In this document: positions 1 to 64,000 of the stretch, piece by piece
Numbering within the stretch: position 1 is the stretch's first letter
Layout: every line of letters starts with the position of its first letter
From: Candidatus Stammera capleta
Lineage (GTDB): Bacteria; Pseudomonadota; Gammaproteobacteria; Enterobacterales; Enterobacteriaceae
Assembly (NCBI GenBank): GCA_015134355.1
Contig: CP043978.1
Coordinates: 198,902 to 262,901 of the forward strand
Direction of reading: 5' to 3'
Length of the DNA: 64,000 nucleotides
Notes under the pieces: generated by a model
The model's input: only the letters and a program-made list of their open reading frames with translations
Told to the model about the DNA's origin: nothing
Databases searched by the model: none
Made by a program: the position numbers and the translations under genes

Positions 1-258
1 GAATCAATAAAATATGGTGTAGTTAAAATTAATTTAGATACTGATATTCAGTGAAATTATTGATTAGGTATTTTAAATTATTATAAAAATAATAAGTATT
101 ATTTACAATCTCAATTAGGTAATCCAAATGGAATTTATGATCCTAATAAAAAATTTTATGATTCTAGAGTATGAATAAATAAAGGTCAAATTAATGTAAT
201 TAAATATATTTCTAATATTTTAAATATTTTAAATTGTAAAGATTTATTAAATTATTAA
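1..258 (+). CDS. fbaA: Fructose-bisphosphate aldolase class II, C-terminal part (5' end outside window)
   Basis: Frame 1 with TGA=W gives ESIKYGVVKINLDTDIQWNYWLGILNYYK...DSRVWINKG. This is colinear with the remembered E. coli FbaA C-terminus (ESIKYGVVKMNIDTDTQWATWEG...PRVWLRAG). All three conserved Trp are TGA (52-54, 61-63, 172-174). Stop TAA at 256-258. Confidence 0.9.
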
Positions 259-295
259 ATTTTTATTTAATTTTATTTTAAAATATTATTGTAAT

Positions 296-1642
296 TTATT
301 TACCAGCTACTTGTATATTTGATACTAAAATTGAACCAGTTCTAATTTTAGAGTTTTCATTTATATCATTACTCATATATTTAATATTTTTAAATAATTT
401 TATTAAATTTCCTGATATTGTAATTTCATGTATTGGATATTTTATTTTTTTATTTTTTATTAAAAAACCTGAAGCTCCTTTAGAGAATAATCCATTATTA
501 ATATTTATTCCTTGTCCTAATAAATTATTAATTATAATACCATTTTTAATTTTTTTAATTAAATTTTTAAATGTAATATTACAGTATTTATTTTTTATAA
601 AACATCAATTATGTATTCCTCCTGAATTAAATGTATTTTTTATATTTAATTTTTTAGATCATTTATAATTTGATATTCAAGTTTTTAATATACCATTTTT
701 AATAATTGTATATTTTTTTGTATTAAGTCCTTCATTATCAAATGGTTTTGATCCTATTCCTTTATATAAATATGGATTTTCAATTATATTTATTCATTTT
801 GGTAATATTTTTTTATTTAATTTATTTAACATAAAAGATGTTTTATTATATATGTTAGATGCTTTTATAGATTTATATAAATAATAAAATATTTCAGAAG
901 TTATTTCTTTTGTAAATATTACTGAATATATTTTAGTTTTTATTTTTTTTGGATTTAATTTATTTATTAATCCTTTATATGTTTTTATTGGGAGTTTATG
1001 TGTAAAATGTATTAAATCTAATAATTTATGTTTATGTATATATTTAGTATTATATGTCATATTATTAGATTTTTTATAAAAAATATTATTTATAATAATA
1101 TAATCTTGTGTTAAATAATATTTCATTAAATTATAATTATTATATATAAAATTATAATATTTATATTTTTGAAATATTACTCCATCACTTAAAATATTTT
1201 TATTATAATTTAATGAATTTAATTCTATGTTTTTACATAAATTAATTATATTATTAGTATTTATATGATCATTAAATATTAATCCTAAATTTTTTTTATA
1301 TTTTTTTTTAAATAAATAATTAGAAGGTAATTTATTATATTTATCTTTAGATATAAAATCTATAGTGTTATTAAAATATTTTATAAATTTTAAAATAGTT
1401 TTTTTTTTAAAATTATTACATATAAAATTACATTTTTTATTATTTTTATATATATTTATATTTATTATTTGATCTTTTTTGAATTCTATATTTTCTATTT
1501 TTTGATTTTTTATTTTTATTTCTTTTCCTATATTTACTTTAATATTAATTTGTATTTTAGAATTTATATATGATTTTATAAGTTTAAAAGTTTTATATAT
1601 TTTTTTTTTATAATATTTTTTAATTTTTTTATTATTATACAT
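296..1642 (-). CDS. pmbA: PmbA/TldE (TldD/PmbA-family metalloprotease component)
   Basis: ORF-track piece 794..1642 reads on through in-frame TGA codons (794-796, 677-679, 659-661) to TAA at 296-298. The C-terminus ...[29 protein letters not shown]...[12 protein letters not shown] matches E. coli PmbA (...[25 protein letters not shown]...MKIAGQ). Length 448 aa versus 450. Confidence 0.85.
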
Positions 1643-1734
1643 ATTTTAAATTTAAAAGTTTTATAATATATAATATATAATTATATTATATGTATCTTTT
1701 TAATCAATAATTTATTATATTTATATAAATAAAA

Positions 1735-1739
1735 GGGAG
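1735..1739 (+). promoter_or_regulatory. Shine-Dalgarno-like GGGAG upstream of ppa
   Basis: GGGAG lies 12 nt upstream of the ATG at 1752, one of the few G-rich motifs in this spacer. Confidence 0.4.
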
Positions 1740-1751
1740 ATAAATATATAT

Positions 1752-2288
1752 ATGAATTTTAATAATATTCCTAGTGGTTTGAATATACCTGATGATATAT
1801 TTACAATAATAGAAATTTCTTATGGTAATTCTTTGGTAAAATATGAAATTAGTAGAAAATATAATAATATTTTAGTAGATAGATTTATAAATACTCCTAT
1901 ATTTTATCCATTTAATTATGGTTATATTAATAAGACTTTATCTAAAGATGGAGATTGTTTAGATGTTGTTTTATTATGTGATTATAGTATTAATACAGGG
2001 ACTGTAATTCATAGTCGTCCTATTGGAGTATTAAAAATGGTAGATGAATTAGGTAAAGATGACAAAATAATTGCTGTACCAAATTATAATATTTCTAGTG
2101 AATATAATAATATTCATGATATTTCTGATATATCTAAATTAATTTTAAGAAAAGTACATTTTTTTTTTAATAATTATAAATTTTTAAATAAAAATAAATG
2201 AGTAGAAATTGATAATTGGTATGGTATTGATGAATCTAAAAAGTTAATTAATAAATCATTTTTAAATTATAAAAAAAATAATATATAA
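1752..2288 (+). CDS. ppa: Inorganic pyrophosphatase
   Basis: MNFNNIPSGLNIPDDIFTIIEIS...FYPFNYGYINKTLSKDGDCLDVV...GVLKMVDELGKDDKIIAVP matches E. coli Ppa throughout. The TGA at 2199-2201 falls on the conserved W of GKWVKVEGW, and the next W is TGG (2217-2219). Stop TAA at 2286-2288. Confidence 0.95.
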
Positions 2289-2303
2289 TTTATATTATAA
2301 ATT

Positions 2304-2351
2304 TATACCTTCTTAGTATTATTTAATTTAAATAATAAATAAGAAGGTATA
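2304..2351. terminator. Hairpin between convergent ppa and ybhL (candidate bidirectional terminator)
   Basis: A 12-bp stem (2304-2315 TATACCTTCTTA pairs with 2340-2351 TAAGAAGGTATA) sits centred between the ppa stop (2288) and the ybhL stop (2362). It holds the only G/C-containing pairs in the spacer. Confidence 0.5.
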
Positions 2352-2361
2352 TTTATATATA

Positions 2362-3108
2362 TTAGTTTTTTTCTTCTTTTTCTTTATCTTTATCTTTATA
2401 TGATTTAATTCCTAGTATTTTTAGTATTAATATATATATATTAATAAAATCTAAATATAATAATAAAGCTCCTAAAATAGAATATTTTTTTAATTGATCA
2501 TTATGTTTTATGATTATATTATTTCCTATTTCTTTTAATTTTTGTGTATCTCATGCAGTTAATATAGTAAATATAATTATACTTATATATGATGTAACTC
2601 AAATAATATATGAATTTTTTAATCATATATTTATTATACTTGATAATAATATACCTATTAAACACATTAATGATAAATTACCTATTTCAGTAAGATCTTT
2701 TTTAGTTATATACCCTCAAATGCTCATTATAGCAAACATTATACTTGTTATAAAAAATGATGTACATATTGATGAATATGTATATATTAAGAATATACTT
2801 GATATAGATAATCCATTTAATATAGAATATATTATAAATAATATAATTGCTGTTTTAGCAGTTAATTTATTAATTGAATTAGATAATATTAAAACTATCA
2901 TTAGTTGTAATATTAATAATATAAAAATAAAAAATTTATTTAAAAATATTAATTCTAATATAAATGGTATTTTAATAGAATATCATGCTGTAATTGCAGT
3001 TAATAAAAGTCCAAATGACATTCATGCATATACATTACTAATATAATTAGTTAATGTATTTTTATGTATTAATTCAAAATAATTATTATTATAAGAATTT
3101 TTTTTCAT
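2362..3108 (-). CDS. ybhL: BAX inhibitor-1/YccA-family inner membrane protein (YbhL-like)
   Basis: Read with TGA=W: MKKNSYNNNYFELIHKNTLTNYISNVYAWMSFGLLLTAITAWYS...TAWDTQKLKEIG...KKYSILGALLLYLDFINIYILILKILG. This is colinear with E. coli YbhL (...VYGWMTVGLLLTAFVAWY...TAYDTQKLK...RKYSILGALTLYLDFINLFLMLLRIFG). AGGAAA precedes the ATG at 3108. Confidence 0.85.
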
Positions 3109-3131
3109 AAGTATTTCCTAATTTTAATATA

Positions 3132-3857
3132 TTATTTATTATTATAATTAAATCAATTTAATATATTATTTCAAGTTTTTTTAGATACATTTTTATTATA
3201 TGATTTACTTTTTTTATCTAAAAAACTATGTTCACATTTATCATATATTATTAATTTGATATTTTTATTTTTTATATTTTTTTTAAAATTATATATATCT
3301 TTTTTAGGTATTATTTTATCATTTTTTGCATATATACCTAATACAGGTATTTTAATATTATTTGCAAAATCTAATGGATGTATAGGATGTTTTTTATCTT
3401 TAATATTATTAATTCTTCCATATAGAACAATTGATTTTTTAATTTTTTCTTTATTTAAATAAGAATATAATCATGTAATTCTACCTCCTCAACTTAGACC
3501 TATCATATATATATTATTAGTTTTAAATTTTTTTTTAATTCATTTTATTAAATTATTTAAGTCTTTTATTATTATTTTATCTGATAATTTATTAATTTTA
3601 TTTCTTAATATATTTATATCTTCATTAAATTTTATATTTTTTATTCTAAAAAATAGTTGTGGAGATACACAAATATAATTATTTTTACTTAATTTTTTAC
3701 ATATATATTTAATATGATTATTTAATCCAAATATTTCTGAAATTACTAATATAACTTTATTTTTTTTATTATTATTGTTTTTATTAATATAATATATAAT
3801 TGGTAATTTTTTTTTATCTTTAGTTATTATATTATTTTTTATTATTTTTATATTCAT
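3132..3857 (-). CDS. ysgA: Dienelactone hydrolase-family protein (YsgA-like)
   Basis: Piece 3540..3857 continues through TGA codons. [34 protein letters not shown], EHSF and the C-terminal TWNNILNWF match E. coli YsgA ([47 protein letters not shown]). The nucleophile position is Ser rather than Cys. Confidence 0.8.
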
Positions 3858-3950
3858 AATTTTAAATTTTATTTAATATATTTTATATTATATTATATTA
3901 TTTATATTTAAAATTATATTTTAATTTAAAGTTTAAATTTTTATATTATT

Positions 3951-6230
3951 TTAATTTAAATTTTTAATATCATTATCTATTAAAGCATTAAATTTTTTTT
4001 TTAATATTTTTTTACATTTTTTAACTATTTTACTTATTTCCTTTTCTTTTAAAGTTTTTTTATTATTTTGTATATTTAAATTTATTGTTATATTTTTTTT
4101 TTTATTTTTTTTTAATATTTTATTTATAAAAAAATTTATAACTTTAATATTTTTAATATAATTTATATTTTTACATTCATTTATTATTAAATGTATTGGT
4201 ATTTTTTTATTTACTACTAATGTTATATCTCTTTCATTATATGGATATTTTGATAATTTTTTTATATTATTTTTTAAAGGATATAATATTTTATTTAAAT
4301 ATATTTCTGAAACAAATATAGGATATTTTATTGAAAATTTTTTTTGTAATTTATTATTTATCATTCCAATTAATCCTATTTTTTTTTTTTTAATAAATAT
4401 ATTAGCATTTTGTAATTTATCTAAAAATTTATGTTTACTTTTTTTTAAATAAAAATCTTTAATTTTATTTTGTTTTTTTAATAATAATTCTATATCTCCT
4501 TTTATATCATAAAAATTAAATATATTATATTTTTTGTTTTTTCAATATTTTTCGTATTTTATTCCATATGTAATTAAAGATATTTTTTTTTTTAATATAA
4601 ATTTATTATTTTTAATTTTATAACAAGTACCTATTTCAAATATTTTTATACTATTATTTTTTCTTTTGATATTAAAAATTATATTATTAATTAATCCTGG
4701 TATTAATGATGATCTTAGTATTGACATTTTTTTGGATATTGGATTTAATATTTTAATATTTTTTATATTATTATTAAATCTTTTTTCTTTTGATTTATTA
4801 CTAAAATGAAAATTTATTATTTCTGTATATCCTATACTTGATAAAAATTGTTTAATATTATTTATATTTTGTGTATATTCGTTTTTTCTTATAATTTTTA
4901 ATGTTGTTTTAATTCTTTTTTTTTTGATATTTTTAAATCCATAAGATTTTATTATTTCTTCTATAAAATCTTCTTTAATATTTAAATCATATCTACTATT
5001 ATGAGGTTTAATTATTATAAATTTATTTTTTAATTTAATTTTACAATTAATATTTTTTAATATATTTAATATTATTTTTTTTTTTATATGTATACCTATT
5101 TTTTTTTTAATTTCTAAATATTTTATTTTAATATTTTTTTTTTTTTTTATTCTATTATTAATATTTTTAAATAAAATTATATTTCCATATCAAATATTTT
5201 TAATTATAAATAATATTTTTTTAACACAATAATATTGTGTTTCATTATTAAAATTATTATTATAATAAAGTATCATATTATAATCATTTTTATTATAATT
5301 ATAATATATAAATTTTTTTTTAAATAAAAAAGATATTATTATAATTTTTTTTGTATTTTTATTAGGTAAGTATTTTATATTATATTTATTAAAATTTTTT
5401 AATATTATTTCTTTTTTATTTTTTAAAATTATATTTTTATATATATTATTATAATTATTTTTTATTTCTAAAAATATTTTATGTTTTTTGATTTTATTAA
5501 AATCAAAACACATAAGTATATGGCCAAATTCTATTGATATATAATTTATTATATCTAATATATTATTATTAATAATAAATCCCATATTTTCTATTTTATT
5601 TTTAATAAATTTTGGAATATTATTTTTTTTAATATTTATATTATCTATAATTATATATTTATAATTTTTTATATATTTAAAACATTTATTTAAAAATTTA
5701 ATTTTTAAATCATATTTAAATTTATTTTTAAATTTTATTTTTATTTTTTTTTTTTTAATATTAGTATTATTTATAATACATATTTCTTTTGATATATTAT
5801 ATATATTATTACAATCAATTCTGTTATATGGAATATTTATTTCTAAAAATTTTTCGTGTTTTTTAGTTAATAAATTTTGTTTGATTATTATATAATGTTT
5901 ATTATTTATTTTTAGTTTATTTATATAAAAAATATTATTTTTATATATTTTATTTTTATATATATTTTTATTTATTCATATATATTTATAATTAATATTT
6001 TTTTTATATTTTATTTTTATATTTATTTTAAAATTATTTAATAAAATACATATTAAATATATATTATAATTAATTTTTTTATATTTTATAATTTTTGTTT
6101 TTATAAAATTTTGTGGAATATATTTTATAGTAGTTTCAAAACCGTTATTATTTAATATATTTTTTATATTTTTAATATTTAATTTTTTATTTTTTATATA
6201 TTTTTTTATTCATTTTAAGTAAAATTTCAT
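3951..6230 (-). CDS. pheT: Phenylalanine--tRNA ligase beta subunit
   Basis: The N-terminus MKFYLKWIKKYI matches E. coli MKFSELWLREWV. Same-frame pieces 5190..5585, 4542..4727 and 3951..4364 are joined through TGA. The gene lies directly downstream of pheS. The total span is a multiple of 3 (759 aa); the interior was not checked codon by codon. Confidence 0.85.
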
Positions 6231-6234
6231 ATTT

Positions 6235-7209
6235 TTAAAATTGATTTAATCATTCTATATTATTTTCATATAATTTTTTAATATTATTTATTTTATATTT
6301 TATCATTGTTAATCTTTCTATACCTATTCCAAATGCTAATCCTGAAAATAAATTGTTATTAATTTTTACATTTTTTAAAATTTTAGGATGTATTAAACCA
6401 CATCCTATTATTTCAATTCAATTATTTTTATTATTTTTTATATATATTTCTGCTGATGGTTCAGTAAATGGAAAATATGAGGTAATTATTTTAGTTTTAA
6501 CTTTTTTATCAAAAAATATATTTAAAAAATTTTTTATTATATAAATTAAATTACTAAAATTTATATTATAATCTACTAAAAATATTTCTATTTGATGAAA
6601 CATAGGAGTATGAGTTTTATCATAATCTTTTCTAAAAACATTACCTATAGATATAGCTTTTATAGGTGGTTTTTTATTTTTCATATATTTAGTTTGTATA
6701 CATGAAGTTTGAGTAATTAATAATTTTTTTTTATTAATTCAAAATGTATCTTTTTTTGATCTAGTAGGATGATTTTTTTTAATATTTAATGAGTTAAAAT
6801 TATAATATGTATTTTCTATTTCAGAATTATTTATTGTATTAAATCCTAAGTTATTAAAAAATTTTTCTATTCAATTAATTGTAATTGTTATAGGGTGTAA
6901 ATTACCATATTTAATTGATTTATTTCCTGGTAATGATATATCTATAAAATTTTTATTAATTTTTATTTTTTTTTTTATATTTAAATTTTGTTTATTAATT
7001 AAGTTTATAGTTTTTTTTTTTAATTTATTAATAATTTTACCTATTTTAGGTTTTATTTTTTTAGGTATATTTTTAAATAATTTCATTATTATTTTAAAAT
7101 ATCCTTTTTTACCAAAATATTTAATATATGTTTTATTAATTATATCTTTTTTTTTTATATATTTAATATTTTTAATTTTTTTTTTTATCTTTTTTATTAA
7201 ATTTAACAT
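6235..7209 (-). CDS. pheS: Phenylalanine--tRNA ligase alpha subunit
   Basis: Pieces 6871..7209 and 6418..6684 are joined through TGA. ...[17 protein letters not shown]..., [27 protein letters not shown] and [13 protein letters not shown] are class II PheS core motifs. Length 324 aa versus 327 in E. coli. Confidence 0.9.
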
Positions 7210-7216
7210 TTAAAAT

Positions 7217-7564
7217 TTATTTATTAATAATTAATATTAATTTTTTAAATATTTTAGGATTATTATTTATAATATTTGATAAAATTTTTCTATTTATATT
7301 AATTGATTTTTTTCTTAATTTATTTATAAATTTACTATAAGATATTCCATATTCTCTAACTTTTGCATTTATATGTCTTATTCATATTTTTCTAAAATAT
7401 CCTTTTTTTTTTTTTCTATCTCTATATGAATATTGTCCTGATTTTATAAAAGCTTGATTTGCTGTTTTAAAACATCTTGATCTTGCTCCATAGTATCCTT
7501 TACATAATTTTAATATTTTTTTATGATATTTATGATTATTTTTACCCTTTTTAATTCTTATCAT
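7217..7564 (-). CDS. rplT: 50S ribosomal protein L20
   Basis: [30 protein letters not shown]...[19 protein letters not shown](TGA)[22 protein letters not shown] matches E. coli L20, including W at FRQLWI. Confidence 0.95.
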
Positions 7565-7581
7565 TATATTTTCTCTTATAT

Positions 7582-7773
7582 TTATAGATATGGTATATAT
7601 TTTTTAATTTTTTTATTATTTTTAAGAATAGTTTTTTTTTTAAGTTTTCTTTTATAATTTTTATTTTTTTTTGTAAGTATATGACGTAAATTTGAATGTT
7701 TAAATTTTATTTTTCCTAATGATGTTTTTATAATTCTTTTTTTTATTGATTTAATTGTTTTTATTTTAATCAT
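7582..7773 (-). CDS. rpmI: 50S ribosomal protein L35
   Basis: [36 protein letters not shown] resembles E. coli [36 protein letters not shown]. It sits between infC and rplT. Confidence 0.9.
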
Positions 7774-7785
7774 ATATTTATAATA

Positions 7786-8283
7786 TTATTTATTAGGTTT
7801 AAATATCATTATCATCTGATTATTTTCTATTTTATTATTTAAGAAATCTAATTTAGATATTTTATTTAGATTTTTTTTGATATTATTAAACATTTTTATA
7901 GCTATATTTTTATGTATTATTTCTCTTCCTTTAAATCTTATTATAATTTTAATTTTATATTTTTTTTTAATTAAATTTTTTATTTTTCTAATTTTTATAT
8001 TATAATCATTTTTGTTAGTATTTGGTCTAAATTTAATTTCTTTTATAATAAAATTTTTATTTTTATTTTTTTTTATATTTTTATTTTTTCTATATATAAA
8101 TTTTCCATAATCTAATATTTTACATATAGGTGGATTAGTTTTAGAATTTATTTCTATTAAATCCATATTAGATTTTTTAGCTATATATAATGCTTCTTTA
8201 GTTTTTATTATTTTATTTTTTATTATATTATTACCTATTATTCTTATTATTTTAGATTTAATATTTTTATTTATATTAAACAT
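7786..8283 (-). CDS. infC: Translation initiation factor IF-3
   Basis: ...EALYIAKKSNMDLIEINSKTNPPICKILDYGKFIY... matches E. coli IF3 ([35 protein letters not shown]). The ATG at 8283 gives a slightly short N-terminus. In-frame ATT codons at 8308-8319 could be the true start, as with the E. coli AUU start. Confidence 0.9.
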   Translation of the reverse strand: MFNINKNIKSKIIRIIGNNIIKNKIIKTKEALYIAKKSNMDLIEINSKTNPPICKILDYGKFIYRKNKNIKKNKNKNFIIKEIKFRPNTNKNDYNIKIRKIKNLIKKKYKIKIIIRFKGREIIHKNIAIKMFNNIKKNLNKISKLDFLNNKIENNQMIMIFKPNK

Positions 8284-8311
8284 ATATTTTTTAGTATTTT
8301 TTTTATTAATT

Positions 8312-9532
8312 TTAATAATTTTTTCCTTTAAAAATTTTTTTAGTTTTTTTCTTAATTTTTTTTATGATATAATTTAAATATTTTTGTTTATTTTTATTTT
8401 TAATATTATTTCTAATATTAATTTTATTTAAATTTATTTCTTGATCACCACATATTATTATATAAGGTATCTTTTGTAAAGTATATTTACGTATTTTAAA
8501 ATTTATTTTATTATTTTTAATATCTATTATAGATCTTATATAATTATATTGATTTAGAATTTTAAATATTTTTTTACAATATAATATATGTTTCTTAGAA
8601 ATATTTAATATAACTATTTGTATTGGTGTTAATCATATAGGTAATCATCCTTTATTTTTTTCTATTAATATACCTATAAATCTTTCTAAAGATCCTAATA
8701 TAGCTCTATGTATTATAATAGGATATTTTTTAATATTATTTCTATTTATAAAATAAACTTTTAAATTTTTAGATAAATTAAAATCTATTTGTATAGTACC
8801 ACATTGTCATTTTTTATTTTGTTTGTCTTTTATTAAAAATTCTATTTTTGGTCCATAAAATGCTCCATCATTTTTATTTATTTTAAATTTTATATTTTTT
8901 TTAATTAAAATATTTATTAATTGATTTTCTATATTATTTCATTTTTTTTTTTTACCTAGATATTTTTTAGGTCTAGTTGATATATATATATATATTTTTT
9001 TTAATTTAAATATTTTATATATTTTTTTAATAATAAATATACATTCTAATATTTCTTTTTTTATTTGTTTTTTTGTACAAAAAATATGTGCATCATCTTG
9101 AGTAAAAGATTTAGTTCTCATTAAACCATATAATGAACCTGAAGGTTCATTTCTATGACATATACCAAATTCAGATATTTTAATTGGTAAATCTTTATAT
9201 GATTTTACATTATTTTTAAATATTTCTATATGTCCTAAACAGTTCATAGGTTTTAAACATAATTTAATATTTTTTTTAATATAAAAAATATATTTTTTAT
9301 AATTTTTTCAATGTCCACTATTTTTTCATATTTTTTTAGGTATTAAATATGCTGTTTGTACTTCTTTATATTTAAATTTTTTTATTTTTTCTCTAATTAA
9401 ATTTTTTATTATATTTATTATTATTAATCCATTATTTGTTCAATAAATAATTCCAGGATTATTTTTTTGAATATGAAATATTTTTATATTTTTATTAATT
9501 ATTCTATGATCATTTATTTTAAATTTATTCAT
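8312..9532 (-). CDS. thrS: Threonine--tRNA ligase, catalytic and anticodon-binding domains only (N-terminal TGS/editing half absent)
   Basis: Starts [35 protein letters not shown], which aligns near residue 240 of E. coli ThrRS ([29 protein letters not shown]). It continues through [12 protein letters not shown] and [27 protein letters not shown] to ...[10 protein letters not shown]...KGKNY. An in-frame TAA at 9566-9568 limits any upstream extension. Length 406 aa versus 642. Confidence 0.85.
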
Positions 9533-9626
9533 TTTATATAATTTATTATATTGTTTATTTTTATTTTAAATAATAAATATATTTATATATTATTATATAT
9601 AATAAAATAATTATTTTAAATATATT

Positions 9627-10157
9627 ATGTCTTTTAATAATCATTTAATTTTTTCTTTATTTTGTTGTATAATATTTATAAAATATTTTTGTTTGAAATA
9701 TAATATTAATTTATTAATTTTAATTTTATTTAGTTTATTTTCTAGTTTATTACCTGATATAGATCATATTAATTCATTTATTGGTAATAAATTTAAAAAT
9801 ATTTCTTATTTTATATATAAAATTTTTGGACATAGAACTATAACACATAGTTTAATTATTTTATATTTATTATATATATTAATATTTAATATTAAATTTT
9901 TATTTTATAATATTAGTATTAGCATTAAATATGGTGTATTTATAGGATATTTAAGTCATATATTAGCTGATATGTTAACTATTAAAGGTATAAATTTTTT
10001 TTGACCTTTTAAAATATATTTTAAATTTCCTTATTTTAATATAAAAAATAGAAAATTAGAATATTATATTTGTTTATTTTTATTATTTTTATCTATTTTT
10101 TTAGAAAATATAATTTGTATATTAAAAATCTTATTTAAAAATATATATTTAATTTAA
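9627..10157 (+). CDS. ydjM: YdjM-family membrane-bound metal-dependent hydrolase
   Basis: LLPDIDHINSFIG, FGHRTITHSL and GYLSHILADMLTIKGINFFW(TGA)P match E. coli YdjM (LLPDIDHPKSFLG, FGHRGFTHSL, GYLSHILADMLTPAGVPLLWP). Confidence 0.8.
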
Positions 10158-10159
10158 TA

Positions 10160-13100
10160 ATGTTTATATTATATCAATCTAATGATTTTAAAATATTAAA
10201 GAATATGTTTTTATATGTTTTTAAAAAAAAACAATTTAATAATTATAATGATAATATAATTTTAATATCTAATAATAATGTTTCTTTAAATTTAAAAATA
10301 TTTTTTAGTAAATATTTAGATATATTTGCTAATTATAAATTTTTATTAACTGCTAAATTTATATGAAATTTATGTAAATTATTTTTAAAAGATATATCAG
10401 ATATTAATTATTTTAGTAAAATTAATTTATTTTTTGTAATATTAAATATTTTACCTAAATTAATTAAAAATAATAATTTTTTAAAATTAAAAAAATATTT
10501 AAAAAATGATTTAAATTATATTAAATTATTTGATTTATGTTATAAAATATCAGATTTATATGATAAATATTTAGTTTATAGACCTTATTTATTGATTAAC
10601 TGAGAAAATAATATATTAGATAATAATATTAATGATGATAATCAAATTTGACAATGTATTTTATGAAAAAAAATTATAAATTTTTATTTTAAAAAGTTTA
10701 ATTGTAAATTATATAGATCAAAAGTTTTATTTAATTTCTTAAATATTTTAGAAAAAGAAAAAAATTTATTTAAAAAATTATATAAACATATTTATATTTT
10801 TAATGTTTATAATTTACCACCTTTATATTTAGATATTATTTATTATATGTCAAAACATATTGATATTCATTATTTTTTAATAAATCCATGTAAAGAATAT
10901 TGATTTGATATTAATAATTTTATTAATATAAATAATAATTTAATAAATAATAATTATAATATATTTAATTCAAATTCATGTATATTATATTATGCAAAAA
11001 TATTTTCTGAATATTTGTATATAATATTAAATTATAAAAATATATGTGAAATAAATTATTTTAATAAATATTTTAATAAAAATATTTTAGGATATTTTAA
11101 AAAAAATATATTATATTTTTATAATAATAAGTTTAATTTTTTAAATAAATTAAAATATATAGATAATTCTTTAATTGTTAAATCTTGTTATGGTTATTTA
11201 GATGAAATTTATAAATTAAAAAAATTTTTATTAAAATTATTATTTAAATATAATTATAAATATAATGAAATAGCTATAGTTATTACAGATATTAAAAGAT
11301 ATTTATTTTATATTAATTTAATATTTTCTGATTATAAATATAAAAAAATTATACCATATTTAATTTTAGATAAATTTCATGATAATAATATATTTAAATT
11401 TTTAATAAAAATATTAAATATTAAAGATATTAATTTAAATTCATATGATTTTTTAGAATTATTTAAAAATAAAATTATTTTAGAAAAATTTAATATTGAT
11501 AAAAATGAATTAGATGTTATATTAAATTTAATTAATAATATAAATTTTTTTAATAGTATTAAAAATTTAAATATTAATAAAAATTTATTTAATAAAATCA
11601 ATTATATAAATTTTATTGAAAATATTAAAAGTTTGTTATTAAGTTATTTTATAAATAAAAAATATTTTATATGAAATAATATTTATAGTTATAAATTATT
11701 AGATAGTAACTTTATATATAATATAATAGCTAAATTTTCAGATTTTATTTTTAAAATATTATATTGAAAAAATATTTTTAATAAAAAATATTTTTTTAAT
11801 GAATGAATTATTTTATATTTTAATATAATAAATGATTTTTTTTCAAAAAGTTTGATAAATGATTATTATTTTTTAAATAAAGAGTATTTAAATATTTTAT
11901 TAGATAATTATAAAATTATAAATTTTAATAAAAAAGTTAATATTGATTTTTTTATTAAAATAATATGTATTTTATTTAAAAAAAAAAATAAAAATAAGCA
12001 ATATTCAATTAATCATATTAATATTAGTTCAATTTTTTATTTGAGATCAATACCTTTTAAAGTAATTTGTATATTAGGTTTAAATTTAGATATTTATCCT
12101 AAAAATATTTTAAATTATAATTTTGATTTAATGTATTTATATCCTAAATTAGGAGATAGAAATAAAATAGAATATGAAAAATATTTATTTTTAGAAAATT
12201 TTATATTTGCTCAAGATAAGATTTATATAAGTTATATTAATATATCATTAGAAAATAATAATAAATATTTTCCTTCTATTTTGTTAGATAATTTATTAAG
12301 TTATATTAATATTAATATATATAATTTTAAAAACAAAAATATTAAAAGATTTTTTTATAGTTATAAAAAAAAATTAAATGTTAAAAATAATATTATATCT
12401 TTAAAATCTTTTTATATTTTATTTAAAAAAAGTAATATTATTTTATTAAAGGATATTCATAATTTTTGATTTAATCCAATAAAATTTTTTTTTAATAATT
12501 CATTAAAAATTTTTTTTTATGAAAATATTAGTAATAATTTAACTTATAATATAAAAGATTTTTATAATTTTAAGAAAAAAATTATTAATAGTTTATTAAT
12601 AGGTAAAAAATTTAATAAAAATTTTTATTTATATTTACAAATATTTAATTTAATACCTTTTGGTAATTTTGGGAAAATTTTTTGAAAAAATGAAAATTTT
12701 AATATAATTAAATTATTTAATTATATTAATAATATATCTTTTGATTATAAAGATTATAAGTTTTCAATTTTAATTAAAAATATTTATTTAAATGGTATTT
12801 TAAATATTAATAATAATTTAAATCATTATAAATTTTTACCTAAAAATTTAAATTTAATAGATGGTTTATTATTTTGAATAGATCATTTAGTATATTGTTC
12901 ATTAGGTTTTAATAAAAAAAGTATATTATATGGTTATAATAATTTATTTATATTTGAAAATTTAGATATATATTTATCTAAATATTTATTATATTTTTAT
13001 ATAAAAGGTTTTTTATTTGGTATTAATAATCCATTATTTTTTTTACCTAAATTAAGTAATTATATATTGTTAAATATATATAATTTTAAAATAAAAAAAT

Positions 13101-13306
13101 TATATATTAATAAAAGAATTATTAATTCAATATTTTTAAAAATAAAATATATAATAAATAATAAGAATTATAATTATTTTTTAAACGATGTTTATATTAA
13201 TTATTTAATAAAATATAATTATATAATAGATGAAAATTTAATTATTAATAATGCTAAAAAATGATTATTACCTATGTTAAAATATATAAAGATTAAAAAT
13301 TTTTAA
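10160..13306 (+). CDS. recC: Exodeoxyribonuclease V gamma subunit
   Basis: MFILYQSNDFKIL...DLYDKYLVYRPYLLINWENN...LPPLYLDIIYYMSKHIDIHYFLINPCKEYW matches E. coli RecC (MLRVYHSNRLDVL...DLFDQYLVYRPDWLAQWE...LPPVYLQALQALGKHIEIHLLFTNPCRYYW). Pieces 10160, 11015, 11852 and 13067 share one frame and are joined only by TGA. Length 1048 aa. Confidence 0.8.
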
Positions 13307-13311
13307 ATGTA

Positions 13312-16300
13312 ATGAATATTTTTGATTATTTAAATAGTTTTATAAATAAAATTAATTTAATTGAATCTTCTGCAGGTACTGGTAAAACTAATATAATTTC
13401 TTTATTATATTTAAGATTTTTATTAAATATTAATATTGAAAGTAAATATTTTTCAAATTTATTAATTAATAATATTTTAATAGTAACTTTTACTGATTTA
13501 GCTTCTTTAGAAATTAAAAATAGGATTTTAAATAATATAAGAAATTTAAAAGAATCATGTATAAATAATTATTGTATTAATGAAAATATAGATATTATTT
13601 TTAATTATATTAAAAATATTCCTAATATAGTTAATTTATTAAATCAAATAGAAAATAATATTGATTATACTTCTATATTTACAATACATGGATTTTGTAA
13701 AAAAATTATTTTTAATAATTTTATAGAATTTAATATAAGTTATAATTGTAAAATATTATCTGATGAATATAATTTAATTTATGAGTTAACTATTTGTTAT
13801 TGATATAATAATTTATCTTTATTAAAAGAAAATATATTATTAATAATATTAAAATATTGATCTAATTATAATTTTTTATTTAATGATATAATTAAAATTT
13901 ATAATTTTAATAATATTAAATGTAATTTTAAAAAAAAAATTTTTAATTCTATTGAAAATTGTTATTTTAGTATTTTAAATTATATAATTTTTTTTAAAAA
14001 AGAGTGATTATTAAATAATAAATATTTATATAATTATTTATTAAAATTTAAAGATAAAATGTTTAGTTTATTAGAATTAAAAAATTTATTTTTACAGATA
14101 AATTTTTGAGCTAAAAGTAAAACTTTAGATTTTTATATTCCTAAAATTTTATATAAATTAAGATATAAATTTTTTTTATATAATTATAAATATACTTATT
14201 TTAATAAAGATTATACATTATTATATTTAGATTTTTTATTATATAAGTTAAATGATTTATATAATTATATATTATTAGATTGTTTAAAATTTATTAAAAT
14301 AAATATTAAATTAAGAAAAAAAGAAAAATTATTAATAAGTTTTGATGATTTAATAAATAAATTTAATAAATTTTTAAATAATAATAATAATTTATTTTTG
14401 ATTAATTATATTAGAAAAAATTATCCTATAATTTTAATAGATGAATTTCAAGATACTGATATTAATCAATATTGTATTTTTAAGAAAATTTATATTAAAA
14501 ATAGTTCTAAATTTAAAACAAAAATGATATTAATTGGTGATCCTAAACAATTAATATATTCTTTTAGAGGAGCTAATATTTTTAGTTATATGTATGCTAA
14601 AAAGAATATTAAGTATATATATACTTGTAATATAAATTGACGTTCTTCTTATTATTTAAATAAAAGTTTTAATTATATATTCACTAGAGTAAAAAATTTT
14701 TTTTTATATAAATATATAAATTATGTAAAGTTAAAATCTGATTTAAATAATAAAAATTTATATATATTAAAAAATAATTGTATTGATAATTCAATAAAAT
14801 TTCATATATTTAAAGATTTGAAATATAAAAATTTAAAATTTAATTTAGCTAAATATTGTGCTATTAAATTAATAAAATTATTAAGTAATAAAAACATATA
14901 TATTTTAGATAAATATAAAAATAAGCGTAATTTATATCCTTCTGATTTTTGTATATTAGTTTATAGTAATACAGATATTAAAATAATTTTAGATGTTTTT
15001 AAGAATTTTAATTTACCTATTTTTTATAATTATACTAAAGATAGTATATTTAATACGAAGGAATCTGAAGATATTATATATATATTAAAATGTATATTAT
15101 TTCCTATATCTAAGATTAATATTAGAAATATATTATTAACTTCTTTGTTTGGTTATAGTATTTTAAATATTAATTTTTATATTGATAATGATAACTATTT
15201 TAATAAATTAATAGAGGAATTTTATTTATATTATGATATATGGAATAAATTTGGTATTTATTCTATGATTAAATATATTATTAAAAAAAAAAAAAAAATA
15301 GTTAATAATATTTTAAATAAAAATGAGTATATAAATAATATTTTACATTTATCCGAAATTTTACAAAATATATATTTAAAATTAAATGATAAATTTTTAT
15401 TATTAAAATGATTAGAAAATAAAGTAATTAATAAGAAAAATATATTTAAAAAAAGATATTATATTAGATCAAATTTTTATAATAAAGAATCAATAAATAT
15501 TTCTACTATACATAAGTCTAAAGGTTTACAATATAATATTGTTTGATTACCATTCTTAATAAAATTAAAAATTAATAATAGATTTTATTATTTTTATAAT
15601 CGTAAAAATTTAAGTTTTAATTTAGACTTATATAAAACATATTATGGAAAATTTTTAATGATGGAAGAAATAATTTCTGAAGAAATTAGACTGTTTTATG
15701 TGGCAATCACAAGATCAATATATCAATGTAATATTTTTATTTATGATTATGATATTAATAATAAAATTTTTTATAGTAAATATATTAATAATATTTTAGG
15801 AATAAAAGAAAAAAATAGTTTTATAAATTTAAATAGTTATATTAAATCTAATATTAATTATAAATATATTTTAATTAAATTTTTAAATTTATATAAATAT
15901 ATTAAGTATAATAAAAATATATTTTTTAATATAAAAAAATCAAAAAAGAAAGTTTTAAAATTTAAAGAATTTGTCATTAAAAGAAATAAATTTATTTTAA
16001 ATTATTCTAATATTAAAAAAAAAATTAGTTATTTAAATAATTATATTAAAAATAATATAAATAATAATAATTTTTTATTAAGAGGTAAAAATATAGGTAA
16101 TTTTTTTCATAATATTATTGAAAATATTAATTTTAAAAATTTTAATTTTAATATAAAATTTTTACTATTTAAATTAAATGAATTTAATATAGATAAAAAA
16201 TATTTTTTTTTAATTAAAAATATTTTATTTAATTTATTAAATGTTAAATTAAATAATTTAAATATAAATTTATGTAGTTTAAATAAAATTAATATTTATA

Positions 16301-16803
16301 AAGAATTTAATTTTTTTTTATATGTTTATAAAAAATTTAGTTTTATTAATTATTTAAATATTATTAGTAAATATGATCTTATTTCTAGAAAATGTATTAA
16401 TAATAATTTAAATTTTAATTTTTATGGTTTTTTAAATGGTATAATAGATTTAATATTTTATTATAATAATAAATATTATATTATAGATTTTAAAACTAAT
16501 TGAATAGATTCTCATTATTCATCATATAATTACAGAAATATGTTTGAATTAATGTGTAAAAATAGATATGATATACAGTATCAAATATATTCTTTAGCTT
16601 TACATAAGTTTTTAAAAATGAAATATAACAATTATTGTTATAAAAATAATTTTGGTGGTATATATTATATATTTTTAAGAGGTATATTTTTAGATACTAA
16701 TAATAAAAGTTTAACTGGTATATATTTTATTAAACCTAAATTTAAATTAATTTATAAATTAAGTAGGTTTTTTATAAAAAAAAAAATATTTTATGAAAAA
16801 TAA
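13312..16803 (+). CDS. recB: Exodeoxyribonuclease V beta subunit (helicase-nuclease)
   Basis: Walker A SAGTGKT lies at 13369-13389. ILIDEFQDTD, ILIGDPKQLIYSFRGA and the nuclease motif IIDFKTNW...RYDIQYQIYSLALHKFL (D at 16486-16488, K at 16492-16494) match E. coli RecB (YLLDYKSNW...RYDLQYQLYTLALHRYL). Five same-frame pieces are joined through TGA. Length 1163 aa. Confidence 0.85.
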
Positions 16804-18607
16804 GGTAGATGATTTTTTATTAAGTGCTTATAAAAAATCTAAATTAGATTTAATAGATATAAATTTTTCTAAATTATTTTATTTAGAATATGATATTAAT
16901 AGTTATGTATATGTGTTATTTGCATCTATATTAAGTTTATCTAATAGATTAGGTAATATTTTTTTATTTTTAGAAAATTTTTTTGATAGAAATATTTTTA
17001 TTTCTAAATATATTTTAAAATTTTTATATTATTTTTTTAATAATCATATTTCTATTAAAAATTGTATAAATTTAATGTTAAATTCTTATATTGTAAGTGT
17101 ATGATTTAATAACAGATATACTCCTTTTATTTTATATAATGATTGTATTTATTTATATAAGAATTGATATTATGAAAATTATATTATAAATTATTTAAAT
17201 AAAAATTTTTATAATAATAAAAAAAAAAATATAAATTTAAATAATTTAAATTTATATATTAAAAATATTAATATTAATTCTAAATTTAAAAAAATTATAT
17301 TAAGTTCAATATTTAATAAGTTTACTATAATTTCTGGTTCTCCAGGAACTGGTAAAAGTACATTAATTATTAAATTAATTATTTTATTATATAAAATATA
17401 TAATTTTAAGGATAAAAAAGATATTATATTATTATCACCTACTGGTAAATTATCTTCATGATTAACTAATTGTTTATTAAATATTTATAATGAATTAAAT
17501 ATTAGTAATAAATTTTTACCAAATAAGTGTTTTACTATACATAAATTTTTAGGTTTTAATTATTTATATAATTATTTAAAATTTAGTAGAAAAAACAAAA
17601 TATTATCATATTATATAATAATAGATGAATGTTCTATGGTTAGTATAAATATTTTTTATAATATATTATCTTCTTTAAGTAATTATACTAAATTAATATT
17701 AGTAGGAGATTATTATCAGTTAAATCCTATTGAATCTATATCAATATTTAATGAAATTTGTAATATATTATACAATAAATTTTATATTAAAAATTATTTT
17801 AATTATTTTTTATATTATAAAAATATATTTATTCTAAATAAAAATTATCGTTATATTAATAATAATAATAATATTGGTAAATTTTTGAATTTAGTTAAAA
17901 ATAAAAATTATAGTATTTTATATAAATATTTTTTAAATAATTTTTATTCTGATATTATTTTTTATGATTCTAGTAAATTTAATTATGATTTTTTTTTAAA
18001 TTTATGTATTAAATTTTATAAAGTTTATATAAATATTATTTTAAATAATCCAAATATTAAAGAATTATTAAATGTTTTTAATAAGAATCAAATAATTTGT
18101 GTATTAAAAGATACTAATAAGGGTATTATTTTTATAAATAATTTAATAAATAATTATATATATAACAATATTAATAATAAATATTTATATAATTTTAATA
18201 ATGATATTCATTTTTTTGGTGAACCTATTTTAGTTATTAAAAATAATAATAATTTAAAATTATATAATGGTGATTTAGGTTTTTTTATATTTAATAAAAA
18301 TAATAAATTAAGATTATATTTTAATAAAAAATATAATTATTTACATCCATTTATATTATATGGTAATTGAGTTAATGCTTGAGCTATTACAGTTCATAAA
18401 TCTCAGGGTTCTGAATATGATAATATTTTATTTATTTTACCTGATAAATTTTTAAATATATTAAATAATAATATAATATATACAGCTTTAAGTAGAGCTA
18501 AGAAAAAAATTATTATTTATGGTAATATTGATATATTAATTAATAGTTTAAAATTATTTAATAAAAAAAATAATAATTTTAATAAGAGAATAAATTTAAT
18601 ATATTAA
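16793..18607 (+). CDS. recD: Exodeoxyribonuclease V alpha subunit
   Basis: Walker A GSPGTGKS lies at 17336-17359. IIIDECSMV and the C-terminal W(TGA)AITVHKSQGSEYDNILFILP...YTALSRAKKKIIIYG are typical SF1 RecD motifs. The gene overlaps the recB 3' end by 11 nt. Length 604 aa. Confidence 0.85.
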
Positions 18608-18612
18608 TTATA

Positions 18613-19323
18613 TTAAATTTTTTTAATTATATAAATACAAATTAACTCTATATCATTTCATAATAAGTTATTAAATAGTTTGTAATTTTTTTCATATTTA
18701 TAAAATATTTTTAATATTTTAATTATATTAATTATATTATTAAATTTATTTATATTTTTAATAAAATTTTTAAATATTATATTTAAAATTAAAATTTTAT
18801 CTATATTTTTATTTTTAATTTTATTAATTATATAAAATATATCATTAATTTTTTTTTTATTAATAATTTTAATAAGTTTATATATTATTTTATTTATATT
18901 ATTTTTAAATATATATTTATTTTTTTTATTAAATTCTATTAAAATAATATTTTTTTTATTTATTATTAAATTTTTTATATTATATTTTATTTCAAAAATG
19001 AATATAATATATATGTTTTTTTTAAAGTATTTAAATATATATTTTTTGATTAAATAATTAATATTTTTAATATTTTCTATTATATTTATTATAAAAATTT
19101 TATTTTTTGAAATTATATTTTCATTTATTATTTCTTTAATAATTAAATTTCAATTAAATTTTTCTTTTATAAAAAAATTATATATTAATATATTTTTATG
19201 TATATAATTAATTTTATTTATTATATATTTTTTATATTTATATTTTTTATTTATATTATTACCTAATATATAATATATATTATATTTTATTTTATTATTT
19301 TTAATTAAATTATATTTTTTCAT
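18613..19323 (-). CDS. holA: Probable DNA polymerase III delta subunit, shortened
   Basis: An intact 236-aa frame, checked codon by codon, with two TGA codons (18658-18660 and 19150-19152). It lies immediately downstream of leuS, as in the E. coli order leuS-lptE-holA. Similarity is weak: YYILGNN versus YLLLGND, and NWNLIIKEI...KNKIFIINIIEN versus DWNAIFSLC...SRQTLLLLLPEN. Confidence 0.45.
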
Positions 19324-19330
19324 TTATAAA

Positions 19331-21859
<2,529 letters not shown>

Positions 21860-21949
21860 ATTTGTTTATTTATTTTTATATTTAATTTATAATTTATATA
21901 TTAAATGTTTTAAAATTTAATTATTTTAATATATATTTATATATAAAAA

Positions 21950-23509
21950 TTAATTATAAATTATATTTTTATTAATTTTTATATTTTGAAATTTATTAAA
22001 ATTATCTTTTTTATTTATTAGTTTTAATTTTTTTTTATATTTATGTTTTTTTTTATATTTAATTCTTAAAATATAATAATTTGGTGTTTGAATATTTTTA
22101 TTAGGTACTATTTTAGTTTTAATATTTTTTTTTTTTATATTATATAAGATATTTTTTTTTTTTTTTAATATATAATATGCTATATTTATAGGTAAAATTG
22201 CATGTATTTCTTTAGTATTTTTTTTTAATGATTTTTCTTGTATAGTTCGTAAAATTAAAAGAGACAATGATTTATTATCCCTAATTATACCACTTCCTTT
22301 ACATCTTGGACAAATATAATAATTTAATTCTTTTAAAGATGGATTTAATCTTTGTCTAGACATTTCTAATAATCCAAATTTTGATATATATCCAATTTTT
22401 GTTTTTGCTTTATCTTTATTTATTATTTTTTTAAATTTTTTTTCAACTTTTTTTTTATTTTTTAAAATAGTCATATCTATAAAATCTATAACTATTAATC
22501 CTCCTAAATCTCTTAATCTTAATTGTTTAGCTATTTCTTTAGAAGCTTCTAAATTAGTTTTAAATGCAGTTATTTCTATATTTTTTTCTTTTTTGTATTT
22601 TGAAGAATTAACATCTATAGATATTAAAGCTTCAGTAATATCTATTATTATAGATCCTCCTGATGGTAGTTTAACTTTTCTTTTAAAAGCTGATTCAATT
22701 TGATTTTCTATTTTAAAATAAGTAAATAGTGGTATTTCTTTTTTATAAAATTTTATTTTATTTAATATATTTTTTTTACCTATTTTTTTAATATAATTTA
22801 TTGATGATATATAAATTTTATAATTATCAATTATTATTTCTTTTATATCATTGTTTAAATAATCTCTAAATATTCTTGTAAATATGTTATTTTGTTTATA
22901 AATTAAATAATTTGATTTATTATTTTTAAATTTTTTTTTAATATATTTTCAATTTTTTAATTTTTCATATAAATCTAATTTAAATGTATTTATTGATTTA
23001 CCTAATCCTGAAGTTCTAATTATTATTCCCATATTTTTAGGTATTTTTAATTTTTTTATAATCTTTTTTATTTTTTTTCTTTTTTTTCCTTTAATTTTTT
23101 TAGATATTCCTATTGTATTATTATTTTTATTTGGCATTAGTATTAAATAATTACCTATTAAATTTATAAATGTTGTTAAAGAAACTCCTTTATTATATAT
23201 TTTTTCTCTTGTAATTTGTATTATTAATTCTTGTCCTTTATATAAATTATTTATATTTTTATTTTTTTTATTAATGAAATATTTAGGTGAAATTTCTTTT
23301 AATGGTAAAAATCCTTGTTTAGGTTCTCCATAATCTATAAATACTGCTTCTAGACTAGGTTCTATTCTTATTATTTTACCTTTATATATATTATATTTTA
23401 TTTTTTTATATTTATTATTTTCTATATTTAAATCATATAGTTTTTTATTATTAATTATTGCTATTCTTAGTTCTTCTTTTTGAGAAGCGTTTATTAACAT
23501 TCTTTTCAT
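21950..23509 (-). CDS. rne: Ribonuclease E, catalytic N-terminal half only
   Basis: MKRMLINASQKEELRIAIINNKKLYDLNIE...NIYKGKIIRIEPSLEAVFIDYGEPKQGFLPLKEI matches the E. coli RNase E N-terminus. The Zn-link CPRCKGSG is present. Length 519 aa versus 1061. It is divergent from rluC, as in E. coli. Confidence 0.9.
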
Positions 23510-23630
23510 ATAATTTAATATTTATTTTAAATAGTTTATTAATTAGTATATAATAATTAATATATTATTAATTAGTTATTATTTTTATAATTTTTTATAT
23601 AATTGCATTTTAAATTATAATTATAGGAAT

Positions 23631-24596
23631 ATGTATAATAAATTTTTTATAAGTTTTTTAAAAGTTAGTTTAAATGATATTAATCAAAGATTAGATAATT
23701 TTTTATTTAAAAAAATAAAGTATTTACCTAGATGTAAAATATATTCTTTAATTAGAAAAGGTAATATAAGAGTTAATAATAAGAGAAAATCTTATAAATA
23801 TAAATTAAATTTAAATGATATATTACGTATTCCTTTATATAATTTTAATATTAAAAATAAACTTTTATATTTAAATAAAAATATAAAAAATAAATTTATT
23901 AATAGAATTATATATGAGGATAATTATTTGATATTAGTTAATAAACCTTCAGGTATTAGTGTACATGATGGTAATAAAGTTAAATTAAATTTAATAGATA
24001 TTTATAGAGAAATAAAATTGAATAAATATTTAAATTTAATACATAGACTTGATAAATATTCTTCAGGATTATTATTAATTTCAAAAAACAGAGATATATT
24101 AATAAATTTAAATAATCAATTTAAAAATTTAAATATTATTAAAAAATACTATATATTAGTTTGTGGTAATTGACCTAAAAATATTTATAAAATAGATAAA
24201 TTTATATTTAAGCATAAAAAAAAAGCATATATAATTAATAAATTTACAAAAGATTATAAAAATATTAAATTAAAAAAATCTTTAACTTATTTTAAAATTA
24301 TTAAATATATTAATAATTTTACTTTATTAAAAGCATATCCTATAACAGGTAGATTTCATCAAATAAGATTACATACAAGTTATTTAGGTTATCCAATATT
24401 ATTTGATAATTTATATGGAAATAAAAATATAAATAATAAATTTTATATTAATAAATTAAGTAGATTATTTTTACATTGTACTTATATTTCATTTTTTCAT
24501 TATTTTTTAAATAAAAAATTATTTTTTAATATTAAGTTAGATAATGATTTATATTGTATTTTAAATTTTATAAAAAATAATAATATCATTAAATAG
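23631..24596 (+). CDS. rluC: 23S rRNA pseudouridine synthase RluC
   Basis: It has an S4-like N-terminus, NKPSGISVH, HRLDKYSSGLLLISK and TGRFHQIRLH. The TGA at 24171-24173 is read through. It is divergent from rne and upstream of rpmF. Stop TAG at 24594-24596. Confidence 0.8.
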
Positions 24597-24599
24597 GAG
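24595..24599 (+). promoter_or_regulatory. Shine-Dalgarno AGGAG for rpmF
   Basis: AGGAG lies 10 nt upstream of the ATG at 24610. Confidence 0.6.
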
Positions 24600-24609
24600 T
24601 TAATTTTAT

Positions 24610-24774
24610 ATGGCTGTTCAAAAAAGTAAAAAGAGTAGATCTAAAAGAGGACATCGTAGATCAAATATTCGTTTAAATTTACCTTTATTATTTTTAAATA
24701 AGAAAACTAATACATATAATTTATATCATCATATTGATAAAAGTTATGTAATTAATAGAAAAAAAAAATTATAA
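24610..24774 (+). CDS. rpmF: 50S ribosomal protein L32
   Basis: MAVQKSKKSRSKRGHRRSN... resembles E. coli MAVQQNKPTRSKRGMRRSH. It is too short for the ORF track (54 aa). Confidence 0.9.
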   Translation: MAVQKSKKSRSKRGHRRSNIRLNLPLLFLNKKTNTYNLYHHIDKSYVINRKKKL

Positions 24775-26310
24775 TTAGTTAAAAAATTTTTCTTTATTTA
24801 TTTTTAATAAAAATAAACTTAATATATATATAATTATAGTATATATTATTGAAAATATTATATATATGATTCTTTTATAAAAATTAAATTTTATAAAATT
24901 GATTTCTAATTTATTATTTAATTTATTTAAAAATATAAATATTAATATATTTGATATAATAATTTTAATTATAAATTTTTTTCATTGATATTTATGTATA
25001 AACATTTTTTTTTTTATTAATTGTTTATATAATAAAAAACAATTTAAATATGATGAAATTATTATTGATAATGATATTCCTATATATTTAAATATTTTTA
25101 TAGTAAAAATATTTAATATTTGAGAAAATATTAGTATAAATATAGATATTTTATTTGGTATATTAATTTTTTGTTGAGAATAATAGCATGATATAAATAT
25201 TTTATTTAATATTGAAATTGTAAGACCTATTGAATATATTATTAATATTTTAGATGTCATTATAACATCTAAATATTTAAATTTACCATATTTGAATAAT
25301 GTAATAATTAATAATTTGGATGATTTTAGAAAAAATATAGATATTGGTATGCTTAATAATAGTATTATTTGTAAATATTTTTCTATTAATTTATTATATT
25401 TATTAATATTTTTTTTATTATATTCATTTGATAATTTAGATAATAATCAAGTACCTGTAATTGTACTTAGTATACTTAATGGAAATTCTATTAATTTATC
25501 TGCATAATAAATTCATGATATTGATCCTTCTTTAAAGTATGAAGATAAATTATTATTTATAATTTGTGATATTTGATATATTAATATATTTGATATTGTT
25601 GGTATAAATTTTTTAATTATTTTAAATATTCCTTTGTTTAAAAAGTTTATTTTACTAATATTAATTTTAATAGGTATTTGTTTAATGTATATTCTTTGTA
25701 TTGTTAATTGTATAATTCCTCCAATAATCATTGCTATACTTAAAGAAGTAATTGGTATATAAAAATATTTACTTATAAATATACTAAATAAAATTATATT
25801 AATATTGGTTATTAATTGTATTGTAATAATTGGATAAATAATATTTCATAAATTTAATATTGATGCTAAAAAATAAGATAATGATATTAATAATATAAAT
25901 GGTATTGTAAAATTAAATATTTTTTGAGTTAGTTCTAGTTTTTTGTAATTATTTTTAAATCCTGAATAAATTATTAATATAATTTTATTAGAAAATATAA
26001 TACATATTATTGTTAATATAAATAATAATAATATAAGTATTAAATACACTGTACTTATTAATTGTTCTATTTTTTTTTTATTTTTTTTAAGTTTATATTT
26101 ACTTAATATTGGTATAAATATATATAATAGTGTTCCTTCTGTAATAATTCTTCTAAATATATTTTGAATTTTTATAGATGTATAAAAAGAATCTGTGTTA
26201 GAATTAATTCCAAATTTATTAGCTATTATTATATCTTTAATAAACCCAATAATTTTTACTATACATGTTAAAAAACTAATTTTAATTATATTTAATAATA
26301 TATTATTCAT
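24775..26310 (-). CDS. murJ: Lipid II flippase MurJ (MviN)
   Basis: Same-frame pieces 25846..26310, 25513..25731 and 24982..25260 are joined through TGA. The N-terminus ...IIGFIKDIIIANKFGINSNTDSFY resembles E. coli [24 protein letters not shown]. Length 511 aa, the same as E. coli. Its stop directly abuts the rpmF stop. Confidence 0.85.
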
Positions 26311-26426
26311 ATTAATTTTAAAATTATTTAAATTATTTATTAAACATTTAATTATTAAATTAATTAATATATTAATTTTTTTTAAATATTAATAATTATA
26401 TTAATTATTTATAATTTTTATATATT

Positions 26427-26852
26427 TTAAATTTTATTTTTATTAATTTTATTTTTTATATATAAATCTACTTTTTGTATTATAATTTGTTTAGTAATAT
26501 TTATATATTTAAATAAATTTATTTTTTTAAAAAAATCTATAAGTTTTATATTTATAATATATTTTTTTTTTTTATTATTAAATATAGATAGTATTATAAA
26601 TAATATTCCTTTTACTATTAATGTATTACTATCTGCGTTAATATTAATTTTTTTTTTATTATTTTTAATTTTTAATCATATACTATTATAACATCCGTAT
26701 AATATATATTTTTTTTTTCTAATTTTTTTTTTATTTAATGGTAAATTTTTACTTAAATATATTAAATAATCTATTTTTTCTTCCCAATTTGTACATAGAT
26801 TAATTTCTTTTACTATTTTTTTAATATTAAATAATTTACTTATTTTTTTCAT
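26427..26852 (-). CDS. sufE: Cysteine desulfuration protein SufE
   Basis: CTNWEEKIDYLIYL, YGCYNSIW(TGA) and DSNTLIVKGI match E. coli SufE (CANWEEKYLYIIEL, QGCQSQVW, DSDAAIVKGL). Length 141 aa, 8 nt downstream of sufS. Confidence 0.8.
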
Positions 26853-26859
26853 ATTTAAT

Positions 26860-28092
26860 TTATTTAATTATTTTAATAATTTTTTTTAAGTAAAATATAA
26901 ATGTATTTATATCTTTTTTAGAATTATATAAAGCAATTGATATTCTACATACACCTGGTATTTTATAAAATTTTATTAAAGGTATTGCACATTGGTTACC
27001 TGTTCTTATACATATACCATATTGATTTAATAAAAATCCTATATCATAACAATTACAATTTTTTATATTAAAAGATATTATTCCAATTCTTGGGTCTGAT
27101 CCATATATTATAATTTCAGATAATGATTTTAGTTTATTAATTAAATATTTAGTTAATTTTTTTTCATATTTAATAATATTATTTATTTTTATATAATTAA
27201 TATATTTAATAGCATATTTAATACTAATTATTGATTCTACATTATATGTACCTGGTTCAAATTTTCATGGTGAATTTATAAAATTTATATTTTTAATTTT
27301 ATTATTTTTTATATTTATATTTGATATTATTCCTCCTCCAAATTGTCATGGATTTAATTGTTCTAATATTTTTTTTTTTCCATATAATATTCCTATTCCA
27401 TTAAAAGCATACATTTTATGTCCTGAAAATATATAAAAATCACAATTTATATCTTTTACATTTATTTTAATATGTGATATAGATTGAGATCCATCAATAA
27501 TAGTTATTATTTTATTTTTTTTAGCTATTTTAATAATTTTTTTAATAGGATTAATTATACCTAATATATTTGAAATATGTGTAATAGATAATATTTTAGT
27601 ATTATTGTCTATTAATTTTTTAAAATTTTTTATATTTAATTTACCATTTTTTTTAATTTTTATTATTCTTAATTCTAAATCAAGTTTTTTAGATATATAA
27701 TATCATGGTGCTATATTAGAATGATGTTCCATCAAAGATATTAAAATATTATCTTTTGGTTTAGTAAATTTTTTTGTAATTGTATTTGATAATAAATTTA
27801 TTCCTTCTGTAGTATTTTTAATAAAAATAATTTCTTCAGGTGAATTAGAATTTATAAATTTACTAATTTTTATTCTTATTTCTTCTATAGTATTTGTATT
27901 TATATTACTTAAGGTATATATTCCTCTATTAATTGATGAATATTGTTTTCTTATAAATTTATTTACTGATTTAATAACTATTTTAGGTTTTTGTACGGTT
28001 GTAGCATTATCTAAATATATTATTTTTTTTTTATTAATTCTTTGTTTTAATATAGGAAAATCTTTTTTTATTTTTTTAATATTTAAGTTCAT
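26860..28092 (-). CDS. sufS: Cysteine desulfurase SufS
   Basis: KKDFPILKQRINKKKIIYLDNATTVQKP, MEHHSNIAPW, FSGHKMY and IRTGNQCAIPL match E. coli SufS. Length 410 aa. Confidence 0.9.
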
Positions 28093-29117
28093 TTGATTAT
28101 TTTATTTATAATAATGTTTTTTATTAATTTTTTAAAATTTATTTGTTTAACATATTTTAATATATTTTTAATAAATGAAATAGATATTATTTTTTTTATA
28201 TTATTTAAATTAATTCCTCTATTTAGTAAATAAAATATAGTATTTTTATTAATATTAGTTATAGTATTTTTATGTTTATATTTATTATATTTATTAAATA
28301 TTTGTATTTTAGGTTTATTTATTATCTTAAATTTTTTATTTAAAAATAAGTTTTTATTAATTATATATGAAATTGAATTTTTAGCTTTTTTTTTTATTTT
28401 TGTTAATGAATTAATTAATATTTTACTTTTTGTATTTATTAAACAATTATGTTTATAAAAACTTTTTGATTTTTTAAATTTATGTATAATTTTATTATTA
28501 AAAATAAATTTATTTTTATTATTTGGTATTGAAATAATATTAATATTTAAATTTGATTTTTTATATAAATAAAAATTAGATATTATATTTATATTTTTTA
28601 TATTTAAATAAAAATTGATTATATTTAATGAAGATTTTTTATTTAAGTTTATAAAATTATAAATTTTATATATAGAAAAATTTTTATTCATTAATAAATT
28701 TATATAATTTATATATGATAATTTTTTTATATTTATATAATATTTATATTTAAAATTATTATTTTTTTTAATTAATATATGTTGTTCAATAAAACTAATT
28801 TTAGTTTTTTTTTTTATATTTAAATAAATTGTATTTTTTATTTTTTTATTTAAATTATTTATTAATATTATATATATTGGTTTTTTAATTTTTTGATTTT
28901 TAAATATATCAAATTTAAATAATATTATATTATTTTTTTTAATTGTTTTAATATTTAATATTTTTATTAAATTCTTATATGTATAATATATTACTTCATT
29001 TATAATAAATATTTTAATTGATTTTAATTTGTATATATTTTTATTAATATATTTTTTAACTTTTATATTAAATTTATTTATATTTAATATATTTTTAATT
29101 TTATTTATATATATCAT
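28083..29117 (-). CDS. sufD: Fe-S cluster assembly protein SufD (highly diverged)
   Basis: The call rests mainly on position between sufC and sufS; sequence similarity is weak. The ORF-track end at 28089 is a TGA. With TGA=W the frame runs two more codons to TAA at 28083-28085, overlapping the sufS start. Confidence 0.6.
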
Positions 29118-29135
29118 GTTATTAAATAATATTTA

Positions 29136-29825
29136 TTATAATTTTTTTATTTTATTTTTATTTATTAAATATATATAATTAGGTTTAATATTTTTAATAA
29201 AATTGTCATTATGTGTAATGATAATAAATGATTTTTTTTTATTTTTTAGATTTTTAATAATATTAATAGTTTTTTTTAGTGTTTTTTTATCTAAACTTGA
29301 ATCTATTTCATCTAAAATTATTAATTTAGGTTTAAATAATAAAATTTGTAATATTTCATTTTTTTTTTTTTCACCTCCTGAAAATCCTTTATTAAAAGAT
29401 CTTTTTAATAAACTTTTTGGAAAATTTATTTTTTTAATTTTTTTATATAAAATTTTTTTAAATTCTATTATATTTAATAATTTTTTATTATTATATTTTC
29501 TAATATAATTAAAAGTTTTATATAAAAAATATTGTGTATTTAAACCTGGTATTTCTATATTTTCTTGAAAAGCGATAAATATTCCTATTCTAGCTCTTTC
29601 ATCTATAGATAAATTTTTAATATTTATATTATTGAATATAATTTTACCTTTTGAAATATTATATTTTTTATTACCAGCAATTGTTAGTGCTATAGTACTT
29701 TTACCAGATCCATTATTACCTTTTAAAATATGTATTTCTCCTTTATTAATTTTTAAATTAATATTATCTAATATTATTTTATTTTTAATTTTTATTCTTA
29801 AATTTTTTATTTTTAATAAATTCAT
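29136..29825 (-). CDS. sufC: Fe-S cluster assembly ATPase SufC
   Basis: LKIKNLRIKI, Walker A GNNGSGKST, the signature FSGGEKKKNEILQ and Walker B LIILDEIDSSLD are present. Confidence 0.9.
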   Translation of the reverse strand: MNLLKIKNLRIKIKNKIILDNINLKINKGEIHILKGNNGSGKSTIALTIAGNKKYNISKGKIIFNNINIKNLSIDERARIGIFIAFQENIEIPGLNTQYFLYKTFNYIRKYNNKKLLNIIEFKKILYKKIKKINFPKSLLKRSFNKGFSGGEKKKNEILQILLFKPKLIILDEIDSSLDKKTLKKTINIIKNLKNKKKSFIIITHNDNFIKNIKPNYIYLINKNKIKKL

Positions 29826-29844
29826 ATATTATTTAATATCTTAA

Positions 29845-31206
29845 TTATAAATTAACAAATAACATTTCTTTAGTTTCTAGGTAAAGTTCTAATGGTAACA
29901 TACTTAATATATTTTTACAAAATCCATTTATAATCATAGATATAGCATTATTTTTTTTTATTCCTCTTTGTAATAAAAAATTAAGTTGTGATTTTTTAAT
30001 ATAATTTGAATTTGATTCATGTTCAATTATTGAATTACTATTTGTTATTTTCATAGTAGGAAATGTATGAAATTTACATTTATTTGATAATAGTAATGAA
30101 TCACATTTAGTAAAGTTTTTTGAATTATTAGAATTTTTTTTAATTATTATTAAATTTCTATTAGTATTGTTACTAAAATTTAATAATATATTTTTAGAAA
30201 TTATTAATGATTTAGTATTATTACCTATATGTATTACTTTATTACCTGTATCAGATTGTTGTTTATTTTTAGTAATTGATATAGAATAATAATTACTCAT
30301 AGTTTTATTTCCTAGTAATATAGAACTTGGGTATTTTCAATTTATAGATGATCCTTTTTCTAGTTGTATTCAATTTATTTTACTTTTATATCCTAAACAT
30401 AATGCCCTTTTAGTTACAAAGTTTAATACACCTTTATTATTTTTTTTATTTACATATCAATTTTGAATTGTACAATATTTAATATATGATTTTTTTTTTA
30501 ATATTATTTCTACGACTGCAGAATGTAATTGTTGTTTTTTTTTAATTATAGCTGTACATCCTTCTATATAATTTAAATATGTATTGTTCTCTAATATTAT
30601 TAATGTTCTTTCAAACTGTCCTAAATTTGATTTATTTATTCTAAAGTAAGATGATAAATCTATTGGACATTTAATATTTTTAGGTATATATATAAAAGTT
30701 CCATCTGAAAAAACACATGTATTTAATATAGAAAAGTAATTATCATTAATAGGTACTACTTTGAACATATATTTTTTAATTAATGAAGGATATTTTTTAA
30801 CTGCTTTATTAAAAGAGCAAAATATTATACCTATTTTTAATAATTTTTTTTCATAAGAAGTATTAATTGATGTGCTATTTAATATAGTATCTATTCCTAT
30901 ATTTTTTTTAAATATATTTAAATCTTTTAATATATTTTTTTTTTGTTTTTTATTTATTTTAGCATATGAATAATATTTATATTTTTGATAATTAATTTTT
31001 TTATATTTTCCATTGAATCATTTAGGTTCTTTTTTTTTATTTAAAATTTTATATGCTTTTAATCTTATTTTAAGCATTCAATTAGGTTCATTTCTTTTTT
31101 TGGAAATTTTTATTATAGTTTTTTTATTAATTCCTTTTTTAAATTCTTTATATATAATATTTTTTTTATACAAATTATATTTTATATTATTATTTTTATT
31201 AAACAT
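29845..31206 (-). CDS. sufB: Fe-S cluster assembly scaffold SufB
   Basis: ISKKRNEPNWMLKIRLKAY, DGTFIYIPKNIKCPIDLSSYFRIN, GQFERTLII, LHSAVVEIIL, CTIQNW and ISMIINGFCKNILSMLPLE are colinear with E. coli SufB. Length 453 aa. It starts 6 nt after the ldhA stop. Confidence 0.9.
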
Positions 31207-31212
31207 TATATT

Positions 31213-32211
31213 TTAATTTTTTATTAAATCTTTACAAAATTGATTTAAAGAAATTTTTTTTATATTATTTAATGTAATTTTAGATATATTAATTAATGAT
31301 TCTTTAGTTAAAAATGCTTGATGACCTGTTATTAGTACGTTATTAAATGATATTAATGAATTAAATATATTATCTTTAATATTTTTATTTATATTATTTT
31401 TAAAAAAAATATTTTTTTCATTTTCATATACATCCATAGCTATACCTTTTATTTTTTTATTTTTAATTGCTTTTATTATGTCTTTAGAATTTATTAATTC
31501 TCCTCTACTAGTATTTATTATTAAAACATTTCTTTTCATTTTTTTAATATTATTATAATTAATCATATGATGATTATTTTTAGTATATGGACAATGTAAA
31601 GTTATTATGTCAGAATATTTATATATTTTATTTAGAGATGTATATTTAGCACCATATTTTTTAATTTCATTATATTTAATAATATCAAAAGCCAAAATTT
31701 TCATTTTAAATCCTTTTAAAATTTTAATTAATTCTTGTCCTATTTTACCTGTTCCTATAATACCTATAGTTTTTTTATACATATTAAATCCTATTAAATT
31801 ATTTAAGTCAAAATTTTTGTTTTTAGAATTTATATATGCTATATGTATTTTTCTATTTAAATTTAAAATTAAACTTAATGTATATTCAGCTATAGATCTT
31901 GGTGAATATGATTTTACATTTATAACTTTAATTTTATTTTTATTAGTTAATTTTATATCTACATTATTATATCCTGTACATCTTAATGCTATAACTTTTA
32001 TATTATATTTTTTTAGTTTATTAATTATTGATTTTTTATTTACATCATCATTTACAAATATACATATAAAGTTATATCCTTTAGATAATTTAACTGTTTT
32101 TTCATTTAATTTTTTTTTAGTATATTTTATATAAAAATTAAATTTTTTATTAATTTTATTAAAATATTTAATTTCATATTTTTGAGCACTATAAAATAAA
32201 ATTTTATTCAT
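31213..32211 (-). CDS. ldhA: Fermentative D-lactate dehydrogenase (NAD-dependent)
   Basis: MNKILFYSAQKYEIKYF...ICIFVNDD...IALRCTGYNNVD...GIIGTGKIG...NTSRGELI...MDVYENE...ITGHQAFLT is colinear with E. coli LdhA. Length 332 aa with no internal TGA. Confidence 0.9.
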   Translation of the reverse strand: MNKILFYSAQKYEIKYFNKINKKFNFYIKYTKKKLNEKTVKLSKGYNFICIFVNDDVNKKSIINKLKKYNIKVIALRCTGYNNVDIKLTNKNKIKVINVKSYSPRSIAEYTLSLILNLNRKIHIAYINSKNKNFDLNNLIGFNMYKKTIGIIGTGKIGQELIKILKGFKMKILAFDIIKYNEIKKYGAKYTSLNKIYKYSDIITLHCPYTKNNHHMINYNNIKKMKRNVLIINTSRGELINSKDIIKAIKNKKIKGIAMDVYENEKNIFFKNNINKNIKDNIFNSLISFNNVLITGHQAFLTKESLINISKITLNNIKKISLNQFCKDLIKN

Positions 32212-32471
32212 TATTTATACCATTTATTTAAATTTAAAATTTAATATTTAATTATATTAGTTTTTTTAATAAATTATAATATATAAATTATATATATATT
32301 ATATATTATTTATAATTTTATTATTAAATTAATTTAATTTTTATAATATATTATTTATTATAAATATTTTTAATTAAATATTATAAATTCTTAAAATATT
32401 TATTATAAATTATTTAGTTTAGTATAATTTTATTAATATCATTTAATAATTTAATGTTTATTATATTTAAA

Positions 32472-32900
32472 ATGTTTATTTTATGTTTTGATTTTGGAAT
32501 GAAAAATATAGGTGTAGCTATAGGTCAATATTTTACTAAAACTGCTAATCCTTTAATTAGTTTAAAGGCTAATAAAGGTATACCTATTAATTGAGGTTTA
32601 ATTAAAAAAATAATTAATACTTGATTAATTAAAAAAGTTGTAATTGGATATCCTGAATTTAATTATTATAAAAATATTAATAATAAATTATTAATTAATA
32701 ATATTTATAAATTTGGTTTTATTTTGAAAAAAAAATTTAAATTAAAAATTTATTTTTCTGATGAAAATTATACTTCTTATGAAGCTCGTAATTTTATTAA
32801 AAATAATAGTAATTTTTATAATTTATTTTATTCAGAACATAGTATACATGAAATTTCTGCTGTTTATATTTTAGAAACATGATTAAGGATGAATTATTAA
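32472..32900 (+). CDS. ruvX: YqgF/RuvX putative pre-16S rRNA nuclease (Holliday junction resolvase-like)
   Basis: [28 protein letters not shown]...IPINW...VVIGYP...[11 protein letters not shown]...[12 protein letters not shown] matches E. coli YqgF ([26 protein letters not shown]...VDSASAVIILESYF). An alternative in-frame ATG lies at 32454. Confidence 0.8.
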
Positions 32901-32914
32901 ATATAATTAATTTT

Positions 32915-33862
32915 TTAAAGTTTTTCTAATCTTAAATAAAAAATTAAATTTAATAGATCTTTTGGTATTTTAGAATCTATTTTAATTTTTTTTTTATTTA
33001 TTGGATGTTTAAATTTTATAGTTGATGCATGTAAAGCTTGTCTATTTAATTTATTTATTAATATATTAATTTTTTTTGACATTTTATATTTATTAGTATT
33101 TTTATTTGTATATATTTTTTCTCCTATAATTGGATGATTTATATAATTCATATGTACTCTTATTTGGTGTGTTCTTCCTGTAATTAATTTAATATTTAAT
33201 AATGTGCAATTATTAAAATTTTCTATTATATTATAATGTGTAATAGATTTTTTACCATTTTTATTTACACACATTTTAATTCTATTATATTTATTTCTAC
33301 ATATAGGTTTATTTATAATACCATTTTTATTAATTATTCCATATACTATTGCTTTATATATTTTTGTTATTTTTTTTTCCTTTATTTTTTTTTTAAGTTT
33401 TATATAACTATTTATATTTTTAGATATTATTAAAATACCAGTAGTATCTTTATCTAATCTATGTATTATTCCATATCTAGGTATATTAGAATTTGAATTA
33501 TAATAATAAATTAATGAATTCATAATAGTATTATTTGTATTACCATGTCCAGGATGTATAACAGTATTTTTATTTTTATTAATTATTAAAATATCTTTAT
33601 CTTCATATATTTTGTTTAATATTAATTTTTTATATGGTAGATATTTTTTTATATTATTTTTAATAAATATATTAATTAAATCATTTTTTTTTATTATTTT
33701 ACTTGGTTTTATAATTATTTTATTATTAATAGAAACATTTTTATTTTTTATTAAATTTATTATTTTATTTCTAGAATATTTATTATTGAGTAAATATTTT
33801 ATACTAATATCTAATCTTTTATTATTTAAAGTATTTTTAATTTTAATATTAATATATTTCAT
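32915..33862 (-). CDS. rluD: 23S rRNA pseudouridine synthase RluD
   Basis: IYEDKDILIINKNKNTVIHPG, GIIHRLDKDTTGILIISK, TGRTHQIRVHM and RQALHAS are colinear with E. coli RluD. Confidence 0.85.
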   Translation of the reverse strand: MKYINIKIKNTLNNKRLDISIKYLLNNKYSRNKIINLIKNKNVSINNKIIIKPSKIIKKNDLINIFIKNNIKKYLPYKKLILNKIYEDKDILIINKNKNTVIHPGHGNTNNTIMNSLIYYYNSNSNIPRYGIIHRLDKDTTGILIISKNINSYIKLKKKIKEKKITKIYKAIVYGIINKNGIINKPICRNKYNRIKMCVNKNGKKSITHYNIIENFNNCTLLNIKLITGRTHQIRVHMNYINHPIIGEKIYTNKNTNKYKMSKKINILINKLNRQALHASTIKFKHPINKKKIKIDSKIPKDLLNLIFYLRLEKL

Positions 33863-33894
33863 TAATTTTTTTTTATTTAAATATTAGAAGTTAT

Positions 33895-35292
33895 TTATTT
33901 TCCTATACAAAAATTTTTAAATATATTATTAATTATTTTATTTGATATAGATTTTTTAATACCTAATATACAATTTAATAATTTTTGTGAAATTAATAAT
34001 TTTTGTGATATTAGATCTAAATTAATATATTTAATATTTTTTTTTTTAATATTTTTAATATGTTTTAAAATATTTTTAATATTTTTAATGTTTTTATTAA
34101 GTAAATATTTATGTCTTTCATTATAATAAAATTTATTTTCATTATTATTTATATATTTTATTTTATTTTTAATTTTTTTAATTAATATATTTATACCTAA
34201 ATTTTTTTTTATTGATATATTTATTATATTAATATTATTTATTTTAATTTTTTTATATTTTTCATTTGTTAAATCTATTTTATTTCTTAATATTATTAAG
34301 ATTTGATTTTTATTTATATATTTTTTAATTTTATTATATTTATTAAATGTTTTTTTAATAGGTACTAATTTAGCATCTAATATAAATAATATTATTTTTG
34401 AATGTTTTATTTCTTTTATTGTTTTATTAATTCCTATTTTTTCTATTATATTAGTAGTTTTTCTTATTCCTGTTGTATCTGAAATTTCAATATTTATATT
34501 TTTAAAATTTATATAATCTTTTATAATATCTCTTGTAGTACCAGGTATATTTGTTATTATTGAATTATTTTTATTTGTTAATTTGTTCATTAAACTTGAT
34601 TTGCCTACATTTGGTTTACCTATTATTGTTATTTTAATTCCATCTTTGTTAATATTATTAAGTTTGTTTTTTTTATATATTTTATTTATATTTTTATATA
34701 TTTTTTTTATATATTTTTTTATATATTTAAATTGTTTATAAGAAAAAATATTTTCAGAAAAATTAATTTCTTTAATAATTATTGTATTTATATAATTTAT
34801 TAATTTTAAATTATTTTTTATTTTTTTTGAAAATTTACCTTTTAATGATAATAATGATGAATTTATTTGATTAAATGAATTTGAATTTATAATATTATTA
34901 ATTGATTCTGCTTGTATTAAATCTAATTTATTATTTAAAAAAGCTCTTTTAGTAAATTCACCAGGTTTAGCTAATCTTATATTTTTAATTTTAAAATTTA
35001 AAATTTCTTTAATTATAATTTCAATTATTTTTTGTCCTCCATGACATTGTAATTCTAATACGTCTTCACCTGTAAAAGAATTAGGTGATTTATAGTATAT
35101 AGCTATTCCATAGTCCATTATTTTTTTTTTTTTATTTTTAAATTTACAAAATTTTGCATATCTAATTTTAGGTATTTTTCCTATTATTTTTTTAATAATT
35201 TTATGAGATTGATTACCTGATATTCTAATTATCCCTATTCCTCCATTACCTATAGGAGTCGATTGTGATATTATAGTTTTTAAGAATTTCAT
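33895..35292 (-). CDS. mnmE: tRNA modification GTPase MnmE (TrmE)
   Basis: IISQSTPIGNGGIGIIRISG, SFTGEDVLELQCHGG, GKPNVGKSSLMN and the C-terminal FCIGK are present. It lies downstream of yidC, as in E. coli. Confidence 0.9.
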   Translation of the reverse strand: MKFLKTIISQSTPIGNGGIGIIRISGNQSHKIIKKIIGKIPKIRYAKFCKFKNKKKKIMDYGIAIYYKSPNSFTGEDVLELQCHGGQKIIEIIIKEILNFKIKNIRLAKPGEFTKRAFLNNKLDLIQAESINNIINSNSFNQINSSLLSLKGKFSKKIKNNLKLINYINTIIIKEINFSENIFSYKQFKYIKKYIKKIYKNINKIYKKNKLNNINKDGIKITIIGKPNVGKSSLMNKLTNKNNSIITNIPGTTRDIIKDYINFKNINIEISDTTGIRKTTNIIEKIGINKTIKEIKHSKIILFILDAKLVPIKKTFNKYNKIKKYINKNQILIILRNKIDLTNEKYKKIKINNINIINISIKKNLGINILIKKIKNKIKYINNNENKFYYNERHKYLLNKNIKNIKNILKHIKNIKKKNIKYINLDLISQKLLISQKLLNCILGIKKSISNKIINNIFKNFCIGK

Positions 35293-35319
35293 AATTTAAT
35301 TATATTTTATTAAAATTTT

Positions 35320-36117
35320 TTATTTTTGTATTATATTTAAAATATTATTAGTAATGTTATAAATTAATATATTACAAGGTATTTTTATAAATATATATAT
35401 AAAAATTATAGATATAATTATATTTATAATATAATTATTATTAAAATTATTATTTTTTTTTAAATTTTTTTTAAAATTATAATATATAGAGATTCATAAA
35501 AATATTGGTAATATATAATATTTATCAGTATTTGATATATTATTTATTCATCATAATATTGATTTTTTACTGTATTTAATATTATTTAATGTTTTATATA
35601 TTAATATAAATATAAATATTTGTATTATATTATATAAAAAATTATATATTAAATATATTGAATATAATTTTTTTATATTTTTAATATTATTTATATTTTT
35701 TTTAATTTTTTTTTTTTTATTAATATATTTAATATAGTATATATTTTTAAATTTATTAATTATATATAAAAATAATTTAGTTAATATTGAAATTACTATA
35801 ATTGTGATTATTCAATCTTTATAAATATTATTAATTATATGTAAAAATATAATAAATATATTTATAATAAATAATTTATTATTTTTTAAATATATATTAT
35901 TAGAATTTGTTAATTTATTTAATTTATTTTTTATAAATAATTTTATATTATTTTTTTTATTATATATTTTTTCATTATATTTATATTTATTTATTAAATT
36001 ATAATTATTTTTAATGTTTTTTTTATTAATTAATATAAATATATTTTCACTAAATTTTAATATAAATATTAATAAAAATGTTATTAATAATGTGTAAAGA
36101 AATTTTTTATAATACAT
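35320..36117 (-). CDS. yidC: Membrane protein insertase YidC, lacking the large periplasmic P1 domain
   Basis: The frame was checked codon by codon with TGA=W. LWWINNISNTDKYYILPIFLW resembles E. coli [21 protein letters not shown], and the C-terminal IPCNILIYNITNNILNIIQK resembles [20 protein letters not shown]. Length 265 aa versus 548. Confidence 0.8.
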
Positions 36118-36135
36118 TTTAATTTTTTAAAAAAT

Positions 36136-36507
36136 TTATATTTTTCATATTTTATTTATATATTTATTAAGTAATTTTTTACTAATTTTAGTAATACTAT
36201 TATTAATATTAAATATAAAATCCATTTTTTTTATTTTAAATTGGTTAATTCTAAAATTTTCATATATTTTTCTTTTAATTTTATTTCTTAATGTTGATAA
36301 TTTTATTTGTTTTTTTTTAATTATTATTTTAATTCTAGGATAATTTAATTTATTTAATTGATAATATAAAATAAAATATTTAAATATTTTTATATTTTTT
36401 AATTTAATTTTTTTATAAATTTTCATTTTTTTTTTAAATGAAAATTTTCTATGATGACAATTTTTTTCTTTTTTTTCATCTTCTATGTGATAATATTTTT
36501 CTTCCAT
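36136..36507 (-). CDS. rnpA: Ribonuclease P protein component
   Basis: ...[32 protein letters not shown]...MDFIFNI... resembles E. coli [32 protein letters not shown]...MDFVVVA. The ORF-track end (36145) is a TGA on the conserved W of ...KLW; the true stop is TAA at 36136-36138. The start is uncertain: the ATG at 36507 overlaps rpmH by 59 nt, and an alternative ATG lies at 36426. Confidence 0.7.
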
Positions 36508-36583
36508 TTTTTTTAGAATTTCTTTTTAAAAAACCATATTTTCTTTTTCTTTTAATTTTAGATGGTTGATATGTTCTTTTCAT
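36449..36583 (-). CDS. rpmH: 50S ribosomal protein L34
   Basis: [36 protein letters not shown](TGA)KKRKKLSS resembles E. coli [46 protein letters not shown]. Stop TAG at 36449-36451. Confidence 0.9.
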
Positions 36584-36663
36584 ATTATTTTAAATATAAT
36601 TTAAGTATTTATAATTTAAATAGTTATTAATATATAATATTATAAATTATTTATTTAAAATAT

Positions 36664-36667
36664 GAGG
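36664..36667 (+). promoter_or_regulatory. Shine-Dalgarno-like GAGG for dnaA
   Basis: GAGG lies 5 nt upstream of the proposed TTG start at 36673. Confidence 0.4.
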
Positions 36668-36672
36668 TAATT

Positions 36673-38088
36673 TTGTCAAATAATTTATGAAAAATATGTT
36701 TATTTAAATTAAAAAAATATATATCTAAATATGAATTTAATATTTGAATATTACCTTTACAAGTATTAATTAATAATAATATTATAAATTTATATGCTCC
36801 TAATAAATTTATTATTAATTATGTTAAAGATAAATATTTATATTATATAAATAATTTTTTTTTGAAATATTGAGAAAATAAAAATATAAAACCGGTTTTT
36901 AATTTTTTAATTGGTAGTAAAAATAATATTATTAATAATTTTTTAAAATCAAATTATTATTATTTTAATAATAATAAATATAAAAATAATTTATATAATT
37001 TTAAAGAATTTAATCATTGTAATTTATTTAAAAAATATAATTTTAATAATTTTATATGTAATAATTGTAATATTTTAGCATATAAAAGTTCTATAAAAAT
37101 ATGTAATTTTTTTAATAATTTTAAATATTTATTAATTTATTCAAATACTGGTTTAGGTAAAACTCATTTATTAAATTCTATAGGAAATAGAATTAATTAT
37201 TTATATAATTATAAAAGGAATGTTTTATATATAAATATGAAAATTTTATTAAATAAAATTAAATATTTTTTATATAATGATTTAATTAAAGATTTTATTT
37301 TTTATTTAAAATCTATTTCTATTTTTTTAATTGATGATATACAATTTTTATATAATTATAAATATATTCAAAATGAGTTTTTAAATATATTAAATTTTTT
37401 ATTAAATTATAATAAATTTATAGTTTTAACTTCTAGGTTTAATATAAATAAGTTAAATGGTATAAATAATAAAATAATTTCTAAATTATATTATAATTTT
37501 TTTTCTATTAAAATTAATAATTCTAATTCAAATTTAAGATATAAATTTTTAGTTAATAAATGTAAAAATATAAGTTTTAATTTAGATAAAAAAATATTAT
37601 TTTTTATATCTAAATATTTAAATTTAAATTTTAATAAATTAGAAAATATATTATATATTATATATATAAATTCTATTAATCTTAATTATTTATATAAAAT
37701 AAATATTAATTTTATTAAGAATATGTTATATGAATTTATTTATATTAATAATAGTAATATAAATATTAAAATATATAATATACAGAAAATTATTTGTAAA
37801 TATTATAATATAACTATTAATAATTTATTATCTAAATATCGTTATAAATCTTTTGTATGAGCTAGACAAGTATCTATAGCTATAAGTAAAAAATTAACGA
37901 ATTATAGTTTAATAAAATTAGGATTATATTTTGGTGGTTTAAGTAATTCTTATATTTTATATTCTTATAATAAAATTAAAAGATTATATGTAAATAATTA
38001 TAAAGTTAAATTAGAAATTAATAAATTAATTAAACTTATTATTTATAATAAAAATGAAATTTATAATAAAAAAAAAAAAATTAATTAA
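36673..38088 (+). CDS. dnaA: Chromosomal replication initiator protein DnaA (diverged)
   Basis: The TTG start gives (M)SNNLWKICLFKLKKYISKYEFNIWILPLQ...LYAPNKFIINYVKDKYL, matching E. coli [30 protein letters not shown]...LYAPNRFVLDWVRDKYL. Walker A GLGKT lies at 37150-37164 and Walker B is FLIDDIQF. No ATG is available in frame. The gene overlaps dnaN by 35 nt. Confidence 0.85.
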
Positions 38089-39199
38089 ACTTTTATCTAA
38101 ATTTAATAGTTTTGTATCAATTAATCCTAAAAACCCTATTTTATCTAATATTTTATTATCATTAAATAAAAATTTTTTATTTTTAACAGTTACTAATTTA
38201 GATATAGAAATAGGATATAAGTTATTTTTATCAAAAAAAAATATTTTAAATAAAGGAGATATTACAGTTAATATTAGAAAATTATATGATATATGTAAAA
38301 CTTTTCCTAAAGATAGTGATTTATTATTTAAGTTATATAATAATAAAATAAAAATTTTTTGTTTAAATAGTGTATTATGTTTATCAATTTTACCCTCATC
38401 GGATTTTCCTATATTAAATAAAAATCAATTTAATTTTAAATATAAATTTATTATATTTTCATTTTTATTTAAAGATATAGTAAATTCAATTTATTTTTCT
38501 ATAGGTAATAATGATATTCATTGTTATTTAAATGGTATGTTAATTGAATATATTAATGATACTTTTTATTTTGTTACAACTGATAGTTATCGTTTATCTA
38601 TTTATAAGGTTTGTAACAATAGTAATTTAATAATAAATTTTAATAAAAATAATTTTTTTTTTATATTACCTAAGAAATTGGTTGTAGAATTATATAAATT
38701 ATTAGATTTATTTAATGAGAATAAAAAAATTATTTTAGAAATTAATGAAAATATTATCAAAATTAGTTTTGAAAATTTTATAATATATTCTAGTTTAATA
38801 GATGGAGATTTTCCAGATTATAAAAAAATTTTATATTTAACTAAAAGTAATTATAATTATATAGATTTAAATATAAAAGATTTTAGAAATTCTTTATTAA
38901 GATCTTCTATAATTAGTAGTTATTCTTTTAATTATGTTACTTTAACTTTAAAAAAAAATATTTTAAAAATTTATTCTAATAATACATTTTCTGATGAAAT
39001 TAAGGATATTATATGTGTTAATTATATAGGTAATTCTTTTAAAATTAATTTAAATGTTAAATTTATATTAGATATATTAAATGTTATAAAAAATTCATTA
39101 AAAATAAGGTTTTATTTTAAAAATAGTGATTCGATAATTAAAATTGATGATACTAAAAATAAATATATAATATATATGGTAATGCCTATTAATTTATAA
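38054..39199 (+). CDS. dnaN: DNA polymerase III beta sliding clamp
   Basis: MKFIIKKKKLIKLLSKFNSFV...PILSNILLSL...LTVTNLDIEI resembles E. coli MKFTVEREHLLKPLQQVSGPL...PILGNLLLQV...LTGTDLEMEM. Length 381 aa. Confidence 0.9.
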   Translation: MKFIIKKKKLIKLLSKFNSFVSINPKNPILSNILLSLNKNFLFLTVTNLDIEIGYKLFLSKKNILNKGDITVNIRKLYDICKTFPKDSDLLFKLYNNKIKIFCLNSVLCLSILPSSDFPILNKNQFNFKYKFIIFSFLFKDIVNSIYFSIGNNDIHCYLNGMLIEYINDTFYFVTTDSYRLSIYKVCNNSNLIINFNKNNFFFILPKKLVVELYKLLDLFNENKKIILEINENIIKISFENFIIYSSLIDGDFPDYKKILYLTKSNYNYIDLNIKDFRNSLLRSSIISSYSFNYVTLTLKKNILKIYSNNTFSDEIKDIICVNYIGNSFKINLNVKFILDILNVIKNSLKIRFYFKNSDSIIKIDDTKNKYIIYMVMPINL

Positions 39200-39236
39200 A
39201 ATTAATTATTTTTAAAATTTTGTTATAGAGATAAAT

Positions 39237-41645
39237 ATGTCATTAGATAATTCTTATAATTCTTCTAGTATTAAAGTTTTAAAAGGTTTAGATGCAGTAA
39301 GAAAACGTCCTGGTATGTATATAGGTGATACTGATGATGGTACAGGTTTACATCATATGGTTTTTGAAGTTATTGATAATTCTGTAGACGAATCCTTATC
39401 AGGTTTTTGTAAAAATATTTTTGTAAAAATATATAGTGATAATTCTATTTCTGTTTTAGATGATGGTAGAGGCATACCTGTTGATTTTCATAAAGAAGAA
39501 AAGATATCTGCAGCTGAATTAATTATGACAGTTTTACATGCTGGTGGAAAGTTTGATAATATTTCTTATAAAATTTCTGGAGGTTTACATGGTGTTGGTA
39601 TTTCTGTAGTTAATGCTCTTTCAGAAAAATTAATATTAAAAATTTATAGAAATAATCAAGTTTTTTATCAAAAATATAAATATGGAGTACCCTTATCAAA
39701 ATTATGTATAATTGGTAAAACTAAATTAAATGGTACTTATATAAGATTTTGGCCTGATAAAATTATTTTTAAAAATTCTTTAAAATTTAAATATTCTGTT
39801 TTATTTAAAAGATTAAATGAATTATCATATTTAAATAATGGTTTAAATATTAGTTTATATGATAAAAGAATTAATAAGTCTGTTTTATTTAAAAACAAAG
39901 GAGGGCTAAAGTCATTTTTAAATTATTTAATAGGAGATAAAGTAGTTATAAATAATGAAAAATTTTATTTTTATTATAATAAAAATAATATATCATTAGA
40001 AGTATCTAGTTGTTGATTAGATAATTCTAATTGTTCTATTTTATGTTTTACTAATAATATTCCTCAAATAGATGGTGGAACTCATTTAATAGGTTTTAAA
40101 TCTGCAGTTACTCGTACTATAAATTTTTATATAAATAATGAATTTTTTAAAAAAAAAAATAAACTTAATGTTATAGGAAAAGATACACAAGAAGGTTTAT
40201 ATGCTATAATTTCTATTAAATTTTTTGATCCTAAATTTTCTTCTCAAACTAAAGATAAATTAATTTCTTCAGAAATTAAAAGTTTTGTAGAGTCTTCTGT
40301 TATAAAATATTTATATGATTTTTTATTAGAAAATCCTATTGATGCTAAATTAATTATTAATAAAATAATTAATTCTTATAAAATTAGAGAATCTATAAAA
40401 AAATTTAAGGAAATATCTAAAAAAAAATCTAATTTAGATTTATTAAATATTTCTAATAAATTAGCTGATTGTCAAGAAAAAAATCCTTTATATTCAGAAA
40501 TTTTTTTGGTTGAAGGTGATTCAGCTGGTGGATCTGCTAAACAAGGTAGAAATAGATTAAATCAAGCTGTTTTACCATTAAAGGGTAAAATTTTAAATGT
40601 AGAAAAAACTAGTTTAGAAAAAATATTGTCATCTAATGAAATTAATATTTTAATTTCTGTTTTAGGTTGTGGAATAGATAATAATAATTTTGATATAAAT
40701 AAATTAAGATATAATAAGATAATTATAATGACTGATGCTGATGTTGATGGAGCTCATATTCGTACATTATTATTAACATTTTTTTATAGATATATGAAAC
40801 AGTTAATAATTAATGGTAATTTATATATTGCTAAACCTCCTTTATATAGAATACAAAGTAATAAAAGTATATTTTATATTAATAATGAAAATGATTTATT
40901 AAAATATAAAATTTTATTTAGTTTTAAAAATATAAATATTTATGATAAGGCAAAAAATATTTTATTAAGTTATAAAAATTTAATAAATTTAATTTTAATT
41001 TATATTAAAAAAATTAAATATTTTAATAATTATAAAAATAAATTTAAAAATTTTTTATTTGATAGATTAATGTTTTTTAAATTTATTAAAATTAGTAATA
41101 ATTTTAAAAAATGTAATATTTGGTTAAATGATTTTTTATTATATATTAATAATAATAATTTAAATATAAAAGTTAATTGTAATACAATATTTAAAAGTAG
41201 TATTTTTTATGGTTTTAATTTTAAAATATGTAATGGTTTTAATAATGAAAATATTATTTTAAAAAATAATTTTTTTAAAAAAAATTATTTAAATATTATA
41301 AATTTAGGTAAAAATTTTAATTTTTTAAAAAATAATAAAAAAGTATATATTTTTTTAAAAAATAAAAAATATTCTTTTAATAGTATATTAGATATAATTA
41401 ATTTTGTTTTAAAAAAAAATAGTAATAAAATTTATATTCAACGTTATAAAGGTTTAGGAGAAATGAATCCTGATCAATTATGAGATACTACTATGAATCC
41501 TAAAAATAGATTCTTATTAAGAATTAATTTATATAATTTAAAAAGTTCTGATAATTTATTTAAGATTTTAATGGGGGATAATGTAAAATTAAGAAAATCT
41601 TTTATTCAAAAAAATTCTAATGAATTTAATAATAAAAATATTTAA
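39237..41645 (+). CDS. gyrB: DNA gyrase subunit B
   Basis: [79 protein letters not shown] and [13 protein letters not shown](TGA 41481-41483)DTTM are present. Pieces 39237 and 40506 share one frame. Length 802 aa. Confidence 0.95.
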
Positions 41646-41646
41646 T

Positions 41647-41719
41647 CTCCTCCGACTGGATTCGAACCAGTGACATACGGATTAACAGTCCGTTGTTCTA
41701 CCAACTGAACTACAGAGGA
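41647..41719 (-). tRNA. tRNA-Asn (anticodon GUU), no encoded CCA
   Basis: The reverse complement TCCTCTGTAGTTCAGTTGGTAGAACAACGGACTGTTAATCCGTATGTCACTGGTTCGAATCCAGTCGGAGGAG folds as a cloverleaf with anticodon loop CUGUUAA. It is close to E. coli tRNA-Asn. It starts 1 nt after the gyrB stop. Confidence 0.9.
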
Positions 41720-41809
41720 ATATATTTAAATATTATATCTTTTATATATTGTTTTGTCAAAAATTTTAGTTAAAATTTTAAATATTTTATAGTATAATAT
41801 ATTATTAAA

Positions 41810-41900
41810 AGTGGGATGTCTGAGTGGTTTAAAGAGCATGCTTGGAAAGTATGTATACTTAATAATAAAAGTATCAAGGGTTCAAATCCCTTTCCCACTA
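41810..41900 (+). tRNA. tRNA-Ser (anticodon GGA), class II with long variable arm, no encoded CCA
   Basis: The acceptor AGTGGGA pairs with TCCCACT. The anticodon stem CATGC/GTATG carries loop TTGGAAA. The variable arm ATAC...GTAT has an AT-rich loop, and the T-arm is AAGGG TTCAAAT CCCTT. It resembles E. coli tRNA-Ser(GGA). Confidence 0.85.
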
Positions 41901-41942
41901 TTTTAATTTTTTAAATTAATTAATTTTTAAAATGGATATTGT

Positions 41943-42200
41943 ATGGTAATTATAAGATTATCTCGTTATGGTAGAAAAAAAAAGCCTTTTTATCATATTA
42001 CTGTTTCTGATAATAGAAGATTTAGAAATGCTAAATTTATAGAAAAAATAGGTTTTTATAATCCTTTTTTATCATTAAATAATAAAAATAGTATTTCAAT
42101 TGATTTAGAAAAATTTAATTTATGAATTAAAAATGGTGCTAGAATATCTTCTAGAGTAAATTATTTAATTAAAAATTATAAAAATTTATTAAAATGTTAA
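41943..42200 (+). CDS. rpsP: 30S ribosomal protein S16
   Basis: [25 protein letters not shown] resembles E. coli [25 protein letters not shown]. The TGA at 42123-42125 is read through to TAA at 42198-42200. Confidence 0.9.
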
Positions 42201-42233
42201 TTTTTATATTATTATTAATATTATTATTTAAAT

Positions 42234-42926
42234 ATGTATATAAATATAATTACTTTTAATCCTAATTTTTTTAAATCTGTTTTTAATAATGGTTTAATAA
42301 GTAAAGCTATTAAAAATAATATTGTAATATTTAATTTTTTTAATCCTAGATTATATTTAAAAAAAAATGATAAAAATATAAATGATAAAATTTATGGAGG
42401 TGGCCCTGGTTTGCTTATTAAACCTGAACCTTTATATTTATCTATTAATAAAGCTAAAAATATATCTGATAATTATTGTATAATTTATTTATCACCTCAG
42501 GGAGATATTATCAATAATAATATTTTAATTAAATTATTAAAATATAAATCTATAATTTTTATATGTGGTCGTTATAGTGGAATAGATGAAAGAATAATAA
42601 ATAAATATGTTGATTTTGAATTATCAATAGGAGATTATATTATTAGTTGTGGAGAAATTTCATCTTTAGTAATTATTGATATATTAGTAAGAAATTTACC
42701 TGGAATTATAAATAATTTTTCTAATAATTATGATTCATTTAATTTTAATGGTGGTTTATTAAGTTGTTCTAATTATACTAGACCAAAAATTTTTAATAGT
42801 ATGAAAGTTCCTAGTGTATTATTATCTGGAAATCATAAAAAAATTTATAAATGAAGAATTAAAAATTCTTTTAAAAATACTTTAAAAAAGAAATCTTATT
42901 TATTTAAAAAAATATATGAAAAATAA
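42234..42926 (+). CDS. trmD: tRNA (guanine37-N1)-methyltransferase
   Basis: MYINIITFNPNFF, YGGGPGLLIKPEP, GRYSGIDERI, SIGDYIISCGE and the C-terminal SGNHKKIYKW(TGA)R match TrmD. Confidence 0.9.
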
Positions 42927-43257
42927 AATAATTAATTATATAGAAAAAAAACAAATGTTAAAAAATTTTCCTTTTTTTAGTACAGGTTATTTTTTAGAAG
43001 TAAAAATTTGAGTAATTGAAGGAAATAAAAAAAGAATTCAGTCTTTTGAAGGTTTAGTAATTTCTAAAAGAAATAAAGGTTTAAATACTTCTTTTATATT
43101 AAGAAAATTATCTCATGGTATAGGTGTAGAAAGAATATTTCAATTATATTCTCCAATAATTAATAATATAATAGTTAAAAGAATTAAAAAATTTAGAAAA
43201 TCTAAATTATATTATTTGCGTTATAATAATAAAAAATTTTTACGTAGTATTAATTAA
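42916..43257 (+). CDS. rplS: 50S ribosomal protein L19
   Basis: ...[12 protein letters not shown](TGA 43009-43011)[18 protein letters not shown]...GIGVERIF...KLYYLR resembles E. coli [29 protein letters not shown]. It overlaps trmD by 11 nt. Confidence 0.9.
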
Positions 43258-43258
43258 G

Positions 43259-44023
43259 ATGTTATTTAATAAAAAATTTTATAGATTATTAGTTTGTGTA
43301 GAATATAATGGTAGTAATTATAATGGTTTTCAAAGTCAATCAAATTATAAAAAAAAATTAACTATACAAGGAATAATTGAAAGTATATTAACAAAAATTT
43401 CTAGAAGTAAAATTAAAATATTTTGTGCTAGTAGAACAGATATAGGTGTACATAGTATAGGTCAAATGTTTCATTTTGATACTAATATATATAAAAGTGA
43501 GAAAGATTGATTAGTTATTTCTAATTATAATTTACCTAAAGATATTTGTTTTAAGTCAGTTAAATATATATCAAATTATTTTCATGCAAGACATAATGTA
43601 ATAGCTAGGAGATATATATATGTTATATTAAATTCTTTTTTAGGTTCAAGTATATTATATAATTTAGTTTTAAATTTTAAAATTAAATTAAATATTGATT
43701 TAATGTTAAAAGCTTCTAGAATTTTATTAGGTATTAATGATTTTAGTTCTTTTAAATCTTCTGGTTGTCAATCAAAAAATAATATTAAATATATTTTTCA
43801 CTTTAATATATTTAAAAAAGGTTTATATATTTTTTTTGATATTAAAGCAAATTCATTTTTATATCATATGGTTAGAAATATTATAAGTTGTATTTTACTT
43901 GTTGGTATAAAGAAACATTCTGTAAATTGATTTAATAAATTTTTAATTTATAAAAACAAAAATTATTATAAATTTAATTTAATTAAACCTAATGGTTTAT
44001 ATTTATATAAAATTTATTATTAG
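43259..44023 (+). CDS. truA: tRNA pseudouridine(38-40) synthase
   Basis: VEYNGSNYNGFQSQ, ASRTDIGVHSIGQMFHFD, FHARHNVIARRY, DFSSF and FLYHMVRNI are present. Pieces 43259 and 43703 share one frame. Stop TAG at 44021-44023. Confidence 0.85.
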
Positions 44024-44052
44024 TTAATTTTTATTTAATTAATTAAAATATT

Positions 44053-44352
44053 ATGAATTTATTTTATTTAACTTTTTTATTTTTTTTATTTGATAAAAAT
44101 TTTTTTTATAAAAATATATTATTATTAGTTTTAACTTATTGATTTTTAAATAAATTTTATTATATATTTTTTTTATTTTTTTATAAGAATATTATTAATT
44201 TAAATATAAGTATAATATTTTATGATATTATTTTATATTTATTGATATATTGAATATTTTATATATTTTTAAATTTATTTTGTTATATTATAAAAGTAAC
44301 TTTATTTTTAATAATATTAATTTATTTTATTAAATTTTTATTAAAAATTTAA
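44053..44352 (+). CDS. Hypothetical small hydrophobic protein (99 aa, two internal TGA)
   Basis: An open frame with TGA=W reads MNLFYLTFLFFLFDKNFFYKNILLLVLTYWFLNKFYYIFFLFFYK...LFLIILIYFIKFLLKI. I recognise no homologue. It occupies the slot after truA, where E. coli has dedA. It could be a chance ORF in AT-rich DNA. Confidence 0.3.
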
Positions 44353-44361
44353 ACTAAAATA

Positions 44362-44435
44362 TTGCGGAGGTTGGATTTGAACCAACGACCTTCGGGTTAT
44401 GAGCCCGATGAGCTACCATACTGCTCTACTCCGCG
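44362..44435 (-). tRNA. Initiator tRNA-fMet (anticodon CAU), no encoded CCA
   Basis: The reverse complement is CGCGGAGTAGAGCAGTATGGTAGCTCATCGGGCTCATAACCCGAAGGTCGTTGGTTCAAATCCAACCTCCGCAA. It has the C1:A72 mismatch, and the anticodon stem-loop TCGGG-CTCATAA-CCCGA is identical to E. coli tRNA-fMet. Confidence 0.9.
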
Positions 44436-44552
44436 ATAATAATATTATATCATTTATTTATATAAAATCAAATAATTTTATATTTTTATTTAATTATTAT
44501 TAAAATTAATGTTATATTATTATATTTATAATATTAATTAATAGGTATATTT

Positions 44553-45872
<1,320 letters not shown>

Positions 45873-45882
45873 TTTAAATTAT

Positions 45883-45924
45883 TATTTCCTTTTTTATTTT
45901 AAGATTTTAATAAAAAAGGAAATA
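45883..45924. terminator. Hairpin between convergent eno and tyrS (candidate bidirectional terminator)
   Basis: A 14-bp stem (45883-45896 TATTTCCTTTTTTA pairs with 45911-45924 TAAAAAAGGAAATA) lies between the eno stop (45872) and the tyrS stop (45936). Confidence 0.5.
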
Positions 45925-45935
45925 TAATTAATATA

Positions 45936-47180
45936 TTATTTTCAGTAAATTAAATAAAATTTTTTTTTCCCTTTAGATATAATTGTATATTTATTAAATA
46001 ATCTATTATATTTTTTAATTTTTAAATTTGTATCATTAATTAATTTTTTATTTATATTAATTGATTTATTTATAATTAAATTATGTGAGTTTGATTTTGA
46101 ATTTGATATTCTTAATTTCATTAAAATTTTTTTAATATTTGTATATTTTTTATTTAATTTTATTTTTGGTATATTTATTTTATATAATTTATTTAGAATT
46201 TTTAATGTTATTTTATTAAATTTATAAAAATAATATTTTGAAACAAAAATAGCTTTTTTAGTTTCTTTTTTACCATGAACTAATTTTGTAATATATTTAG
46301 CAAATATTTGTTTATTTTTATTTATATTATTTGTTTTAAATAATTTTTTAATTTTTTTAATATTTAAAAATGTAAATTGTTTAAAATAAATATATATTTT
46401 ATCATCTTTTATATTTAATCAAAATTGATAAAATTCAAATGGAGTAGTTTTGTTTTCATCTAATCAAATATTATTTTTTTTTGATTTTCCTAATTTTTTT
46501 CCTTTTTTATCAGTTATTAATGGTATTGTTAAACCATATGATTTTTTATTATATTTTTTTTTTATTAAATATATCCCTGATGTAATATTTCCTCATTGAT
46601 CTGATCCTCCTATTTGTAAATTAATATTATATTTTTTAAATAATAAATAAAAATCATAACTTTGTAATAAATTATATGTTATTTCTTTAAAATTTATACC
46701 ATATTTTTTATTTCTTTTATTTATTAAATCTTTATTTAATAAGTATTTTATTTTAAAATATTTTCCTATCTTATTTAAAAAATTAATTAGTTTTATTTTT
46801 TTAAATCATTTTTTATTAGATATTATTTTAATTTTTTTATTTTTATTATTTAATATATTATTAATTTGTTTTGTTATTTTTTTTTTAAAATTATTTATTT
46901 TTTTTTTATTTATTTTTTTTCTATAATTTTTTTTAAAACTTGGATCACCTATATACGCTGTTATTTCTCCTAATATTATAGTTATATTATATTTATATTT
47001 TTTAAATCTTATTAATGTAATTAATAATAATAAATGTCCTATATGAAGGCTATCATAAGTAGGATCGAAACCACAATATATTTTAATATCTTCAATATTT
47101 ATATTATTTATTAAATTTTTATTTGATATTTGTTTTATAAGTTTTCTTTTATATAAATCATATATAATATTTTTTTTCAT
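45936..47180 (-). CDS. tyrS: Tyrosine--tRNA ligase
   Basis: The HIGH motif is in YCGFDPTYDSLHIGHLL. LQIGGSDQW(TGA)GNITSG, the KMSKS-like KLGKS and the C-terminal SKGKKKFYLIYW(TGA)K (E. coli RRGKKNYCLICWK) are present. The frame from 46806 to 45936 was checked codon by codon. Length 414 aa. Confidence 0.9.
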
Positions 47181-47272
47181 TTTATTTTTTATAATTATTT
47201 AAAATTGAATTAATTTATATATTATTATATAATAATGTATAAATATTAATATTTTCTTTTATTTATTTTTAA

Positions 47273-47344
47273 GCGTTCTTAACTCAGAGGTAGAGTGCCA
47301 TTTTGACGTGATGGAAGTCAGTGGTTCAATTCCACTAGAACGCA
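47273..47344 (+). tRNA. tRNA-Val (anticodon GAC), no encoded CCA
   Basis: GCGTTCT TA ACTC AGAGGTA GAGT G CCATT TTGACGT GATGG AAGTC AGTGG TTCAATT CCACT AGAACGC A gives a full cloverleaf with anticodon GAC. Confidence 0.9.
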
Positions 47345-47382
47345 TTTATTATTAATTATATATATTAAAAATATTTTTATAT

Positions 47383-48801
47383 ATGAAGAAAACTAAAATT
47401 GTTTGTACAATAGGTCCTTCAAGTTGTTCTAAAGATATAATTATAAATTTATTAAATAATGGTATGGATGTAGCTAGATTAAATTTTTCTCATGGAAATT
47501 ATAATAATTATGAAAATTATATTTTAAATTTAAGAAAAGCTAGTAAGTTAACAAAAAAAAGAATCGCTATTATTTTAGATACTAAAGGTCCTGAAATTCG
47601 TACATTAAAATTATATAATTCTAAAGAAGTATTTTTAAAAAAGGGTAATATTTTTACATTTGTTTGTAATAATAAAAAATTTATTGGAAATAATAAGAAA
47701 GTATCTATTTCTTATGATAATTTTTTTAATGATATAAATATAGGAAATTTAATATTAATTGATGATGGTTTGATTTCTATGAAGGTAATAGGTAAATTAA
47801 ATAATGAAGTAATTTGTAAAATATTAAATAGTGGTTTTTTAGGTGAAAATAAAGGTATTAATTTACCAGAGATAAATATAAATTTACCTTATTTATCTGA
47901 AAAAGATAAAAATGATATAATATTTGGATGTAAAAATAATATTGATTTTATAGCTGCTTCATTTGTTAGAACAAGTGAAGATGTTTTACAAATAAGAAAA
48001 ATATTAGATAATAATAATGGTAATAATATACAAATTATTTCTAAAATAGAAAATAATGAAGGATTAAGGAATTTTGATAAAATATTAAATGTATCTGATG
48101 GAATTATGGTAGCTAGAGGTGATTTGGGAGTTGAAATACCTGTTGAAGATGTTATATTTGCTCAAAAAAAAATGATTAAAAAATGTAATATTTCAAGAAA
48201 AATTGTTATTACAGCTACTCAAATGTTAGAGTCTATGATAAATAATCCTAGACCTACTAGAGCTGAAGCAGGTGATATAGCTAATGCTATTTTAGATGGG
48301 ACAGATGCTGTTATGCTTTCTGGTGAAAGTGCTAAAGGTAAGTATCCTATAGAATGTGTTAAAATTATGTCAATGATTTGTAAAAGAGCTGATTATTCTT
48401 TAAATAAGTTTAATATAAATTATAAAGAAGATAAATATATACCTATTAGTGAAGCAGTATGTAAAAGTTCTGTAGATATATCAAAAAAATTAGAATGTAA
48501 GTTAATTTTAGTTTATACTAAAAGAGGTAAATCTCCTAAATTTATAAGAAAATATTTTCCTAAATCATTAATTTTAGCTTTAACTGATAGTGAAATTATA
48601 TGTAGACAATTGATATTAATAAGAGGAGTAATATCTTATTTAGTTAAAAATATTAATTCAACTGATGATTTTTATATTATTGGTAAAGAATTGTTAATAT
48701 CTAATGGTTATGCTAAAGTAGGTGATATAATTATAATGGTTTCAGGAGCTTTAGTTTCTAATGGTGGTATAAGTAATACTATTTCTGTACATGTATTATA
48801 A
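47383..48801 (+). CDS. pykF: Pyruvate kinase I
   Basis: [14 protein letters not shown]...[13 protein letters not shown]...[11 protein letters not shown]...[12 protein letters not shown]...[47 protein letters not shown]...TISVHVL is colinear with E. coli PykF. Length 472 aa with no internal TGA. Confidence 0.95.
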
Positions 48802-48835
48802 AAAATATAAATTATATTAATTTAATTAAATATTT

Positions 48836-51325
48836 TTATATTTTTTCACATTGTATTACTTTTTCTATATTTTTTAATTTTATTAAAATTATTCCTTGTG
48901 TATTTCTTTTAAATATATTTATATTTTTAGTATAAATTCTTAATATATTTCCTTTATTAGTTATTATTAATATTTGTTGTTTTTTATTTTTGTTTGTAGT
49001 ATATATTGCTTTAATTATAAAACTATTTTTATTATTTATTTTTATTGAAATTAAACCTTTAATAGCTCTTGATTTTATAGGAAATTCTGTTATACATGTT
49101 TTTTTACCATAACCATTTTTTGTAATTAATATTACATATCCTTTAGTATATTTATATTTTATTATTAGTGATGATGCTACTTTATCTTTATTAGATAATT
49201 TTATACCTTTTATTCCATATGCGTTTTTACCCATATTTCTAATATTTTTTTCTAAAAATCTTACTGTTTTACCATATTTAGTAAATAACATAATTTGATT
49301 TTTTCCATTAGTTATATGTGTATTAATTATTTTATCATTATTTTTAAGATTTATTATATTAGTTCCTTTTTTTCTTTTTATATTAATTTTATTTAATTTA
49401 ATTTTTTTAATTAATCCTTTTTTAGTTATTAAAATTATATATTTATTTATTATTTTTTTAATATTTACTGACATTAAATAATTTATATTTTCATTTTTTA
49501 ATATATTAATAAAATTTATTAATGGTTTTCCTCTAGGATTTTTAGTAAAATTTAATATTTTAAATATTTTTAAATAAAATATTTTTCCAGTATTTGTAAA
49601 TAATAGTAAATTTTTGTGTGTATCAGTAATTATCATATTATTTACATAGTCTTCATTTTTTAATTTTATTATATTTTTTCCCATTCTACCTTTATTTTTT
49701 ATTTTTAATTTATATAATTTTTTATATTTTATATATCCTAGTTTAGATAAAATTATAATAATTTTTTCTTTTTTAATTATATCTTTAGTTTTTAATATTT
49801 TTGTATTTTTTATAATTTTAGTAATTCTTTTATCACCAAATTTATTTTTTATATATATAAATTCTTTTTTAATTATGTTATTTATTAAATTTTTATTATT
49901 TAATATATTATTAAATTTTTTTATTTTTTTTATTATTTTTTTATATTTTATATATATATTTTGGTTTTCTTGTTTATTTAATTTTATTAAACTTAATTTT
50001 AAAATATTATTAATTTGTTTAATTGAAAATTTGTATTTATTTTTTTTATTTAATAAATTTTTTAATTTATTATATATTTTTCATTTTTTTTTAATTATAT
50101 TTTTTATAGCTAATTTTTTATTATTTGATTCTTTTATAATATTAAGTATTTTTTTAATATTATATAAACAAATTAATAATCCTTCACATATATGTAATTT
50201 TTTTTTAATTTTTTTTAATTTAAATATTATTTTTTTTTTAATTATATTTTTTCTATGTTTTATAAATATTTTAATAATTTTTTTTAAATTTAATATTTTA
50301 GGTTTATTTTTATATAAAGCTACTATATTAATTCCATAAGATATTTTTAAATTAGTTAATTTTATTAATTTATTAATTAATATTTTTCTTTTAATATGTT
50401 TTTTAACTTCTATAACTATTCTCATTCCATCTTTATCAGATTCATCTCTTATATTTTTTATTTCATTTATTATTTTATCTTTCATTAATTCTATAATTTT
50501 TTTAATTATTTTAGATTTATTAGTTTGATATGGTAATTGATTAATTATTATATTTTTTTTATTATTTATATTATTATTTTCAATATTTATTTTTGCTATT
50601 ATTTTTATATTTCCTTTACCTGTTTTATATGCATTATATATACCATTATTATCTTCTATAATACCTCCAGTTGGAAAATCAGGTCCTTTAATATATTTCA
50701 TTAGTTCTTTAGTTCTTAAATTTTTGTTATTCATAAATTTTATAAATGCATTCATTACTTCACATATATTATGAGGAGGTATATTAGTTGCCATACCAAC
50801 AGCTATTCCTGTTGTTCCATTAATTAAAATATTAGGTATTTTAGTAGGTAATATTTCTGGTATTTTTTCAGTAGAATCATAATTAGGAAAAAAGTTTATT
50901 GTTTTTTTTTCTATATCCTTTAAAAATTCTTTTGTTATTTTTGACATTCTTATTTCTGTATATCTCATAGCTGCAGCTTTATCTCCATCTATTGACCCAA
51001 AATTTCCTTGTCCATCTATTAGTGGATATCTCATAGAAAAATTTTGTGCCATTCTTACTATGGATTCATATACTGCATTATCTCCATGTGGATGATATTT
51101 ACCAATTACATCTCCTACTATTCTTGCAGATTTTTTATATGGTTTATTATGTACATTTTTTAAGATAAACATAGCGTATAATATTCTTCTATGTACAGGT
51201 TTTAATCCATCTCTTATATCTGGTAAAGCTCTTCCTATAATTACAGACATTGCATAATTAATATATGATTTTTTTAATTCATTTTCTATATCAATTTCTT
51301 TAATCTTTTTTTTTATATTATTCAT
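48836..51325 (-). CDS. gyrA: DNA gyrase subunit A
   Basis: [81 protein letters not shown] and the catalytic-Tyr context are present. The linker 49685-50080 was checked codon by codon (...[18 protein letters not shown]...LSKLGYIKY...). Length 829 aa. Confidence 0.95.
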
Positions 51326-51469
51326 TTAGTTTTTATATTATTTTTTTAAAAATTTTAATATTTTTAAAATTTTTTTATTAATTATATATTTTAAAATAAA
51401 TTTTTTAAAATTTTTTCTTATTTATAATTTTAATTTTTAAAAATATTTTTTTAATATTTAAAATTTATT

Positions 51470-51507
51470 TATACCCATATATTTAAATATATATATATAT
51501 GGGTATA
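51470..51507. terminator. Hairpin downstream of the DUF883-like gene at the end of the manXYZ block
   Basis: A 13-bp stem (51470-51482 TATACCCATATAT pairs with 51495-51507 ATATATGGGTATA) lies just 3' of the minus-strand gene that ends at 51511. Confidence 0.4.
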
Positions 51508-51510
51508 TTT

Positions 51511-51759
51511 TTATTTTTTTTTTAATATATATCCTATTATTAATCCTAAAGTTAATGATAACATTATAGATGTAATAGGTTTTTTTTTAATATTATTTTT
51601 TGTAAAGTTAAATATTTCATTTATTATTTTATTTGAATTATTTATATATTGTTTTGTTTTATTTTTTAAATTTTCATCTTTTGATATATCATTATATTTA
51701 TTTCTTATACATTTAAATACTTCTTTTACTTTTTTTTCAGTTTTATCTAAAATATTCAT
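51511..51759 (-). CDS. DUF883-family (ElaB/YqjD/YgaM-like) C-tail-anchored membrane protein
   Basis: An 82-aa protein with a charged helical N-part. The C-terminus KKKPITSIMLSLTLGLIIGYILKKK resembles E. coli YqjD/ElaB ...ENPWTGVGIGAAIGVVLGVLLSRR. Confidence 0.6.
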   Translation of the reverse strand: MNILDKTEKKVKEVFKCIRNKYNDISKDENLKNKTKQYINNSNKIINEIFNFTKNNIKKKPITSIMLSLTLGLIIGYILKKK

Positions 51760-51775
51760 ATTTTTTATTTAAATT

Positions 51776-52603
51776 TTAAGATAATATTTTAAAATAATTA
51801 CTAAATATTCCTAATAATAATAATAAAAACATTAATATTAAAGGATTAATTTTTTTATTTAATAATCACATACATATTAATGTTAATAAAAGAGGAATTA
51901 TTCCAGGTACTAGATTATCTAACATATCTTGTAATTTAACATTAATATTTTTACCATTTTTTATAAAATGTGTTATTATGATTGGTGTTGTAACTTTAGT
52001 TCATTTATTTACTAAAGCACCTAATACAAATAATCCTAATATAGAAGATGCTTCTGTTATTTTTTTTAAAAAATTTTTATTTAATTCTTTAATTATATTA
52101 ATTCCTTTTGTATAACCATAATGTAATCCATAATATAAAGTTGATAATCTTATTAAATTAAATGATATAAAAAAAAATATAGGACCTATTATACTTCCGT
52201 TTATAGCTAAGCTAGAACCTATAGCAGATAGCATAGGTCTTATTGTTCCTCAAAAAACTGGATCACCTATACCTGCTAATGGACCCATTAATCCTATTTT
52301 TATATTTTTAATATAACTTGATTTTATTTTATTATATTTAGATTTTTCTTCTTCCATAGCTATTATTATTCCAAGTATAGGTGATACCATATATGGATGT
52401 GTATTAAAGAATTCTAAGTGTCTTTTAAAAGCTTTTTTTTTTTTAAAATTATTATTTTTATATAATTTATTTAATATAGGTAATATAGAATAACAAAACC
52501 CTAAAGCTTGCATTCTTTCAAAATTTCATGATCCTTGTAATAAAATACTACGTATAAATACTTTATTAATATCTGTTTTAGTAATTTTAATATTATTTTT
52601 CAT
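51776..52603 (-). CDS. manZ: PTS mannose-family transporter subunit IID
   Basis: DINKVFIRSILLQGSW(TGA)NFERMQALGFCYSILP, RHLEFFNTHPY, GLMGPLAGIGDPVFW(TGA)GTIRP, ILGLFVLGALVNKW(TGA)T and LLLTLICMW(TGA)LL are colinear with E. coli ManZ. Length 275 aa. Confidence 0.9.
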
Positions 52604-52618
52604 AATTTTATATTTGAT

Positions 52619-53425
52619 TTAATCTAATTCATTATCTTTAATATTATTTTTATTATTTTTATTATTTTTTATATATTTAAATTCATAATATTTAGGTGAT
52701 AATTGTATATATAATATTGATAAAATTAAACCTATTATACCTAATGATAACAAATTAAAAGAGGTTGAACCTGCAATTATAAATCCTAAATAAAAAAATG
52801 GCATTAAATATTTTTCTTTAATCATATTTATTACCATTGCATAACCTATAGTAACTATAATATTACTAGATATATTTAATCCTTTAGTTATAAAATCAGG
52901 TATTATATTTAAAAAATTTTTTATAGTTTCAGTTTTCATAGAATAACAAAATATAAGTACAGGTATAGATATTCTTAAAGCTTGAAGTATTAAAGCGATT
53001 ATATGTATATATGATATATATATAGTATTTTTATTATTTTCAATTATTTTATCAGCTAAATGTTGAAAACTTATACATATACTTCTTATAATTATTGTTA
53101 ATATTTGTCCAATTGCTGCTATTGGTATAGCTAAAGTAATTCCTGATCCTATACTTTGTTTACCTATTATAACTAATAATGTAGATATTATAGAAGCTAA
53201 TGCTATATCTGGACAAATAGCAGCTCCTATATTTATTCATCCTAAAGACATTATTTCTAATGTTCCACCTATCATTATACCTATTTTTATATTTCCTAGT
53301 ATTAAACCAATTAATGTACATGATAATAATGGTCTATGTAATTGAAATTGGTCTAATATTGATTCTATACCTATTAATGAGCTTATTAAAAAAATTAATA
53401 TTAATTTAAATGATGTTATTTCCAT
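52619..53425 (-). CDS. manY: PTS mannose-family transporter subunit IIC
   Basis: MEITSFKLILIFL...ILDQFQLHRPLLSCTLIGLILG...GGTLEIMSLGW(TGA 53237-53239)INIGAA...GYAMVINMIKEKYLMPFFYLGF...LYIQLSPKY...DNELD is very close to E. coli ManY. Confidence 0.95.
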
Positions 53426-53437
53426 TTTTTTTCCTAA

Positions 53438-54349
53438 TTAATTTTTTATATTATTTAATATATTTATTAAATTTATTTTTTTATTATTAGGTACCTTTCT
53501 TATTTCTAATTCTATATTCATTTTATTTAAATCATAAAATGATTTTATATCTTTTTTATTTACAGAAATTGCATCTGTTATTTGTATTTTTCCTTCTTTA
53601 TATGACATTCCTCCTATATTAATAGATTTTATTATTAACCCTTTTTTTATAGTTTTTAATATATCTTTTGGATTTGTAAATAAAAGTAATACTTTATCGT
53701 TTTTATATTTTGGATTATTATATACTTTAATAAATTTATTTATATTAACTACATGAGAATTTATACTTGGTGGAGATACTTGTTTAAGTAATTTAACTCT
53801 TATTGGATCTTTATATATTTTATCATTAATTACTATTATTCTTGATATTTTTAGTTCTTTACTTCAACCAGTACATACTTGTCCATGTATTAATCTATCA
53901 TCTATTCTTGTTAGCATTATTTTCATATTATTTGTGTCTTTTTTTTTTATATTAAATGTTGTACTATTTATACCTTTTTTACCACTTTTTATTGCTATGT
54001 TAACTAATTTATATATTTTATTATTTTCTTTAATACACATGAATACTTCTAATAACATAGGTATATTTGTTCCTGATATAATTTCTCCTTTTATTTTTTT
54101 ATTAGTATTAAGAATATTATTTGCAGCATTAAAAGGACTTCCTCCTAATATATCTACAAAGAAAATTATTTTTTTAATATTTGATTTTTTTATACATTTT
54201 TTATATTTATTAATTATATTATCTGTATTTTCTCCTGTTAAAAATTTTATTGCAAATGTATTTGATTGTTTACCTATTATTAATTCAATAGTTTTTAATA
54301 TTTCTATAGCTAATTTACCATGCATGCATATTATAATTAATATTTTCAA
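53438..54349 (-). CDS. manX: PTS mannose-family enzyme IIAB
   Basis: The IIA phospho-His context is IICMHG (E. coli VIGTHG). GGSPFNAA is present, as is the IIB phospho-His context RIDDRLIHGQVCTGW(TGA 53864-53866)SKE...SRIIVIND, LLLFTNP and the C-terminal ELEIRKVP. The Ala/Pro linker is shortened. Length 303 aa. Confidence 0.9.
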
Positions 54350-54840
54350 TATTTTATCCTTTTAAATTTATTATATAATTTTATTATAAATTTATATTAT
54401 ATATTTAATATTTCAATTTATATATAATATATTATTTTTTAAAAAAATTTAATATATTAAATTATAAAATTATTATATATTTATAAATTGTGATTTTATA
54501 AATATTATAAATATTTAAATAATTTAAAAATAAAATATTAATAATATATTAATATTATATATAAAATTATAAATTTTAAATATTTTAAAATTATATTAAT
54601 TATATTTTAAAGTATTAATTATATATTTAAATATATAAATTATTAATAATTTAAAATTTTATATTTAAATTTATATATTTTAGTAATATATTCATTAAAT
54701 TATTAATATTTTTTATAAAAATTTTTAATTAAATATTATAGATATAATATTTATTTTAATAAATATTTATAATTATATTTATAATAAAATTTTTTATTAT
54801 ATTATTTATTTTTTAAAAATTTTATTTTATTATTATATAT
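54350..54840. other. Longest non-coding spacer in the window (about 491 bp, about 98% A+T) between divergent manX and mutH
   Basis: I count only about 8 G/C in the stretch. No ORF, tRNA-like or structured G/C-containing element is visible. It presumably carries the two divergent promoters. Confidence 0.6.
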
Positions 54841-55461
54841 ATGTTAAATCTATTAGAAAAATATATATTAAATTTTTTAGATAATATTTATGGTTTATAT
54901 ATTTATGATTTAATTAATAATATTGGAAATAAAATTAATAATATTGATAGATTAAATAAAGGTTATATAGGTAATTTAATTGAAAAATATATTAATTTAA
55001 ATATTTCTAGGAAAGATATTTGTGATATATCTTTAATAAATTTAGAAATTAAAACATTTGGTATGGATTATAATAAAAATTTATTAAATGATATTTCTTT
55101 AATTTCATTTAAATATTTAAATTTATTTATAATATTAGAAAAATTATTTTATAAAATTAAAAATATTTTATTTATTCCGATTATAGGTAATAAATATTCT
55201 TGTATAGAAAATAAGATAATAGGAAAAGCTTTTATACTAAAATTTAGTAAATATAATATTTTATCTTTTAAGAATGAATTATATAATTTAAATAATTTTA
55301 TTAAAAATAATTATAATAATAAATATTTTATAAATAATTTTTATACTAAAAGATTTAGATTACAATTTTTTTTAAATAAAAATAAAGAAATATTTTTAAA
55401 TATTTTTTTTAGAAAAAAATTTATATTAAATATAATTAATAAAAATAATATTATTTTTTAA
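54841..55461 (+). CDS. mutH: DNA mismatch repair endonuclease MutH
   Basis: RLNKGYIGNLIEKYINLN resembles E. coli KRDKGWIGVLLEIWLGAS. CDISLINLEIKTFGMD resembles DFAALGVELKTIPVD, with D62, E69 and K71 (55024-55053) spaced like catalytic D70, E77 and K79. KIKNILFIPIIGN resembles KLKRVLWIPVEGE. Length 206 aa versus 229. Confidence 0.7.
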   Translation: MLNLLEKYILNFLDNIYGLYIYDLINNIGNKINNIDRLNKGYIGNLIEKYINLNISRKDICDISLINLEIKTFGMDYNKNLLNDISLISFKYLNLFIILEKLFYKIKNILFIPIIGNKYSCIENKIIGKAFILKFSKYNILSFKNELYNLNNFIKNNYNNKYFINNFYTKRFRLQFFLNKNKEIFLNIFFRKKFILNIINKNNIIF

Positions 55462-55468
55462 TTTATTA

Positions 55469-56851
55469 TTAATTTAAGTTTTTTAGTATAGGAAATAATA
55501 TAATTTCTTTAATTGATGTACTATTTGTTAAAATCATTAATAATCTGTCTATTCCTATTCCTACACCAGCTGTAGGTGGTAATCCATATTTTAATGCTTC
55601 TATATATTCTTTATCATATTTATAATTTTTATTAATTAATTTTTGTTTTATAAATCTTTTTTTTTGTTCTTTATAATCATTTAATTCTGAAAATCCATTT
55701 GCTATTTCTATTCCTCCTATAAATAATTCAAATCTATCTGCTATTTTATTATTTTTTTTATTTTGTAAAGAAAGTGGTGATATTTCTATAGGATGTTTAA
55801 TTATAAAAGTAGGTTTAATTAATTTTTTTTCTGTAGTTAATTTAAATATTTTTTCTATAATTTTTGATTTTTTTAATTTAATATTTATTTTAAGTTTTTT
55901 AGCTATTTTTTTAATTATTTTTATATTATTTAAATCTTTAATATTTTTAAAATATTTGGAATATTTGTATATTGATTTTTTTATTGATATTATTTTAAAT
56001 TTTTTATTTAAATATATTTTTTTTTTATTTATAATTAAGAAATTTTTTTTAAAAATATTATTTATTATATATATAATAATATTTTTAGTTAAATTCATCA
56101 TATTTTTATAATTTGAATATGCTTTATATATTTCTATCATAGTAAATTCTGGATTATGTGTAGTAGATATTCCCTCATTACGAAAATTTCTATTTAGTTC
56201 AAATATTTTTGTAAAACCTGATATTATTAATCTTTTTAAATATAGTTCAGGTGCTATACGTAAATACATTTTAGTATTTAATTTATTATGATATGTAATA
56301 AATGGTTTTGCAATAGCTCCTCCTGGTATATTATGTAACATAGGTGTTTCAACTTCTAAAAAATCATTATTATTTAAATATTTTCTAATTATATAAATAA
56401 CTTTTATTCTTAATAAAAATTTATTTTTTGTTTCATTATTTATTATTAAATCTAAGTATCTTTTTCTAAATTTTTTTTCCTTTTTTTTTAATTTATTATA
56501 TTTGTCTGGTAAATGTTTATATATTTTAACTAATATTTTAAAGTATAAACATTTTATTGTTAATTCATTAGTTTTTGTTTTAAATAGTATTCCATTAATA
56601 TAAATTATATCTCCTATATTAGATTTATTTATTCTTTTTATATATTTTTTACTTAAATAATTTTTTATTGCTAATATTTGTATATTTGATTTTATATCTT
56701 GTATATTAAAAAAAATATTTTTTTTCATAATTCTTTTAGATATAATTCTACCTGAAATATATGTTTTAATTTTTAATGTATTAATTATATTTCTAGTTTT
56801 ATTTTTAAAATATTTTATTATATTAGATATATTATTTATTTTTTTAAACAT
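55469..56851 (-). CDS. lysS: Lysine--tRNA ligase (class II)
   Basis: FRKRYLDLIINNETKNKFLLR, FLEVETPMLHNIPGGAIAKPFITYHN, MYLRIAPELYLKRL, NRNFRNEGISTTHNPEFTMIE, DRFELFIGGIEIANGFSELND and GLPPTAGVGIGIDRLLM are colinear with E. coli LysS. The N-terminus is about 45 aa shorter. Confidence 0.9.
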   Translation of the reverse strand: MFKKINNISNIIKYFKNKTRNIINTLKIKTYISGRIISKRIMKKNIFFNIQDIKSNIQILAIKNYLSKKYIKRINKSNIGDIIYINGILFKTKTNELTIKCLYFKILVKIYKHLPDKYNKLKKKEKKFRKRYLDLIINNETKNKFLLRIKVIYIIRKYLNNNDFLEVETPMLHNIPGGAIAKPFITYHNKLNTKMYLRIAPELYLKRLIISGFTKIFELNRNFRNEGISTTHNPEFTMIEIYKAYSNYKNMMNLTKNIIIYIINNIFKKNFLIINKKKIYLNKKFKIISIKKSIYKYSKYFKNIKDLNNIKIIKKIAKKLKINIKLKKSKIIEKIFKLTTEKKLIKPTFIIKHPIEISPLSLQNKKNNKIADRFELFIGGIEIANGFSELNDYKEQKKRFIKQKLINKNYKYDKEYIEALKYGLPPTAGVGIGIDRLLMILTNSTSIKEIILFPILKNLN

Positions 56852-56860
56852 TTTAAATAT

Positions 56861-57421
56861 TTATATAATTTTTTTATTAATTGAATTTTGTATTTTATTT
56901 AAATTATTATATTTAATTAATTTTTTTATATAAAATATACATTTTTTAATTGATTTTTTAATTAAATTTTTTTCTAATTTATTTGGTTTAGATATCACAA
57001 AATTATTTAAATTATTATTTTTAGGTTTACCTATACCAATTCTTAATTTGTAGAAATTATTTTTTTTAATATATTTTATAATATTTTTAATACCATTATG
57101 TGTGCTTATTTTATTAATATTATTTTGAATTTTACAATTTCCGGGTAATATATTTATGTCATCGTATACTATTAATATATTTTTACTTTTTATATTTAAT
57201 TTATTTATTATTTTAAATATTAATTTTCCACAATTATTAATATATGAATTTGGAGTATATAAAAATATTAATTTTTTTTTTATTTTTTTAATGTAAATTT
57301 TATTTAAAATAATTTTATTTAATTTTAAAAATTTTTTAATAAATCATATACCTACATTATGTCTAGTATTAAATAATTTTTTATTTTTATTACCTAGTCC
57401 AATTATTAATTTAATATTCAT
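56861..57421 (-). CDS. pth: Peptidyl-tRNA hydrolase
   Basis: MNIKLIIGLGNKNKKLFNTRHNVGIW(TGA)FIKKF..., YDDINILPG, THNGIKNI and FYKLRIGIGKP match E. coli Pth ([31 protein letters not shown]...HDELDLPPG...GHNGLKDI...FHRLRIGIGHP). Length 186 aa. Confidence 0.85.
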
Positions 57422-57553
57422 ATTAAAATTTAAAATAAAATAAATTATTTTAAATTATATCATATATAATATATATATTTATATTCAAAATTTTTTATAT
57501 ATATTTATATATATTAAATTTATATTATTTTTAATTAAATTATATTTAATTTT

Positions 57554-58615
57554 ATGAAAAAAGAATTAGAAATCAAATTTTTTAAATTAGAAAAAAGATT
57601 ATTATATTTAAAAGATAAGTTATATTATAAAAATATTATTAAAAATGATAATTTTAATTATAATTTATTTAAAGAATATAATATTAATTTAAAAATTTAT
57701 AATATTTTTAATCAATATAAAAAATATATTAATGAATTAAATTTATTAGATGAGTTAAATAATGATAAAGAATTATATTCTTTAATTAAAGAAGAAAAAT
57801 TAAATTTAAAAAATATTATTAAAAATTTAGAAAATAAATTAGAAAATTTTTTTTTATCTAAAAAAATAGATAATAATGATAAACTAAATATATATTTAGA
57901 GATTCATGCTGGTACAGGTGGTAATGAAGCTAGTATATTTGTTTCAGATTTATTTAAAATGTATGTTAAATATTGTGAAAAAATGAAATGAAAGGTAGAA
58001 TTAATAAATTTTAATAATAATAATTGTAAAGGATATAAATATATTATATGTAAAATAATAGGTAAATATGTATATAAAAAATTAAAATTTGAGTCTGGTG
58101 GTCATAGAGTACAAAGAATACCTAAAACAGAATCTAAAGGTAGAATACATACTTCTACTTGTATAGTAGCTGTAATTCCTGTAATACCAAAAATTAAATT
58201 ACCTATAATTAGAAATGAAGATATTAAAATTGATACTTTTAAATCTTCTGGAGCTGGTGGTCAACATGTAAATACAACTGATTCAGCAGTTAGAATAACT
58301 CATATTCCTACTGGTTTAATAGTAGAATGTCAACAGGAAAGATCTCAACATAAAAATAAATCTAAAGCTTTAGAAGTATTAAAGTCTCGTATTTATAATT
58401 TAGAAGTTAATAAAATTAATAAAGAAAATAGTATTAAAAAGAAAAATTTGTTAGGTACAGGATTTAGAAATGATAGAAATAGAACTTATAATTTTGTTCA
58501 AAATAGAGTAACAGATCATAGAATAAATTTAAATATATATTCATTAGATAAAATTTTAAATGGTAATTTAGATTTATTATTAAATTCCTTATTAAATAAT
58601 TTAAATAATAATTAA
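57554..58615 (+). CDS. prfA: Peptide chain release factor 1
   Basis: [27 protein letters not shown](TGA 57989-57991)KVEL and [23 protein letters not shown] are present, the latter with the RF1-type P-x-T tripeptide PKT at 58121-58129. [23 protein letters not shown] carries GGQ. Length 353 aa. Confidence 0.9.
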
Positions 58616-58619
58616 TTTT

Positions 58620-59462
58620 ATGAAAATTAAAAATTGATTAAATAAAGTTTGTTTATATAGCAAAACTAATTTATATATATATAAAGAATGTTATATATTT
58701 ATAGAATTTTTATTAAAAAAAGATCGTATTTGAATAGAAATTAATATTAATTTTAAATTGAGCTTAAAAAATATAGAATATTTAAATTTATTTTTAATAA
58801 GGAGATTAAGAGGTGAACCAATTGCTTATATTTTAAATAAATATTATTTTTTAAATATTTCATATATAATTTATCCTGATATCTTTATACCTAGATTAGG
58901 AACTGAATATATGGTAGATTATGTTATTAAATTAATTAAAAAAGAAAATTTATTAAATATATTAGATTTAGGTAGTGGTACTGGTGTAATAGCTTGTACA
59001 ATATCTAAAAATTGTCCAAATACTAATATTTGAGCATTAGATAATAATATTTTATCTATAAATTTAATTAAAATTAACTGTTTGAAATTAAATATAAATA
59101 ATATTAATTTATTAAAGAGTAATTGATTTTTGAGTATTAAAAATAAATTTAATTTTTTTAATTTAATAGTTTCTAATCCTCCTTATATTTGAAAAAAAGA
59201 TATATGTGTAAATAATAATGATTTACGTTTTGAATGTAGAAATTCTTTATTATCTAAAAGTAAGGGTATTGAAGATATTTTATATATTATTATATCTTCT
59301 TGAAATTATTTAGATAATAAAGGTTGATTAGTTTTAGAACATTCTTTATTAAATTTTAATAAAATAATTTATTATTTTAAAAAATATTATTTTAATGTTT
59401 ATACATATAAAGGTATTAATAATAATTATAGATTTACAGTAGGTCAAAAAATTTTTAAATAG
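58620..59462 (+). CDS. prmC: Release factor glutamine N5-methyltransferase PrmC (HemK)
   Basis: It starts 4 nt after prfA. RRLRGEPIAYILNK, the SAM motif ILDLGSGTGVIA and the catalytic VSNPPYIW(TGA) are present. It has nine internal TGA codons. Stop TAG at 59460-59462. Confidence 0.85.
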
Positions 59463-59464
59463 TT

Positions 59465-61168
59465 TTATATATTATAAAGTATTGGTATTCCTAATATTGA
59501 TAAACCTATTCTCAAAATTTTTGCTATTATAGATATTAATTTTAATTTACTTTTTTTAATTTTTTTATTTTTTATGTTTGATATATTTTCTTTTTCATAA
59601 TATTTTGAAAACAATGAACTAATTGTATATAAATATTTACATATTATATGAGGTTTACATTTTTTAGATGTATAAATAATTGTTTCTTCAAAATCTAATA
59701 TTTTTTTAGATATTTTATATTCTAATTCTGATGAAATATAAAATTTATTATTTTTTATTGATTTAGTTGTATTTGTTTTATTTTTTCTTAAAATTGATAT
59801 AATTCTTGTATAAGAATATTGTATATATGGACCTGTATTAGAATTTAAACATAATATTTTTTTAATATCAAATATATAGTTTGTTTTTCTATTTTTTGAT
59901 AATTCCATATATTTTATTGCTGATATAGTAATTTTTTTTGTAATTCTATTAATTTTTTGTTTATTATATATATTTTTTTTTGTTATTAATTTTTTAGATT
60001 TTTTATATATTAATTTTATTATTTTTTTAATTGTTAAATTATTTCCTTTCCTTGATTTTATTGGTTTACCTTTTTTATTTAAAATTAATCCAAAATAATA
60101 ATTTTTTATAGAAAAATTTTTAGGTATATATTTTGCTTTTTTACATATATAGAAAATTAATTTAAAGTATTCTTTTTGTCTATAATCAGTAAAATATATT
60201 ATTTTATTTATTTTAAATTTTTTATATCTATATTTAATAGAAGCTATATCTGTAGTACTATATAGAAATGCTTTATCTTTTTTTTGAATTATTAATGGAA
60301 AATTTTTTTTTGAAAATATAATTACTGATTTTTTATTTTTAATTGCTATTTTTTTTTTAAGTAAATCTTTAATTATTTTAAATAGCATATTATTATAAAA
60401 ACTTTCACCCATATTATTTTTAATTTTTAAATTAATATTTAGATAGTTATATATTTTTTGGTTTTCTTTTGTTGTTATTTTAACTATTTTTTTTCATATT
60501 TTTATTATGTCTTTTTTATTTTTTTGTAAATAAACTACGTTTTTTCTAGATTTTTTTGCAAATTTTTTATTATTTTTATATTTTTTATATGATAATTTAT
60601 ATATTTTTTCTATTATTTTTAAATTATTAATTTTATTTTTTAATTTAAATTTTTTTATTCATGTAATTATTATACCAAATTGTGTTCCTCAGTCTCCTAT
60701 ATGATTAATTTTTATAATTTTATTACCTAAAAAATTTAATATATTTGATATACAATCTCCTAAAATAGTTGATCTTAAATTTCCTATATGCATTTGTTTT
60801 ACTACATTAGGTGATGAATAATCGATTAGTATTTTTTTTTTTTTTTTTGATTTAATATTAAAATTTTTTTTTTTAGATATTATATTTATAATGTTTTCTA
60901 TATATTGTTTATTTAAGAATATATTTATAAAACCTGGATTAATTATTTTAATTTTATCAAATATTTTTTTTTTAATTAATTTTTTTTTTATTATTTTAAA
61001 TAATAAATTTATTTTAATTTTTTCTTTTTTTGATATTTCAATAATACCATTAATTTGATAGTCACTAAATTTATTATTGTTACATATTTTATAATTATAT
61101 TTTTTTTTTATATTTATAGTATTTAATATTTTTCTTATTTTTTTAATTATATATTTTTTAATATTCAT
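59465..61168 (-). CDS. argS: Arginine--tRNA ligase
   Basis: MNIKKYIIKKIRKIL...FSDYQINGIIEISKK and DYSSPNVVKQMHIGNLRSTILGD (HIGH region) are present. Pieces 60689..61168 and 59465..60412 share one frame and are joined through TGA. Length 567 aa. Confidence 0.9.
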
Positions 61169-61261
61169 TTTAAAAGATTTTAGAATTATTCTAATATATA
61201 TATTATAATATAATAATTGTTTTTTATTATTAAAATTTTAATAAATTAAAATTAAAATATT

Positions 61262-62935
61262 ATGATTAAAAATTATTGTAATTTATTATCTTATAAAGAT
61301 ATTAATAAAAATGTTAAGTTATGTGGTTGAGTACAAAATATACGTTTTTTAAAAAATATTATTTTTTTAGATTTTAAAGATTGTAGTGGTAATTTACAGT
61401 TAGTTATTTTAAATAATAATAAAAAATTATGAAATTTATCTAAAAGTTTAACTAATCAATCATGTATAAAAGTATATGGAAAAGTAAATAAAAAAGATTT
61501 TAATAGTATTGAAATTTTAGTAAATAAATTAATTATATTTAATTATTCTAAATTATTACCTTTAGATATTTTTAAAAAAAATTCTGAAAAAATAAAGTTT
61601 AAATATCGTTATTTAGATTTTAGAAATGATAAGGTACTTAAAATATTTAAAATAAGATCTAAAATTAATAATATTATACATAACTTTTTTAATAAAAGAA
61701 ATTTTCTTAATATAGAAACTCCTTTTTTAAATAAATCTTTTAATGAAGGTTCTAAAGATTTTTTAGTTCCTAGTAGTTTTCATATTGGAAAATATTATTC
61801 TTTACCTCAATCTCCCCAAATTTTTAAACAATTATTGATGATTGGTGGTATAGATAAGTATTATCAGATAGTTAAATGTTTTAGAGATGAAAATTTAAGA
61901 TCTGATAGACAACCGGAATTTACTCAGTTAGATGTAGAATTATCTTTTATTAAATTTAATTTTATTAAAAAGTTAATTAATAAATTAATTATTAAAATTT
62001 GATTAAATATTTTAAATGTTAATTTATCTAGAAAAATTAAGATTATTAAATATAATGATTGTTTAATAAGATATTGTACTGATAAGCCTGATTTAAGAAA
62101 TCCTATAGAATTTAAAAATGATATATATAAATTTCTTATTATTAATAAAATTTTAAATGATAATATTGATAATATAATTTTATATATATTAATATTAAAT
62201 AATAATTTAAAATTTAATTTAAATGATTTTATTATATTTTTATCAAATAAAAATTTATATGAAATTATATTTTTAAAAGTTAATGATTTTAAAAATTCTA
62301 AATTTATTTATGAATGATCTTATAATTATTGAAAATTAAGTGATGATTTAACTCAAAATTTATTATTTTATTTAAAATCTTCTATAAATTGTATATATTT
62401 TATATTAATAGGTAAAATTTTATTATATTCTTATTTATTAGAAATAAGAAATTTCTTTTGTAATTATTTTAAATTATTTAATAAAGAAAAATTTATTCCT
62501 TTATGAATTAAAGATTTTCCTATGTTTTATTATGATAAATTTAATAAAATAAATTCTTTTCATCATATTTTTACTAAACCTAAAATATTAAATATTAAAG
62601 AATTAGAATATTGTAATGATTATACTAAATTATTAGCTAATTCATATGATTTAGTAATTAATGGTTATGAAATTGGTAGTGGATCAGAAAGAATTAATGA
62701 TTATATTTTACAAAAAAAGATTTTTAGTATTTTAAAAATTAATAAAAATATTATGTATAAAGATTATGGATTTTTTATAAATTCTTTAAAGTATGGTACT
62801 CCTCCTCATATGGGTATTGGTATTGGATTGGATCGTATTATTATGTTATTAACTAATAAAGATAATATTAGGGAAGTAATAGCTTTTCCTAAGACTACAT
62901 CTGGTAAATGTTTTGTTACAGATGCTCCAGATTAA
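61262..62935 (+). CDS. aspS: Aspartate--tRNA ligase
   Basis: VKLCGW(TGA)VQNIRFL, YRYLDFRN, LPQSPQIFKQLLMIGGIDKYYQIVKCFRDENLRSDRQPEFTQLDVE, GSGSERIND and GTPPHMGIGIGLDRIIMLL are present. Length 557 aa. Confidence 0.9.
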
Positions 62936-62945
62936 TTTTAATTAT

Positions 62946-63437
62946 ATGAAAAGAAGAATAATAGGTATAGATCCTGGTACTTATTGTACAGGATATAGTG
63001 TTTTAGAAATTAATAATTTATATTTAAATAATTTAAATGATAATATATTTTTTGTTTCAAGTGGTTGTATAAAAAGTAATTCTAAAATTTTTTCTTTAAG
63101 ATTAAATAAGATTTATAATTATATATTTAATATATTTATTTTATTTAAACCTTTTGAATTAGCTATTGAAAAAACTTTTTTATTTAATAATTTGAATTCA
63201 AGTTTTAAATTAAATCAAGTTAATGCAATTATATCTTTAGCAGCTGTTAAAAATTTTATTCCTATTTATGAATATAATATTAATAAAATTAAAAATTCTG
63301 TATTTAAGAGAACGAATGTAAATAAAAAGTATATTAATGTATTTTTTAAGAAATTTTTTAATATAAAATCTAATTTAGATTTTAATATAACTGATTCTAT
63401 AGCTGTTGCTATGTGTCATATTAATTTAAATTATTAA
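62946..63437 (+). CDS. ruvC: Crossover junction endodeoxyribonuclease RuvC
   Basis: MKRRIIGIDPGTYCTGYSVL...SSGCIKS...LAIEKTF...ITDSIAVAMCH resembles E. coli MAIILGIDPGSRVTGYGVI...GSGCIRT...FAIEQVF...AADALAIAITH. The ORF-track start at 62913 is an artefactual extension into aspS. Confidence 0.8.
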   Translation: MKRRIIGIDPGTYCTGYSVLEINNLYLNNLNDNIFFVSSGCIKSNSKIFSLRLNKIYNYIFNIFILFKPFELAIEKTFLFNNLNSSFKLNQVNAIISLAAVKNFIPIYEYNINKIKNSVFKRTNVNKKYINVFFKKFFNIKSNLDFNITDSIAVAMCHINLNY

Positions 63438-63524
63438 TTTTAAATATTATTAAAAAATATTTGATTTAAATTTTATATATGATAATCTATTTATATATTA
63501 TATTTTATTTTAAAGGTAATATTG

Positions 63525-63737
63525 ATGTCTACAAGAGTAAAAGGTAATGTTAAATGGTTTAATGAATCTAAAGGCTTTGGTTTTATTACTCCAGTTAATG
63601 GTGATAAAGATGTTTTTGTTCATTTTTCAGCTATTCAAAGTAGTGGATTTAAAACTTTAACTGAAGGTCAATCTGTTGAATTTGAAATTACAAATGGTGC
63701 TAAGGGTCCTTCTGCTACAAATGTTGTTCCTTTATAA
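63525..63737 (+). CDS. cspE: Cold-shock-domain protein CspE-like
   Basis: [70 protein letters not shown] is very close to E. coli CspE ([69 protein letters not shown]). The Trp here is TGG. Confidence 0.9.
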
Positions 63738-63805
63738 AATTAATATATAGTTAATTTTATATAATTTAAAGTTTTTTAAATTATATTTTAAATTTTATTT
63801 AATTA

Positions 63806-63874
63806 GTGAATTATTTAAATATAATAAATAACTTAAATTTTTTAAATTTAATTATATATATTTAAATAATTCAC
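63806..63874. repeat. Perfect 18-bp inverted repeat with a 33-nt spacer, downstream of cspE
   Basis: 63806-63823 GTGAATTATTTAAATATA is the exact reverse complement of 63857-63874 TATATTTAAATAATTCAC. The spacer itself contains a smaller palindrome (TAAATT...AATTTA). A T-rich tract follows. Confidence 0.6.
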
Positions 63875-64000
63875 ATTAATATTTATTAGTTTTTATTCAT
63901 TTTATTTTATTATTTTATTTTATTTAATTTATCAAATATTTTATTATTATATTAAGAAAAATTATAATTTTTATATTAAGTTTTATTATTTTATTAAATA

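Follow-up and report, generated by a model that had tools for sequence, protein, structure and literature searches.

How is UGA read in a stretch of DNA whose conserved genes are repeatedly broken, in frame, by TGA? The original prediction was that UGA encodes tryptophan (Trp), as in translation table 4, throughout the 64,000-nt stretch analyzed here (the window). Candidatus Stammera capleta is an extracellular, pectin-degrading gut symbiont within Enterobacterales, and its hosts are cassidine leaf beetles (tortoise beetles). Table 4 calls gave 55 confident genes (19,909 codons), with 93.6% of the window being coding, and its G+C content was 13.0%, slightly lower than that of published Stammera genomes (13.9–20.4%). 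The earlier reading of the source as a tiny insect symbiont of enterobacterial affiliation was borne out by identity and synteny, the organism being Ca. Stammera capleta: CspE was 100% identical to that of five Stammera genomes at NCBI, collinear blocks of 9–10 kb were shared with Stammera genomes at 75–86% nucleotide identity (86% was the best value among the NCBI genome loci compared), and GyrB was 74% identical to its counterpart in CP144782.1. An exact-sequence search with PykF returned no recorded match. Collinear genomes, CspE, TGA sites, UGA as Trp, very low G+C content, and an apparent loss of prfB are common to the window and the Ca. Stammera capleta reference and complex, whereas the proportion of genes with UGA is approximately 62% in the Stammera reference and 76% in the window. 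As a side observation, Stammera chromosomes appear to be linear molecules that have hairpin telomeres and a protelomerase of the TelK type, and a telomere palindrome is located just beyond the right end of the window. This palindrome was not found within four mismatches in Stammera plasmids; therefore, the plasmids appended to CP024013.1 are a simple concatenation.

Across the whole window, 149 in-frame TGA codons were spread over 42 of the 55 genes. The expected breakage of genes by TGA was thus observed, whereas the number first proposed (about 35 genes) was too low. In leuS, the longest fragment under table 11 covered 180 of 842 codons. The genes and codons discussed below are as follows.

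19331–21859, minus strand: leuS, the most TGA-rich gene, with 19 in-frame TGA codons, 17 of them on a Trp of E. coli LeuS
10160–13306, plus strand: recC, with 12 in-frame TGA codons, 11 of them on a Trp of E. coli RecC
58620–59462, plus strand: prmC (release-factor glutamine methyltransferase), with seven in-frame TGA codons
63525–63737, plus strand: cspE, whose single Trp codon is TGG (63555–63557)
44604–44606, plus strand: codon 18 of eno, an atypical TGA replacing the conserved, nearly invariant Asn of DSRGNPTVE
28083–28091, minus strand: 3' end of sufD, TGA ACT TAA
36136–36147: 3' end of rnpA, TGA AAA ATA TAA
TGG codons: ppa 2217–2219; recB 15241; leuS 21557; sufE 26784; gyrB 39750 and 41121; cspE 63555

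As had been claimed, all 55 genes stopped at TAA (52) or TAG (3), and none at TGA. When open reading frames were extended through TGA, their ends lay only a few residues from the E. coli C-termini; hence, a TGA stop is not required by any gene. Both sufD and rnpA were confirmed to run past a TGA to a TAA; at these ends alone, TGA as a stop and TGA as Trp would give nearly the same protein. The continued use of TGG for Trp, first pointed out in ppa, cspE, and sufE, also held, with seven TGG in the window vs 149 TGA, and the cspE codon was TGG in all Stammera genomes compared. TGA/(TGA + TGG) was 0.955, and A/(A + G) of eight other A/G-ending codon pairs ranged from 0.938 to 0.992. Given this matching ratio and the occasional TGA/TGG swaps at orthologous sites between Stammera strains, the two codons are in effect synonymous. 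No read-through context was found around TGA; the following base was distributed as after any codon.

We then consider which residue UGA stands for. In alignments to orthologues, 90 of the 114 aligned TGA codons fell on a Trp of E. coli K-12, against a background of 77 Trp in 15,509 other alignment columns (0.5%; binomial P ~1e-152). All 12 sites checked from the original prediction were TGA on the strand given, and the 11 other than that in ydjM were on an E. coli K-12 Trp. The 24 TGA codons off E. coli Trp were on Phe (5), Arg (4), Cys (2), Leu (2), Ile (2), Gly (1), and others. The few TGA codons on Gly, Cys, Arg, and Phe are what favors UGA encoding another amino acid, namely Gly (code 25), Cys, or selenocysteine, but Gly and Cys columns accounted for 1 and 2 of the 114 aligned TGA codons, respectively, vs 90 for Trp. 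In addition, Arg, Cys, Leu, and Gly codons (CGA/AGA, TGT/TGC, TTA, and GGA) are one base from TGA, which fits missense change to Trp at these positions. For selenocysteine, 149 sites in 42 genes are incompatible with SECIS-dependent insertion, and published surveys did not find tRNA-Sec or selB in Stammera. Together with the TGG codons that standard-code sister genomes carry at these sites (see below), the Trp alignment and the number of sites led us to reject code 25 and selenocysteine; an amino acid other than Trp is exceedingly improbable.

The TGA codons could be nonsense mutations in a decaying genome full of pseudogenes, which would suit an extremely reduced, A+T-rich genome with shortened genes such as thrS (406 aa), rne (519 aa), and yidC (265 aa). 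However, not a single in-frame TAA or TAG was present in the 19,909 codons, whereas the two remaining frames contained 1,968 and 3,049 TAA triplets, and 79% of aligned TGA codons were on Trp. The TGA-bearing genes also included essential ones (leuS with 19, thrS with 7, aspS with 6, and prfA), and homology ran to the normal C-terminus beyond each TGA. Furthermore, TGA positions were kept across Stammera strains whose proteins differ at 18–37% of residues: at 63–82% protein identity, TGA was conserved at 25/31, 18/20, 17/20, 14/18, 14/16, and 11/18 orthologous sites. The atypical TGA at eno codon 18 was also present in CP144782.1. The Trp alignment, conservation among strains, absence of TAA/TAG, and C-terminal homology refute the pseudogene reading, to which we assign hardly any probability.

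Three standard-code Stammera genomes (CP144787.1, CP144771.1, and CP144793.1) had no in-frame TGA and kept prfB, in contrast to the window; they carried TGG at 11–12 of the 17–18 sites at which the window has TGA, and never TGA. This also argues against an amino acid other than Trp. These genomes belong to the basal Stammera lineage with the standard code (gTranslate preprint, 10.64898/2026.05.24.727570), and their gene order around lysS-pth-prfA-prmC-argS-aspS-ruvC matches that of the window. That the in-frame TGA codons are a sequencing or assembly artefact has a virtually negligible probability, and is already refuted by other assemblies: an independent Logan contig of SRR10017631 was 99.94% identical to the window over 3,323 nt with the TGA codons retained, and the same TGA sites were present in more than eight independently assembled Stammera genomes. 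Nothing in favor of an artefact was found. The reads of the strain represented by the window are in SRR10017631.

If UGA is Trp, what remains of the machinery that terminates at UGA? RF2, encoded by prfB, is the only factor recognising UGA. Two features of the window bear on this.

57554–58615, plus strand: prfA, the window's sole class-I release-factor gene, with a product sharing 47.6% identity with E. coli RF1 vs 33% with RF2
56852–56860, minus strand: the 9-nt spacer between lysS (55469–56851) and pth (56861–57421), the ancestral position of prfB

The product of prfA carries PKT, a PxT motif of the RF1 type, at residue 190, its GGQ is at residue 235, and the gene itself carries one TGA at codon 146 (57989–57991), on a conserved Trp. 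No prfB was found in the 64-kb window (of a genome of roughly 0.25 Mb), nor in its ancestral pth-lysS slot. In E. coli the arrangement is prfB-lysS, and prfB lies between pth and lysS in CP144787.1, CP144771.1, CP144793.1, and CP144837.1. The slot was without prfB in the window and six other TGA-using Stammera genomes, including the closest relatives (82% protein identity; among them the reference CP024013.1). Judging from the sequence of this slot, prfB is cleanly deleted in the window.

UGA might still be ambiguous, being Trp within genes and a stop at some sites, if the genome beyond the window encoded a residual RF2. Published surveys report prfB in 15 of 49 Stammera assemblies, about 10 of them from TGA-using strains. 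CP144837.1, which is TGA-using, has a full-length prfB with SPF and GGQ motifs, and the TGA codons of sufD and rnpA stand only one or two codons ahead of TAA. On the other hand, no gene in the window requires a TGA stop, the ancestral prfB slot is down to 9 nt, the closest relatives lack prfB at this locus, and prfB is reported to be absent from the entire Stammera reference genome. Moreover, with 19 TGA codons in leuS, modest termination at each would abolish the protein. We consider ambiguity very unlikely. CP144837.1 also bears on the original prediction, which took an intact prfB alongside a tRNA-Trp with only a CCA anticodon as evidence against UGA being Trp. This reasoning would misfire, because surveys report CCA-only tRNA-Trp in all Stammera; in fact, CP144837.1 reads TGA as Trp yet keeps its full-length prfB, which itself has three in-frame TGA codons at conserved Trp codons.

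Assignment of UGA to Trp is therefore supported by E. coli Trp columns, strain-conserved TGA, TGG in the sister lineage, stops at TAA/TAG only, and the disappearance of prfB from its ancestral slot. We conclude with high confidence that the window forms the terminal 64 kb of a Ca. Stammera capleta chromosome and that this strain uses code 4, with UGA as an ordinary Trp codon and only UAA/UAG as stops, via RF1.

Four tRNA genes were detected in the window.

41646–41720, minus strand: tRNA-Asn (GTT)
41810–41900, plus strand: tRNA-Ser (GGA)
44361–44436, minus strand: tRNA-Met (CAT)
47273–47344, plus strand: tRNA-Val (GAC)

None of these four was tRNA-Trp or had the anticodon UCA (ARAGORN and Rfam, including a relaxed E ≤ 0.1), and ARAGORN found no tRNA-Trp on 13 Stammera loci. 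Published surveys of other strains found that tRNA-Trp has only a CCA anticodon in all Stammera genomes; hence, the UCA anticodon that had been expected is probably wrong for the Stammera clade. The anticodon stem of Stammera tRNA-Trp(CCA) is published as the canonical 5 bp, and the supplements of the paper on the 4-bp stem contain no Stammera tRNA sequence.

These data are consistent with the following route. Extreme A+T pressure, visible in the codon usage of the window, has converted nearly all NNG codons to NNA, with TGG to TGA at 95–96%, like AAG to AAA and GAG to GAA. With RF2 (prfB) gone from the window and the ancestral locus, nothing would compete at UGA. According to the published surveys, the single Stammera tRNA-Trp has a CCA anticodon and a normal 5-bp stem, and UGA may then be read via near-cognate C34-A3 pairing of this tRNA, which would suffice because no release factor competes. 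The within-clade comparison supports an order of events from standard code with prfB, through TGA use with a UGA-containing prfB (CP144837.1), to deletion of prfB (the window).

Other systems share parts of this pattern. Hodgkinia cicadicola, Nasuia deltocephalinicola, and Mycoplasmatales resemble Stammera in that UGA encodes Trp and RF2 is absent, but they have a cognate tRNA-Trp(UCA), which Stammera is without. Candidatus Zinderia insecticola (Betaproteobacteria, 13.5% G+C) is alike in UGA as Trp, lost prfB, tRNA-Trp with CCA, and extreme A+T content; however, it belongs to a different class and is of independent origin, and the anticodon stem of its tRNA-Trp(CCA) is shortened to 4 bp (canonical 5 bp in Stammera), which is proposed to allow UGA decoding. 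The leech symbiont Providencia siddallii PSAC, a member of Enterobacterales, has a CCA-only tRNA-Trp, like Stammera, and a prfB with an in-frame UGA, like CP144837.1 (PMC10540940). PSAC represents an early stage, with UGA in 20% of genes and some genes apparently still stopping at UGA (PMC10540940), whereas the window represents the end stage, with UGA in 76% of genes and prfB deleted. Reassignment of UGA to Trp in Stammera, without an anticodon change or the Zinderia-type 4-bp stem and via a stage where prfB depends on UGA read-through, may constitute a third kind of decoding step, although we put this forward tentatively and would not bet on it at even odds. On this reading, tRNA-Trp(CCA) might simply read UGA as a near-cognate codon in cells devoid of RF2, or the tRNA body might carry a change of the Hirsh type. 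If true, an RF2 whose gene contains UGA would limit its own production until the gene was deleted.

That UGA encodes Trp in Stammera is correct and has been known since 2017: code 4 is attributed to Salem et al. 2017 in the citing passages of PMC10540940, PMC8629427, and bioRxiv 10.1101/2023.12.12.571295, and was also obtained by Codetta in 2021. Loss of prfB and a CCA-only trnW in Stammera are likewise already published. The finding is not new, since the "handful of tiny insect symbionts" invoked by the original prediction already includes Stammera; it extends a reassignment that is in routine use to one more strain, and the phenomenon itself is not new. For annotation, table 11 would shatter 42 of the 55 genes, and thus gene calling with table 4 is required. 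The question of interest is how UGA is efficiently read by a CCA tRNA-Trp with a normal anticodon stem, and the Stammera clade offers three stages of the fixation of a code change: standard code with prfB, TGA use with a UGA-containing prfB, and prfB deleted.

The GyrB encoded in the window matched a single locus among GTDB species representatives, CP144782.1 ('MAG: Candidatus Stammera capleta'), at 74% identity. Five NCBI Stammera chromosomes encode a CspE identical to that of the window and are collinear with it over 9–10 kb at 75–86% nucleotide identity; window positions 21638–24960 are 99.94% identical to a Logan contig from the read set SRR10017631. The window therefore represents a Stammera strain with public reads.

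We investigated how TGA is used in this sequence, which has a G+C content of 13.0%. Long ORFs tile the window if only TAA and TAG are stops and are broken up if TGA is also one. A set of 55 genes, fixed from homology to E. coli K-12 loci, Pfam matches, and gene calls on orthologous Stammera loci, covered 93.6% of this sequence; in their 19,909 codons we counted 149 in-frame TGA and 7 TGG, with at least one TGA in 42 of the 55 genes (leuS 19, recC 12, recB 8); TAA and TAG were absent in frame, with thousands in the other two frames. All 55 genes end in TAA (52) or TAG (3). The 12 tested TGA codons named in the original prediction are all TGA on the strand it assigned, and its statement that no gene needs TGA as a stop agrees with the read-through ORFs, whose C-termini lie at most a few residues away from those of the E. 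coli proteins. We consider it very improbable that UGA retains a residual dual use, as Trp and stop, in the three quarters of the genome outside the window; nothing within the window calls for it. The A-ending share of TGA/TGG (0.955) was indistinguishable from those of other A/G-ending pairs (AAA/AAG 0.965, GAA/GAG 0.962, TTA/TTG 0.976, AGA/AGG 0.959); therefore, TGA and TGG behave as synonymous codons under A+T pressure. Nothing special was found in the nucleotide context after TGA in the window genes.

To assign the codon, the window ORFs were translated with TGA as X and aligned to E. coli by tblastn. Trp was opposite 90 of the 114 aligned TGA codons, compared with 77 of 15,509 other aligned columns (binomial probability ~1e-152); the remaining TGA codons faced Phe (5), Arg (4), Cys (2), Leu (2), Ile (2), two gaps, and seven single residues. 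All six aligned TGG codons were opposite Trp. Among the 12 Trp sites named beforehand, 11 fell in alignments, each on an E. coli Trp. Reading UGA as Gly (code 25) fits only 1 of the 114 aligned codons and selenocysteine only 2, which excludes both. Pseudogenisation is likewise excluded: no gene is broken by TAA or TAG, Trp sites show conserved TGA, and homology runs on 3' of each TGA. Independent assemblies exclude a sequencing or assembly artefact. In strains 63–82% identical in protein, orthologous in-frame TGA codons were kept at 25/31, 18/20, 17/20, 14/18, 14/16, and 11/18 sites, with a few TGA/TGG swaps between strains. Codon 18 of eno (44604–44606) is a TGA in place of the nearly invariant Asn of DSRGNPTVE, giving GWPTVE; this TGA also occurs at ~15514–15516 of the locus fetched from CP144782.1, a strain ~71% identical in protein.

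The sole release-factor gene within the window is prfA, whose product is RF1-like (PKT at residue 190, GGQ at 235) and which itself carries one TGA, on a conserved Trp. The RF2 gene, prfB, was found neither in the 64-kb window nor at its ancestral locus. The region orthologous to 54.8–63.7 kb was obtained from five more genomes via protelomerase orthologues.

TGA use and prfB across Stammera genomes
CP144787.1, CP144771.1, CP144793.1: no in-frame TGA, TGG at 11–12 of 17–18 window TGA sites; pth-lysS interval occupied by prfB, which has SPF and GGQ and uses TGG for Trp
CP144837.1: in-frame TGA used, at 11 of 18 window TGA sites
CP144837.1, fetched locus L037 1959–3035: prfB between pth and lysS, 359 aa, full-length, SPF and GGQ intact
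CP144785.1, five other TGA-using genomes, and the window: TGA used and present at the sites; prfB absent between pth and lysS
Window 56852–56860: 9-nt lysS/pth spacer at the ancestral prfB position

The first three genomes are the standard-code lineage of the gTranslate preprint (10.64898/2026.05.24.727570). In CP144837.1, the three conserved Trp codons of prfB (137, 148, 307) are all TGA, so making RF2 would require reading through UGA.

A+T pressure hits TGG as it does every other NNG codon, RF2 is gone from the window and the ancestral locus, and termination occurs at RF1 codons only. UGA may then be read by near-cognate pairing of tRNA-Trp(CCA), which would work because no release factor competes. 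Published surveys report tRNA-Trp(CCA) in every surveyed Stammera genome and tRNA-Trp(UCA) in none; according to the respective papers, the anticodon stem of this tRNA has the canonical 5 bp in Stammera, whereas that of Zinderia has 4 bp. Neither the window nor any of the Stammera loci fetched yielded a tRNA-Trp gene. Given a CCA-only tRNA-Trp and near-cognate reading, the UCA anticodon originally expected is probably wrong.

Shortening and gene loss are strong inside conserved operons, yet a complete recBCD is kept. Missing genes are rimM between rpsP and trmD (42200–42234), recF between dnaN and gyrB (39199–39237), and ptrA between recC and recB (13306–13312). Two ORFs, both containing in-frame TGA, had no Pfam match.

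Shortened genes and ORFs lacking Pfam matches
8312–9532: thrS, ThrS of 406 aa (E. coli 642)
21950–23509: rne, RNase E of 519 aa (E. coli 1061)
35320–36117: yidC, YidC of 265 aa (E. coli 548)
18613–19323, minus strand: 236-aa ORF after the 3' end of leuS, in the place of E. coli lptE-holA
44047–44352, plus strand: 101-aa hydrophobic ORF between truA and tRNA-Met

In other Stammera chromosomes, a perfect palindrome lies 0.3–0.45 kb past cspE, a position just beyond the right end of the window. The palindrome core consists of TGTAACATATTATATAAATATATA and its mirror image, and substitutions specific to one lineage recur in mirrored form in the two arms.

Palindrome region in fetched Stammera loci and the corresponding window spacer
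Window 63738–64000: spacer after cspE
L018 10543–10702: palindrome region
L020 10377–10521: palindrome region
L021 (CP024013.1) 10503–10578: palindrome region
L038 9786–10017: palindrome region
L039 9696–10063: palindrome region

Six 2024 'circular' assemblies have an NNNNN scaffold gap exactly at the palindrome. The gap-adjoining arms in CP144771.1 and CP144793.1 (116 and 125 nt) reach into the following gene's coding sequence (telK) and form a fold-back, as from reading around a hairpin end. Older assemblies terminate at this point, and all four Logan contigs with this CspE, each from another sequencing run, stop 180–380 nt downstream of it. The gene beyond the palindrome encodes an intact TelK-type protelomerase (PDB 2V6E match, E = 6e-93), conserved across Stammera genomes of 212–314 kb. 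It shares 39–44% identity with the N15 and phiKO2 protelomerases over the aligned 32–50% of its length. Motifs around the catalytic residues are retained, including YKQF, which we take to hold the active-site tyrosine in TelK. The palindrome junction, unlike dnaA inside the window, marks a flip in both G+C and A+T skew. Taken together, this sequence evidence indicates that Stammera chromosomes are probably linear with hairpin telomeres; our literature search found no link between Stammera and telomeres.

Plus-strand G+C skew is positive along the whole window (1–64000), with an essentially monotonic cumulative curve that does not switch at dnaA-dnaN-gyrB (dnaA, 36673–38088, ~27 kb from the chromosome end); therefore, the replication origin does not adjoin dnaA. 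The 'chromosome' record CP024013.1 (2017 reference) does not stop at the telomere palindrome but goes on into two whole plasmids, joined end to end (262.7–271.2 kb; L021 10570–19029); these, of ~2.7 and ~5.6 kb, match pStCm2 and pStCm1 full length, which looks like concatenation rather than integration. The chromosome end carrying cspE differs between lineages (L036–L038 versus L018–L022 and the window): it follows telK, inverted, in CP144787.1, CP144771.1, and CP144837.1, whereas in the window (63525–63737) and close relatives it lies on the other arm, after ruvC. In CP144837.1, the end of the other arm also bears a second, partial copy of cspE.

Salem et al. 2017, as cited in PMC10540940, PMC8629427, and bioRxiv 10.1101/2023.12.12.571295, reported that Stammera reads UGA as Trp, and Codetta recovered this assignment; code 4 has been used in annotating 50 Stammera genomes and tabulated for 49. 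The assignment in the window is thus a correct rediscovery of a published code change. We did not find the prfB deletion scar or a TGA-bearing prfB stated for Stammera in the literature consulted; a prfB with in-frame TGA, as in CP144837.1, is already published for Providencia siddallii (PMC10540940). The present analysis makes two small additions to the Stammera code change: a clean prfB deletion scar in the strain of the window, and in-frame TGA inside the prfB kept by the TGA-using CP144837.1.

What the first reader, a model, noticed from the sequence alone, without database searches (positions are those of the whole stretch)
8312..9532. ThrRS lacks the entire N-terminal TGS and editing half
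The thrS reading frame begins at 9532 with [15 protein letters not shown]... This aligns near residue 240 of E. coli ThrRS ([14 protein letters not shown]...), the start of the catalytic core.

An in-frame TAA at 9566-9568, and the divergently transcribed ydjM starting at 9627, leave no room for the roughly 240-aa TGS and N2 (Ser-tRNA-Thr hydrolysing) domains. The product is 406 aa, against 642 in E. coli.

The enzyme can presumably still charge tRNA-Thr, but it has no cis-editing of Ser.
Basis: partly seen in the sequence, partly recalled or inferred. Interest (0 to 1): 0.6.

Follow-up and report, generated by a model that had tools for sequence, protein, structure and literature searches.

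The report
ThrRS without its editing domain
The only threonyl-tRNA synthetase gene of this 268-kb beetle gut symbiont (very probably Stammera) encodes just the catalytic and anticodon-binding parts. The proofreading half has been deleted and nothing in the genome replaces it, which is a clear but expected case of quality-control loss in a shrinking genome.

Summary
Read with TGA=Trp, window 8312-9532 (-) is a 406-aa ThrRS that aligns to E. coli ThrRS residues 242-632. It has Pfam hits only to the class II core and the anticodon-binding domain. An in-frame TAA at 9566-9568 and ydjM at 9627 leave no room for the N-terminal half.

The genome (268.5 kb, 2 contigs) has no TGS domain. Its only tRNA_SAD hit lies inside AlaRS, and its only tRNA_edit hit lies inside ProRS. 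It has no ThrRS-ed or DTD homologue and no N-terminal remnant.

The truncation is not an assembly artefact: 22 of 25 genomes of the genus share it. Three relatives keep an N-terminal half of about 200 aa in which the HxxxH and CRGPH editing motifs are already destroyed. A ThrRS tree shows at least two independent deletions, so editing died first and the dead domain was then removed repeatedly.

All 13 active-site residues checked match the free-living enzyme. The enzyme should therefore charge tRNA-Thr and also release some Ser-tRNA-Thr.

This is a new member of a known kind. Loss of synthetase editing in host-restricted bacteria is known, as are natural editing-less ThrRS in mitochondria and crenarchaea. 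Interest is modest.

The parts
8312..9532 (-). thrS, 406 codons plus stop under code 4 (7 TGA=Trp). It encodes only the catalytic core and the anticodon-binding domain, equivalent to E. coli ThrRS 236-642.
8654..9271 (-). Class II catalytic domain (Pfam tRNA-synt_2b, residues 88-293). Zn ligands C334/H385/H511 and R363, E365, Q381, D383, Y462, K465, T482, Q484, S517, R520 (E. coli numbering) are all conserved.
8348..8620 (-). Anticodon-binding domain (Pfam HGTP_anticodon, residues 305-395).
9533..9626 (.). 94-bp A+T spacer between the divergent thrS and ydjM. It contains the in-frame TAA (9566-9568) that closes the thrS frame upstream. It is too short for the ~240-aa N1/N2 half.
9627..10157 (+). 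ydjM (PF04307 YdjM, E=1.7e-31), the divergent neighbour that bounds the deletion.
7786..8283 (-). Downstream ORF in the position of infC, followed by ORFs in the positions of rpmI, rplT and pheS. This is the conserved thrS-infC-rpmI-rplT-pheS order, showing the locus is the orthologous thrS. Gene names are assigned by position and visible sequence, not tested with a profile.
   Evidence: ORF list and translations

Best explanation
This is the single housekeeping ThrRS of a ~268-kb, code-4 gammaproteobacterial gut symbiont. The organism is very probably Candidatus Stammera: its small contig carries GH28 polygalacturonase and a PL4 rhamnogalacturonan lyase. The enzyme has lost the whole N-terminal module (the TGS/N1 domain, the N2 Ser-tRNA-Thr hydrolase domain and the linker) through reductive evolution.

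What remains is the zinc-containing class II catalytic domain plus the anticodon-binding domain. This is the natural equivalent of the engineered E. coli deltaN-ThrRS (residues 242-642).

Shown here:
- The domain is absent.
- No replacement is encoded anywhere in the genome.
- The aminoacylation site is identical to that of free-living relatives.
- The truncation is genus-wide.
- In the three relatives that still carry an N-half, the HxxxH and CRGPH editing motifs are already destroyed.
- The deletion occurred at least twice independently.

Inferred:
- The enzyme aminoacylates tRNA-Thr(UGU) normally. The zinc site still rejects Val, but Ser is activated at the usual low rate.
- Without post-transfer editing, Ser-tRNA-Thr is released, giving a low level of Ser at Thr codons that the symbiont tolerates.
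- The order of events was relaxed selection on fidelity, then decay of the editing site, then excision of a useless terminal module under deletion bias.
- ThrRS lost the domain outright because it is an N-terminal appendage that can be removed just by adopting a new start. LeuRS in the same genome keeps a dead CP1 domain because CP1 is inserted inside the catalytic fold.
- The E. coli-type translational autoregulation of thrS, which needs the N-terminal domain, must also be gone.
For: - Domain content and alignment to E. coli 242-632.
- Closed frame upstream and the ydjM boundary.
- No TGS. tRNA_SAD only in AlaRS. No tRNA-Thr_ED. No DTD. tRNA_edit only in ProRS. No remnant by tblastn or HMM.
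- Only one thrS in the genome and one tRNA-Thr gene.
- 22 of 25 genus genomes have a 398-418 aa ThrRS. G006 (605 aa), G022 (592 aa) and G019 keep an N-half.
- In the retained N-halves, H73/H77 read K..Y, N..K or N..F, and C182RGPH186 reads KIKN, DIKN or KIKK. Pfam no longer detects TGS or tRNA_SAD in them.
- The clade (G006, G022)+(G011, G020) has 100/99 support, and G011/G020 are truncated, so there were at least two deletions.
- All 13 catalytic residues checked are invariant across the genus, in every sequence that covers them.
- LeuRS CP1 is present but TTRPDT reads IKNIKL and D342/D345 read Y/K.
- Literature: the bacterial N2 domain edits Ser-tRNA-Thr, and deleting the N-terminus abolishes autoregulation (PMC7373986). 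A deltaN ThrRS has null editing, and HxxxH and DxCRGPH are required for editing (PMC4787780). Small-genome, host-restricted bacteria commonly have degenerate editing sites (PMC7373986 and PMC10057733, citing Melnikov 2018).
Against: - No biochemical or proteomic data exist for this enzyme, so mischarging in vivo is inferred.
- Pre-transfer editing in the synthetic site cannot be judged from sequence and could lower the error rate.
- The number of independent deletions rests on a single-gene tree whose backbone is unresolved (8 open forks).
- The identification as Stammera is by inference (code 4, genome size, pectinase contig).
Confidence: 0.85

Rival explanations
1. Fidelity is kept by the core itself. 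As in yeast mitochondrial ThrRS (MST1), which also lacks the editing domain, the synthetic site would hydrolyse Ser-AMP (pre-transfer editing) or discriminate better, so little Ser-tRNA-Thr is released.
For: MST1 (3ugq) is a clear homologue of the query core (E=1.5e-76). That MST1 uses pre-transfer editing is from my own knowledge (Ling et al. 2012, J Biol Chem), not checked here. PMC4787780 lists pre-transfer editing and better active-site discrimination as known compensations in other synthetases.
Against: All 13 substrate- and zinc-binding residues are identical to the free-living enzyme. That enzyme needs post-transfer editing, so there is no sign of retuning. For Anabaena T2, active-site discrimination was ruled out as an effective fidelity mechanism and the other mechanisms did not prevent Ser-tRNA-Thr formation in vitro.
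Confidence: 0.12
2. Editing is supplied in trans, either by an unrecognised symbiont protein or by a host-derived deacylase.
For: Crenarchaea split ThrRS into ThrRS-cat and a free-standing ThrRS-ed, and ProXp-ST factors clear Ser/Thr-mischarged tRNAs (PMC7373986).
Against: Whole-genome profile searches for every known editing fold found only the cis domains of AlaRS and ProRS. The genome has only about 350 ORFs of 60 aa or more. Stammera is reported to live extracellularly in the foregut symbiotic organs, according to the abstract of bioRxiv 10.1101/2023.12.12.571295. That makes import of a host protein unlikely.
Confidence: 0.04
3. The deletion is adaptive rather than neutral. Either a dead editing domain is harmful (for example by unproductive capture of the tRNA 3' end, or through its cost in a tiny cell), or mild Thr-to-Ser mistranslation is useful, so the module was removed repeatedly by selection.
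For: There were at least two independent deletions, with different N-terminal boundaries (4 to 28 residues before the DHR motif), within one genus.
Against: Three lineages keep the dead N-half as an open frame of about 200 aa. The G006-G022 pair shows 68% identity in TGS and 53% in N2, against 78% in the catalytic domain. Persistence of the dead N-half argues against strong selection for its removal. Deletion bias alone predicts recurrent loss.
Confidence: 0.1
4. Artefact: a misassembly, or wrong use of the genetic code, hides the 5' half of the gene.
For: None. Under table 11 the gene looks fragmented, which could mislead an annotator.
Against: Code 4 gives one clean frame aligned end to end with ThrRS. 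22 independent assemblies of the genus show the same short gene. UGA=Trp is documented for Stammera (PMC8629427).
Confidence: 0.01

Closest known systems
Engineered E. coli deltaN-ThrRS (residues 242-642; PDB 1evk/1evl/1fyf/1kog and later 4hwo, 4p3o etc.)
   Same: Same boundaries to within about 6 residues. Query residues 7-397 align to chain residues 2-392 with E about 1e-124. It has the same two domains and the same zinc ligands and substrate-binding residues.
   Different: The E. coli form is a laboratory construct used alongside an intact chromosomal gene. Here the short form is the natural, only ThrRS of the organism. About 45% identity in the catalytic domain to a free-living relative.
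Yeast mitochondrial ThrRS MST1 (PDB 3ugq, 460 aa)
   Same: A natural ThrRS without an N2 editing domain, serving a highly reduced translation system. Homologous core (E=1.5e-76).
   Different: Eukaryotic and organellar, nuclear-encoded, with its own N-terminal extension. It is reported (from my own knowledge) to use pre-transfer editing and to charge an unusual tRNA. It is far more diverged from the query than E. coli ThrRS is.
Crenarchaeal ThrRS-cat plus free-standing ThrRS-ed (e.g. Aeropyrum pernix ThrRS-1, PDB 3a31)
   Same: A shortened thrS that lacks the N-terminal editing domain (PMC7373986). The core is homologous (E=1.1e-48).
   Different: In archaea editing is kept on a separate DTD-like protein. 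Here no such protein exists (PF08915 and PF02580 both absent).
Editing-deficient synthetases of Mycoplasma and other host-restricted bacteria (Li et al. 2011; Melnikov et al. 2018, as cited in PMC7373986, PMC10057733, PMC11415595, PMC4014445)
   Same: Same evolutionary setting: a small host-restricted genome, editing sites mutated or deleted, and no trans-editing factors. The same pair of enzymes is affected here (ThrRS and LeuRS).
   Different: Mycoplasma ThrRS is described as having a degenerate or mutated editing domain. Here the whole N1+N2 module is excised, and one genus shows both the degenerate and the deleted states.
Anabaena T2 ThrRS and its T2-deltaN mutant (PMC4787780)
   Same: A ThrRS with impaired editing mischarges tRNA-Thr with Ser, and the deltaN form has null editing.
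   Different: T2 is a stress-induced paralogue rescued by trans-editing from the T1 subunit. Stammera has a single gene and no partner.

Membership tests
Threonine--tRNA ligase (bacterial ThrRS, TIGR00418) | Whole-protein score above the curated equivalog cut-off | tested here: met
   454.5 bits against a cut-off of 383.65, matching model positions 169-564
Threonine--tRNA ligase (bacterial ThrRS, TIGR00418) | Class II catalytic core with zinc ligands (C334, H385, H511) and motif 2/3 arginines | tested here: met
   PF00587 E=2.8e-46. C/R/E/Q/D/H/Y/K/T/Q/H/S/R are all conserved.
Threonine--tRNA ligase (bacterial ThrRS, TIGR00418) | C-terminal HGTP anticodon-binding domain | tested here: met
   PF03129 E=9.5e-14, residues 305-395
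Threonine--tRNA ligase (bacterial ThrRS, TIGR00418) | N2 editing domain (tRNA_SAD fold, HxxxH and DxCRGPH motifs) | tested here: not met
   No Pfam hit. The protein begins at a position equivalent to E. coli residue ~236.
Threonine--tRNA ligase (bacterial ThrRS, TIGR00418) | N1 TGS domain | tested here: not met
   No PF02824 hit in the protein or anywhere in the genome
Threonine--tRNA ligase (bacterial ThrRS, TIGR00418) | Threonylation of tRNA-Thr | not testable with these tools
   Inferred from the sole gene copy, the presence of tRNA-Thr(UGU) and the intact active site
Naturally editing-deficient aaRS of host-restricted organisms | Editing site absent or with catalytic residues replaced | tested here: met
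   The domain is deleted. Relatives with a retained N-half lack HxxxH and CRGPH.
Naturally editing-deficient aaRS of host-restricted organisms | No compensating trans-editing factor encoded | tested here: met
Naturally editing-deficient aaRS of host-restricted organisms | Measured mischarging or mistranslation | not testable with these tools
   Needs enzyme assays or proteomics
Split ThrRS-cat / ThrRS-ed system (Crenarchaeota) | Free-standing DTD-like ThrRS-ed protein | tested here: not met
   PF08915 and PF02580 are absent from the genome

The most novel reading that the evidence does not exclude
Stammera would be a natural bacterial lineage whose only ThrRS has no editing of any kind and no compensation, living with constitutive Ser-for-Thr mistranslation. 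The genus would preserve the full trajectory: an intact-length but dead domain, then repeated convergent excision. In this reading the recurrent excision is selected, because a dead N2 domain interferes with tRNA release or has a cost, rather than being neutral. That would make the genus a ready-made comparative system for measuring what a proofreading domain costs and what its loss does to a proteome.
Probability: 0.15. Interest if true: 0.55.

Novelty: new member of a known kind. Interest (0 to 1): 0.33.

Why it matters
This is a clean natural case of a bacterium whose sole ThrRS is the deltaN form that structural biologists made artificially. All known back-up editing factors are demonstrably absent.

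The genus contains lineages with a dead but retained N-half next to lineages with independent deletions. It therefore offers a comparative series for three questions:
- In what order is translational quality control dismantled during genome reduction?
- Why are terminal editing modules excised while inserted ones (LeuRS CP1) persist as dead domains?
- How much Thr-to-Ser error can a minimal proteome tolerate?

It does not change the current picture, because loss of synthetase editing in host-restricted organisms is established. It is mainly useful for annotation: the gene is not a pseudogene or a fragment. It could also serve as a test system.

Tried and rejected
- Table 11 ORF calling fragments the gene. 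I rejected it in favour of table 4.
- I looked for a hidden N-terminal piece with four Pfam families, tblastn (with and without the low-complexity filter) and a custom HMM against all six-frame peptides of 25 aa or more. The only weak hit, E=0.89, is the homologous AlaRS editing domain. All others are lysine/isoleucine-rich noise.
I worked around this through align_proteins, whose alignments are laid there.
- Melnikov et al. 2018 (PMC6298100) and Li et al. 2011 (PMC3111296) are not held. Their content is cited only through reviews.
- A search of the Stammera comparative-genomics preprint found no mention of synthetases, so I could not establish whether this truncation has been reported for Stammera.
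- I did not run a structure prediction. The full-length 417-bit match to the solved deltaN-ThrRS makes it unnecessary.
- The order-wide scan cut off the per-match rows, so the N-terminal coverage of thrS in the other ~300-kb genus (g41) is inferred only from its stronger E-values.

Full report
**Observation.** The window has about 12% G+C. Under table 11 the thrS region breaks into short ORFs. Under table 4 a single frame runs from 9532 down to 8312 on the minus strand. It is 406 aa with seven TGA=Trp codons. The frame is closed 11 codons upstream by a TAA at 9566-9568, and no alternative start lies in between. The divergent gene starting at 9627 is ydjM (PF04307, E=1.7e-31). Downstream ORFs sit in the positions of infC, rpmI, rplT and pheS, so this is the orthologous thrS locus.

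**What the protein is.** Pfam finds only tRNA-synt_2b (residues 88-293) and HGTP_anticodon (305-395), with no TGS or tRNA_SAD hit even at E<=1. NCBIfam TIGR00418 (thrS equivalog) scores 454.5 bits, above its cut-off, but only over model positions 169-564 of 565. Against the PDB, residues 7-397 align to E. coli ThrRS residues 242-632 (1qf6). They also align end to end with the crystallised N-terminally truncated constructs (1evk, 1evl, 4hwo, 4p3o and others; E about 1e-124). The protein is therefore the natural counterpart of the laboratory deltaN-ThrRS. In an alignment with a full-length free-living relative, 13 residues are identical: the zinc ligands C334, H385 and H511, plus R363, E365, Q381, D383, Y462, K465, T482, Q484, S517 and R520. 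They are also invariant in the 24 genus sequences that cover all 13 positions (the G019 fragment covers only the first six).

**Is anything replacing the lost half?** The window lies in a 268,511-bp assembly of two contigs.
- A TGS profile finds nothing.
- tRNA_SAD hits one place, inside the 892-aa AlaRS, which keeps its own HxxxH and CxxxH motifs.
- The archaeal ThrRS-ed profile and the DTD profile find nothing.
- The YbaK/ProX (tRNA_edit) profile hits only the insertion domain of ProRS.
- tblastn used the N-terminal 241 aa of a free-living ThrRS and the N-halves kept by three relatives. An HMM of these four was also run against all six-frame peptides. Neither gave anything better than E=0.02. 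The best hit of the free-living N1/N2 query, at E=0.89, is the homologous AlaRS editing domain.
- There is one thrS and one tRNA-Thr(UGU) gene.

**Is it an assembly artefact?** No. A profile search of 24 other genomes of the same genus (200-314 kb) found thrS matching only model positions of about 150-170 onward in most of them. I fetched all 24 loci and called the ORFs. Twenty-two of the 25 genus genomes encode a ThrRS of 398-418 aa that begins 4-28 residues before the conserved DHR motif (E. coli D243).

**The instructive exceptions.** G006 (605 aa), G022 (592 aa) and G019 keep an N-terminal extension of 200-213 aa. G019's gene is interrupted by a single frameshift in a poly-A run, and its C-terminal half is intact in the next frame. 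The extension aligns with the TGS and N2 domains of the free-living enzyme, but it is heavily degenerated:
- Identity to the free-living protein is 14-18%, against 47-52% in the catalytic domain.
- Pfam no longer recognises TGS or tRNA_SAD in it.
- The editing motifs are gone. H73xxxH77 reads K..Y, N..K or N..F, and C182RGPH186 reads KIKN, DIKN or KIKK. These motifs are required for Ser-tRNA-Thr hydrolysis (PMC4787780).

Editing was therefore already dead in lineages that still carry the domain.

**How many deletions?** A maximum-likelihood tree of the core region places G006 and G022 in a clade with G011 and G020 at 100/99 support, and G011 and G020 are truncated. The deletion must have happened at least twice. 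The N-terminal leaders also differ between lineages. G003 has MIKLK... and G011/G020 have MELKMIKTK..., which echo the ancestral MIKIK start. Others have short unrelated leaders. The three genomes without in-frame TGA in thrS (G002, G003, G021) correspond to the published basal code-11 Stammera lineage (PMC13695967), and they are already truncated. If code 4 arose once, that implies a third independent loss. This last step combines my data with a published topology that I could not map onto the anonymous handles.

**Identity of the organism.** The evidence is code 4, 15% G+C, a chromosome of about 263 kb, and a 5.6-kb contig encoding a GH28 polygalacturonase and a PL4 rhamnogalacturonan lyase. 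UGA=Trp is documented for Candidatus Stammera capleta (PMC8629427), and small plasmids carrying the host-beneficial factors (including polygalacturonase) are described in bioRxiv 10.1101/2023.12.12.571295.

**Mechanism.** Established knowledge supplies the following:
- The ThrRS zinc site excludes Val but not Ser.
- The N2 domain hydrolyses Ser-tRNA-Thr after the 3' end moves about 39 angstroms to the editing site.
- Deletion of the N-terminal region abolishes E. coli thrS autoregulation (all three from PMC7373986).
- A deltaN ThrRS has null editing (PMC4787780).

With an unchanged synthetic site and no editing in cis or trans, this enzyme should charge tRNA-Thr and release a small fraction of Ser-tRNA-Thr. 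I consider this 85% likely. The main uncertainty is possible pre-transfer hydrolysis of Ser-AMP, as reported for the similarly domain-less yeast mitochondrial enzyme (my own knowledge, not checked here). The invariance of all active-site residues gives no sign of retuned specificity.

**Context in the same genome.**
- LeuRS keeps a CP1 domain (PF13603, 91 bits). However, its threonine-rich motif TTRPDT reads IKNIKL, and D342 and D345 read Y and K. This agrees with the earlier first-stage note e1-3093998.
- AlaRS keeps its editing motifs.
- ProRS and PheRS-beta keep weakly recognisable editing domains.

ThrRS is thus the only synthetase here whose editing module has been excised outright. I attribute this to its position as a terminal appendage.

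**Comparison and novelty.** Loss of synthetase editing in host-restricted, small-genome bacteria is established. The evidence comes from Mycoplasma ThrRS, LeuRS and PheRS and from the broad survey of Melnikov et al. 2018, as cited in PMC7373986, PMC10057733, PMC11415595 and PMC4014445. Natural ThrRS without an editing domain are known in mitochondria and in crenarchaea, the latter with a separate ThrRS-ed. The Stammera comparative-genomics preprint does not mention synthetases, so this instance and the within-genus series may be undescribed. It is nevertheless a new member of a known kind.

In an order-wide sample, tiny genomes show three states. Genus g41 (~300 kb) has a strong, probably full-length thrS hit at E about 1e-170. 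Seven ~200-kb genomes of genus g59, and G037, have no detectable thrS. This genus has the truncated form.

**Verdict.** It is an ordinary, though unusually clean and well-replicated, outcome of reductive evolution. Interest is modest (0.33). The comparative series within the genus is the most useful by-product.

Noticed in passing
window 19331-21859 (-), LeuRS: The CP1 editing domain is present (PF13603, 91 bits), but the E. coli editing motif TTRPDT reads IKNIKL and D342/D345 read Y/K. LeuRS post-transfer editing is therefore probably dead too. AlaRS (C1:7663-10341) keeps HSCLH and CSGTH.
   Followed up: partly
L015, L016, L034 (G002, G003, G021 thrS): The three largest genus genomes (~312 kb) have no in-frame TGA in thrS, whereas all the others have 5-7. 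This fits the recently published basal code-11 lineage of Stammera (PMC13695967).
   Followed up: partly
G000:C1:133987-134062: The only tRNA-Trp has anticodon CCA, not UCA, although TGA is read as Trp throughout. The gTranslate paper (PMC13695967) also notes this for Stammera.
   Followed up: no
L032:3480-3500 (G019 thrS): A single frameshift in a poly-A run splits thrS. The C-terminal half is intact in the next frame. It is either a homopolymer sequencing error or a slippage-rescued gene.
   Followed up: partly
G099, G121, G141, G160, G177, G193, G208 (genus g59, ~200 kb) and G037 (g14, ~300 kb): These tiny genomes of the same order give no thrS match at E<=1e-40. G037's best hit is at ProRS level. 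They may lack ThrRS altogether or have an extremely diverged one.
   Followed up: no
G038:C68:21171-22340: A 5.3-Mb free-living member of the order carries, besides a full-length thrS, a second 398-aa N-terminally truncated ThrRS paralogue (470 bits, model positions 171-559). It may be an antibiotic self-resistance or stress copy. G065 and G305 also have two hits.
   Followed up: no
G000:C2 (5,564 bp): 2303-3958 (-) and 4041-5306 (-): The small contig encodes a PL4-like rhamnogalacturonan lyase and a GH28 polygalacturonase. These are the host-beneficial pectinases typical of Stammera plasmids.
   Followed up: partly
window 10160-18607 (+): Three large consecutive ORFs (1048, 1163 and 604 aa) sit directly after ydjM. 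By order, size and N-terminal sequence they look like recC-recB-recD. A complete RecBCD would be a notable retention in a 268-kb genome. This was not tested with profiles.
   Followed up: no

Follow-up and report, generated by a model that had tools for sequence, protein, structure and literature searches.

The genes recC, recB and recD are known to persist in strongly reduced symbiont genomes. They were found in all insect endosymbionts examined, those lacking recA included (Wu et al. 2006, PMC1472245), and Buchnera, Blochmannia, Wigglesworthia and Baumannia retain them despite a massive loss of repair genes, including cases without recA and/or dnaA (PMC1472245). A complete recBCD was also described for Candidatus Makana argininalis, a Morganella-like psyllid symbiont with a genome of less than 300 kb, and was called unusual for this size class (PMC11425488). 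For Candidatus Stammera capleta itself (GCA_036689255), a RecBCD operon was annotated by structure in the Baktfold preprint of 2026, with less than 30% identity and strong structural similarity to the E. coli RecB, RecC and RecD monomers (10.64898/2026.03.31.715528). We also found recB in further genomes of Enterobacterales close to 300 kb in size (G037, G057 and G082). The original prediction presented the complete complex as a surprise in so small a genome; the retention is real, but this framing is weakened, as the literature already describes retained recBCD as characteristic of reduced gammaproteobacterial insect symbionts (PMC1472245, PMC11425488). The finding is thus correct and largely ordinary, retention of recBCD in tiny insect symbionts being already known.

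The window, i.e., the whole stretch of 64,000 nucleotides that was analyzed, belongs to the genome of Candidatus Stammera capleta, which comprises 268.5 kb with 15% GC plus a 5.6-kb plasmid and carries about 236 ORFs. Positions 10160-18607 (8.4 kb) are occupied by contiguous recC, recB and recD, each predicted to be an uninterrupted frame when TGA is read as tryptophan (Table 1). The results showed that this is so: translation with table 4, the code published earlier for this organism, recovered the exact ORF coordinates with no internal TAA or TAG in any of the three frames, and translation with table 11 fragmented each gene into pieces of no more than 281 aa. In mononucleotide shuffles of the recBCD region (9-11% GC), stop-free runs did not exceed 128 codons. 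The ORF coordinates also confirmed the 11-nt overlap of recB and recD and the loss of ptrA, in that only 5 nt separate recC from recB here in comparison to the recC-ptrA-recB-recD arrangement of E. coli K-12.

Table 1. Features of the recBCD locus and of ruvC, in window coordinates.
Feature	Coordinates	Strand	Description
recC	10160..13306	+	1048 aa; 12 in-frame TGA (Trp); 8.8% GC; non-catalytic Chi-scanning and scaffold subunit
recB	13312..16803	+	1163 aa; 8 in-frame TGA; SF1A 3'-5' helicase with C-terminal PD-(D/E)XK nuclease
RecB Walker A SAGTGKT	13369..13389	+	E. coli K29 equivalent
RecB nuclease motif IIDFKTNW	16480..16503	+	D-F-K at 16486-16494, equivalents of E. coli D1080 and K1082
RecB QYQIY	16576-16590
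recD	16793..18607	+	604 aa; 5 in-frame TGA; SF1B 5'-3' helicase
RecD Walker A GSPGTGKS	17336..17359	+	E. coli K177 equivalent
RecD VHKSQGSEY	18392..18418	+	Helicase motif V (SF1 nomenclature)
ruvC	62946..63437	+	Holliday-junction resolvase; TIGR00228, 86.6 bits at C1:261859-262326

The RecC, RecB and RecD HMMs matched the three frames with E = 1e-91 to 1e-198 and end-to-end coverage, and phmmer aligned RecB over its full length with its E. coli counterpart (PDB 1W36_B, E = 7e-139). None of the three reached its NCBIfam equivalog cut-off. The shortfall was small for recB (TIGR00609, 659.7 bits over positions 3-1174 of 1175, cut-off 696) and recD (TIGR01447, 307.2 bits over positions 6-592 of 597, cut-off 310.15), and recC scored 389.9 bits against TIGR01450 (cut-off 583); such scores are expected, since the gene set is 85-91% A+T. 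The N-terminal Exonuc_V_gamma region of recC (PF04257, 185.8 bits, cut-off 25) and the RecC C-terminal domain (PF17946, 44.8 bits, cut-off 22.6) are both present. AddAB/RexAB performs the same cellular job as RecBCD, namely double-strand-end resection with a response to Chi, and a reading of the operon as AddAB was rejected: AddA models scored 58-99 bits in comparison to 660 for RecB, and the operon has three subunits, including a separate RecC and a RecD motor.

The SF1A motifs I to VI of RecB align to those of E. coli (SAGTGKT, IDE(FQD), GDPKQLIYSFRG, NWRS, TIHKSKGLQ and RLFYVAITRS), and the equivalents of the nuclease residues H956, E1020, D1067, D1080 and K1082 are kept (FFHNI, YKEFN, IIDLI and IIDFKTN). 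RecD has the SF1B motifs Walker A, II and III (IDECSM, GDYYQL), V and VI (YTALSRAK). The positions proposed for both Walker A motifs and for the D...K pair of the nuclease were correct; VHKSQGSEY is also present, but it had been labeled motif VI-like, and YTALSRAK is the actual motif VI. For RecC, 8 of the 12 Chi-channel residues of E. coli are kept (L64, W70, D133, L134, D136, R142, R186 and D705) and four (Q38, T40, Q44 and Q137) are substituted; mutation of L64, W70, D133, D136 or R186 abolishes Chi recognition in E. coli (PMC4614115; PMC5959072).

We surveyed 31 Stammera species genomes, which are co-linear and 0.21-0.31 Mb in size. All three genes were found in every genome with the same co-located operon arrangement, with intact frames in 31 (recC), 29 (recB) and 30 (recD) of them, and the only disruptions were three frameshifts, located in homopolymer tracts (A18, A16 and T9). 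Apparent splits of recC in some relatives were an artefact of match reporting, the code 4 frames being continuous in 31/31. One recB frameshift belongs to G013, which at 213 kb is the smallest of the genomes and has no recA, ruvC, priA or dnaA; the operon may therefore eventually be dispensable. The RecB helicase and nuclease motifs and the RecD helicase motifs are kept by 90% or more of the genus, two genomes without recA (G008 and G016) included.

The maximum likelihood omega for close Stammera pairs was mostly 0.04-0.10 for recBCD, with one recC pair at 0.27, in comparison to 0.02-0.05 for rne and three aminoacyl-tRNA synthetase genes (leuS, thrS and pheS). The NG86 omega was 0.20-0.57 for recBCD in comparison to 0.1-0.3 for the comparison genes. 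Between the window strain and its closest relative (G000 and G043) dS is saturated (6-40) and the maximum likelihood dN/dS is unusable, so that for the lineage-specific omega of the window strain we relied on NG86 estimates and a nonsense-path test, in which 282-585 one-step nonsense paths per gene gave a probability of 1e-4 to 1e-26 for the absence of any stop at a neutral divergence of 0.1-0.3. A comparison with related strains had been proposed as a check for relaxed selection; dN/dS, at roughly double the value of neighboring translation genes, stayed far below 1, demonstrating purifying selection. The evolutionary rate of RecBCD is about 1.7 times that of the flanking translation genes, and the constraint on it is weaker than on core genes. 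The ratio of RecBCD to housekeeping branch length was 1.55-2.13 in recA-less lineages, within the range of 1.17-2.15 for lineages with recA. Being complete, motif-intact and under purifying selection, the operon appears to be needed.

The recA gene lies outside the window, as had been stated, and was located elsewhere in the genome at C1:10495-11484 (441 bits, 328 aa, well conserved). A truncated RecA, taken from a 289-aa open frame, was rejected, as direct translation gave 328 aa with the core and the C-terminal domain and only the acidic tail missing. The genome also carries ssb, ruvC, a diverged priA and dnaA (248 bits, an open 480-aa frame), and ruvA, ruvB and recG are absent from it and from all genus genomes searched; a proposed search for recA, ssb, ruvAB and priA was thus successful except for ruvA and ruvB. 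Across the 31 genomes, recA is absent or broken in four, ruvC is missing in exactly three, which are the three without recA and indicate joint loss, about 14 have lost priA, and ssb is present in all. At the threshold of E <= 1e-10, the only one at which its absence was called, dnaA was undetected in 15 genomes, all of which carry recBCD. The operon is intact in G008, without recA and ruvC, and in G016, without dnaA, recA, priA and ruvC.

An over-represented and strand-biased octamer that could act as a Chi-like site was also looked for. Canonical Chi, GCTGGTGG, occurs in 8 copies, 7 of them on the inferred leading strand, which ranks it first among 168 permutations of the same composition, with 4.0 copies expected under an order-6 Markov model (z = 2.3). 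Every copy encodes an in-frame Ala-Gly-Gly in conserved proteins, which we take from the flanking codons to be L27, GyrB (two sites), the GGQ motif of a release factor, GroEL and HisRS, and at the orthologous GyrB sites it is found in 2/16 and 4/16 genomes in comparison to about 49% expected. Canonical Chi was therefore rejected as a maintained signal, its copies being by-products of Ala-Gly-Gly coding without conservation between strains. When all 5- to 8-mers were scanned in an unbiased way for over-representation together with leading-strand skew, the matches were only weak (TAAGT with z = 9; octamers with z <= 4.7) and are ascribed to a general T/G skew, and no credible Chi candidate emerged. 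RecC D136 is non-acidic in 3/3 recA-less genomes in comparison to 3/28 others (Fisher p = 0.004, with no phylogenetic correction), a pattern which suggests that the Chi and RecA-loading function may be selected only where RecA exists.

Taken as a whole, the operon probably encodes a functional RecBCD (exonuclease V) heterotrimer that is retained independently of RecA. By homology, RecB would provide the 3'-5' helicase and the nuclease domain, RecD the 5'-3' helicase and RecC the scaffold, and the assembled enzyme would bind blunt double-strand DNA ends and then unwind and degrade them. In the window strain, the processed end could pass to a minimal recombinational-repair set of RecA, SSB, RuvC and the diverged PriA. 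The cause of retention is most likely independent of RecA, e.g., clearing linear DNA tails off replication forks that have broken or reversed, and completing replication, because lineages without recA, ruvC, priA and dnaA still have an intact operon whose rate relative to housekeeping genes is not raised. It is this phyletic pattern that points to DNA-end processing and fork rescue as a core function, and a recA-independent model of fork rescue via degradation of linear DNA was proposed earlier (PMC5959072). The expectation that RecBCD is needed, for example for double-strand-end processing or degradation of linear DNA, is supported in that recBCD outlasts recA, ruvC, priA and dnaA in the genus.

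Retention solely as a Chi-regulated loader of RecA for double-strand-break repair, as in E. coli, would agree with the intact recA and the accompanying ssb, ruvC and priA of the window genome, with the five RecC residues essential for Chi recognition and with the loss of acidity at D136 in recA-less genomes, but we consider it unlikely, given that G008 and G016 keep an intact recBCD in which every motif is present and evolution is not clearly accelerated, that ruvA, ruvB and recG were found nowhere in the genus, that neither a skewed Chi candidate nor a conserved canonical Chi emerged, and that recD, not required for recombination in E. coli, is conserved in 31/31 genomes. It has also been suggested for dnaA-less symbionts that RecBCD is involved in DnaA-independent replication (Wu et al. 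2006, PMC1472245). Such a substitute for replication initiation or restart would fit the 15 genomes with undetected dnaA, and also G016 with its intact recBCD, but the window genome has dnaA, recBCD is equally conserved in dnaA-bearing strains, and the absence of dnaA was judged at a single threshold. We further know of no mechanism by which RecBCD would initiate replication without RecA and PriA, and this explanation is regarded as very improbable.

Linear phage DNA is a substrate of exonuclease V in E. coli, and RecBCD might likewise be retained for the destruction of linear DNA that enters from outside (phage), for which the conserved RecD and RecB nuclease would be suited. Stammera is extracellular in foregut organs and egg caplets (10.1101/2023.12.12.571295), so this use is possibly relevant, but a severely reduced genome is unlikely to spare 8.4 kb for defense alone, and there is little chance that this is the reason for retention. 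The view that the genes are a non-functional relic merely awaiting deletion is strongly disfavored and hardly credible; the scores below equivalog cut-offs, the faster evolution than housekeeping genes and the frameshifts in three relatives could be cited for it, but frames have stayed open across 31 lineages in a base composition at which random frames meet a stop by codon 128 at the latest, the absence of nonsense codons has a probability of 1e-4 or less under neutrality, omega is less than 1, and the catalytic motifs are invariant.

Returning to the preferred reading, i.e., a functional RecBCD retained independently of RecA, a bolder form of it, which we offer tentatively and rather doubt, is that RecBCD is the last-standing chromosome-maintenance machine of Stammera, whose essential function needs neither RecA, PriA nor DnaA (candidates being reversed-fork reset, trimming of over-replicated ends to complete replication, and non-canonical initiation) and whose RecC Chi channel decays specifically after recA loss. 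If so, strains with recA, including the window strain, would still use a putative AT-rich Chi-like signal. The finding adds a further example to a 20-year-old puzzle, in which an 8-kb helicase-nuclease is kept while RecA and other repair genes are shed, and it leaves current understanding unchanged unless confirmed experimentally. With dozens of co-linear genomes, independent losses of recA together with ruvC, of priA and of dnaA, and a near-universal recBCD, Stammera represents a natural experiment that could help to separate RecA-independent functions of RecBCD (fork reset and replication completion) from recombination, and could identify the RecC residues that are linked with RecA loading and Chi recognition.

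In comparison to E. coli RecBCD (PDB 1W36, 5LD2, 6SJB), the Stammera operon has the same three subunits in the order recC-recB-recD, the same RecB and RecD helicase motifs, the same nuclease catalytic residues and two-thirds of the RecC Chi-channel residues in common; it differs in that identity to the E. coli subunits is 23-26%, ptrA is deleted, UGA encodes Trp, four RecC channel residues (Q38, T40, Q44 and Q137) are replaced, our search found no Chi motif that is maintained, and the partners RuvAB and RecG are absent. The Baktfold preprint treats the same organism group and operon, and is an annotation showcase without selection, genus-wide or pathway analysis. Ca. Makana argininalis, likened here by its description, is likewise a member of Enterobacterales with a complete recBCD, in an independent lineage and host. 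The retention pattern known from Buchnera, Blochmannia, Wigglesworthia and Baumannia is displayed by Stammera within one genus; those symbionts are intracellular, with genomes of 0.6-0.8 Mb and the standard code, whereas Stammera is extracellular, has a genome of 0.21-0.31 Mb and mostly uses code 4, and the window strain still has recA, ruvC, priA and dnaA.

Translation with table 4, in which UGA is read as Trp, gave recC, recB and recD as contiguous, uninterrupted frames at exactly the coordinates of the original prediction (Table), with no internal TAA or TAG in any of the three, and translation with the standard code (table 11) broke them into pieces of at most 281 aa. In shuffled sequence of the region, whose GC content is 9-11%, stop-free runs never exceeded 128 codons. 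The gap between recC and recB is 5 nt, in comparison to the order recC-ptrA-recB-recD in E. coli K-12, so that ptrA is indeed gone from this position, and the predicted 11-nt overlap of recB and recD was confirmed. All three proteins matched their expected families end to end in HMM searches: RecC scored 186 bits with PF04257, 45 bits with PF17946 and 390 bits with TIGR01450, RecB 660 bits with TIGR00609 (model positions 3-1174 of 1175), and RecD 307 bits with TIGR01447 (positions 6-592 of 597). The scores are marginally under the NCBIfam equivalog cut-offs, which is expected since the proteins are built almost wholly from A+T-rich codons; the comparison of the window RecB with E. coli RecB of PDB 1W36 gave E = 7e-139.

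Coordinates of the recBCD genes and other features discussed (C1, chromosome contig; L, loci taken from other Stammera genomes)
Feature	Sequence	Position	Strand	Description
thrS	window	8312-9532	-	406 aa; matches model positions 169-564; N-terminal part missing
recC	window	10160-13306	+	1048 aa; 12 TGA; uninterrupted table 4 frame
recB	window	13312-16803	+	1163 aa; 8 TGA; uninterrupted table 4 frame
recD	window	16793-18607	+	604 aa; 5 TGA; uninterrupted table 4 frame
unannotated conserved gene	window	18613-19323	-	236 aa; between recD and leuS
rne	window	21950-23509	-	519 aa; matches first 491 of 1068 RNase E model positions
dnaA	window	36673-38088	+	TIGR00362 248 bits, below 344 cut-off; 3 in-frame TGA
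ruvC	window	62946-63437	+	86.6 bits; directly after aspS
recA	C1	10495-11484		441 bits; 328 aa
recB frameshift, G013	L026	about 11390		locus reoriented with recCBD on +; A18/A16/T9 homopolymer set
recB frameshift, G019	L032	about 11020		locus reoriented with recCBD on +; A18/A16/T9 homopolymer set
recD frameshift, G046	L043	about 12640		locus reoriented with recCBD on +; A18/A16/T9 homopolymer set

We aligned the RecB, RecC and RecD orthologues of 31 Stammera species genomes with the E. coli proteins, to which those of Stammera are 23-26% identical. Helicase motifs I-VI are preserved in RecB, as are the nuclease equivalents of H956, E1020, D1067, D1080 and K1082, and RecD keeps Walker A and motifs II, III, V and VI; at least 90% of the genus shares these motifs. 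The predicted motif coordinates were right, and VHKSQGSEY, proposed as RecD motif VI-like, is actually helicase motif V. Among the 12 RecC channel residues implicated in Chi recognition (PMC5959072), eight are retained (L64, W70, D133, L134, D136, R142, R186 and D705) and four are substituted (Q38S, T40N, Q44L and Q137K); W70 and R186 are loss-of-recognition ('Type I') positions (PMC4614115).

Between the window's genome and G043, the closest relative sampled, RecBCD amino-acid identity is 68-72% and synonymous divergence has reached saturation. For closer pairs within the genus, maximum-likelihood omega (F3x4, code 4) was mostly 0.04 to 0.10 for recC, recB and recD, with one recC pair at 0.27, in comparison to 0.02 to 0.05 for leuS, thrS, pheS and rne. 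The NG86 method, which underestimates dS at Stammera base composition, gave 0.20 to 0.57 for recBCD in comparison to 0.1 to 0.3 for the same four genes. Stop-free frames and omega below 1, rather than frameshifts, stops or dN/dS near 1, were thus found, as predicted for an intact, constrained operon. The thrS and rne genes are themselves domain-level truncations of essential genes, and the unannotated gene beside recD, for which there was no NCBIfam match, shows 36-70% identity across the genus and maximum-likelihood omega of 0.10 to 0.28 in unsaturated pairs.

Across the 31 genomes, intact frames were found for recC in 31, recB in 29 and recD in 30, and the sole disruptions, two in recB and one in recD, are single frameshifts in A18, A16 and T9 homopolymers, which reflect errors of assembly or else sites prone to slippage. 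Tamas et al. reportedly described in 2008 how homopolymer frameshifts in endosymbionts are rescued by transcriptional slippage. At 213 kb the smallest of the genomes, G013 carries one of the recB frameshifts and no longer has recA, ruvC, priA or dnaA; loss of the operon may therefore at last be under way in this lineage.

Gene absences were determined by HMM searches of six-frame translations at stated thresholds. The recA gene is intact in the window's genome and lies outside the window, as had been claimed; its product is highly similar to E. coli RecA over residues 4-327, lacking only the acidic C-terminal tail (about the last 25 E. coli residues), and E. coli RecA without this tail is less dependent on loaders. 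In the genus, G005 has a broken recA and G008, G013 and G016 have none, and ruvC is missing in exactly these last three, recA-less genomes, with at least two independent events of recA/ruvC loss on the housekeeping tree. The ssb gene is present throughout the genus; priA, which about 14 of the 31 lack, is diverged in the window's genome, with scores of 134 + 37 bits and an open frame of 616 aa. The HMM search found ruvA, ruvB and recG in none of the 31, the window's genome included, so that among the partners named in the original prediction recA, ssb and priA were recovered but ruvA and ruvB were not. The ruvC residue at E. coli D138, aligned by eye, appears to be Asn (…NITDSIAVA).

In lineages that lack recA, no RecBCD catalytic motif has been disrupted, and the rate ratio of RecBCD to housekeeping proteins is 1.55 to 2.13, inside the range of 1.17 to 2.15 for recA-positive lineages. 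The results also showed that RecC D136 is non-acidic in 3 of 3 recA-less genomes in comparison to 3 of 28 others (Fisher p = 0.004, uncorrected for phylogeny), and that W70 is lost in two of the three. These losses hint that the Chi or RecA-loading part of RecC may be selected only where RecA remains.

The E. coli Chi octamer GCTGGTGG has eight chromosomal copies (C1 positions 43401, 98223, 113945, 155872, 197900, 238441, 239425 and 257154), the commonest of 168 same-composition permutations, seven of them on the leading strand, with origin and terminus inferred from GC skew only. Under an order-6 Markov model, 4.0 copies would be expected (z = 2.3). All eight encode Ala-Gly-Gly, in proteins which we take from the flanking codons to be L27, GyrB (two sites), a release factor (GGQ motif), GroEL and HisRS, and GCWGGWGG sites use GCT-GGT in 8 of 9 cases in comparison to about 3.4 predicted by codon usage across the genome. 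Of 16 Stammera genomes, only 2 and 4 have the octamer at the two GyrB sites, where gene-specific codon usage predicts about 49%. Since it is not conserved between strains, we rejected it as a maintained Chi signal and regard it as a by-product of Ala-Gly-Gly codon usage. When words of 5 to 8 nt were scanned without a preset candidate, none was at once frequent, over-represented and strand-skewed to an extent that the general T/G skew would not explain, and the suggested Chi-like octamer thus found no support, at low power in a 263-kb genome of 85% A+T. Cumulative GC skew of C1 is lowest near 120,349 and highest at about position 55, dnaA (C1 235,598) lies at neither extreme, and 136 of 236 long ORFs share the skew-inferred replication direction.

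The assembly of 268,511 bp (15.2% GC) comprises the chromosome of 262,947 bp and a plasmid of 5,564 bp, which is 82% identical to Candidatus Stammera capleta plasmids across 100% of its length; the window covers C1 positions 198902-262901. Stammera, a symbiont of Cassidinae leaf beetles, lives extracellularly and degrades pectin, and its use of UGA for Trp has been published (10.1101/2023.12.12.571295; PMC13695967). Four genomes of somewhat higher GC than other Stammera (G002, G003, G021 and G046; loci L015, L016, L034 and L043) have zero in-frame TGA in recB, recC, recD, ssb and priA and appear to use the standard code; they match the published 'basal code-11 lineage' (PMC13695967), and the observation is therefore already known.

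The most economical reading of these sequence comparisons is that the window recBCD encodes an active exonuclease V. That it is a decaying relic has lower odds: with 282 to 585 single-step paths to TAA or TAG per gene in the window's own lineage, the probability that each gene stays stop-free under neutral divergence of 0.1 to 0.3 per site is 1e-4 to 1e-26. On a fixed housekeeping tree, amino-acid change in RecBCD is 1.73 times that of translation genes. In the window's strain the active enzyme would feed a stripped-down RecA-SSB-RuvC-PriA route of repair and restart.

Such a route might suggest that RecBCD is kept for purely canonical recombination, which we also consider less probable. E. 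coli recombination does not need RecD, and the conservation of RecD therefore fits a RecA-independent core role, to which the persistence of recBCD after partner loss in sister lineages also points; this role, proposed here from gene content, could be to degrade the linear tails of broken or reversed forks and help in finishing replication. For RecBCD of Pseudomonas, fork rescue that does not require recA has been suggested (PMC5959072), and insect endosymbionts keeping recBCD without recA were pointed out in 2006 (PMC1472245). Retention for DnaA-independent initiation was given lower odds as well. At E <= 1e-10, dnaA goes undetected in 15 of the 31 species genomes, which indicates repeated loss within one genus while recBCD stays, and the window's genome carries both. 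An anti-phage nuclease is likewise a less favored explanation than the RecA-independent core role.

Retention of RecBCD is textbook-level for reduced gammaproteobacterial symbionts of the Buchnera type (PMC1472245) and has been noted in a symbiont of less than 300 kb (PMC11425488). Among other Enterobacterales, we also found recB in genomes close to 300 kb (G037, G057 and G082), and it was not seen in those of about 200 kb that were searched. A 2026 preprint annotated the RecBCD operon of a Stammera genome by structure (10.64898/2026.03.31.715528). Given these reports, the finding of recBCD is correct but already known, and the present analysis makes modest additions to it, namely the genus-wide pattern of co-loss and the correlation with the RecC channel.
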